This document shows positions 1 through 28,275 of a DNA stretch of 28,275 bases, one piece after another. Both the position numbers and the translations under genes were made by a program. How positions within the stretch are numbered: position 1 is the first letter of the stretch; each line of letters starts with the position of its first letter. The notes under the pieces were generated by a model, which was not told the origin of the DNA, did no database searches, and worked only from the letters and a program-made list of their open reading frames with translations. Source of the stretch: Chlamydiia bacterium (GTDB lineage: Bacteria; Chlamydiota; Chlamydiia; Chlamydiales; Rhabdochlamydiaceae); NCBI GenBank assembly GCA_963804085.1, contig CAWDOQ010000001.1:1-28275 (forward strand), in the 5' to 3' direction.

Positions 1-606
1 GGGTTTGTCGCCTGCTTTAATGCGGCATAGTGTGGCGTCGAGGGAGCCAATCTTCCGCTGAATGATCGCGAGGCGTGCGTCGATCTCTTCTTGTGCTTTT
101 TCCGGTGAGCTTCCGCATATAAAGCTTGCTACAGAGCTGCGATATGTTGAGAGACAGTAGCGTCTCATATCATTTTCTAGCTCTTGCGATTCTGTGTCGA
201 TTTCGCCGAGCTGCAAGAGGATCCTATATTGTTCTTTTTCTGGAATATCTATTTGAAAAGCGTTTGCAAGCTGCGCTAACTGAATATTTTCTTGATGCGG
301 GGTAAGCGCTCTGGGTGGAACGGAGGCGTATTGGGCGCTTAGCTGCCTTTCTCTAAACAATTGATGAACGCAGTAAGCCACCGCTCCTACACCCGCAGAA
401 TAAATGCCTATCGCAAGAGTTACACCTTTGGAGAGCAGTGAAAAGCCGCCTCCTACTGCTGCACCTTTAAGACAAGCCGTGAATGAGTTAAGTTCGTCCG
501 ATTCCGGTAAATAGACTCCGGGTTTTCCTCTCTCGCTACCCTCTAAATATATTTTCATGGAGCTGGAATAGTCCCCTACTCCGAGAGACATGGAATATAA
601 AGTCAT
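1..606 (-). CDS. Hypothetical membrane/coiled-coil protein, Inc-like (inclusion-membrane/T3SS substrate candidate); runs off the window edge
   Basis: Not in the ORF track because there is no stop in the window. ATG at 606 follows AAGGAGG. The frame is open for 202 codons (MTLYSMSLGVGDYSSS...KAGDKP). It has a Gly/Ala-rich bilobed hydrophobic stretch (AAVGGGFSLLSKGVTLAIGIYSAGVGAVAYCV) followed by Q/E/L-rich helical segments. Confidence 0.75.
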   Translation of the reverse strand, partial: MTLYSMSLGVGDYSSSMKIYLEGSERGKPGVYLPESDELNSFTACLKGAAVGGGFSLLSKGVTLAIGIYSAGVGAVAYCVHQLFRERQLSAQYASVPPRALTPHQENIQLAQLANAFQIDIPEKEQYRILLQLGEIDTESQELENDMRRYCLSTYRSSVASFICGSSPEKAQEEIDARLAIIQRKIGSLDATLCRIKAGDKP

Positions 607-615
607 ACATCCTCC

Positions 616-1257
616 TTAAATCTTTTGTCGTTGTTTCGGTTGTTGAAAATTCAAAGGCTGTTTTGTAACGGGATGGATAAATTCAAGTTTCACATGCGAA
701 AGAGGAATCGCAGGCTGATTGGAGTGTGTCTTTGCGCCATATTTGCTATCACCGCGAATAGGACAGCCGATGGCTGCAAGTTGCACACGGATCTGATGGT
801 ATCTGCCTGTAACTAGGTTGACTTCTATGAGTCCCTCTTCGAGTAGCTTGTAGTGCAGGAGCGCAAGTTTTGCGCCGGGATGATCTTTCCTACCACGCGC
901 GCATGGAACTCGTCGTGTACAAGCGCATGCTCTAAACTTCCGGTATCAGCAGGAGGTTTGCCCTCTATGCGTGCATGGAAGGTTTTCTTAATCTCTCGAT
1001 TGCGCATCATCTCGTTTAAGCGAGAAAGTGCTTTGCTAGTTCTTGCAAAAAGAACGAGTCCGCCAACAGGTTTGTCCAGTCTGTGGATAGGGACCAAAAA
1101 GACATTGCCCGTTTTAGAGAACTGTTTCTTGACCCAGTTTTTTGCCCAATCCTCCAAACTCATCTCTCCTGGCTGAGAAGGGTTGCGTCGGCATGCCGGC
1201 TGGCTTGTCAACTATTAGTAGATGGTTATCGGAAAAGAGGACTGTTGGCGGGAACAT
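616..1257 (-). CDS. RluA-family RNA pseudouridine synthase (two apparent frameshifts)
   Basis: Motifs fall in three successive frames: [45 protein letters not shown] (catalytic HRLD); [25 protein letters not shown]...FIHPVT, with stop at 616-618. Confidence 0.88.
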
Positions 1258-2074
1258 ACGCTCCTCCTCTTCTTTGGCGCACCACCTCGTACAACAGCAG
1301 GGTGGCAGCAGTTGAGACATTTAATGAATCGGCAACGCCTAGCATTGGAATGCGCACCTGCATAGCATCGAATGCTTTTCAGCCAGGGGTCGGACAAGCC
1401 GAGTTGCTCGGTACCGACGACAAGTGCAATGGGTCCGGTAAGATCGATATCTGTGTACTCCTGTTTAGCGGAGGGTGTGGCAAGAAACAATTTTGATCTT
1501 CTCTTCGCGCAGCCAAAGAAGTGTATCGGATCCCTTGGCCTCAACAACAGGGCATGTAAAAAGGGTTCCGACGCTTGCACGCACCACGTTGGGATTGTAG
1601 ACATCAGTACAGCGATCGCAAACGACTACACCATCGACTCCTGCCGCATCGGAGGAGCGAAGAATGCTCCCTAAATTCCCCGGTTTTTCGATCGCCTCTG
1701 CGATGAGTAAAAAGGGGTGGGATTTATTTGTAATACGTGCGACGAGATCTTGCAAGGTATGACGCATCTGATGGGCGATGGCGACAAGACCATCGGGCCG
1801 GTCGCGGTAGGAGAGCTTACTAAATACAGACTCTGTGCAGGTATAGATCGGGCATTGGGTCTCTTGAATTTTTTTCGATGAGATCAGGTTCATTGATACC
1901 CAGAAAAAAAGTAGGGCAAACGAAAAGCGAGTGAAAATGAACTCCAGCATCAAAGGCGCGCAAAACTTCGCGGTACCCTTCGATAAGAAAAAGAGAGGTC
2001 TCATCTCTTTCGCTCCTATCTTTAAGTTTGATCGCGGCTTTTAATTTGGGGTTTTGTCCGCTACTAATTTCCAT
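1226..2074 (-). CDS. TrmH/SpoU-family RNA 2'-O-methyltransferase (three apparent frameshifts)
   Basis: Spread over four frame segments: [14 protein letters not shown]...[26 protein letters not shown]...[51 protein letters not shown]. These are the SpoU motifs 1-3. Confidence 0.9.
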
Positions 2075-2894
2075 CTTTTGTCCACCTTGCAAAGCTGCCT
2101 GACGGCAGCTCTCTTGCGCCAGGATTTTCAGGGACATCTCGCCGATCTCGATCTTCCCTTTTTTTAAGCGCTCTTCTAAGAGATGACGCATCACAAGTGG
2201 CGTGATGCCTTGCGTGTGAGAAGAGAGAATTAAAAAGAGGGGCTTATCTGAAAGTATCTTGCAGCACTTATCGAGTATCAGATTTAAGTCGCGTTCGATT
2301 TTAAACACTTCGCCCTGCTTGCCTCTACCAAAGCTGGGAGGATCCAGAATGATCCCATCATAGCGCACGCCGCGCTTCTCTTCGCGCATAAGGAACTTGA
2401 TCACATCATCTACGATCCAGCGAATAGGCGCCCCTTCTAAGCCGTTTAGTGCGGCATTCTCTCTTGCCCACTTGACCATCCCTTGAGAGGCATCGAGATG
2501 GCAGACAGAGGCGCCCGCCTTTGCAGCGGCAAGCGTCGCTCCTCCCGAATAGGCAAAGAGATTCAAGATTTTTGGGGGCTCCTTCTCTTTCTTTATCAGA
2601 CCTTCCATCCACTCCCACAAGGCGCTATGTTCGGGAAAGAGCCCCAAATGGCCAAAGTCGGTTGCAGAGATTTTAAACTTGAGTCCTTTTAATTCGGCGA
2701 TCCAAGAGTCTGGAAGCGCGCGTTTTCCCCGCCACTTATTATTTCCCTCGTCACGTGTAAAAAGAGCGTGCGCTCCGTTCCACACCTCTGGCCCAAGCGC
2801 CGGACGCCAGAGCGCCTGGCCGCACGGCCGGACTAGGAGAAATCGCAAACTGCTCGAGCTGCTGCCCATCGCCGCTGTCTAAAAGTTTATACAT
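2064..2894 (-). CDS. Class I SAM-dependent methyltransferase, RlmI/RlmK-like (apparent frameshifts near both ends)
   Basis: The start MYKLLDSGDGQQLEQF is at 2894 in another frame. The core has FGHLGLFPEH, ILNLFAYSGGAT, HLDAS and YDGIILDPPSFGRG. The likely true end [14 protein letters not shown] is in a shifted frame. The ORF-track fusion to the TrmH N-terminus results from the frameshift. Confidence 0.88.
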
Positions 2895-2949
2895 GGTGGT
2901 CGACCAGTAAATAATTAATTTGTCCAAAGAATCATAGCAGGTTCACTAT

Positions 2950-4167
2950 TTAAATGCCGTAAGAGATCCGGCGCCAAAGAGTAGATAGAACGCGGTGGGT
3001 CGTTCCCAGGAGAACCGCTGCTCGATTGCCTTTTATCTCAAAGGTAAAGAGATAGGGGGTCTTGCCCCTCTCGCCGACGGCTGCCCAGATCGTTCCTACG
3101 GGATGCTCGGGGCTGCCTCCGCTTGGGCCCGCAACTCCCGATACCGCTATCCCATAATCCGCATGAGTGGCTTTAAAAAGTCCTTTTAACATCTCTTCGA
3201 CCACCTCTGAGCTGACAGCTCCTTTTTCTTTTAAACTCTTTTCTGGAACAGAAAGGAGGGAGTGCTTGAGTGCATTCGAATAAGAAACGATAGAGCCTAG
3301 AAAATATTGAGAGGCACCTGCAAGAGCAGTTAGATGAGCTGCAATTTTGCCGCCTGTGCACGACTCTGCAAGGGCAAGTGTCCTTTTCTTTTCGATCAAA
3401 AAGTTGTGCAGCGCCTCTTCGATCTTTCCGGAAGTGGAGGGAAAAACATGCGTTTTAAATTCCGTTTTAAGCGCATCAGCTAGCAGCATGACCTCTTGCT
3501 TTTCTTCTCCTGAAAAACTAACACTTACGAGTCCCTTATTCGGATAGATGCCAATCTTAACCGCAGGCGATTTTTTCTTGAGCTCGCGCAAAACGAGGTC
3601 GACCTCGCTTTCGGTAATTAAACAGAGATGGACATTTTCTACATGACGCTTCTCTTTTGCCGGAAGATGCTTGGCAAGGTAAGGCAGAAGCTCTTTTGTG
3701 CACATCTCTTCCATCTCGTAGGGAACACCCGGAAGCAGGATGAGAAACCCCTTTTCAGTCCGAAAGACAAGCCCTACTGCTGTGCCGACAGAGTTGGAAA
3801 GAATCTCTGCTTTTCGAGGAACTTTTGCCTGATTCTCTAAAGAGAGCAGATTTTTTCCATACCTCTTTTTAAGATCGGCTGCGAGCTTCTCATCGAAGTG
3901 ATAATCATCGTTAAAAATTGCTACGGCGACATCTCGCGTATGGTCATCCAAGGTGGGTCCAAGCCCGCCTGTTGCAATGACAAGCTCCGCTCTTTTGATT
4001 GCTTGTTCTAACCCTTCGCGCAAATGCTTTGGCTCGTCAGCAAGCGTCGTCATCTTTGTGACTTGGTAACCCGCTTGCATCAGCTGTTTACTTAAAAAGG
4101 CTGCGTTGGAGTTAAGAATGGCTCCCGATAAGATCTCATCGCCGATGGTAACAAGTTCGATGTTCAA
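2950..4167 (-). CDS. cinA: CinA / nicotinamide-nucleotide amidohydrolase (MoCF-like domain + PncC domain)
   Basis: IGDEILSGAILNSNA, TGGLGPTLDDHTR, LPGVPYEM; C-terminal LAESCTGG, SYSN, GAVS, SGVAGPSGGS. Confidence 0.95.
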   Translation of the reverse strand: MNIELVTIGDEILSGAILNSNAAFLSKQLMQAGYQVTKMTTLADEPKHLREGLEQAIKRAELVIATGGLGPTLDDHTRDVAVAIFNDDYHFDEKLAADLKKRYGKNLLSLENQAKVPRKAEILSNSVGTAVGLVFRTEKGFLILLPGVPYEMEEMCTKELLPYLAKHLPAKEKRHVENVHLCLITESEVDLVLRELKKKSPAVKIGIYPNKGLVSVSFSGEEKQEVMLLADALKTEFKTHVFPSTSGKIEEALHNFLIEKKRTLALAESCTGGKIAAHLTALAGASQYFLGSIVSYSNALKHSLLSVPEKSLKEKGAVSSEVVEEMLKGLFKATHADYGIAVSGVAGPSGGSPEHPVGTIWAAVGERGKTPYLFTFEIKGNRAAVLLGTTHRVLSTLWRRISYGI

Positions 4168-4862
4168 GGTTTACTCTCGACCGCTACTTTCCTTAAAAGT
4201 AATTGAGGGTGAGAATTAATCCAAGAAAAACAGCTCTTGCCGAGCCTAATCGGCTCATACCTCTTTTTACCTTGAAAGAGAAAGGGTGTGGGCACGCTCT
4301 TTTGCCTTAAGTAGCGCGTCAGCTGCGTAAAAAGCAGCGTGTTTGGAAAATCGGGACTCTCGTCCACCTTTGAAAAGGCGGAGCTCTCCGGACTCTGGTA
4401 GATCTGTGGATAGGAGAACTGGATCCCCCACAAGATGCTCTCTTGTCCCAAAACCATCGGATGGATCTTGCCGTCGAGGGTAGAGGCGAACATCTGATGC
4501 GCTTGCAGCTGAATCACAGGTTTTAGCGCTTTAACAAGATATCTACCTTTTCCCACATCCATCGCATACAAAATATCGGAGCTCTTTGTAAAAATCGCCG
4601 AAAAGTATCTGCGTAAAGAGAGCTCATCCGGAAGAGCCCCCTCTTGTAAACTCTTTACGTAGGCTGCATATTTTTCTAAAAAGTCGGCGGGCTCTATGCG
4701 CATCGAATCAACTGTGCAAGGCTCGCATGTGACATAGATCTCAAAGGGTGCTAAAGCAACAAAGAGCTCGCGCATTTCGGCACCATCCAAAAGCACCTGA
4801 TACTTGAGGGCTTTAGAGACGCGCATCACTCCCTCAACTGCTGGGGAGCTTACTCGGAGCAT
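4164..4862 (-). CDS. Hypothetical protein (232 aa), overlapping both lspA and cinA
   Basis: Intact ORF overlapping both neighbours; no motif recognised. Confidence 0.8.
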   Translation of the reverse strand: MLRVSSPAVEGVMRVSKALKYQVLLDGAEMRELFVALAPFEIYVTCEPCTVDSMRIEPADFLEKYAAYVKSLQEGALPDELSLRRYFSAIFTKSSDILYAMDVGKGRYLVKALKPVIQLQAHQMFASTLDGKIHPMVLGQESILWGIQFSYPQIYQSPESSAFSKVDESPDFPNTLLFTQLTRYLRQKSVPTPFLFQGKKRYEPIRLGKSCFSWINSHPQLLLRKVAVESKP

Positions 4863-5356
4863 GGCTTCTTCTTGACAAGAGACTGAAGCAGCATCCAGAC
4901 AATGCCACAGAAGATCGCGCTATCTGCGATGTTAAAGACGGGAAAAGAGTGGCCCCAAAGACGGAAGTAGAACATATCGACCACATGTCCATAGACAAAG
5001 TAGTCGACCACATTGCCTGCTGCACCTACTAACACCAGGAGCAGCGGAAACTTTTGCGCATATTCTGCAAAAAACAGCAGGTAGACGAGCACACCACCGA
5101 TGATCGCAAAACGAAAATAGAGGAGATAGTCTTGAAACGAAGAAAGCATCCCCCACGCAGCACCCTTGTTGGTCACATAGTTGATCGAAAAATCGATCCC
5201 TCCTAAAAGCTGGTGGAAAACAGCGATGCCGCCATAGGGGTAGAAGGGCGAAGCCCGCCCCATGATAGGCAGCATCTCATGCACATACAATTTAGAGATA
5301 AAGTCGACGCCAAAAAGGCAAAGACCAAATAGAACAAACTCTAAAACACGTCTCAT
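4850..5356 (-). CDS. lspA: Lipoprotein signal peptidase II
   Basis: NKGAAWG, GAAGNVVD, GHVVDMF and FPVFNIADSAI motifs, plus hydrophobic helices. Start placed at MRRVLEF (5356), just after the dksA stop. Confidence 0.95.
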   Translation of the reverse strand: MRRVLEFVLFGLCLFGVDFISKLYVHEMLPIMGRASPFYPYGGIAVFHQLLGGIDFSINYVTNKGAAWGMLSSFQDYLLYFRFAIIGGVLVYLLFFAEYAQKFPLLLVLVGAAGNVVDYFVYGHVVDMFYFRLWGHSFPVFNIADSAIFCGIVWMLLQSLVKKKPCSE

Positions 5357-5357
5357 T

Positions 5358-5723
5358 CTAAAGCAGACCCTTTTCAAACTTCTCTTGAGCTTGCACTGTC
5401 ATCGTCGCATAGGGGACAGCTTCTAGGCGCTTGAGAGGGATCTCCTCGCCTGTGATGTCGCAAACGCCGTAAGTGCCATCCTCGATCTTCTCAAGGGCGC
5501 GCTCGATCTGGCGCAAAACGTTGAACTCCTTGTTGGTCACTTCCAAGGTGATTGTGCGATCGAAATCATCGGTTCCTTCGTCTGCTTGGTGCTGCGAATA
5601 ACCTTTGGCTTTCTCATCGCTTTTAACATCTTGGCTGACACCGCGAACCACTGCCATCATCTGGTTCTGCAGCTCTTCTAAACGCTTTTTAAACTTGGCA
5701 ATTTCGGTCTTCTTGAGTGACAT
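5358..5723 (-). CDS. dksA: DksA/TraR-family RNA polymerase-binding factor (Chlamydia-type, single Cys)
   Basis: Coiled-coil tip HQADEGTDDFDR; IERALEKIEDGTYGVCDITGEEIPLKRLEAVPYA. Start taken at MSLKK (5723). Confidence 0.92.
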   Translation of the reverse strand: MSLKKTEIAKFKKRLEELQNQMMAVVRGVSQDVKSDEKAKGYSQHQADEGTDDFDRTITLEVTNKEFNVLRQIERALEKIEDGTYGVCDITGEEIPLKRLEAVPYATMTVQAQEKFEKGLL

Positions 5724-6219
5724 GCTCATTCCCTCTGGTTTCATTGGTTTTTTCAGGATGCTGCACGCCATCTTTAGGTGTGATAGTCTGCAGGGCATCC
5801 ATCAAATCATTAACATCTTTAAAACGCTTGTAGACACACGCAAACCGAATGTATGCGATCGTATCTAACTGTTCCAAATGCTGCATCACAGTCTCGCCCA
5901 GCTCCGTCGTGCTGATCTCACGCACTTGCCTCTCCATCAGATCGGCTGTGATCTTGTACGCCAATGCACGCGCCTGCTCGTGGCTAATGCGTGTATGACG
6001 ACAAGCCGCATCGAGACCTCTGATCAGCTTATCTTGCTGAAAGTCCTCAAAACGCCCGTCGCGTTTGTGCACCTGAATCGTCACATCCACCATTTCAAAT
6101 GTGGTGAAACGCTTCAAGCAGCTCAAACACTCGCGCCTTCTCCGGACAGCATTGGTCTCCGTAGCATTACGCGAATCGGTCACTTTTGACTCATCATGAT
6201 TGCAAAATGGACAACGCAT
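5689..6219 (-). CDS. nrdR: Transcriptional repressor NrdR
   Basis: MRCPFC...VTDSR...RRRRECLSC..RFTTFE zinc ribbon plus ATP-cone (KRDGR...AYIRFACVY). Confidence 0.97.
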   Translation of the reverse strand: MRCPFCNHDESKVTDSRNATETNAVRRRRECLSCLKRFTTFEMVDVTIQVHKRDGRFEDFQQDKLIRGLDAACRHTRISHEQARALAYKITADLMERQVREISTTELGETVMQHLEQLDTIAYIRFACVYKRFKDVNDLMDALQTITPKDGVQHPEKTNETRGNEHVTQEDRNCQV

Positions 6220-6274
6220 ATTTTGATGCTTTATCTATCTCCAGCATTTTTTAAAAGAATTTATTTAAGCAAAA

Positions 6275-6361
6275 CGGAGGAGGTGGGATTCGAACCCACG
6301 AAACGTTTTCACGTTTACACGCTTTCCAAGCGTGCTCCATCGGCCACTCGGACACTCCTCC
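6275..6361 (-). tRNA. tRNA-Ser(GGA)
   Basis: The reverse complement folds as a cloverleaf: acceptor GGAGGAG/CTCCTCC, anticodon arm CACGC-TTGGAAA-GCGTG, long variable arm, T arm GTGGG-TTCGAAT-CCCAC, discriminator G. CCA is not encoded. Confidence 0.97.
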
Positions 6362-6436
6362 AAAAATTAATAGACTGGGAAAGATTAGCCGACTTTTTCT
6401 TTAATCACAAGCCACAAGACCCGAAGACTTTTTTTC

Positions 6437-6526
6437 TTAACGTGCCTGTGCCCCTGCCTGTGCCTTTGCCCGATCTTTCTATTCTTCCAATCCCCCGGAT
6501 CGGATGGCAAGGCACAGGCACGTTAA
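6437..6526. repeat. REP/MITE-like palindromic element with 6-bp TGCCNN internal units
   Basis: Perfect 16-bp inverted repeat TTAACGTGCCTGTGCC (6437-6452) / GGCACAGGCACGTTAA (6511-6526). The left arm continues TGCCTG-TGCCCC-TGCCTG-TGCCTT-TGCCCG. Confidence 0.75.
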
Positions 6527-6539
6527 AAAAGAAATTATG

Positions 6540-6591
6540 CGACATTTTACGACATTTTTTATGACACAATTCGAATAAAATTGTCGTAAAA
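6540..6591. promoter_or_regulatory. Operator-like direct plus inverted repeat array
   Basis: CGACATTTT occurs twice with a 10-bp period, followed by ATGACA. TTTTACGACA (6545-6554) is inverted as TGTCGTAAAA (6582-6591). Confidence 0.4.
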
Positions 6592-6597
6592 CATTGG

Positions 6598-7689
6598 CTA
6601 GCGTAGCAAAAGGGCATGCTTTTTGCCCAAGCAGTAGGAGCGGGCTTTGTTAGAAAAATTGACAATCTCCAAAAAGCCCTGATCAACCCATTTTTTACAA
6701 AGTTGCGCTGCTGTGCGCGGTTTAAATTTAAACAGCGCTCCAATCTGATGTGCAGTGACAAGCTCGAACTGATAAAAGAGTTCTAAGACTTGTCTCTGTT
6801 TCGGGTCGAGTTTGCGAAAAAGCTCGGCTTGATCATGCTCCCCTCTTTGATCTGCAATGAGCATCCCCTTCAACACACTCTCAAAAGAGAAGGCCATCCC
6901 TTCTATGAAATACTCGATCCATCGAGTGATATCACTTTCTGCTCTTCCAAGATAGTAATTATGCGAGGGTCCGATTGTTAGTGCCGCATAGTAGGCATGA
7001 AGATCTCGCGCGTAATACTCTTCCAAAGAGTAGAGGCCTTTTAGATCGAAGCCACCGAGATGCAAAACAAAGGTTGCGAGGAGTCGCGCACATCTCCCGT
7101 TCCCGTCGTAGTAAGGATGAATAGTTGCAAATTGGTAATGTGCAATTGCGGCTATGATCGGACAAGGAAGTTCAGCGCTTTGAGAGATCCACTGCACAAG
7201 GCCGTGTATGAGACCTGGAACATCTTTTGCTTCGGGAGGCATGTACACGATCGCTTTCGTCATACTGTCTCGGATCACATTTTGGCCGTCTCGGTAAGGT
7301 GTCGGTGTCACTTTTGACCTGCCATCTCCCATAACTAACGCATGCAGAGTGCGAATCTGCGTTTCGGTTACACCCACCTTTTCTGCAATCCATAATTCCA
7401 TCTGTTTGAGAGCTGCGAAGTATCCTTTAACCTCTTTTTCATCTCGTTCGCGCCCTGCAAAGTGCTTATCCTGTTTGATGACCTCTGCAATTTCCTCTGC
7501 ACCCAAGCGATTCCCTTCGATCATGGTGGAATAGTGAGTGGTGTAAAGGCGCGCCGTCTCTCGCAAGGAGGCGATCACCATCGGCGTGAGCGGCAGATGC
7601 AAAATCTGTTGCTTTGCCGCCTCGATGCGCAAGAGGCAGCTAGCAATCTTTGGCGAGATCGTAAACTTGGGCGTGAAATTTATCAGCAT
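6598..7689 (-). CDS. Fic-family protein (AMPylase-type motif) with C-terminal winged-helix domain
   Basis: HPYYDGNGRCAR matches HxFx(D/E)GNGRxxR. STMIEGN resembles the inhibitory-helix motif. C-terminal LDPKQRQVL...VTAHQIGALF...AAQLCKKWVDQGFL is wHTH-like. Confidence 0.92.
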   Translation of the reverse strand: MLINFTPKFTISPKIASCLLRIEAAKQQILHLPLTPMVIASLRETARLYTTHYSTMIEGNRLGAEEIAEVIKQDKHFAGRERDEKEVKGYFAALKQMELWIAEKVGVTETQIRTLHALVMGDGRSKVTPTPYRDGQNVIRDSMTKAIVYMPPEAKDVPGLIHGLVQWISQSAELPCPIIAAIAHYQFATIHPYYDGNGRCARLLATFVLHLGGFDLKGLYSLEEYYARDLHAYYAALTIGPSHNYYLGRAESDITRWIEYFIEGMAFSFESVLKGMLIADQRGEHDQAELFRKLDPKQRQVLELFYQFELVTAHQIGALFKFKPRTAAQLCKKWVDQGFLEIVNFSNKARSYCLGKKHALLLR

Positions 7690-7741
7690 AATATCAGCAT
7701 GTTATCTGCATAGAATTATGCCGATAAATCGCCGATAAATC
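7677..7741. promoter_or_regulatory. Putative autoregulatory operator array over the fic start
   Basis: TATC(A/T)GCAT at 7681, 7692 and 7703, and inverted copies (ATGCCGATA 7718, TCGCCGATA 7729). Each set has an exact 11-bp period. Confidence 0.6.
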
Positions 7742-7848
7742 AACTTTAAATCGCACCTCGCTTAAGATCAATGAGTTGCGAATAGATTGCAAAACATAAA
7801 AACGCAACCAGCTGAATATCAGTTTATTGCGCGATTTTCGCGTACATT

Positions 7849-7884
7849 CGTTCATTTTTTGTGATAAATGACAAAAAATGAACG
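7849..7884. repeat. Perfect 14-bp inverted repeat (operator or hairpin)
   Basis: CGTTCATTTTTTGT (7849-7862) / ACAAAAAATGAACG (7871-7884), 8-nt spacer. Confidence 0.6.
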
Positions 7885-8011
7885 TATTTTTGTGAAAAAA
7901 TCACGTTTTCCTAACATATCGTTTGTCATCGCATAAAAAGAGAAGATGCGACTATGGAAGAGCATTTCCTCAAAGCTTTCGATCATGGTAGCTAGTGAAA
8001 ACTAACCATTT

Positions 8012-8948
8012 TTAACGCCGGCGCTCGTGTGAGTGGTAGAGATAGCCACCATTTTGCATGTTGCCAAAGACATAGCGTGACCAAATATTCGGCTTTGATG
8101 GAAACCCAGATATCGCCATATTTTTAATGAAAACCTCGATCCGGATAGAACTATCAAAGAGCTCAACATGCTGTTTAAAAAAAGCTCCATCGGGCCATGC
8201 GCACAAGCTGGAAGCACAAAATCGGTCAAGTAGCAGCCTAAGTGTTTTGCGAAAGAAACGTGATCGTCTGTCCGACCAGTATTGTAGGGTAAGCTGACAA
8301 AGGACGGGACAAAGGTGGGACTCGCTCGAACATGCTCATCAATCTCGCTGGGAGCCAGTGTCTATTTGTTCTGGCGTTCGCGAGCTTGAAATGTTTGATA
8401 TTGGGGTTTCGGTCCATGCTGGAAAAAAGAGCATTTAAGATCGAAGGGATTTTGGAGGACAAAATCGTGCTGATGCAAGAAAACATAAGGCGTAGTCACT
8501 CGCAAATCATCGCCTCTTTGACAACTCCTGCCAAATGGACCCATTTTTCACAAAAGATGAGCTCAGTATTGGACACAAAATAGAGCGGGGTCTGATTTTA
8601 GTGCAGTGCTCCGATATTTTCTTGGATGCATATAGCACCGTTTAATCTTCTACACGATCTTCAAGACCCGGTTGGATCCCATCAAACACAAGTGATCTTT
8701 TTACAAAAAGTAAAAGCGGGAACGAGAAACAAACAATTACGGGCAGGATAGAGATGCTTGGATCGAGGAAGGATGCTGAACTGGATTGGTCGTCGTGATA
8801 ACACCGTGATTCATCTCAGCCACCGTCGCAGCATCATAGACTTTTCCATCCAATAGATCTGCGAAGCCATGAAAGCGCTGCAGGCTGTTAACCCCCACAA
8901 GCAAATTTGCCCATGAAGGAGTGGTATACTATCATGACTCTTTTTCAT
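8012..8948 (-). pseudogene. Heavily frameshifted gene for a GT-A-fold-like protein
   Basis: GAAGGAG precedes the ATG at 8948. Protein-like segments follow in changing frames: ITTTNP, VFDGIQPG, SNTELIFCEKWVHLAGVVKEAM, VTTPYVFLHQHDFVL, NALFSSMDRNPNIKH, DFVLPACAHGPME, YVFGNMQNGGYLYHSH. QHD sits at a DxD-like position. Confidence 0.6.
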
Positions 8949-9145
8949 AAAATGCTCCTTCAGTAAAGATATAAACCATAAGCACCAATTCATTATTAAT
9001 CTTATAGGTAAAATTCGAAAAACCCAACGATTTACCTTTAACCATCTTATGAGTTAATTACGTAATTACAAATTAACGCAACTGTTTACTAATAAATGTT
9101 TTAAATCTAAAATAAAGAAAATTATCAATTTGCTGGAATTACATT

Positions 9146-10165
9146 TTGAAACGGAAAAATTTAAAGTTATTAAAACTCTGCATTTATTCTACAGCTGTTG
9201 TAGGCGTAATTTTTCTGTTAATTCCAAATTCATTAAAAAATGACATAAGTCGCTTATTCAACAATCAACACAAAACGAAAAAGAAAAAGACAAGTTCTTT
9301 CAAAAACACGCAAAACTCATCGAACCAAAATTTCTTCGCAAGAAAAGACCCACCTTCCAATCCCATTCTTTATCCACTACCCCAGCTACTCGACTTCCGC
9401 CATGTCCAGGGGTCGGGCGAAGGGATTGGCTTTGGCACCGACTACTCTACCGTTGCATTGCTCCTGGCACCCGACTGCGCGCTGGGAAGAGCAATGCCGC
9501 TAATAGATCTAAGAGTGCACCATTTTGACAACAATACTTACGCTGCAAATGCAGGCGTCGGCTTTAGATACATCCCCTCTCCAAATACTTTTTGTGAAAT
9601 TTTAGGAGCCAACGTCTTTTATGACTTCCGTCAAGGCAGGATGGGAAATTACCATCAACTGGGAGCGGGCATCGAAATTTTGGGAAAGAGATGGGAGTTC
9701 CGCGCCAACGGCTACTTTCCTATCGGCATTAAAAGTCATAAGACAAAATGCACATTCGATCATTACGAAGGGGGATTTTTTGCCATTCATCGCAGGTGCG
9801 AATTTACTGCCTATGGCTACAACGCAGAAGCAGGTTATTACATAATCAACAGAAACGATTTCTCTCTTTATGCAGCAGGTGGCCCCTACTATCTTCTGCG
9901 AAGGTGTGAAGACAACACGCTAGGCGGCGAAGTGAGAATACGCCCTCAGTATAAAGATTATCTCGCGCTTGAATTCAAAGCGAGTTACGACCCTGTCTTC
10001 AAAGCTGTCTACCAAGTCGGTATCACGATCCGCCTTCCTCTCTATCAGATCAGGAATAGAGGATGCAGACCCTGCGGCATGCAATCGCGCCAAGTCTATC
10101 AACCGATCGAACGGTTCGAGATCATGCCTCTCGGCAGGCGCTCTTGCTGGGAAAGAAACTTCTAG
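9146..10165 (+). CDS. Inverse autotransporter beta-domain protein (intimin/invasin-type barrel), no passenger
   Basis: AANAGVGFRY, LGANVFYD, HQLGAGIE and WEFRANGYFPI are intimin-barrel strand motifs. There is an N-terminal hydrophobic anchor and a TTG start. Confidence 0.82.
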   Translation: MKRKNLKLLKLCIYSTAVVGVIFLLIPNSLKNDISRLFNNQHKTKKKKTSSFKNTQNSSNQNFFARKDPPSNPILYPLPQLLDFRHVQGSGEGIGFGTDYSTVALLLAPDCALGRAMPLIDLRVHHFDNNTYAANAGVGFRYIPSPNTFCEILGANVFYDFRQGRMGNYHQLGAGIEILGKRWEFRANGYFPIGIKSHKTKCTFDHYEGGFFAIHRRCEFTAYGYNAEAGYYIINRNDFSLYAAGGPYYLLRRCEDNTLGGEVRIRPQYKDYLALEFKASYDPVFKAVYQVGITIRLPLYQIRNRGCRPCGMQSRQVYQPIERFEIMPLGRRSCWERNF

Positions 10166-10220
10166 CTCTTCCATCGTTTACTAAAAATTATTTTAACTGT
10201 AGAACGAAGCCGGGCACTCA

Positions 10221-11552
10221 TTGAGGGCAAAAAGGTTGCGTATCTTACCTCTGTTTTTCTTAAACATCTCTCTTCCTTCTGCAATCCTTGCAAACCAGGC
10301 AGATTTTTCGACCGCGATAAAAATCGTACGAGAGAAGTCTGTTCAGAAGGAGTTTAAAGAAAGGTCTGAGGCTCTTGAACAGTTATTGGAAGGTCTTGAA
10401 AAAGAGCCCGAACAGCAAGTTGTAATCGTTGAAACGAAACCACCCCCTACCGAACTTCTTGCCGAAGAAAAGGATCCCGAAAAAGAAGAATCGGAAGAAC
10501 TTTTCGCATTAGAGGATGAACTACTTGAATGGCAGGAAGAAAAGCTGCGCGCCCTAAGCCAGATCGAGTCCTACCCAGTCGAAATAGAAGAGGAACCCTG
10601 GACTGATGCATTCGCAGCTGAAGAGGAGCATGCCCCGCCTCTTGCCGAAGAAGTACAAGCTCCAGTTGCAGTTATTGCGGCCGAAGAGAGCCCGCCTGCT
10701 CAAAAAAGCAACGCCCCAATTGCCTACTCTAGCGATTCAAAGCCCAATCTCTACCCGATTCCTAAACGGATAGATGTGCGCCACAACCAAGGGTTTAATC
10801 AGAGAAGCAACTTTGGAACCGACTATACAACAGTCGCCATGCTCCTTGCATCTGATTATGTCCAAGGAAGCGTGATGCCGATGATCGACCTACGAGCGCA
10901 CCACTTTGACAACAACAGATATGCTGCAAATGTTGGTGTAGGCGGTAGGTACATCCCCCACACAGACACATTTTGCGAACTTTTGGGATTCAACGCTTAT
11001 TACGATTATCGACAAGGAGTGCAAGGCCATTACAACCAGGTCGGACTTGGAATTGAAGTTCTCGGGAAAAGATGGGAATTTCGTGCCAATGCCTACTTCC
11101 CGATCGGCATAAAGAGACATAAGACAAAATGCGAATTCAGAGATTTTTCAGGAGGCTTTTTTGCAGTTAACCGCAGATGCGAATTCACCGCTTATGGCTA
11201 CAACGCAGAGGTAGGCTACTATCCGATCAACGGACACACCTTCTCTCTGTACACAGCGATTGGCCCCTACTACCTTCTCCGTAGATGCGAGCACGACACG
11301 CTAGGCGGCCTTGCCCGCGCACGCGCTCAATATCGCGATTATCTAGCTTTGGAAGGTCGCGTAAGCTACGACCCCGTCTTTAAAACGGTGTATCAACTGA
11401 TCGTGCTCTTCCGTCTTCCGCTCTATCAGATCTTCACGCAGAAAAACAGAAAGACTCCTTGCGGCATGTTCGAAAGGCAAGTCTATCAACCGGTTGAACG
11501 CTTCGAAATCATGCCTCTTGGCAGACGCTCTTGCTGGGAACGAAACTTTTAG
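10221..11552 (+). CDS. Inverse autotransporter beta-domain protein with acidic N-terminal extension, no passenger
   Basis: Signal peptide, Glu-rich region of about 140 aa, then AANVGVGGRY, LGFNAYYD, QVGLGIE and WEFRANAYFPI. The C-terminus ERFEIMPLGRRSCWERNF is identical to the upstream paralog. Confidence 0.82.
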   Translation: MRAKRLRILPLFFLNISLPSAILANQADFSTAIKIVREKSVQKEFKERSEALEQLLEGLEKEPEQQVVIVETKPPPTELLAEEKDPEKEESEELFALEDELLEWQEEKLRALSQIESYPVEIEEEPWTDAFAAEEEHAPPLAEEVQAPVAVIAAEESPPAQKSNAPIAYSSDSKPNLYPIPKRIDVRHNQGFNQRSNFGTDYTTVAMLLASDYVQGSVMPMIDLRAHHFDNNRYAANVGVGGRYIPHTDTFCELLGFNAYYDYRQGVQGHYNQVGLGIEVLGKRWEFRANAYFPIGIKRHKTKCEFRDFSGGFFAVNRRCEFTAYGYNAEVGYYPINGHTFSLYTAIGPYYLLRRCEHDTLGGLARARAQYRDYLALEGRVSYDPVFKTVYQLIVLFRLPLYQIFTQKNRKTPCGMFERQVYQPVERFEIMPLGRRSCWERNF

Positions 11553-12985
11553 ACAACAGGCCTATTGAGAAGATCTATCGTCTCTTGTAGATTGCCATTG
11601 CTGAGCACCTCATCCGCTTTCAAATCTCTTGAGTTTTCGTCTCCGATAACAAAGAGATGGTCGATACCCTTAGACTTTTTGGAATAGGGATCGATATTTG
11701 TCTGCCAAGGAGAGTGTATGCTAAAGTCGGTAAATCCCGCTTTTCGATACGCGTCTATCATCTCGTCTCTTTCGAAATTGTTATCGCCGAGAGCTACTGT
11801 GATAGCATCTTCTTGATGATGCTCATAGGTGTATTTGGCAAACTCTTCCCGGCCAGGTTTTGTTGGGTCTCCGGGGATGTGCGCATTGATGATGCGCAGG
11901 TCGCGGCCAGATTGATGAGAAAAAAAGGCATTTTGCAGAGGGCGATTCGGAACACTTGGATAGGCACTGCTTGTGGTTTCCGATCGCTCCGCACAGTAGG
12001 CCAACTGCGTTTTATCGTAAAGAATCACATCCTGGTCTTCTCTTCCATCAGGAAAGCTTTTGACAAGGTCCCAATGCGCCGGAACGCGCGCTTCTAGATG
12101 CTTTAGAAAAGGAGCACCACACTCTTGGAGCGCTACAATCTGACCCTTGGACATCATGTTTTGCACTAAGTCTGCCACCACAATATCTCGCAAAGTCAGG
12201 CCATCTTCTTGTACAACGACATCCAATTGAGAGATCATAGAGCCGTTTAGCCCTTGTGAATCCTTATCAGTCACCCATTCCATGTAAGCGTTATTGAGCA
12301 CATTCCAGCTGATGATGCGCACCCCATTTACCTCGATGCCAACAGGCAAGTGATCCGATGGAAATCTCCATTTTTCATGCAGTTCGCCTACGCAGATCTT
12401 CTTTATCGCAGCTTCGATCTCCCAATTTCTCTTGAGCTGCTGGTACTGCGTATGCACTTGTTGGAGGCGAACACCCGCCATCAGAAGATTTGAACACCCT
12501 TCGATCCAACGGCCTTGCTTAAATTCATCCTTCGACTGCAGGAGATTGATCACCATCTGCAATGCAAATGCGACAATCGAAAGCTCCAAGCCCCCTAACG
12601 TGAGGAGTGAAAGATAGACCATATCATTTAGGATTTTAACTAAAGATGTAGCGGCATCTTCCCAATTGTCCTGCTTCACAAGTTTTTGTATCTCGAGGAG
12701 AAGATCATGGCCCGTTGTGATAACCATACCGGCTCGGTGTTGCAAGAGAGTACCCACTAAAGAGGCCACGGAAACGGCTGTTTGAAAAATATCATTGTGA
12801 TCCGCATTCCAAACGCGCAAGGAGCCCATGGCTATAGAGACGGGAAGCCTGAGAGTAGAGCTTAAGCTTAAAAAAGGAACAGTTGCCAAAGCAACGCGCT
12901 TGTAGAGTTCGGTTTGCTGGGGCGCATCATTAGAATATTCTCGCGTATAAAGAACATTTTTATAATCTGATACTCTTGCTGTCAT
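11549..12985 (-). CDS. Hydrophobic N-terminal domain fused to an endonuclease/exonuclease/phosphatase (EEP) domain
   Basis: EEP motifs IISWNVLN, VALQE, IINAH, LGDNN, GIDHLFV and PSDHLPV. The N-terminal ~185 aa have several hydrophobic helices and no signal peptide. GAGGAG RBS. Confidence 0.85.
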   Translation of the reverse strand: MTARVSDYKNVLYTREYSNDAPQQTELYKRVALATVPFLSLSSTLRLPVSIAMGSLRVWNADHNDIFQTAVSVASLVGTLLQHRAGMVITTGHDLLLEIQKLVKQDNWEDAATSLVKILNDMVYLSLLTLGGLELSIVAFALQMVINLLQSKDEFKQGRWIEGCSNLLMAGVRLQQVHTQYQQLKRNWEIEAAIKKICVGELHEKWRFPSDHLPVGIEVNGVRIISWNVLNNAYMEWVTDKDSQGLNGSMISQLDVVVQEDGLTLRDIVVADLVQNMMSKGQIVALQECGAPFLKHLEARVPAHWDLVKSFPDGREDQDVILYDKTQLAYCAERSETTSSAYPSVPNRPLQNAFFSHQSGRDLRIINAHIPGDPTKPGREEFAKYTYEHHQEDAITVALGDNNFERDEMIDAYRKAGFTDFSIHSPWQTNIDPYSKKSKGIDHLFVIGDENSRDLKADEVLSNGNLQETIDLLNRPVV

Positions 12986-13091
12986 AATTACTCCTCATTT
13001 TTGCAACTATTTTAACTATTTTCATAATTAACTTCAATGTTGATTAAATTTTTATTTCCAAATAATTATTAGTGAGTTTTTCAAGAAAATA

Positions 13092-13120
13092 TTGATGAAA
13101 ATTTGTTTCGGCTATATTCT
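13092..13120 (+). promoter_or_regulatory. Candidate sigma70/sigma66 promoter of the glycan cluster
   Basis: TTGATG-17 bp-TATTCT in an AT-rich divergent intergenic region. Confidence 0.35.
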
Positions 13121-13159
13121 ATGCCCATTTCCTCTGTACTGGACAAAAGTTTGGAAGAC

Positions 13160-13267
13160 AAAGAGTTAAAACAGGATGGGCAGGATAAGCAAGATGAAGA
13201 AAGAATCCTGTTTTAGATCATTCTCTTTCTTATCCTGTCTATCCTGCCCATCCTGTTTTAACTCTTT
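13160..13267. repeat. Long REP-like palindrome with 9-bp CAGGAT units
   Basis: Perfect 28-bp inverted repeat AAAGAGTTAAAACAGGATGGGCAGGATA (13160-13187) / TATCCTGCCCATCCTGTTTTAACTCTTT (13240-13267), with imperfect inward extension. Confidence 0.85.
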
Positions 13268-14102
13268 TTCTTTCTTATTCTGTCGCTTGGCATCCTGTAG
13301 AAATTCTTCTGTATTAATTTTTTATCCAGTACGGAGACCGATTTCACTGCAAAAGAGAAGGGGGAGATTATTCACTATCGTTCTGGGCGGATTACTTGCT
13401 GTATCTCCATTGAATGCTGTCTCGACCAGAGATTCAGATTTGGGAGGAAAATTAGAGCTGGGGATGTCCCAAGAGCCTTTATTTGTCAGTCTGGGTTCGG
13501 TTTGTGAAACGGCTCATATGCATAGAGAATGCGGCATTAGAAAAGCAGCTTTCCCTTTTGATTGGATTGTTTCTTTTGATGGAGAAAAACTGATTGAGCT
13601 TTTGGAGGAGGATTTTCTCCATTTCTTGAATCCTCACTTCCTAAGAGTTGCAGGAGCATCCCTTCTAAATGATTACTATCACCTGGAATTCCTCAATGAA
13701 GGAGACTGGGAAGATGCTGCTTATAAAATAGAAGAATTTACGAAGAAGTGTAATAGAAGAATCGATCGATTTAGACAACTAGGCAATTACGGGGGAAAAG
13801 TTTTTTTTGTAAGAACGGCATATCGCTATTCTCTTACGGATCCTCACCGCATCTGGAAAAATGAAGAGAACGTTTGGATCAGCCATGAATATGCAGAAAG
13901 GCTTTACAAGACGCTCAAGAATTACTTCCCTGACTTGGATTTTGACTTGGTGATTATCAATTTGCGAGACGGGACGGGTTTTGAAGTGGAGAAGTCTTCC
14001 GATCATCTTTTAATGGTAAAAATAGGGTGTATGATGATCGATTCTTATAAGGATTTTTACTCTCAATTGCTTATGGAAAGGGGCCTAAAATCCCCCCAAT
14101 GA
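13176..14102 (+). CDS. DUF1796-family putative papain-like cysteine peptidase (true start probably downstream, about 13350-13464)
   Basis: FVSLGSVCETA...RKAAFPFDW...RRIDRF...VFFVR. The first ~30 codons are translated palindrome. LFTIVLGGLLAVSPLNA looks like a signal peptide. Confidence 0.78.
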   Translation: MGRISKMKKESCFRSFSFLSCLSCPSCFNSFSFLFCRLASCRNSSVLIFYPVRRPISLQKRRGRLFTIVLGGLLAVSPLNAVSTRDSDLGGKLELGMSQEPLFVSLGSVCETAHMHRECGIRKAAFPFDWIVSFDGEKLIELLEEDFLHFLNPHFLRVAGASLLNDYYHLEFLNEGDWEDAAYKIEEFTKKCNRRIDRFRQLGNYGGKVFFVRTAYRYSLTDPHRIWKNEENVWISHEYAERLYKTLKNYFPDLDFDLVIINLRDGTGFEVEKSSDHLLMVKIGCMMIDSYKDFYSQLLMERGLKSPQ

Positions 14103-15052
14103 ACCTATCCCGATATTTCATTCTTCTTATTCTATCTGTAACAATGTGTTACTCCTTCTTAAACGGAGAAAATTATCCTTCCCGGTTTGAAGGCCGTTTT
14201 GCAGCATGGAAACAAAAGCGACTAGAATTCCTCTCCCTCTTTCTTCCTGCAAACTCTGTTGTTCTTCAAGCCGGAGGATATTATGGAGCTGAGACCCTTG
14301 ATTTTGCAGATCGCTGGCCGCAAGGCAAAATCATCTCATTTGAACCCAATCCGCATGCTTTTGAGATCCTTTCGTCCAAAACAGCAAATTTCGATAACAT
14401 TGCGGTTTACAACCTTGCCTTGAGCGATTCTTCTCGAATGAGTCCTTTTTATGTTTGTTATGGCTCCTCAGGTAGCGACGTTGTTTTTGAGCATGCAAGC
14501 TCTTTACTTTTGCCTTCTTCGTGTATGAAGGTCCATTATCAGGGGCCATGCATTAATGTTGAGTGCACCGTGCTTGATGAATGGTGTAGCCAAAACAAAA
14601 TCGATCATATTGATTTCATGTGTTTGAATTTACAAGGAGCAGAACTTCAAGCTTTGAAAAGTTCTCCTGAAATATTAAAAAACACAACATGCATCGCTGT
14701 TCACACCCATTTTTTCCCATTTCGCGTTGGAACCACACAATACCCGGCATTGAAAAGCTTTCTCGAGCATTCCGGCTTCCAACTTCTAGCGCATTGGTAC
14801 AGAGAAGGGTTGGATGGAGATGCAATTTTCGTAAAAAACGACTATTTTTTTAATAGAGAAAAAGAGAAATTCTTAAAACACAACAAGATCGACGGTGCAT
14901 ATAGAAGATATTACGAGCCTTTCTTTAAAGTGTACTACGATTTAGATGATTTAGACGATGGAGACTCACTTAAAACATGTCTTAAAAAGGGGCTACCCTA
15001 CGAAGGCAATATTGGAATCATAATCGATCGCCTGACAAATCTACTGCAATGA
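14099..15052 (+). CDS. FkbM-family methyltransferase with signal peptide
   Basis: VLQAGGYYG, ISFEPNP, YNLALSD, SSLL, TVLDEW, IDFMCLNLQGAE; signal MNLSRYFILLILSVTMCYSFLNG. Confidence 0.85.
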   Translation: MNLSRYFILLILSVTMCYSFLNGENYPSRFEGRFAAWKQKRLEFLSLFLPANSVVLQAGGYYGAETLDFADRWPQGKIISFEPNPHAFEILSSKTANFDNIAVYNLALSDSSRMSPFYVCYGSSGSDVVFEHASSLLLPSSCMKVHYQGPCINVECTVLDEWCSQNKIDHIDFMCLNLQGAELQALKSSPEILKNTTCIAVHTHFFPFRVGTTQYPALKSFLEHSGFQLLAHWYREGLDGDAIFVKNDYFFNREKEKFLKHNKIDGAYRRYYEPFFKVYYDLDDLDDGDSLKTCLKKGLPYEGNIGIIIDRLTNLLQ

Positions 15053-15151
15053 TTTCATAGCATTTCCTGTTGAATTAAACGCCGATCTGGCAAAATTCAA
15101 AAACAATTTCCGAAAACTTGATTTAAATCATTTTGAAATAGGACTGCAAAA

Positions 15152-15989
15152 ATGAAAAAGTTCTTACTTCCTCTTGATCTTGCTGTTGAACACAACGCCG
15201 CAAATAGCACAAACGAGCGAAATTCGTACTGCCGATGATATTACCTATGAATGGCTGACAACTGTTGGTGCCGCCACAGGTTACACCGATCACATCATCC
15301 ATTTTCAAAAACTATTCCAAGTTATGAAAGTGCGTACGTTTCTTGAATTTGGATTGGGCTTTTCCACAAAATACTTTTTAGACTCGAGCAAGAAGGTTAT
15401 CTCGGTGGAATTTATCACCAACGGATATGGCCCAGAGTGGATGAAAAGCTGTATTGATCTTTATCGGGACTACCCAAATTGGATTCCCATCGCTTACTTT
15501 TCAGGCTTTCCGAAAGATACGAATTGGGCTCCTTACAAGTATTTGGGATCGGAGCATGTTTACAAGGCCGGATCTTACCAGTGCGCTACTCATAAAAACT
15601 ATGCTCTTATCGATAAGTTTTATCTAACCGAACTCGATGCATTTATCACTAATTGCGTCAAAACAAATAAGATCGATGTGGCGTTCGTGGATTCGGGATT
15701 GTATCTGCGAGGTGATCTTGTCCAGCTCTTATTTGGCAAAGTTCCTGTAATTCTAGCTCATGATACGCGATGCCGAGACATGGGAATGCAAGATGACGTA
15801 TACGGCTACTCTCGAATTGTCACACCTGAAGATTATGAAGAGATTTTCATCTCTTCAGGGCAGGGGACTACTGTCTGGATCAAAAGAAGTGATCAGTACA
15901 GAGAAGTGGCAGCTGAGCTTAAAACTTATGCTGAAAACATAAGAAAAGTTACACTCAATTTGCTTCTCTTTTTTTCTGTTTTTTCTTAG
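15152..15989 (+). CDS. Class I SAM-methyltransferase-fold protein (apparent frameshift in the signal peptide)
   Basis: FLEFGLGFST, VISVE, DVAFVD and ILAHD motifs. The ATG at 15152 (MKKFLL) is out of frame with LILLLNTT..., which suggests a 1-nt indel. Paralogous to the C-terminal domain of 20034-22253. Confidence 0.72.
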
Positions 15990-16004
15990 CATCGACTTTC
16001 GCTT

Positions 16005-16935
16005 ATGACACTACGACATTTCTTTCTCCTATTCGCGCTCTCTCTACATGCTCTTCAAGCAGATGTCCAAGACTACTTTAAGAAGGTCCCGGACAAATCG
16101 GGCTTTCATCAGATGAAAAACATCGATTTCATCTACACAATCAATCTCGATCAAAGACCTGAAAAATTTGCAACTTGTACAAAGCAGCTGAACGTTTATG
16201 GTATCTACCCATGTCGTTTTTCTGCAGTAAATGGCTGGGAGCTCTCTTTAGAAACGATCAACGACTTAGGGGTTAAATATGCACCTTGGATGACGAACGG
16301 ACAATGGAGCACCTGGTACCCGATCGAGGGAGATGGTAAACCCCAGCATGAGATCGTGCACGAAATTGGAAGAACCTATTTTTGCCACTGCATGGCACGC
16401 GGTCCGATCGGTATTGTCTTAAGCCATCTTTCTGTTTTGCAAGATGCCTATGACTCTGGTTATGAGACTATTTGGGTGATGGAAGATGATATTGAGATCA
16501 TTCGCAATCCCCATATTCTTTCGAACCTGATCGAACAGCTCGATTCTCTCGTTGGAAAAGAAGGATGGGACATCTTGTTTACTGATCGTGATACAAAAAA
16601 CAATAATGGGCAATACGTGCCTTGTACCTCTTACGCATGGAGACCCAATTTTGCACCAACGGATCCCTATCGCTTTGGAAAAACGCGTGAGGTCAGTGCA
16701 GACTTAAGGCAGATCGGAGCACGTTACGGCGCCTACTCTATGATCGTGCGAAGATCGGGGATGAAAAAGCTTTTGCACTTCTTTAAAAAGTATGATGTCT
16801 TTCCTCCCCTTCGATATGGAGTTTGCTTTTCCTAATGATATGCACTTGTTTACTGTTACGAGCGATGTCGTCTCGACAAAGCCGGGATCACCTTCAGATA
16901 ATGGCGCACCTAATTACAAAAACCCAAGACCTTAA
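16005..16935 (+). CDS. Glycosyltransferase family 25 protein with signal peptide (frameshift near 16800)
   Basis: IYTINLDQRPEK, RFSAVNG, GPIGIVLSH, IWVMEDD. The tail LPFDMEFAFP...DVVS...PSDNGAPNY continues in another frame to TAA 16935, matching both paralogs. Confidence 0.85.
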
Positions 16936-16940
16936 GACAA

Positions 16941-17639
16941 ATGGATTATTACAATCACAATCCCCAGACTGAATCGCACTATGAATACGTTATAAACCGC
17001 AAAGAATCTTTGGTTATTTCTCCCGAACAAGCCAAACAACAAGCCTTCGTTGCTATGAGTCAATTGGAAGGGTGGTGTTCGCAAGAAAAAGCCTCTCTTC
17101 TCATGGATCTTATTTTCGCAAGCAAACCAAAAACACTTGTCGAAATAGGCGTATTCGGAGGTAAGTCACTTATCCCAATGGCCTACGCTTTAAAAGCAAA
17201 TGAGCAAGGGAAAATTTACGGAATCGATCCTTGGGAAAGTAGCGCCTCGATCGAAGGTGCCGCAAATCAAGCCAACAAAGAGTGGTGGAGTGCTCTAAAT
17301 CACGAAGCGATTAGGCAAGGTCTTGTAAATAAGATTAAACTCTTCGCCTTGGAAAAAGAGATAGAATTGATCAAAAGCAGCTCCGCTGATGCAGTGCCTA
17401 TCTCTGAGATCGACCTGCTTCATATCGATGGAAACCACTCGGATGCCACCTCTTATCTCGACGTGACAAAATGGGTGCCTTTGGTCGCAAGTGGCGGATG
17501 GATCGTATTTGACGATCTAACCTGGCATGAAAATGGTGTCTATACAACTGCGCGTGCAGTTGAATGGCTCAATGCAAATTGCATTAAGTTTGCTGAGTTC
17601 ACCGATTCTTGTACTTGGGGAGTCTGGATAAAACCATGA
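16941..17639 (+). CDS. Class I SAM-dependent methyltransferase (Methyltransf_24-like), no signal peptide
   Basis: GWCS.EKA, VEIGVFGGKS, GIDPW, DLLHIDGNH, GGWIVFDD. Confidence 0.88.
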   Translation: MDYYNHNPQTESHYEYVINRKESLVISPEQAKQQAFVAMSQLEGWCSQEKASLLMDLIFASKPKTLVEIGVFGGKSLIPMAYALKANEQGKIYGIDPWESSASIEGAANQANKEWWSALNHEAIRQGLVNKIKLFALEKEIELIKSSSADAVPISEIDLLHIDGNHSDATSYLDVTKWVPLVASGGWIVFDDLTWHENGVYTTARAVEWLNANCIKFAEFTDSCTWGVWIKP

Positions 17640-18307
17640 GAACGCTTCTCCTCTGTTTATGTTTTTTAGCTTCCTCTCTTCATGCCAATTCTGAAGTGGA
17701 AAAGTTAAAGCAGCGCGTCTTACTCGTACTTCCTACTCTGCAAGGCTGGTGCTCCAAAGAAAAAGCGATCAACTTTATCGATCTAGTCCTGGAAACCAAG
17801 CCGCGCGTTTGCGTAGAAATCGGGGTGTTCGGAGGCTCCTCAGTTTTTCCGGTCGCCTCGACGCTGAAGTTTTTAGGGCAAGGGGTCATCATCGGCATCG
17901 ATCCTTGGGATAAACTAGAATGCATTAAGTATTTCGATCCTGAAGAAGACAAAGCCCACTTAGAGTGGTGGGGAAAGGTCAACATGGATCACATCTACAT
18001 CTCCTACTTAAACATGATAAAAAGGCATGGATTGATCGACTACTGTTTGACGATGCGATCTACCTCTGAAGAAGCAGCTTCTGAAATCGACAGCATCGAT
18101 ATTTTGTATATCGATGGCAATCACAACGAAGCTGTCTCTACCAAAGACGTGACGCTCTATCTACCCAAAGTCAAAAAGGGTGGCTACATCTGGTTGGACG
18201 ATGCGTTATGGACGGGCACACAGCAGGCGGTCGATCTACTTTTAGTCTCTTGCGATGTCGTCAAGTTAATAGATAGTGGAAATTGCATTTTATTTAGAAA
18301 AAGATAG
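17636..18307 (+). CDS. Class I SAM-dependent methyltransferase (Methyltransf_24-like) with signal peptide
   Basis: Start at MRTLLLCLCFLASSLHA (17636); GWCS.EKA, VEIGVFGGSS, GIDPW, DILYIDGNH, GGYIWLDD. Tandem paralog of the previous gene. Confidence 0.88.
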   Translation: MRTLLLCLCFLASSLHANSEVEKLKQRVLLVLPTLQGWCSKEKAINFIDLVLETKPRVCVEIGVFGGSSVFPVASTLKFLGQGVIIGIDPWDKLECIKYFDPEEDKAHLEWWGKVNMDHIYISYLNMIKRHGLIDYCLTMRSTSEEAASEIDSIDILYIDGNHNEAVSTKDVTLYLPKVKKGGYIWLDDALWTGTQQAVDLLLVSCDVVKLIDSGNCILFRKR

Positions 18308-18319
18308 CCGAGTGAAGCC

Positions 18320-19087
18320 ATGTTGAAAAAAATCCCTTTTCTTATCCTAGCAGTCTTTTTGTGCTCTTTTACTGATCCGATCGATTTAAGCCAAAACGAT
18401 AGAGGGCTCTATAGTTTACATGGAGAAGATGGTATTCTTCAGAAAATTTTTACTCTGATCAAACCTATTTCTTGCTGCTGTGTGGAACTCGGGGTAAATC
18501 CAGGAATGCGCGGAAACATCTCTCCCCTCCTCGCAAAACAAAAATGGGATTGCATCTTGCTGGACAGGATACAAGGGGTTCCGGATTGCAATATCTATAA
18601 AGAATTCATCACAAGCGAGAACATCAACACTCTGCTTGCCAAATACGCAACGCCATCAGATTTAGACATCTTGTGCATCAACGTCGATTATAACAACTTT
18701 CATTTCTGGAAGGCGATTGATTCGCACTATCGTCCTCAGGTTGTGGTTATCGAATATAACGCTACCCACCTCCCATCTGTTGATAAGGTCGTAAAATACC
18801 GCCCCTATTTTTGCGGAGATGGCAGCAACTATTATGGCGCGAGCATTCTTTCTCTCTACCACTTGGGGAGAGCGAAGGGTTACTCTCTCATCTACGTTGA
18901 GAAGACGGGCTCCACCCTCTTTTTTCTTCGCGATGATCTTATTAAAGAGTACAACCTCGTGTTTAAAGATATGAATGACGTGGAGAAAATCTACCGCTAC
19001 CCCGCATATGGGAATGGACCCAATGGAGGAGCGCGTCAAGATAGACACAACCGCGAATATATAACATCTATGGATCTACTAAATTAA
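18320..19087 (+). CDS. FkbM/Methyltransf_21-related conserved protein with signal peptide
   Basis: YSLHGEDGIL, CVELG, EFITSENIN, DILCINVDYNN..W, RPQVVVIEYN, YYGAS...GY.LIY. Confidence 0.65.
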   Translation: MLKKIPFLILAVFLCSFTDPIDLSQNDRGLYSLHGEDGILQKIFTLIKPISCCCVELGVNPGMRGNISPLLAKQKWDCILLDRIQGVPDCNIYKEFITSENINTLLAKYATPSDLDILCINVDYNNFHFWKAIDSHYRPQVVVIEYNATHLPSVDKVVKYRPYFCGDGSNYYGASILSLYHLGRAKGYSLIYVEKTGSTLFFLRDDLIKEYNLVFKDMNDVEKIYRYPAYGNGPNGGARQDRHNREYITSMDLLN

Positions 19088-19091
19088 AGAT

Positions 19092-20033
19092 ATGCGTATT
19101 GGACAATTTTTCTCTTTTATGGTGATGGTTCTTGCGGCCTCTTTTGTGTCCGCAGATCTTGAAGAGCATTTGAAAAAAGTCGGGGATAAATCGGGTATGC
19201 ACACGATGCGGAATATCGACTTTATCTACATCATCAACCTCGATCAAAGACCTGAAAAACTTAAAAGTTCCCTAGATCAACTAGCGCCTTTCGGGATCTA
19301 TCCTTGTCGATTTTCTGCTGTCAATGGGTGGGAGCTCAGTTTAGAAGCGGTAAACGATATAGGGCTTAAGTTCTCTCAGGAAATGGAGGGGGGATTCATG
19401 GGGACCTGTTACCACGTAGGCGGCGAGGGCGAACCAAGCCATGAAACGATCTGCATTTATGGCCAAACCTATTTTTGCCACTGTCTTGCGCGTGGCGCGA
19501 TCGGTTGTACTTTAAGCCATCTCTCTGTTCTACAAGATGCTTATGACTCGGGGTATGAAACGGTCTGGATCATGGAGGATGATATCGATGTGATAAGCGA
19601 TCCTAGAATTTTATCTGATCTCATAGACAAACTCGATACTTTGGTCGGCAAAAATAATTGGGATGTATTGTTCACAGACCGCGACATCAGAGATGCAAAC
19701 GGAAATCCTAAAGCCTGCTATTGGGCAGCCAAGCGCCCCGATTTTGTCGCTTTTTCGTACAAGAACAATTATGCTGCAAGAGCAGATGTCAGCCCGGATT
19801 TTTGTAAAATTGGTGCGCGTTGGGGCTCTCATTCGATGATCCTGCGAAGAAGCGGCATCCAAAAACTTTTGCAGTTTTTTAAAGCACACGATATTTTTTT
19901 CCCTTACGACATGGATTACATCTTTCCGCCTGGCATCAAGCTTTATGCCGTAAGAAACGATGTTGTTTCCAATTCACCTAAAGCTCCTTCTGACAATGGT
20001 GGTCCCAACTATCTCAACAAACAATCACAGTAA
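19092..20033 (+). CDS. Glycosyltransferase family 25 protein with signal peptide
   Basis: IYIINLDQRPEK, RFSAVNG, GAIGCTLSH, WIMEDD, PYD. Confidence 0.88.
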   Translation: MRIGQFFSFMVMVLAASFVSADLEEHLKKVGDKSGMHTMRNIDFIYIINLDQRPEKLKSSLDQLAPFGIYPCRFSAVNGWELSLEAVNDIGLKFSQEMEGGFMGTCYHVGGEGEPSHETICIYGQTYFCHCLARGAIGCTLSHLSVLQDAYDSGYETVWIMEDDIDVISDPRILSDLIDKLDTLVGKNNWDVLFTDRDIRDANGNPKACYWAAKRPDFVAFSYKNNYAARADVSPDFCKIGARWGSHSMILRRSGIQKLLQFFKAHDIFFPYDMDYIFPPGIKLYAVRNDVVSNSPKAPSDNGGPNYLNKQSQ

Positions 20034-22253
20034 ATGCTACATATGATCAAACCATCGATTCTGGCTCTTCTTTGCTCTCTAGCTTGCGCTGCCTGTTTTG
20101 CAGAACCTATCAAAGTTCCCACCGAAACCTTTTTCAAAAACTGGCCCAATGTACGCTCTCATCCCGGACATTATCCCTTCATCAGCCATCTCACTTTTCG
20201 CAACATCTGTGATCATATCATCGATCAATCGACAGATTATTTTGATCCGGACGTTGTGCTGCAAGGTGATACCATCTACATAAATATCTGGTGTTTGGAA
20301 TGGTTTGTAAAAAATATCCACGATCAGATCAAACACCCTTACATTTTGGTCACATGCGATGTGGGTGGATGGCTGCCACACCCTAACATCAAAAAGCTCT
20401 TGTATGACCCAAAACTTGCGGCGTGGTTTTGTAGGAACATTGTCTTTAGCCATCATCCTAAACTCTTCCAACTTCCGATGGGCCAAGATCTAGCTCTTTT
20501 TCTCCTTGACCCTGCTACTGTAAACGATCTTTTAAACGCTGTGGCAAAAAAGCCCTTTTTCAAAGAGCATCTCCTGTACATGAACCACTACCCTCGGCCT
20601 CATGGAGATCGCCAGAAAGTAGTCAATTTGTTGGAACATGCACCCTTCTGCTTTAGCAGAAATAGCTCTTCGAGCACCTGGCAAGGTTCCGATCGGCCCC
20701 AATTTTACAGTGACCTTGCCGCATCCAAGTTTGTCCTCTCCCCTTTAGGACTTGAGACCGACTGCGTGCGTACCTGGGAAGCGCTTGTATTAGACTGCAT
20801 TCCGATTGTAGAACACACCTTTTTAGATCCGATTTACGAAGGGATGCCCGTCGTCAAGGTCCACACATGGGAAGAAGTTGCACTCGCTTTTTTAGAGAAA
20901 AAATATGCCGAACTAAAGGATGTGAAATCGGAGAAGATCTACTTTGACTACTGGAATCGATTGATTAAAGAGACGCAAGCCAAAGTAAAAAGAGATGCCT
21001 TTGCCTTATCGCAATTGGAAGCCACTCTCTTTAAACCGCAAGAACTGGACAATCTGTATGCGATTTTAAATCAAGAAGGGGTAGACAGCTCCTCTTTGAT
21101 CTACAAGGGATTTCTCGCTACCTTGCGTCCTTTTCAAGTAGCGAACTCTTTCTTTTCTCTTTCCAACCTATATCTCTTTGATCCTTGGATGGATCGCGAG
21201 ATCTTCTATGGGATAGATCAATATCTTGCTGATAAATCGTTGATGGCAAGCAGAGGAAAAATCTCTCTTCTTCGATCCGAAGATCAGTTCAATAGCAGTC
21301 TTCTTTTGCAGGGAAAAAAGCCCTATCCTGTCTTCCTGGATTTAACCTATTACAGGACCTCTCTTGCAATCAATTTTCGAAACAGTGTGATCGAGGATGG
21401 CAATTTTCGTCATAGCCTAAAACGGGATCTTGTCGATCTTTACAAAAAAGTTAACCCCAACTCTTTAATCTGTGGCAATTGCTATGCAGACGAGTATGTG
21501 CGCGAAGTGCTGGAGATGTTTTCAAAAGAAAACAAGATCAAAGTTAACGAGAGGGAGGGGTTCTGGTTTTTTAGAACACCCGATGTGGACCGCACCCCCC
21601 ACTTTTCTAAAATTTTCCAGAACTTGACCGTAAGGACCTTTTTAGCAATTGGAGCGCATGACAGCACACGCTTTCTCCTCGACTCGTGTAACAAGGTCGT
21701 CACGGTCGAATTTGTGACTCCTGGCTATGGTCCGGATGCGATCAAAAAAGAGCTTTCGCGTTTCAACGAATATTCCAACTGGGTACCCATTGTTTTCTTT
21801 AGCGACTATGCAGGGGACCGGAGCTGGGCACCTTACAAATATATCGGATCCGAACACGTTTTTAAAGCATGCGCACATCAATGCGCGACCCATCAAAACT
21901 ATGCGCTTATCAATAATTTTTACTTAACCGAATTGAACTCCTTTTTCACAACGCTGGTCAAATGCCATAAGATCGATGTGGCATTCATAGGCCCGCCTGG
22001 GATGTATCTACGAGGAGATATGGTCCAACTGCTCTTTAATAATGTGCCCATCATTGTGGCAGGAGACATTGGCAGCCGTAAAACAAGGGATAGTCAAGTT
22101 GATGTTTATGGATATTCGAGGATCGTGCCTCCCGAAAATTATGAAGAGCTCTTTCTCCCACGGCAGTCGGCGGTTATTTGGGTCGTCAAAAATGAAAAAT
22201 ACCAAAAAGTTTTAGAAGCACTTAAAAAGTTAGCAGATGAAGAAAATCACTAG
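20034..22253 (+). CDS. Multidomain exported protein: exostosin/GT47-like domain + degenerate methyltransferase-like domain + paralog of 15152-15989
   Basis: SKFVLSPLGLETDCVRTWEALVLDCIPIV is exostosin-like. The middle region has LFDPW, VFLD and LICGN. The C-terminal domain is clearly similar to the 15152 protein (WAPYKYIGSEHV, QCATH.NYALI, YLRGD.VQLLF, DVYGYSRIV). Confidence 0.72.
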   Translation: MLHMIKPSILALLCSLACAACFAEPIKVPTETFFKNWPNVRSHPGHYPFISHLTFRNICDHIIDQSTDYFDPDVVLQGDTIYINIWCLEWFVKNIHDQIKHPYILVTCDVGGWLPHPNIKKLLYDPKLAAWFCRNIVFSHHPKLFQLPMGQDLALFLLDPATVNDLLNAVAKKPFFKEHLLYMNHYPRPHGDRQKVVNLLEHAPFCFSRNSSSSTWQGSDRPQFYSDLAASKFVLSPLGLETDCVRTWEALVLDCIPIVEHTFLDPIYEGMPVVKVHTWEEVALAFLEKKYAELKDVKSEKIYFDYWNRLIKETQAKVKRDAFALSQLEATLFKPQELDNLYAILNQEGVDSSSLIYKGFLATLRPFQVANSFFSLSNLYLFDPWMDREIFYGIDQYLADKSLMASRGKISLLRSEDQFNSSLLLQGKKPYPVFLDLTYYRTSLAINFRNSVIEDGNFRHSLKRDLVDLYKKVNPNSLICGNCYADEYVREVLEMFSKENKIKVNEREGFWFFRTPDVDRTPHFSKIFQNLTVRTFLAIGAHDSTRFLLDSCNKVVTVEFVTPGYGPDAIKKELSRFNEYSNWVPIVFFSDYAGDRSWAPYKYIGSEHVFKACAHQCATHQNYALINNFYLTELNSFFTTLVKCHKIDVAFIGPPGMYLRGDMVQLLFNNVPIIVAGDIGSRKTRDSQVDVYGYSRIVPPENYEELFLPRQSAVIWVVKNEKYQKVLEALKKLADEENH

Positions 22254-24390
22254 AATTGTTTGCAGCTATTTTCTGTTTTGCGTTCTACTGCTTCCTGCTT
22301 TTTTACAAAGCAATCAAGCGGGCCCCAAACTCTGCCTGACGATGGTAGTGCAAAACGATGCGCAAGTGATCCAAATGTGTTTAAACAACGTAAAGGATCT
22401 GGTCGATTGCATCTCTATATGTGATGTGGGATCTACTGATGCTACGATAAAAATCATCGAGCAGTTTTTCGAAGACACGGGCATTCCGGGCAAGATTTAC
22501 AAGCACCCTTGGCGCAACTTTGGTTACAACCAGACCTTGTCGGTGCAGGCAGCGCAAAAAACTCTTCAAGAGCTAGGCTTTTCTTTGAATAACAGTTATC
22601 TTTTCGTTCTGGATGCAGATATGTGCGTCCACATGGGATCGGAATTCCGCAAAGAGAGTTTGAATAAAGATGCCTACTTGCTATTAGAAAAAGCTCCCAG
22701 TTTCTCCTACTTTCATTACAGCCTGCATCTTCTTCGCGCCTCTCTTCCTTGGGAAAGTATCGGCCTTACCCACGCACTCTGGTCTGCAAAAGGCGCAGGT
22801 GAGTCCGCGAAACTACATACGTTAACTTTAGAAGAACAAGAAGATAGCAGAAGGCAGAGAGAGAAATTACTGCGAAACGTCCAGCTACTGAGCGATGGCC
22901 TCCGAGAACAGCCGGGCAATGCACGCCACATGTTTTTTTTGGCCCAATCTTATAAGTGGCTAAAACGGCTCGATGACGCGATCTTTTGGTACAAATCTCG
23001 TATAGCCCAAGGAGGAGATCAAGAGGAGACCTGGTTTTCTAAATGCATGCTAGGAGAGTGTTTTGAAGAGAAGGAGGAGTGGAACGAAGCGCTTTACTGG
23101 TACCTGGAAGCTTACCAACAAAATCCTAACCGCACCGCATCGCTCAGAAAAATTGCTACTCACTACCGAGTGCAAGGGCAAAATGATTTAGCCTACATCT
23201 TTGCCAAACATGGCTCGCGCATCCCCTTTTCTGATGATCAGATTCTATTTAGCTCCTCTCCTTTTTACCACTACCAGTTTAACGAAGAGCTCTCAATCGC
23301 AGCCTACTACACCCGTTTTAAAGAGGAGGGATTTTTAGCCGCAGACGATCTGCTTCTTAAAAAAAATGTGCCTTGGCACACTAAAGATCAGGCTTGGAAA
23401 AACATTCTCTTCTACGTGCAAAATTTGCCGGGCGCCCGTTTTATTCCAATCGACGTCGACCTTCCCCTGATCGAAGAGGATAGTGAAGAGAGATACCATC
23501 CTATGAACCCCTCCATTCAAAAAACAGAGGCTGGGTATCAGGTGATTTGTAGAGCTGTGAACTACACACAAACAGGAGCAAAGATATTCAACACAATCGA
23601 TAAGAGCGGCATTTTTAAGACCCGAAATTTTTTCATAGACTATGACCGAGACTTTAAGAAGCTATCTCAACAAGAGATTATCGAAAATTTACCTCGTGAA
23701 CACGTGGATTGCTGGATAGCAGCCAATATACAAGGGCTGGATGATTGCCGCATCTTCACCTTCCAAAACTCCTGTTGGTTTACTTGCACAACCAGCGACA
23801 CCAATCCCACAGGCAATTTCCAGATCTCTCTTTGTAAACTCGCGGAAAAAAAATTAAAAGGGACACTCTTTATAAAGAGCCTCACTCCTCTACAAGGTCC
23901 TGATCCCTATCGATGCGAAAAAAATTGGCTTCCCTTTTTAAATGAGGGAGAGCTACAGATCATCTACTCCTACGATCCCATCGTTATCTACAAACCTGAC
24001 ATTGAAACAGGAGAGTGCAAAGAGACTCTTCGCTACTCAGCTAGTCACGATTTTTCCCGCTTTCGCGGCTCTGCTGCGCCTATCGCTTTTAATGAGGGAT
24101 ACCTGATGCTCGTGCACGAGGTTGTGCAAATGGCCAATTACGAAAGACGCTATCTCCACAGATTCCTATACCTCGACAAAAACTTTATTATCAGCCAAGT
24201 TTCAAAGCCCTTTACGTTTCGCCATATCGGCATCGAGTTTTGCTTGGGTATGACCCTCGATCATGCGGGAAAGGAGCTCATCTTGACTGTTGGAATAGAG
24301 GATCGCGAAGCGTGGCTCTGTTTTGTGGGTCTGGGCACGGTCCAGTCTCTTCTTCGCCCCTTGCCTATCGAACCCATCTTTCAAAACTAA
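22237..24390 (+). CDS. GT2 glycosyltransferase domain + TPR repeats + C-terminal beta-propeller (GH130/GT91-like), with signal peptide
   Basis: LCLTMVVQND, DVGSTD, WRNFG, LDAD; TPR-like FFLAQSY...AIFWY and ALYWYLEAY; propeller NPSI, DDCR, EKNWLPF, RGSA, YLHRF, IEF. Confidence 0.8.
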   Translation: MKKITRIVCSYFLFCVLLLPAFLQSNQAGPKLCLTMVVQNDAQVIQMCLNNVKDLVDCISICDVGSTDATIKIIEQFFEDTGIPGKIYKHPWRNFGYNQTLSVQAAQKTLQELGFSLNNSYLFVLDADMCVHMGSEFRKESLNKDAYLLLEKAPSFSYFHYSLHLLRASLPWESIGLTHALWSAKGAGESAKLHTLTLEEQEDSRRQREKLLRNVQLLSDGLREQPGNARHMFFLAQSYKWLKRLDDAIFWYKSRIAQGGDQEETWFSKCMLGECFEEKEEWNEALYWYLEAYQQNPNRTASLRKIATHYRVQGQNDLAYIFAKHGSRIPFSDDQILFSSSPFYHYQFNEELSIAAYYTRFKEEGFLAADDLLLKKNVPWHTKDQAWKNILFYVQNLPGARFIPIDVDLPLIEEDSEERYHPMNPSIQKTEAGYQVICRAVNYTQTGAKIFNTIDKSGIFKTRNFFIDYDRDFKKLSQQEIIENLPREHVDCWIAANIQGLDDCRIFTFQNSCWFTCTTSDTNPTGNFQISLCKLAEKKLKGTLFIKSLTPLQGPDPYRCEKNWLPFLNEGELQIIYSYDPIVIYKPDIETGECKETLRYSASHDFSRFRGSAAPIAFNEGYLMLVHEVVQMANYERRYLHRFLYLDKNFIISQVSKPFTFRHIGIEFCLGMTLDHAGKELILTVGIEDREAWLCFVGLGTVQSLLRPLPIEPIFQN

Positions 24391-24395
24391 AACCC

Positions 24396-25397
24396 ATGCA
24401 ACGTCTCTTTCTAACTTATCTGATCCTTCTTCTCTCCTTCACCTCCCTTTATGGTACAGAGGAGATGGTCATTTCCACCCAGAAGATCGTTTTGGAAAAT
24501 TTTCCAGATGCTCACAACCCCTCGCTCATTAAATTCAAAGATGGCTTTCTTCTCACCTTTAGATATTGCCCAGAGAGGCGTAACCAGCCTTGGAACTCAG
24601 AGATTGGAGTTGTTCTACTCAATGATGCCCTGCAACAGATTTCTCTCCCGGAGCTACTCAATACACGGCTGAAATTCAGCAAAACACCCTCTCAAGCAGA
24701 AGATGCGCGCATTTTTTCCTACAAAAGCAGACTATTTCTCATCTACAACGACAACATCGATATAATCGCTCCTCCTATATGGGAGAGGCGCGATATGTTT
24801 ATGGCAGAGCTTTTTTATGATGGCAGCCACTTCTCTCTATCCCCTGCTCTAAAACTGGTCTATGAAGAAAAATACCAGATGCAGGCGTGGCAGAAAAATT
24901 GGGTGCCTTTTGAGTGGAAGGGTAAGCTCTTCATGATCTATTCGATCAATCCTCACGAGATTCTCTTTCCTAATTTAATGACCGGCTCTTGTTACCACTG
25001 CTATGACACATGGGCACCATTGGAGTGGAACTTTGGCGCGCTCCGCGGCAGCACGCCGCCTCTTCTGATCGAGGGAGAGTACTTGGCCTTCTTCCACTCA
25101 AGTGCCGTCGTAGCCTCCCCCGCTTCCTGGGATATGAATTTATGGCACTACTTCATGGGCGCCTACACCTTCTCGGCGACCCCTCCTTTTCAAATCACCA
25201 AAATTTCTCCCAAGCCTATTGTTGCAGAAGGGTTTTACACCCCATCGGGCTACGAAAAAAGAGTCGTTTTTCCAGGCGGATTTGTCATCTCAGACTCCAT
25301 CATCTACGTAGCTTATGGAAAAGATGATTCTGAGATCTGGATCGCCTCTCTCGATAAAGAGGCACTTATGCGCTCGCTTATTCCTATCAAAAAATGA
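24396..25397 (+). CDS. Five-bladed beta-propeller carbohydrate-active protein (GH130/GT91-like) with signal peptide
   Basis: Start at MQRLFLTYLILLLSFTSLYG (24396); HNPSL, AEDARI, QKNWVPF, LRGSTP, FFHS, YFMGAY, VVFPGG, YGKDD. Confidence 0.78.
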   Translation: MQRLFLTYLILLLSFTSLYGTEEMVISTQKIVLENFPDAHNPSLIKFKDGFLLTFRYCPERRNQPWNSEIGVVLLNDALQQISLPELLNTRLKFSKTPSQAEDARIFSYKSRLFLIYNDNIDIIAPPIWERRDMFMAELFYDGSHFSLSPALKLVYEEKYQMQAWQKNWVPFEWKGKLFMIYSINPHEILFPNLMTGSCYHCYDTWAPLEWNFGALRGSTPPLLIEGEYLAFFHSSAVVASPASWDMNLWHYFMGAYTFSATPPFQITKISPKPIVAEGFYTPSGYEKRVVFPGGFVISDSIIYVAYGKDDSEIWIASLDKEALMRSLIPIKK

Positions 25398-26827
25398 GTA
25401 CGACAATGCATTTTTTAAGAAGCTTTATCCTTTTTCTCTCTTTCATCTCTTCCTTATGCGCTGGAACCTACAAAATTGAGAGCATTTTTCCGGGTTATGA
25501 TGGGGAAAAGAAGATCTACCTTCTGACTCTTTTTTTGCCTTATAACCCAACTATTGTCTCCTTTACCCCCGACCCCAAAGTAAAGGCAGCATGCCATTTT
25601 TGGTGGCCAAAATGCTGCTTTTATTCAAATGACGAGCACCCTGACAATCCTTGCGATCTTTTATGGATCGCAAGCGACGGAGACGAACTCGATCTTCTTT
25701 ATAAAAATGAAGAGATGGTAAGACAAGCGAGCGCCATTTTTATAACCACGGACTTAACGAATCGGGGCATTCATTTCCAAAATTTAAAGTCCCTCCTGGC
25801 GATGTCCGGTTTTACCCTTTTGGGCCATTGGTATTGGGAAGATGAGCGTGGAGAGGCGATGTTTGTCAAAACCGATCTTCTAAATGCCGCCATGAGAACT
25901 CTCAATTACCCCCGTTCGAACTTCTCTGTAGCATTCCAACCCTTCGGAAACAAAATTGAACAGCACCTGCGTAAAGCCACAAATAAATCTTTAGAGCATA
26001 AGATCGATGGCATCGATTTTATCTACATGATCAACTTAGATGAGAGACCCGAAAAATTTGCTCTTGCAACTACTGAGCTTGCCTTTTACGGCATTTATCC
26101 CTATCGGTTTTCTGCAGTCAATGGATGGAAATTATCAACGGCTGCTATCAATGAAGTGGGCGTAAAATTCTCATCTGATTTCGGACAAGAAAAATTCCTC
26201 GGATCGATTTACAGAGAAATTAACGGCCAAGAGCACCTTGGGCATGAAATCCTCAGAGCGAATGGCGAGACATTCTTTACGCTCGGAATGTCTCATGGTG
26301 CCATCGGAATTGTCTTAAGCCATCTCTCTATTTTACAAGATGCTTACGACTCTGGGTTCCAAACAATCTGGGTCATGGAAGATGATGTAGAGGTTGTAGA
26401 TAACCCGGGGCAAATTCCCGAATCCATTCAAAAATTGGACGCGCTTGTCCCCGACTGGGACATTTTATTTACCGATACCGACACCAAAGACCGAGCCGGG
26501 CATCATGTTGCCTGTAGAGCCGTTGCTGCAAGACCCAATTTTCCTATTCCGCCTCTATCTGCTTATCTACAGCATTTTTATCCTGTGAGTAGCGACCTTT
26601 CTCGCATCGGTATGCGCTATGGCGCTTACTCCATGATTGTTAGACGTTCCGGGATGAAGAAGATTTTGCAACATTTCAAGACATATGGCATTTTCATTCC
26701 ATACGACATGGATCTTTGGCTGAATCCGGAGTTAAAAATGTACTGTGTGAGGAAAGATATCGTTTCACATCGCGCAGGAGCCCCTACCGATAATAGCGAA
26801 CCCCATTACCTAAAAAAGGGACCATGA
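25394..26827 (+). CDS. Degenerate FkbM-like domain fused to a GT25 glycosyltransferase, with signal peptide
   Basis: The N-terminal part resembles the 14099 protein (LFLP.N, LKS.L..SGF.LL.HWY....G.A.FVK). The C-terminal part has IYMINLDERPEK, RFSAVNG, GAIGIVLSH and WVMEDD. Confidence 0.83.
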   Translation: MSTTMHFLRSFILFLSFISSLCAGTYKIESIFPGYDGEKKIYLLTLFLPYNPTIVSFTPDPKVKAACHFWWPKCCFYSNDEHPDNPCDLLWIASDGDELDLLYKNEEMVRQASAIFITTDLTNRGIHFQNLKSLLAMSGFTLLGHWYWEDERGEAMFVKTDLLNAAMRTLNYPRSNFSVAFQPFGNKIEQHLRKATNKSLEHKIDGIDFIYMINLDERPEKFALATTELAFYGIYPYRFSAVNGWKLSTAAINEVGVKFSSDFGQEKFLGSIYREINGQEHLGHEILRANGETFFTLGMSHGAIGIVLSHLSILQDAYDSGFQTIWVMEDDVEVVDNPGQIPESIQKLDALVPDWDILFTDTDTKDRAGHHVACRAVAARPNFPIPPLSAYLQHFYPVSSDLSRIGMRYGAYSMIVRRSGMKKILQHFKTYGIFIPYDMDLWLNPELKMYCVRKDIVSHRAGAPTDNSEPHYLKKGP

Positions 26828-27768
26828 ACCTAATCCTCTGTTTTTTGTTATTTATCTCCTCTTCTCTCTATGCCTATGAAGATGCCGAGCTTTCGAAGTT
26901 ATGGGCATCGATTGCAGACGTCACTCATCCCACACTAGAAGATTACAAAAATATCGAAAACTATCTTCAGAAGAGCGAAAGACCATATCTTGAACCCTTA
27001 GCAAGTCTCGACAGATTAGTACGCATACGCAATTTTCAACTGATTGGTGCAGCGGGCGAGATGCCTATTTTCGAAACGCACTACTTGAACTGTGATGAAA
27101 AGTCCAAAAACCGTTGCGTCCTATTATTCGCCTCATCCAATGGCATTTATCCGGATAAGGCACGGAGAGCTCTTGCAGATCTACGTAATTGTGGCTACAA
27201 GGGCCATGTGCTTTTGCGCATCGGAGGATTTCCCAATTTGCCGAATGGCGGACTTAAAATTTGCCACGTACCATACGCTTTTAAGGTCGCCTTTTTAAAA
27301 GAGGCCCAGCTCCTCGGCTACAAAGAAGTGCTATGGATCGATACAGCCATGCACCCTCTAACAAATTTAGAAAAGATTTTCGCGATCATCAAAGAGAAAG
27401 GCCATTTTTTCACATACGTGGGATCCTTGTCTGATAATAGAACTACTCACCTTCCAGATGCTGCCGCTACTCTTCAGATCACACCCGCACTCTATGATCA
27501 GATTCCTCACGTCTCTTCGAGTCTGATGGGTTTTAACATGGAAAACCCCCTCTCTCTTCAATTGATCGACGAGTGGCTAATGGCTGCAGAAAATGTCTAT
27601 CCCTTTATGACCTGTTGGCCAGAAGAACTAAGCTTCTCCATCATCGCCTGGCGCCTTGAGCTCAAACCCTTTACCTGGTTTGGCAACTGCGTATGCGGTG
27701 CACACGAGCTGGAGATGCCCATCGTCCAAAAGCGCCCGCTCCAATTCTACATCGACGCCATTAGATAA
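26824..27768 (+). CDS. Putative GT-A-fold (DUF1647/GT34-like) protein with signal peptide
   Basis: Signal MNLILCFLLFISSSLYA. PYAFKVAFLKEA...VLWIDT resembles the Y.xK...W.Dx pattern of nucleotide-sugar transferases. Confidence 0.55.
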   Translation: MNLILCFLLFISSSLYAYEDAELSKLWASIADVTHPTLEDYKNIENYLQKSERPYLEPLASLDRLVRIRNFQLIGAAGEMPIFETHYLNCDEKSKNRCVLLFASSNGIYPDKARRALADLRNCGYKGHVLLRIGGFPNLPNGGLKICHVPYAFKVAFLKEAQLLGYKEVLWIDTAMHPLTNLEKIFAIIKEKGHFFTYVGSLSDNRTTHLPDAAATLQITPALYDQIPHVSSSLMGFNMENPLSLQLIDEWLMAAENVYPFMTCWPEELSFSIIAWRLELKPFTWFGNCVCGAHELEMPIVQKRPLQFYIDAIR

Positions 27769-28029
27769 GAATTCATCGCAAAGATGCAGAGGCGCAAAAT
27801 GTGTTTTATACTAAAAATTTGGCGATCGACTCACCGATTCCTGAACTGCTACCTGTCACAAGAGCTTTTTCTCAGCGACAACCACGAGTGAGAATGAAGA
27901 AAATTGCATTCTAAACACGCTTAAGATTAGTTCGTCGCTTGCCGCGTTCTTGCGCCGTTTGCTATTTTTATGACCGGACTCTAAGATAAAAGAGCTTTCT
28001 AAAATTTTTTAGAGGCATAGGAGACCCTT

Positions 28030-28275
28030 ATGAAACTGAAATATACGCTGTTTTTGATGCTTGTGCTGACAAACGGAAGAAATATCCAGGCTCTGGAAGA
28101 CTTTACTGATATTAGTTTGGACGACTATCTCTCAGAACAACGTATTCTCGTTACAGAGGGATATGTAACAGCCACGCAAAAGGCCGAATTTATACAAGAT
28201 ATGCAAAGAATTTCCAAAATCAAAAAGATCCTGGAAATTGGATTTAATGCAGGACATTCTGCTGAGCTATTTCTC
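28030..28275 (+). CDS. Class I SAM-dependent methyltransferase with signal peptide (partial, runs off the window)
   Basis: AGGAG RBS, MKLKYTLFLMLVLTNGRNIQA, then TEGY...KILEIGFNAGHSAELFL (SAM motif I). Confidence 0.8.
   Translation, partial: MKLKYTLFLMLVLTNGRNIQALEDFTDISLDDYLSEQRILVTEGYVTATQKAEFIQDMQRISKIKKILEIGFNAGHSAELFL

Follow-up and report, generated by a model that had tools for sequence, protein, structure and literature searches.

The EEP superfamily (PF03372) includes DNase I, ExoIII/APE1, CCR4, sphingomyelinases, and inositol 5-phosphatases. Its catalytic set comprises an Asn (WN motif), a Glu (QE), a His (NxH), an Asp/Asn pair (GDxN), an Asp (IDx), and an Asp-His pair (SDH), which follow one another collinearly with SDH in the last place, and to our knowledge, all EEPs described so far close with the SDH strand. 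Here, we analyzed a 28,275-nucleotide stretch of DNA from a Chlamydiia bacterium (GCA_963804085.1, CAWDOQ010000001.1:1-28275; the window), which encodes a 478-aa protein, P0001, that has the full catalytic motif set and, according to a predicted model, the fold in common with the superfamily. Unlike these enzymes, P0001 has the SDH strand first, a two-residue turn between the old termini, and an end after the IDH strand. We consider it probable that P0001 is a two-part protein, consisting of a seven-helix N-terminal module (N-module) and a truly circularly permuted, metal-dependent EEP phosphoesterase (residues ~196-478). The literature searched, partly represented by titles and the first lines of abstracts of top-ranked papers, among which a fold name written with a slash may escape, yielded no paper linking circular permutation with the EEP/DNase I-like fold, nor EEP effectors with Chlamydiae. 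A term search of the CIRPIN paper (PMC13552848) gave zero occurrences of endonuclease, exonuclease, DNase, EEP, phosphatase, and Chlamyd.

The closest solved proteins by sequence are the Bacteroides mannosyl-6-phosphatase BT3783 (4c1r/3mpr) and Enterococcus 3l1w, to which both the body and the SDH piece of P0001 can be aligned; in these proteins, however, the two pieces stand in the opposite order, and the N-terminal helical module is lacking. TDP2, a 5'-tyrosyl DNA phosphodiesterase, is the top match of the model in both Foldseek and VIA-align and is also matched by a family profile (E 6.6e-6), with about 203-207 residues aligned and the alignment ending near model residue 465; its SDH is last, and nothing in the case of P0001 points to DNA repair. 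The clade of CCR4, Nocturnin, PDE12, and ANGEL2 gives the longest structural alignments (Z 17.4-18.6, tied within 1 unit with TDP2), with the order permuted in P0001. A TNI ... SKxIDH arrangement presumably resembles the TNYT ... KGxIDY of this clade.

P0001 is encoded by a single, intact ORF present in one copy in the window (Table 1), and GAGGAG lies about 6 nt 5' of its ATG, in what may be read as a ribosome-binding site. Homologues of the protein at E ≤ 1e-3 numbered 210. The original prediction, made from the sequence of the window, placed all motifs once in one intact ORF, with PSDHLPVG (12338-12361) preceding WN and no SDH following GIDHLFV; placing the motifs by coordinates bore out this layout, with a spacing from H212 to W227 of 15 residues. 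The protein contains a single SDH (residue 210) and two WN pairs (residues 59 and 227), and the C-terminal tail (11552-11647) is 32 residues long, the chain stopping where an ordinary EEP goes on to its SDH strand.

Table 1. Positions of the P0001 gene and its parts in the window, with residue numbers of P0001.
Feature	Position	Strand	Description or evidence
Whole gene	11549..12985	-	478 aa + stop codon, ATG start; helical N-module, then EEP domain of probably circularly permuted order
N-terminal module, residues 1-195	12401..12985	-	Helix models, profile matches to positions 1-205 alone, Pfam on partner proteins, hydropathy
Residues 196-219, KICVGELHEKWRFPSDHLPVGIEV: leader, then the relocated SDH loop (predicted catalytic), then strand equivalent to last EEP strand	12329..12400	-	Invariant columns, alignment to 4c1r_A/3l1w_A, model strand 215-219
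PSDHLPVG, 209-216: predicted catalytic His212 and Asp211	12338..12361	-	SDH at front edge in 200/203 end-to-end members
N220-G221: two-residue turn from old C-terminal to old N-terminal strand	12323..12328	-	Model DSSP: E215-219, turn, E222-228
VRIISWNVLN, 222-231: equivalent of first EEP strand, predicted metal-site Asn228	12293..12322	-	W227, N228, N231 invariant; structural alignments begin at model residue 220
LQEC, 286-289: Glu288, predicted metal ligand of QE motif	12119..12130	-	Q287 and E288 invariant; aligned to QEC of 4c1r_A
NAHIPGDP, 367-374: His369 of NxH motif	11864..11887	-	H369, P371, G372 invariant; aligned to NLHM of 4c1r_A
GDNN, 400-403: Asp401 and Asn403 of GDxN motif	11777..11788	-	G400, D401, N403 invariant; aligned to GDFN
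GIDHLFV, 440-446: Asp442 of IDx motif	11648..11668	-	I441, D442, H443 conserved at least 90%; aligned to IDHIFV of 4c1r_A
C-terminal tail, 447-478, without SDH	11552..11647	-	Short strand 452-454, helices 457-460 and 466-473 (model)

Searched against Pfam and NCBIfam, P0001 matched no family at E ≤ 10, and a single-sequence phmmer search against the PDB gave no EEP match, so that membership in the EEP superfamily by sequence rests on family profiles. The same phmmer search returned weak PDZ and deaminase matches only (E 0.03-1.5), which were judged to be chance. Family profile A2 matched 4c1r_A/3mpr_A at E 1.2e-4 to 1.4e-4, the body (269-456) aligning to residues 21-229 of the chain and FPSDHLPVGVE (215-226) to residues 270-281. 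Profile A3 matched 3l1w_A (E 1.2e-7), TDP2 (as given above), and Nocturnin (E 3.5e-5), with the SDH piece again coming after the body in the solved chain. In these alignments, the relocated segment falls on TPSDHFPVKVE at the C-terminus of 4c1r_A and on RFPSDHFPLEAEV of 3l1w_A, and each member of the catalytic set of P0001 (N228, E288, H369, D401/N403, D442, and D211/H212) is aligned to a counterpart in 4c1r_A or 3l1w_A. The family therefore shows two EEP-homologous segments in exchanged order, and not the collinear order with SDH last. PF03372 itself matched 13 of 27 family members at E ≤ 0.01 (best 6.2e-6); all eight of its matches on permuted domains break off between positions 202 and 212 of the 225-position profile, and those on normal-order domains extend to position 225 in four cases out of five. 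A re-permuted family profile, in which the front 100 alignment columns were shifted to the back, restored the collinear order in searches against normal-order EEPs, with scores higher by only 0.1 to 1.8 bits, adding no statistical support.

The AlphaFold model of P0001 (pLDDT 96.1, pTM 0.90) is predicted to have the EEP fold, a four-layer alpha/beta sandwich. Foldseek gave TDP2 (5j3p_A, E 2.8e-8) as the top match and 124 chains at E ≤ 1e-3, all those listed being EEPs. In VIA-align, the best scores belonged to TDP2 (4fva_C, Z 18.7, rmsd 2.8, 203 aligned; 5ino_A, Z 18.6) and PDE12 (4z2b, Z 18.6, 232 aligned), with CNOT6L at 18.2, Nocturnin at 18.2, ANGEL2 at 17.4, and human neutral sphingomyelinase (8j2f_A) at 16.2, while no inositol 5-phosphatase was among the best 50 entries. 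The longest of these alignments, reaching the C-terminus over 224-235 residues, were with PDE12, CNOT6L, Nocturnin, and ANGEL2. The structural aligners used are sequential, and the VIA-align alignments begin at model residue 220 and stop just short of the solved chain's own SDH (for example, 4c1r_A 26..268). In the model, strand 215-219, turn 220-221, and strand 222-228 form a hairpin of the SDH strand with the WN strand, by which the old termini are joined and the EEP fold is predicted to be kept. The placement of H212 at the active site rests on this predicted hairpin and on motif identity.

The order with SDH in front is strongly conserved. P209, S210, D211, H212, W227, N228, Q287, E288, H369, G400, D401, and N403 are invariant in an alignment of 115 sequences (37-73% identity to P0001), in which D442 is conserved at least 90%; W206, P209, S210, D211, H212, L213, and G216 are invariant among 27 sequences, and 30 stand-alone domains of 28-53% identity share, without exception, WxxPxDH, the N of WN, the E of QE, GDxN, and the D of IDH. 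Because residues 209-212, 227, and 228 do not vary in the 115 sequences, PSDHLPVG is not a chance match. The view that it is a chance similarity, within an EEP-like fold with an incomplete site, is thus hardly credible: the SDH piece by itself is not significant in any PDB profile alignment by HMMER (i-Evalue 82 to 3.1e4), yet its columns are invariant in both the 115 and the 30 sequences, the similarity spans 9-11 residues (FPSDHLPvG versus fPSDHfPv), and its position and predicted hairpin geometry are exactly what a permutation predicts. The conservation data already contradict such a view.

Among 203 end-to-end (full-length) family members, SDH is located at the front edge in 200, so that the predicted order of SDH before WN is kept, and an SDH tripeptide in or after the tail occurs in one relative, at a non-homologous position. 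No homologue carries a normal C-terminal SDH without the front one, which speaks against a simply truncated gene. The degenerate members P0143, P0157, and P0170 have lost SDH along with WN, GDxN, and IDH; they resemble one another and may represent one clade, in which the joint decay would be one event. These counts also bear on the proposal that there is no functional permutation, the front SDH being what is left of an upstream EEP copy after a tandem duplication, with the C-terminal strand lost and the domain inactive or relying on a different base (H443, for instance). There is indeed no SDH at the end of the domain, tandem EEP-EEP proteins occur in the family (P0151 and P0165), and H443 of the IDH motif is at least 90% conserved. 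A relic would decay, however, and the SDH has been kept at the above frequency across 28-73% identity, being gone only where other catalytic motifs are gone too; the model puts the SDH piece in the sheet beside the WN strand with pLDDT 97-98 over residues 201-230, and the permuted unit travels whole into many architectures. We therefore regard a relic as very improbable.

Normal-order relatives from the same phylum, which carry the same motifs as P0001, provide natural controls: the L090, L088, and L091 ORFs and the C-terminal domains of P0151 and P0165. The chain of P0151 combines a permuted EEP with a normal-order one, and along the latter, positions 91-227 of the family HMM come first and positions 29-39 afterwards. 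In the L090 ORF, whose genome belongs to the same family as that of the window, the N-module of P0001 is joined to an EEP in normal order, SDH being last (FNIL203, QEV249, GDFN357, IDHV396, SDH428; PF03372 E 2.4e-20), and a BLASTP alignment of this ORF with P0001 (E 7e-8, covering residues 26-241) has a gap exactly at FPSDHLPVGIEVNG. The stand-alone EEPs of the L088 ORF (SDH at 251, PF03372 E 2.3e-11) and the L091 ORF (SDH at 232, 6.5e-15) are likewise in normal order. All three ORFs have a C-terminal SDH and pass the PF03372 threshold, whereas P0001 has SDH first and no PF03372 match.

Taken together, the conserved order, the swapped profile matches to solved EEPs, the predicted SDH-WN hairpin, and the normal-order controls make the circular permutation of the EEP domain look real, in support of the original prediction of a true permutation. 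The SDH strand (S210-D211-H212) is encoded first and, in the model, leads through the turn N220-G221 into the W227-N228 strand, and a short helical tail behind the IDH strand closes the chain. Every catalytic position occurs once, which is why ordinary EEP chemistry is inferred: Mg2+ would be bound by N228 and E288, activation or stabilization would fall to H212 in a pair with D442, and D401/N403 together with H369 would position the phosphate. The termini of the permuted domain would lie beside the catalytic His loop, and N-terminal partner domains would therefore attach on the active-site side.

The N-module is modeled as seven helices (27-39, 43-60, 66-81, 83-104, 108-130, 133-156, and 160-193/195), predicted to form a compact bundle. 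When only positions 1-205 of the profile are considered, matches extend to proteins whose C-termini differ, and 13 out of 29 of these proteins carry ankyrin repeats; on this basis, the N-module is a separately evolving unit. Its partners are ankyrin-repeat proteins, pentapeptide + Peptidase_C26 proteins, and canonical-EEP proteins, and the window's own genome has N-module paralogues with ankyrin or pentapeptide + Peptidase_C26 domains. Foldseek against the PDB found no match of the N-module at E ≤ 1e-3, and an ESM Atlas search with residues 1-200 gave no usable match. The best VIA-align score against 48,161 chains was Z 9.7, covering the helical hairpin 131-196 only (Snf7, PspA, and similar); since this value is within the tool's common-arrangement range, the N-module was left without fold assignment.

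Chlamydial Inc proteins are marked by a bilobed hydrophobic domain at least some 40 residues long. In 19-residue Kyte-Doolittle windows, one stretch of about 30 residues of the N-module (122-151) reaches at least 1.6 (up to 1.86), and a second hydrophobic stretch (70-91) peaks at 1.26; the helices hold 0-6 charged residues each, with R57, D94, E134, and R173 conserved. The effector-like membrane domain of the original prediction, likened there to chlamydial type III secretion substrates, finds partial support: the N-terminus is a separately evolving helical module fused also to ankyrin repeats and other domains, which is effector-like, but its hydrophobicity is modest and confined, at this level, to the one stretch. 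The predicted lack of a Sec signal agrees with the sequence, the first 30 residues being polar; no Sec-type leader is evident by inspection because no 19-residue window above 1.0 begins before residue 31. Residues 4-6 are modeled as a strand in the full-length protein, unlike the expectation for a free secretion signal. The N-module may be considered effector-like through its sharing with ankyrin-repeat proteins, and its most likely role, in our judgment an even call, would be that of a common module by which host-directed proteins are targeted, anchored, or delivered.

Strong family matches were found in 49 of 300 genomes of Chlamydiota; within the family to which the window belongs, 14 of the 62 genomes had them, and a well-sampled genus, with 24 genomes, had none. 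The permuted unit is represented by hundreds of sequence clusters with many domain architectures. Across 81 loci, no operon partner was found among conserved neighbors, and one real neighbor family occurred at six loci; the largest non-self neighbor clusters were antisense ORFs inside the gene (12, 10, and 6 loci). A scan of viral contigs with the chlamydial family motif gave ten pattern matches, none being a relative (tblastn E ≤ 1e-3). PADLOC gave nothing below E 0.004 on six family members, and hence no link to a defense system. Among sequencing runs, six DNA runs contained a fraction of 0.05-0.13 of the sampled words, and no RNA run was listed as containing them.

Twenty fusion proteins of the permuted unit were examined, three with a SpoT-like HD domain, one with a 2H phosphoesterase, one with a thioredoxin reductase, and 12 with no recognized partner; other partners were a UCH-type peptidase (one fusion) and a second EEP. 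A cluster look-up of ten fusion proteins returned a single organism label, a 'Verrucomicrobia bacterium' MAG. Our preferred substrate, proposed tentatively and with somewhat less than even confidence, is a ribose 2'/3'-phosphoester of a nucleotide or RNA end. The HD, 2H, and thioredoxin reductase fusions, together with the longest structural alignments (PDE12, CNOT6L, Nocturnin, and ANGEL2), count for this guess; the Z scores of TDP2, PDE12, CNOT6L, and Nocturnin, tied within 1 unit, and the UCH and second-EEP partners, which do not point to nucleotides, count against it, as do the 12 of 20 fusion proteins that have no recognized partner.

The same permuted enzyme might instead be a membrane-anchored lipid-headgroup phosphodiesterase or phosphatase, similar to sphingomyelinases or phosphoinositide phosphatases, with an N-module that dips into a membrane of the host or the inclusion and keeps the active site at the surface of the bilayer. 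In nSMase2, N-terminal hairpins dip into the membrane, and the N-module offers a strongly hydrophobic helix-turn-helix tip (122-151) and a weaker stretch (70-91); the permutation makes the N-module meet the domain some 15 residues ahead of the catalytic His; neutral sphingomyelinase aligned to the model (8j2f_A, Z 16.2), and sphingomyelinase C was among the profile matches (E 0.018). However, both the structural and the sequence scores of sphingomyelinases fall below those of TDP2, PDE12, CNOT6L, and Nocturnin, inositol 5-phosphatases are missing from the best 50 structural entries, many stand-alone permuted domains have Sec-like leaders or HD/2H partners instead of the N-module, and the N-module is predicted as a compact bundle whose helices bear the four conserved charges. 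We consider a lipid substrate unlikely.

It is likewise doubtful that the permuted enzyme is a bacterial housekeeping or stress enzyme acting on the cell's own nucleotides or RNA ends, for instance by 2',3'-cyclic/3'-phosphate healing or alarmone turnover. Fusions to the SpoT-like HD hydrolase (3 of 20) and 2H phosphoesterase (1 of 20) agree with such a role, as do the single gene copy in the window and the GAGGAG upstream of its start, yet the spread over the genomes is patchy (49 of 300), no neighbor is kept across the 81 loci, the N-module is common to ankyrin-repeat proteins, and one fusion is to a UCH-type peptidase. The patchiness, the absent neighbors, and the ankyrin and UCH links fit accessory host-directed genes better than housekeeping ones.

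The EEP fold is among the best-studied catalytic scaffolds, and a natural circular permutant of it was not found described in the literature searched. The present case indicates that the fold tolerates the shift of its catalytic His strand to the front, and the permuted unit has been successful in evolution as a mobile domain. The lack of any Pfam or NCBIfam match to P0001 reveals an annotation blind spot, in which standard annotation misses a rewired fold. The natural pair of N-module with normal-order EEP and N-module with permuted EEP offers a comparison for work on protein folding and enzyme evolution, and the N-module, which matches no solved structure, may represent a new kind of domain by which environmental chlamydiae target or anchor proteins.

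Going further, the permuted EEP with its N-module could be a secreted effector on the host or inclusion membrane, destroying host signaling or cofactor nucleotides with ribose-2'/3'-phosphates, and the permutation could have been selected to move the chain ends to the active-site face; we hold this reading to be a long shot. If it were true, candidate targets would be 2'-5' oligoadenylates, 2'3'-cyclic dinucleotides, and NADP(H), and an innate-immune or metabolic signal would be erased in protist hosts. Targeting modules would then be attachable at the active-site face, and the N-module would be a previously unrecognized delivery or anchor domain family of environmental chlamydiae.

The protein P0001 is encoded by one intact ORF with an ATG start, preceded at about 6 nt by a GAGGAG that is read as its ribosome-binding site. 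According to the original prediction, its EEP domain (the DNase I/ExoIII/CCR4-type phosphoesterase fold, Pfam PF03372) carries SDH first and no SDH after GIDHLFV, and the motif layout is exactly as described there: the translation includes ...HEKWRFPSDHLPVGIEVNGVRIISWNVLNN..., and the SDH tripeptide occurs once in the whole protein. We consider that this SDH-first domain is very probably a real circular permutation.

Coordinates of the EEP gene, its motifs, related loci and surrounding features (window positions unless a locus is named)
Feature	Coordinates	Strand	Remarks
EEP gene (P0001)	11549..12985	-	478 aa
Residues 4-6	12968-12976		
PSDHLPVG	12338-12361	-	placed by script from coordinates
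NG turn	12323-12328	-	placed by script
VRIISWNVLN	12293-12322	-	placed by script
LQEC	12119-12130	-	placed by script
NAHIPGDP	11864-11887	-	placed by script
GDNN	11777-11788	-	placed by script
GIDHLFV	11648-11668	-	placed by script
C-terminal tail	11552-11647	-	32 residues, without SDH; placed by script
N-terminal module + normal-order EEP	L090:586-1980	-	464 aa; genome G130, window's own family
N-terminal module paralogue, own genome	L003:490-2169	-	
N-terminal module paralogue, own genome	L004:1447-3489	+	
N-terminal module paralogue, own genome	L002:1471-2154 and 2120-3205	+	
N-terminal module paralogue, own genome	L005/L006		
tRNA-Ser(GGA)	6274-6362	-	adjoins Fic-domain gene
Fic-domain gene	6598-7689	-	
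Region between genes	7690-9145		~1.45 kb
First PF11924 gene	9146-10165	+	
Second PF11924 gene	10221-11552	+	
Same-strand cluster	13176-27768	+	

P0001 by itself had no match in Pfam and NCBIfam even at E<=10, and phmmer against PDB sequences returned only chance-level PDZ and deaminase matches, so its EEP membership was tested through relatives and structure. A word-indexed protein search gave 210 relatives at E<=1e-3 (the 120 listed are 73% to 36% identical), labelled as Rhabdochlamydiaceae, Chlamydiales and Chlamydiae MAGs, and six of them bear the JGI name 'endonuclease/exonuclease/phosphatase family metal-dependent hydrolase'. In an alignment of 115 sequences, P209, S210, D211, H212, W227, N228, N231, Q287, E288, H369, G400, D401 and N403 are invariant, and I441, D442 and H443 are at least 90% conserved. 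Among 1.84 billion cluster representatives searched exhaustively with a profile, 1199 matched at E<=1e-3, including 425 at E<=1e-30.

In all 30 stand-alone permuted domains, which are 275-345 aa long and share 28-53% identity with the P0001 domain, WxxPxDH stands ahead of WN and a C-terminal SDH is absent. The order was also counted in 257 proteins, of which 222 match the domain HMM, 203 of them end to end; SDH lies at the front edge in 200 of these 203 (197 by strict pattern and three by eye), while a tail SDH was found in one, at a non-homologous place. The SDH-before-WN order is thus conserved among homologues, and these counts contradict the alternative of a truncated gene whose homologues have SDH in the normal C-terminal place. 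Three full-length relatives, P0143, P0157 and P0170, have a degenerate SDH (STH, SDR and TDY, respectively); they also lack WN, GDxN and IDH, and two of the three lack QE and the NxH histidine, which indicates that decay of the front SDH goes along with that of the remaining site. Judging from these motifs, the three are likely pseudoenzymes retaining the N-terminal helical module (residues 1-195 in P0001), and they may form one clade and hence reflect one decay event.

Homology to ordinary EEPs is found in swapped layout. The 115-sequence profile matches Bacteroides mannosyl-6-phosphatase (4c1r_A/3mpr_A, E 1.2e-4 to 1.4e-4), with profile positions 269-456, spanning QEC, NxH, GDxN and IDHIFV, aligned to chain residues 21-229, and positions 215-226 (QFPSDHLPVGVE) to residues 270-281 (TPSDHFPVKVE). 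A stand-alone-domain profile again gave the swapped layout, matching 3l1w_A (1.2e-7), TDP2 (6.6e-6), Nocturnin (3.5e-5) and 4c1r_A (2e-4); with neither profile is the short SDH piece significant by itself (i-Evalue 82 or worse). PF03372 matched 13 of 27 family members at E<=0.01; in 8 of 8 matches on permuted domains the alignment ends at profile position 202-212 of 225, and normal-order domains (those of P0151, P0165, L088 and L091) extend to position 225. With its front block moved to the back, the profile is collinear with normal-order EEPs, with a gain of only 0.1-1.8 bits and hence no added support; HMMER still gives separate pieces, because the ~30-residue tail and ~14-residue leader lengthen the IDH-to-SDH spacing.

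Three normal-order EEP loci (L088, L090 and L091) were reached from weak matches of the phylum search. L088 and L091 are stand-alone domains whose SDH lies at residues 251 and 232, respectively, and the L090 protein has, after the N-terminal module, FNIL203, QEV249, GDFN357, IDHV396 and SDH428 (PF03372 E 2.4e-20). BLASTP aligned P0001 26-241 with L090 14-217 at E 7e-8 and opened a gap exactly at P0001 FPSDHLPVGIEVNG. The N-terminal module is common to both proteins, whereas SDH is C-terminal in L090 and at the front in P0001; the L090 protein is the natural counterpart of permuted P0001. Both orders occur within one chain in P0151 (599 aa) and P0165 (778 aa), which consist of a Sec-like leader, a permuted EEP and then a normal-order EEP; in the second domain of P0151, family HMM positions 91-227 (body) fall at residues 361-492 and 29-39 (SDH) at 581-591.

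The AlphaFold2 model of P0001 (115-sequence alignment; pLDDT 96.1, pTM 0.90) matched 124 PDB chains at E<=1e-3 in Foldseek, all of those listed being EEP enzymes, with TDP2 (5j3p_A, 2.8e-8) at the top. VIA-align ranked C. elegans TDP2 first (4fva_C, Z 18.7, rmsd 2.8, 203 aligned), followed by human TDP2 and PDE12 (4z2b, 232 aligned), both at Z 18.6, CNOT6L and Nocturnin (18.2), ANGEL2 (17.4), 4c1r_A (17.0), CdtB (16.5), neutral sphingomyelinase (16.2) and DNase I (15.4). The sequential alignments start at model residue 220 and end just ahead of each chain's own SDH; 4c1r_A, for example, is aligned over 26..268 and has its SDH at 272-274. The moved piece is modelled as strand 215-219, a two-residue turn (220-221) and strand 222-228, which ends in W227-N228, and the hairpin register would place H212 across from N228/V229, where the first strand has its catalytic end. 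A beta strand at residues 4-6 of the full-length model (first-ten pLDDT 87) is absent when the N-terminal module is modelled alone (pLDDT 57), and the EEP domain may therefore be a docking surface for the conserved MTARVSDYKN start.

In the model, residues 27-193 fold into seven helices, and the module modelled alone (62 sequences) reached pLDDT 92.2 and pTM 0.83; it had no solved-structure match, and an ESM Atlas search was empty. Its hydropathy is moderate (Kyte-Doolittle 1.6-1.86 at 122-151, the helix 5/6 hairpin tip, and a peak of 1.26 at 70-91), with 0-6 charged residues per helix. Many proteins in the exhaustive search match profile positions 1-205 only and have other C-termini, so it evolves as its own module; among 29 such matches, 13 carry ankyrin repeats, two a weak DUF3466 and 14 nothing recognised. 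P37, F38, L41, R57, D94, Y124, G131, E134, Q143, G158 and R173 are at least 90% conserved whatever the partner type. Besides one permuted EEP, the window's own genome (2.13 Mb in 24 contigs) holds four further loci of the module (contigs C10, C16, C19 and C22): one with ankyrin repeats, one with pentapeptide repeats and Peptidase_C26 and, perhaps as decaying copies, one split from an overlapping ankyrin ORF and one with a TAA stop inside it. Recurrence with ankyrin and other C-termini supports, by association, a putative effector-like shared module, while the membrane domain and T3SS substrate of the original prediction are candidate readings; that P0001 itself is an effector is held with much lower confidence than the permutation.

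The complete and invariant catalytic set argues that P0001 is active as a metal-dependent phosphoesterase and follows the usual EEP chemistry. Its substrate, at much lower confidence than the permutation, may be a nucleotide or RNA end (ribose 2'/3'-phosphoester), which is favoured by the longest structural alignments being to PDE12, CNOT6L, Nocturnin and ANGEL2, by R266 and K439, invariant basic residues that could bind phosphate, and by domain fusions. Among 20 multi-domain relatives, three have a SpoT-like HD hydrolase (TIGR00691 E 6e-22 in P0144), one a 2H-SAK phosphoesterase and one a thioredoxin reductase. The main rival is a lipid-headgroup enzyme held at the membrane by the N-terminal module; counting against a nucleotide or RNA end are the Z-scores tied with TDP2, one fusion to a UCH peptidase, two to a second EEP, and 12 of the 20 without a recognised partner. 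The HD, 2H-SAK, reductase and peptidase partners are those of P0144, P0148, P0160, P0153, P0167 and P0139, of which P0167 rests on a single contig and could be a gene-calling fusion.

The distribution across the phylum is patchy, as for accessory genes: 54 of 300 scored genomes match at E<=1e-10 (49 at E<=1e-40), with counts of 46 of 166 by genus, 14 of 62 in the window's own family and 0 of 24 in one genus. Scanning one genome per species from motif seeds gave 86 relatives (80 kept), nearly all from Chlamydiota MAGs, with a few labelled Verrucomicrobia, Bdellovibrionota (two), Aerophobetes (one) and Acidobacteriota (one). Searched with the chlamydial motif, viral contigs yielded no relative. 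Across 81 loci there is no conserved neighbour.

In the window the gene stands alone: it converges on a tandem pair of inverse-autotransporter-like outer-membrane genes, and a DUF1796/methyltransferase/glycosyltransferase cluster diverges from it on the other side. The former are paralogues (PF11924 beta-domain, E about 1e-11) with near-identical C-terminal halves, and the second meets the EEP gene tail to tail with a 4-nt overlap at the EEP stop. The cluster encodes a DUF1796 papain-like protein, FkbM and Methyltransf_24 methyltransferases, a GH130-like protein, three GT25 and one GT2/TPR glycosyltransferases; G+C is 0.38-0.40 at 13-16 kb and 0.44-0.50 elsewhere. The Fic-domain protein has a C-terminal winged-helix-like region, and the stretch between its gene and the first PF11924 gene, with no ORF >83 aa, tRNA or Rfam match, may represent either a gene that has decayed or a long spacer without coding function.

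The literature covered by our search terms, which left aside the slash-written family name, and the parts of PMC13552848 reached by term search described neither a permuted EEP nor the chlamydial family. The SDH-first layout of the chlamydial EEP is a real feature and very probably a permuted form of a known fold. Such a permutation would put the domain ends beside the catalytic His loop, so that N-terminal partners would join on the active-site side.

What the first reader, a model, noticed from the sequence alone, without database searches (positions are those of the whole stretch)
13176..28275. A 15-kb cluster of exported glycosyltransferases and methyltransferases, possibly an extracytoplasmic or host-directed glycan-building system
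Seen: at least 14 co-oriented, mostly abutting or overlapping genes. All but one (16941) begin with a short basic/hydrophobic Sec-type signal (e.g. ...LHALQA-D, ...SSLHA-N, ...SFVSA-D, ...AACFA-E, ...SSLYA-Y); for 13176 and 15152 the signal is inferred. No NDP-sugar synthesis, flippase, Wzy or ABC exporter gene is in the window. Established: GT2/GT25/GT47 enzymes use NDP-sugars and class I methyltransferases use SAM, both cytoplasmic pools, so bacterial LPS/capsule versions normally lack signal peptides. Eukaryotic GT25 (COLGALT) and GT47 (exostosin) act in the secretory lumen. Inference: an intracellular chlamydia may export a whole glycosylate/methylate/trim toolkit to the periplasm, inclusion lumen or host, using exported or host-derived donors.
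Basis: partly seen in the sequence, partly recalled or inferred. Interest (0 to 1): 0.82.

Follow-up and report, generated by a model that had tools for sequence, protein, structure and literature searches.

The report
Exported glycan-enzyme island of environmental chlamydiae
A chlamydia-like bacterium carries a conserved block of sugar-adding and methyl-adding enzymes that nearly all bear export signals, which is puzzling because such enzymes normally need fuels found only inside cells, and it may decorate collagen-like surface fibres inside the host vacuole.

Summary
Window 13176-28275 has 13 complete and 1 cut co-oriented genes. They encode three GT25, an A075L-like GT47 fused to an O-methyltransferase-like domain, a GT2-TPR-propeller protein, a GH130-like protein, FkbM and Methyltransf_24 methyltransferases, DUF1796, and two proteins without a family.

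By my own heuristic, 11 of 14 start with a short Sec-type signal, against 15-25% of 1977 rough ORFs genome-wide. The signal recurs in every family in relatives except the 16941 family (1 of 11).

The window is a whole contig of a 2.1-Mb obligate-intracellular Chlamydiales MAG. A g08-like GT25 occurs in 117 of 400 sampled genomes of the phylum, and the gene order recurs in fetched related loci.

New leads:
- Relatives add signal-bearing GT10, GT11 and GT92 enzymes, sulfotransferases, and even NDP-sugar dehydratase/reductases.
- A short paralogue of the GT2-TPR gene sits beside signal-bearing, Thr-rich collagen-like (BclA-like) genes, in this genome on contig C10 and in 5 of 11 related loci.

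Best reading (0.45): a Sec-exported toolkit that glycosylates and methylates envelope proteins, possibly collagen-like fibres, outside the cytoplasm on host-derived donors. Export, substrate and donors are all inferred. My six literature searches found no description.

The parts
13176..14102 (+). g01: DUF1796 protein. Its first ~60 codons fall in a dispersed palindromic repeat (about 13125-13350). A signal-like stretch follows at about residues 62-85.
   Evidence: Pfam 53.1 bits vs cut-off 23. The repeat gives BLAST matches on 11 other contigs. Homologues have signal-like starts in 3 of 3 cases.
14099..15052 (+). g02: FkbM-type SAM methyltransferase with a signal-like N-terminus.
   Evidence: Pfam 47.7 vs 22.7. 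TIGR01444 58.5 vs 37.7. Heuristic h-region of 13 residues.
15152..15989 (+). g03: O-methyltransferase-fold protein. The open frame starts at 15174; the ATG at 15152 is out of frame next to an A5 run, so the signal is broken in this assembly.
   Evidence: AlphaFold model pLDDT 93.2. Foldseek best hit is a cation-dependent O-methyltransferase, 3ntv, E 5e-6, TM 0.42-0.58. Frames. 15 of 17 homologues are signal-like.
16005..16932 (+). g04: GT25 glycosyltransferase with a signal. The frame ends at 16835, and the last ~45 residues of the family are readable in the +1 frame up to about 16932 (frameshift or assembly error).
   Evidence: Pfam 32.7 vs 24. tblastn of g08 residues 269-311 hits 16801-16929. 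Frames. Homologues are about 310 aa.
16941..17639 (+). g05: Methyltransf_24 methyltransferase, the only member without a signal.
   Evidence: Pfam 73.6 vs 26.3. 10 of 11 homologues also lack a signal.
17636..18307 (+). g06: Methyltransf_24 methyltransferase with a signal. The likely start is the ATG at 17636, which overlaps the g05 stop.
   Evidence: Pfam 56.6 vs 26.3. Heuristic. 14 of 15 homologues are signal-like.
18320..19087 (+). g07: protein without a family, with a signal. A possible FkbM-like methyltransferase (lead only).
   Evidence: No Pfam or NCBIfam hit. ESM Atlas feature hit of 0.95 to a cluster in which 42% of members carry PF05050. Found in 14 of 59 GT25 loci.
19092..20033 (+). 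g08: GT25 glycosyltransferase with a signal, and the best-conserved member of the island.
   Evidence: Pfam 43.2 vs 24. 2055 database proteins at E <= 0.001, with the best 120 listed (the first is the window's own protein) at 63-75% identity. Its EDD motif aligns with that of procollagen galactosyltransferase 1.
20034..22253 (+). g09: signal, then a GT47-like (A075L-like) domain (about residues 22-512), then a g03-like O-methyltransferase-fold domain (about 515-735).
   Evidence: PDB phmmer hit to A075L/exostosin chains, E 4e-16 over residues 124-313. The C-terminal part is 51-52% identical to g03. The two parts are separate genes in L016 and L006.
22237..24390 (+). g10: signal, then a GT2 domain, TPR repeats, and a GH130-like C-terminal part.
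   Evidence: GT2 scores 21.3 vs 23.3 and 23.8 bits. SunS hit 6.7e-7 and GmaR hit 5.6e-5. The C-terminal part resembles g11, 33% over 89 residues.
24396..25397 (+). g11: GH130-like beta-propeller protein with a signal.
   Evidence: Pfam 33.1 vs 26. Weak PDB hits to beta-1,2-oligomannan phosphorylase (E 0.0035) and the Uhgb_MS mannoside synthase (E 0.05).
25394..26827 (+). g12: signal, then an N-terminal part resembling the C-terminal half of FkbM g02, then a GT25 domain.
   Evidence: Pfam GT25 31.9 vs 24 at residues 209-436. 35% identity over 77 residues with g02. L023 has the same architecture.
26824..27768 (+). g13: protein without a family, with a signal. A candidate GT-A-like transferase (lead only).
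   Evidence: No Pfam hit. 478 representatives at E <= 0.001. Atlas score 0.94 to a Nucleotid_trans cluster. Family profile vs Legionella SetA, E 0.006, short stretch. The structure model was poor, pLDDT 49.
28030..28275 (+). g14: start of a further gene, cut by the contig end, with a signal-like N-terminus.
   Evidence: ORF listing; heuristic.
9146..11552 (+). Two paralogous outer-membrane genes with an inverse-autotransporter beta-domain, just upstream. This family is a recurrent neighbour of such islands; a functional link is unproven.
   Evidence: Pfam IAT_beta 42.2 and 45.5 bits vs 22.3. The family occurs in 10 of 59 GT25 loci and on contig C24.

Best explanation
The region is a conserved chlamydial island of glycan-building and glycan-modifying enzymes that are sent across the inner membrane by Sec signals.

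**Shown (in silico)**
- The family assignments.
- Signal-like N-termini in 11 of 14 genes.
- Conservation of the signal trait, and of its absence in g05, across relatives.
- Conserved gene order in fetched related loci, and the GT25 gene in many Chlamydiales genomes.
- GT and methyltransferase modules fused to each other.

**Inferred**
1. The mature enzymes work outside the bacterial cytoplasm, in the periplasm or, after type II secretion, in the lumen of the host vacuole.
2. They act in sequence to add sugars (GT25, GT47-like, GT2-TPR, GH130-like) and O-methyl groups (four to six methyltransferase-fold modules) to an exported acceptor.
3. The best candidate acceptor is a signal-bearing, Thr-rich collagen-like (GPT-repeat, BclA-like) fibre protein. 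In this genome it is encoded on contig C10 next to a signal-bearing GT2-TPR paralogue and a GT92.
4. NDP-sugars and SAM come from the host, entering the vacuole and diffusing through porins. Leloir-type enzymes and class I methyltransferases have no known donor pool in a periplasm.
For: **Signals**
- 11 of 14 genes are signal-like, against 14.8-25.3% of 1977 ORFs; tail probability 4.5e-5.
- In 23 related loci, signal-like starts were found in g01 3/3, g02 3/3, g03 15/17, g04 10/11, g06 14/15, g07 7/9, g08 27/36, g09 6/8, g10 16/19, g11 11/15, g12 3/5, g13 3/3, but g05 only 1/11. Many misses are cut or frameshifted copies.
- 101 of 115 database homologues of g08 are signal-like. Their N-termini are variable but hydrophobic.
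- h-region median 13 residues; 2 of 105 reach 19 or more.

**Conservation**
- Gene order is conserved.
- The GT25 occurs in 117 of 400 sampled genomes.
- Around 59 GT25 loci, GT2-TPR/GH130 occurs in 45, g03/GT47 in 30 and g07 in 14.
- ORFs in 40 GT25 loci are signal-like in 365 of 671 cases, against 95 of 320 in 20 control loci.

**Contrast within the genome**
- GT4: 0 of 6 are signal-like.
- GT92: 2 of 2; GT2-TPR: 2 of 2; GT25: 3 of 3.

**Donor chemistry outside the cytoplasm**
- Four signal-bearing SDR-type NDP-sugar dehydratase/reductase genes lie in 3 of 59 loci (L006 twice, L056, L065).
- Signal-bearing GT10, GT11 and GT92 enzymes and sulfotransferases occur in related loci.

**Substrate lead**
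- On C10: an 872-codon signal-bearing collagen-repeat ORF with Thr at the Y position in 113 of 150 triplets, a BclA_C-like ORF, a GT92 and a short GT2-TPR.
- The short GT2-TPR has a collagen-like run within 5 kb in 5 of 11 loci, against 0 of 20 control loci with any such run.
- The GT2 domain of g10 resembles the protein glycosyltransferases SunS and GmaR.

**Secretion and precedent**
- A T2SS is present.
- C. trachomatis makes glycogen in the vacuole lumen from host UDP-glucose with secreted bacterial enzymes (PMC4829429, abstract read).
Against: - No trained signal predictor and no experiment was available, so the heuristic can err. By the lax rule it also flags 25% of all ORFs.
- The window has no collagen-like gene and no short GT2-TPR.
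- In the systematic sample only 4 of 40 GT25 loci hold a collagen-like run, against 0 of 20 controls (p = 0.29). In the first set it was 4 of 23.
- Genome co-occurrence is modest: 56 genomes have both, 61 GT25 only, 72 collagen only, 211 neither. Related genomes are not independent.
- The BclA_C match on C10 scores 30 bits, below the cut-off of 38.
- Known GT25 collagen enzymes act on hydroxylysine. These repeats have almost no Lys (7 in 872 codons), and no hydroxylase was seen.
- No source of NDP-sugar or SAM outside the cytoplasm was identified. The genome's own NDP-sugar enzymes lack signals.
- Three genes of the island look damaged in this assembly (g01, g03, g04).
Confidence: 0.45

Rival explanations
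1. Host-directed toolkit. The enzymes are secreted (Sec, then T2SS or vesicles) and remodel host glycans or glycoproteins in the vacuole lumen, the host secretory pathway or the host cytosol, where NDP-sugars, SAM and PAPS exist.
For: - The signals and T2SS are as above.
- The families found (GT10, GT11, GT25, GT47-like, GT92, sulfotransferases) are typical of eukaryotic secretory-pathway enzymes. That typicality is recalled knowledge.
- Sec-signal proteins of Chlamydia are reported in the inclusion lumen or host cytosol: CPAF in PMC5989220 and cHtrA in PMC3107777 (search listing and abstract starts only).
- The closest solved relatives of g09 and g08 are a chlorovirus enzyme and a human enzyme.
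Against: - A dozen sequential sugar and methyl modules, fused to each other, fit building a complex glycan of the bacterium's own better than modifying a host target.
- O-methylated glycans are not typical host structures (recalled).
- There is recurrent linkage to bacterial signal-bearing collagen-like and outer-membrane genes.
- No host-targeting motif was tested.
Confidence: 0.2
2. Periplasmic finishing of a conventional glycan. The enzymes modify LPS O-antigen or another polysaccharide that was made in the cytoplasm by the signal-less cluster and then exported.
For: - A conventional cluster exists at C10:232-250 kb: ManC, GDP-mannose dehydratase, GT4, GT2, GT90, DegT and methyltransferases.
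- Further NDP-sugar genes lie on C11, with an ABC ATPase on C9.
- Bacterial GT25 is named after LPS biosynthesis (Pfam description).
Against: - Known periplasmic glycan modification uses lipid-linked donors and GT-C enzymes (recalled), not GT-A, GT-B or SAM enzymes.
- The two gene sets are not linked in this assembly.
- This does not solve the donor problem any better than the other readings.
Confidence: 0.15
3. Uncleaved N-terminal anchors. The hydrophobic N-termini tether the enzymes to the inner membrane with the catalytic domain in the cytoplasm, as in ordinary LPS or capsule synthesis.
For: - This would solve the donor problem at once.
- The genome makes NDP-sugars in the cytoplasm: 4 NTP_transferase genes and several SDR genes without signals.
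- My heuristic cannot prove cleavage.
Against: - h-regions are short (median 13; 2 of 105 reach 19 or more).
- The basic n-region and the acidic or neutral stretch after the h-region predict N-in/C-out, i.e. the catalytic domain outside. In 90 of 105 the n-flank is more positive (partly circular).
- Small residues sit at -3/-1.
- The genome's conventional GT4 and GT2 enzymes have no such N-terminus.
- The candidate substrates carry signals too.
Confidence: 0.12
4. Decaying or inactive remnant of transferred eukaryote- or virus-like genes, with no present function in this organism.
For: - In this assembly g01 has a repeat at its 5' end, g03 a frameshift in the signal, and g04 a frameshift near the 3' end.
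- G+C is somewhat lower (0.38-0.46) than in the left half of the contig (0.44-0.50).
Against: - Ten genes are intact.
- The families keep 50-70% identity and their gene order across many genomes.
- Acidic motifs are kept.
- The lesions may be assembly errors; one lies at a homopolymer.
Confidence: 0.05

Closest known systems
Vacuole-lumen glycogen synthesis of Chlamydia trachomatis (secreted GlgA and partners using host UDP-glucose imported by SLC35D2; PMC4829429, abstract read)
   Same: A chlamydia places a Leloir-type glycosyltransferase outside its own cytoplasm and feeds it with a host nucleotide sugar inside the vacuole.
   Different: - There the enzymes leave by type III secretion; here the genes carry Sec-type signals.
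- There it is one storage polymer; here there are many GT families plus methyltransferases.
- No donor transporter is identified here.
- Nothing here has been tested at the bench.
BclA-type collagen-like glycoproteins of Bacillus and Clostridioides spores with dedicated glycosyltransferases (e.g. BclA3 and SgtA; PMC7157674 and PMC10470788, abstract starts only)
   Same: Thr-rich GXT/GPT collagen-like repeats with a BclA_C-like end, encoded next to glycosyltransferase genes (C10 of this genome; L007, L008, L013, L020, L032, L037, L039, L043).
   Different: - In spore formers the glycosylation takes place in the mother-cell cytoplasm (recalled). Here both the enzymes and the collagen-like proteins carry export signals.
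- The window itself has no collagen-like gene.
- The BclA_C matches are at or below Pfam's cut-off.
Giant-virus glycan machinery: mimivirus L230 (GT25-like domain acting on collagen-like proteins) and chlorovirus PBCV-1 A075L (proposed xylosyltransferase), with GT and methyltransferase modules (PMC9614988, passages read)
   Same: - A GT25-like enzyme occurs together with collagen-like proteins in a microbe of protists.
- g09 matches A075L at E 4e-16.
- Sugar transferases are coupled with methyltransferases.
   Different: - The viral enzymes work in the host cytoplasm without signals.
- L230 acts on hydroxylysine and carries a hydroxylase domain, which was not seen here.
- No close viral relative of g08 was found in IMG/VR.
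Eukaryotic ER/Golgi-lumen enzymes: COLGALT1 (GT25), exostosin-type GT47, GT10/GT11 fucosyltransferases, GT92
   Same: The same families, with an N-terminal hydrophobic targeting segment and a catalytic domain placed on the non-cytosolic side of a membrane. Donors must be imported.
   Different: - The eukaryotic enzymes are mostly type II membrane proteins with longer anchors (recalled).
- Similarity to COLGALT1 is weak (E 0.003, 76 residues).
- No phylogeny was made.
Bacterial GT25 enzymes of lipo-oligosaccharide synthesis (Pfam PF01755, 'LPS biosynthesis protein')
   Same: The Pfam family is matched above its cut-off by g04, g08 and g12.
   Different: Those enzymes are cytoplasmic and lie with LOS/LPS genes (recalled). 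Here they carry signals and lie with methyltransferases, GT47-like and GH130-like genes.

Membership tests
Sec/SPase I cleavable signal peptide | Short basic n-region, hydrophobic h-region of about 7-15 residues, and small residues at -3/-1. | tested here: met
   My own heuristic flags 11 of 14 genes, with h-regions of 10-17 residues. Over 105 homologues the median is 13. The heuristic also flags 15-25% of all ORFs.
Sec/SPase I cleavable signal peptide | A call by a trained predictor (SignalP, DeepTMHMM), and cleavage or export shown by experiment. | not testable with these tools
   No such predictor was among the tools, and no proteomic data were available.
CAZy GT25 (Pfam PF01755) | Domain match above the curated cut-off. 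| tested here: met
   g08 43.2, g04 32.7 and g12 31.9 bits vs 24. Whole-genome search gives the same three places.
CAZy GT25 (Pfam PF01755) | Acidic DXD-type motif of the GT-A fold. | tested here: met
   The EDD of g08 aligns with the EDD of procollagen galactosyltransferase 1. g04 and g12 carry the same motif (read).
GT47/exostosin (A075L type) | Pfam Exostosin_GT47 above its cut-off. | tested here: not met
   20.0 bits vs 33.4. RXYLT1_C scores 27.2 vs 27.
GT47/exostosin (A075L type) | Clear sequence similarity to a solved member. | tested here: met
   phmmer E 4e-16 to chains 8q8i, 8avq and 8asa (A075L/exostosin) over residues 124-313.
GT2-TPR protein glycosyltransferases (SunS, GmaR) | GT2 domain followed by TPR repeats. 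| tested here: inconclusive
   - g10 GT2 scores 21.3 vs 23.3 and 23.8 bits.
- The TPR models are all below their cut-offs.
- PDB hits: SunS 6.7e-7, GmaR 5.6e-5, designed TPR proteins 2e-4.
- The C10 paralogue's GT2 domain scores 55.3 bits.
GT2-TPR protein glycosyltransferases (SunS, GmaR) | SunS equivalog (TIGR04195) score. | tested here: not met
   33.7 bits vs cut-off 350. It is a distant relative, not a SunS.
GH130 beta-mannoside phosphorylase/hydrolase/synthase | Pfam PF04041 above its cut-off. | tested here: met
   g11 scores 33.1 vs 26. The catalytic and phosphate-binding residues were not examined.
Class I SAM methyltransferases (FkbM, Methyltransf_24, cation-dependent OMT fold) | Family match or fold match. 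| tested here: met
   g02, g05 and g06 are above their cut-offs. g03 matches by fold. g07 has only an Atlas lead. SAM binding was not tested.
Conventional Wzx/Wzy- or ABC-dependent O-antigen/capsule locus | Initiating transferase, flippase or ABC exporter, polymerase and NDP-sugar genes in the locus. | tested here: not met
   None was found among the window ORFs scanned. Such genes lie on other contigs.
BclA-type collagen-like glycoprotein system | A collagen-like GXT-repeat protein with a BclA_C end, encoded beside its glycosyltransferase. | tested here: inconclusive
   - Met on contig C10: Collagen 150.5 bits, but BclA_C 30 bits vs 38.
- Met in 5 of 11 loci with the short GT2-TPR.
- Not met in the window.
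- 4 of 40 GT25 loci vs 0 of 20 controls, p = 0.29.

The most novel reading that the evidence does not exclude
Environmental chlamydiae run a Golgi-like glycosylation factory outside their own cytoplasm. In the periplasm and the host-derived vacuole, a battery of Sec-exported Leloir glycosyltransferases, SAM methyltransferases, sulfotransferases and even NDP-sugar-converting enzymes uses host-supplied activated donors. With these it builds methylated O-glycans on collagen-like surface fibres.
Probability: 0.3. Interest if true: 0.9.

Novelty: new variant of a known kind. Interest (0 to 1): 0.75.

Why it matters
- Leloir glycosyltransferases and class I methyltransferases are textbook cytoplasmic (or Golgi-lumen) enzymes. 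A conserved, multi-family set with export signals in a bacterium means one of two things: either an unrecognised donor supply outside the cytoplasm, or a new way for an intracellular bacterium to tap host nucleotide sugars and SAM.
- It would extend the one known case, luminal glycogen synthesis in C. trachomatis, to complex glycans.
- It would name the first candidate glycoprotein system and surface fibres of environmental chlamydiae.
- It gives clear tests: export fusions, glycoproteomics and donor screens.
- The families without annotation (g03, g07, g13) would gain a functional context.

Tried and rejected
- **Profile-profile comparisons.** Comparing the unknown families with the methyltransferase families gave only motif-I-length matches: A1 vs A4 probability 4.5%, A2 vs A5 2.6%, A2 vs A4 66% over 14 columns.
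- **PDB profile searches** for g03, g07 and g13 found nothing meaningful. A phmmer search with DUF1796 found nothing.
- **g13 structure.** The model from a 3-sequence alignment was poor (pLDDT 49.1), so no fold search was run on it. A deeper profile of 79 sequences gave only a short hit to Legionella SetA at E 0.006. In the Pfam scan 1 of 79 members matched GT8 at E 0.0059 and 1 of 79 matched PilM_2 at 0.0055.
- **Viral contigs.** No match for g08.
- **Earlier findings of this scan.** Both look-ups were empty.
- **Cluster look-up** gave no organism names beyond 'Chlamydiales bacterium'.
- **GT25-collagen adjacency** was not significant in the systematic sample: 4 of 40 vs 0 of 20, p = 0.29.
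- **Lipoprotein signals.** No canonical lipobox was seen by eye in the 11 N-termini; this was not tested with a tool.
- **Transmembrane anchors.** Judged unlikely from h-region lengths.
- **Own genome.** No signal-bearing NDP-sugar enzyme was found; 9 SDR hits were inspected, and the one flagged looks like a false positive at the Rossmann strand.
- **Literature.** Six searches found no description of this system. PMC2824669 was checked and is unrelated.

Full report
**What is there**

The window is the whole of contig C1 of a 2.13-Mb, 24-contig genome that is 91% complete. From 13176 to the contig end there are 13 complete ORFs and one cut ORF on the + strand. Most abut or overlap. I number them g01 to g14 in order. 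Pfam assigns the following:
- DUF1796: g01.
- FkbM: g02.
- GT25: g04, g08 and g12.
- Methyltransf_24: g05 and g06.
- A weak exostosin/RXYLT1 signal: g09.
- A weak GT2 plus TPR signal: g10.
- GH130: g11.
- Nothing: g03, g07, g13 and g14.

NCBIfam adds only FkbM and distant SunS and GH130 matches.

Further searches refine several of these:
- g09 matches the solved chlorovirus A075L/exostosin chains at E 4e-16.
- The GT2 part of g10 matches the protein glycosyltransferases SunS and GmaR.
- g08 aligns its EDD motif with that of human procollagen galactosyltransferase 1, but weakly (E 0.003).
- g03 and the C-terminal third of g09 are paralogues. A confident model of g03 (pLDDT 93) has the fold of cation-dependent O-methyltransferases (Foldseek E 5e-6, TM 0.42-0.58).
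- g07 has only an Atlas lead to FkbM.
- g13 has only Atlas and profile leads to GT-A-type transferases. Its structure model failed.
- No NDP-sugar, flippase, polymerase or exporter family was found in the window ORFs scanned.

**The export signals**

No trained predictor was on hand, so I wrote an n/h/c heuristic.
- It flags 11 of 14 genes, with h-regions of 10-17 residues.
- Genome-wide it flags 293 of 1977 rough ORFs at the first start, and 501 of 1977 at any start within 40 codons.
- The binomial tail is 4.5e-5 at the laxer rate.

The three unflagged genes are instructive.
- g05 has no signal, and neither do 10 of 11 of its homologues.
- g03 has an out-of-frame ATG at 15152, directly before an A5 run. 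15 of 17 of its homologues have signals.
- The first ~60 codons of g01 belong to a palindromic repeat that has BLAST matches on 11 other contigs. 3 of 3 of its homologues have signals.

Across the 23 related loci, every other family keeps a signal-like start in most copies. Many of the misses are cut or frameshifted copies.

Among 115 database homologues of g08, 101 are flagged. Their N-terminal h-region is poorly conserved (0.33) but hydrophobic (mean KD 2.0), while the mature part is conserved at 0.7-0.8. That is the expected pattern for a signal peptide.

Over 105 flagged homologues:
- The median h-region is 13 residues, and only 2 reach 19.
- In 85 the 15 residues after the h-region have net charge 0 or below. 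This set was chosen with the same heuristic, so the charge of the n-region is partly circular.

Within the same genome, none of the 6 GT4 ORFs found and no ordinary GT2 has a convincing signal. GT25 (3 of 3), GT92 (2 of 2) and GT2-TPR (2 of 2) do.

**Who has it**

The related loci come from records titled Chlamydiae, Chlamydiales or Rhabdochlamydiaceae, and a few are labelled Verrucomicrobia. The genome has 4 places matching the NTT nucleotide-transporter family, three secretin matches, and a secretin-GspE-GspF set on C17. This fits an obligate intracellular chlamydia.

Distribution of the g08-like GT25:
- It has 2055 database relatives at E <= 0.001.
- It is present in 117 of 400 sampled genomes of the phylum, all in the same order.
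- By family: 52 of 90 in the window's own family, 29 of 69 and 9 of 46 in two others, and 0 of 23 and 0 of 29 in two more.

The order GT25-MT24-MT24-g07-GT25-g03-(GT47)-GT2TPR-GH130 recurs. In 59 GT25 loci from distinct genomes, the co-located families are:

| Family | Loci (of 59) |
|---|---|
| GT2-TPR/GH130 | 45 |
| g03/GT47 | 30 |
| g07 | 14 |
| inverse-autotransporter beta-domain | 10 |
| FkbM | 10 |
| GT92 | 9 |
| DUF1796 | 8 |
| g13 | 5 |
| GT11 | 5 |
| GT10 | 4 |

ORFs in 40 systematically fetched GT25 loci are signal-like in 365 of 671 cases, against 95 of 320 in 20 control loci from the same genomes.

**What the relatives add**

Pfam scans of neighbouring genes show further signal-bearing enzymes: GT92, GT10, GT11, sulfotransferases and a Methyltransf_23 family. 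The list also includes, by my reading only, a pyruvyltransferase-like family.

Most telling are four SDR-type NDP-sugar dehydratase/reductase genes whose Rossmann motif follows directly on a signal-like N-terminus: two in L006, one in L056 and one in L065. The only known substrates of such enzymes are nucleotide sugars. Their presence in 3 of 59 loci therefore fits nucleotide-sugar chemistry in the export compartment. The window's own genome has no such signal-bearing copy.

**A candidate substrate**

On contig C10 a signal-bearing paralogue of g10 (GT2-TPR, 403 aa) lies next to three other genes:
- a signal-bearing GT92;
- an ORF with a BclA_C-like domain (30 bits, below the cut-off of 38);
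- an 872-codon, signal-bearing collagen-repeat ORF whose Y position is Thr in 113 of 150 triplets. This gene is frameshifted in the assembly.

Collagen-like runs also lie within the flanks of the GT25 cluster in L007, L008, L013 and L020, that is in 4 of 23 loci. They lie in 4 of the 40 systematically fetched loci, against 0 of 20 controls. That difference is not significant on its own (p = 0.29).

The link is tighter for the short GT2-TPR. A collagen-like run lies within 5 kb in 5 of 11 loci, and in three of them within about 600 bases. None of the 20 control loci has any such run (p = 0.003, with kin not independent).

At genome level, 56 genomes have both GT25 and collagen repeats, 61 have GT25 only, 72 have collagen only and 211 have neither. 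Repeats are often unassembled in MAGs, so this table is rough.

Thr-rich GPT repeats with a BclA_C end recall the glycosylated BclA proteins of spore formers, and a GT25-like domain acts on collagen-like proteins in mimivirus (PMC9614988, passages). That viral enzyme uses hydroxylysine, which is almost absent here.

**How it most likely works**

Shown: the family content, the signals as sequence features, their conservation, the gene order, and the GT-methyltransferase fusions (g09 here; 502-residue GT25+MT24 proteins).

Inferred: the enzymes cross the inner membrane, act in sequence on an exported acceptor, and draw NDP-sugars and SAM from the host side. The acceptor may be collagen-like fibres or other envelope proteins. 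The only documented precedent for such a donor route is C. trachomatis, which imports host UDP-glucose into its vacuole for secreted glycogen enzymes (PMC4829429, abstract).

Rivals:
- A host-directed effector set.
- Periplasmic finishing of the glycan made by the conventional signal-less cluster at C10:232-250 kb.
- Uncleaved anchors with cytoplasmic catalysis.
- Gene decay.

**Novelty**

Six full-text searches found no description of signal-bearing GT25, GT47 or methyltransferase islands, or of collagen-like proteins, in chlamydiae. Subscription journals and supplements were not searched.

I rate it a new variant of known kinds, namely protein-glycosylation systems for collagen-like surface proteins and vacuole-lumen metabolism of chlamydiae. 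It carries a real biochemical puzzle, the donor supply, that is directly testable.

Noticed in passing
window 13125-13350: A palindromic dispersed repeat (it matches itself inverted at 13155-13272). It has many 75-90% identical BLAST matches on 11 other contigs (C2, C15, C19, C22, C16, C13, C6, C17, C7, C18, C10). It supplies the apparent first ~60 codons of g01. It looks like a miniature mobile element.
   Followed up: partly
window 15152-15175 and 16790-16932: Two frame breaks. The g03 start codon is out of frame at an A5 run, and the last ~45 residues of g04 are in the +1 frame. These could be real lesions, homopolymer sequencing errors or phase variation; I cannot tell which.
   Followed up: partly
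window 9146-10165 and 10221-11552: Two paralogous genes with an inverse-autotransporter beta-domain and the same C-terminal tail. The family is a recurrent neighbour of GT25 islands (10 of 59 loci; also on C24).
   Followed up: partly
window 11549-12985 (- strand): A 478-residue ORF with no Pfam or NCBIfam family and several hydrophobic stretches in its first ~150 residues. It lies between the outer-membrane genes and the island.
   Followed up: no
window 6598-7689 (- strand): A Fic-domain protein (63.4 bits) with a weak helix-turn-helix match at its C-terminal end, next to tRNA-Ser(GGA) at 6274-6362.
   Followed up: no
G000 contig C24 (locus L031:1-9512): A second signal-rich piece of the same kind: a Methyltransf_24 fragment, GT92, DUF1796, two proteins without a family and an IAT_beta protein. 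By the lax rule 6 of its 8 ORFs are signal-like. It may adjoin C1 in the real genome.
   Followed up: partly
G000 contig C10:10.3-15.7 kb (locus L029:9278-14667): A collagen-like GPT-repeat gene, frameshifted inside its repeats in the assembly, with a BclA_C-like ORF, a GT92 and a short GT2-TPR. All but the BclA_C-like ORF have signal-like starts.
   Followed up: yes
loci L006:6903-8944, L056:16477-17550, L065:6254-7159: SDR-type NDP-sugar dehydratase/epimerase-reductase genes whose Rossmann motif follows directly on a signal-like N-terminus. This is unusual for enzymes of nucleotide-sugar synthesis.
   Followed up: partly
loci L013:16434-19657, L015:609-5638, L009:8601-10175, L032:2453-4021: A family of ~525-residue signal-bearing proteins without a Pfam match, often in tandem, lying between collagen-like genes and the short GT2-TPR (5 of 59 loci).
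   Followed up: no
window 1-300: The first 300 bases of the contig are 96.7% identical to C3:735-1034, so the contig probably ends in a repeated gene.
   Followed up: no
G000 contig C11:6922-7746 (locus L093): An FkbM methyltransferase with a signal-like start, sitting among signal-less NDP-sugar genes (DegT, two epimerases, GT2). The two kinds of gene are therefore not always kept apart.
   Followed up: no
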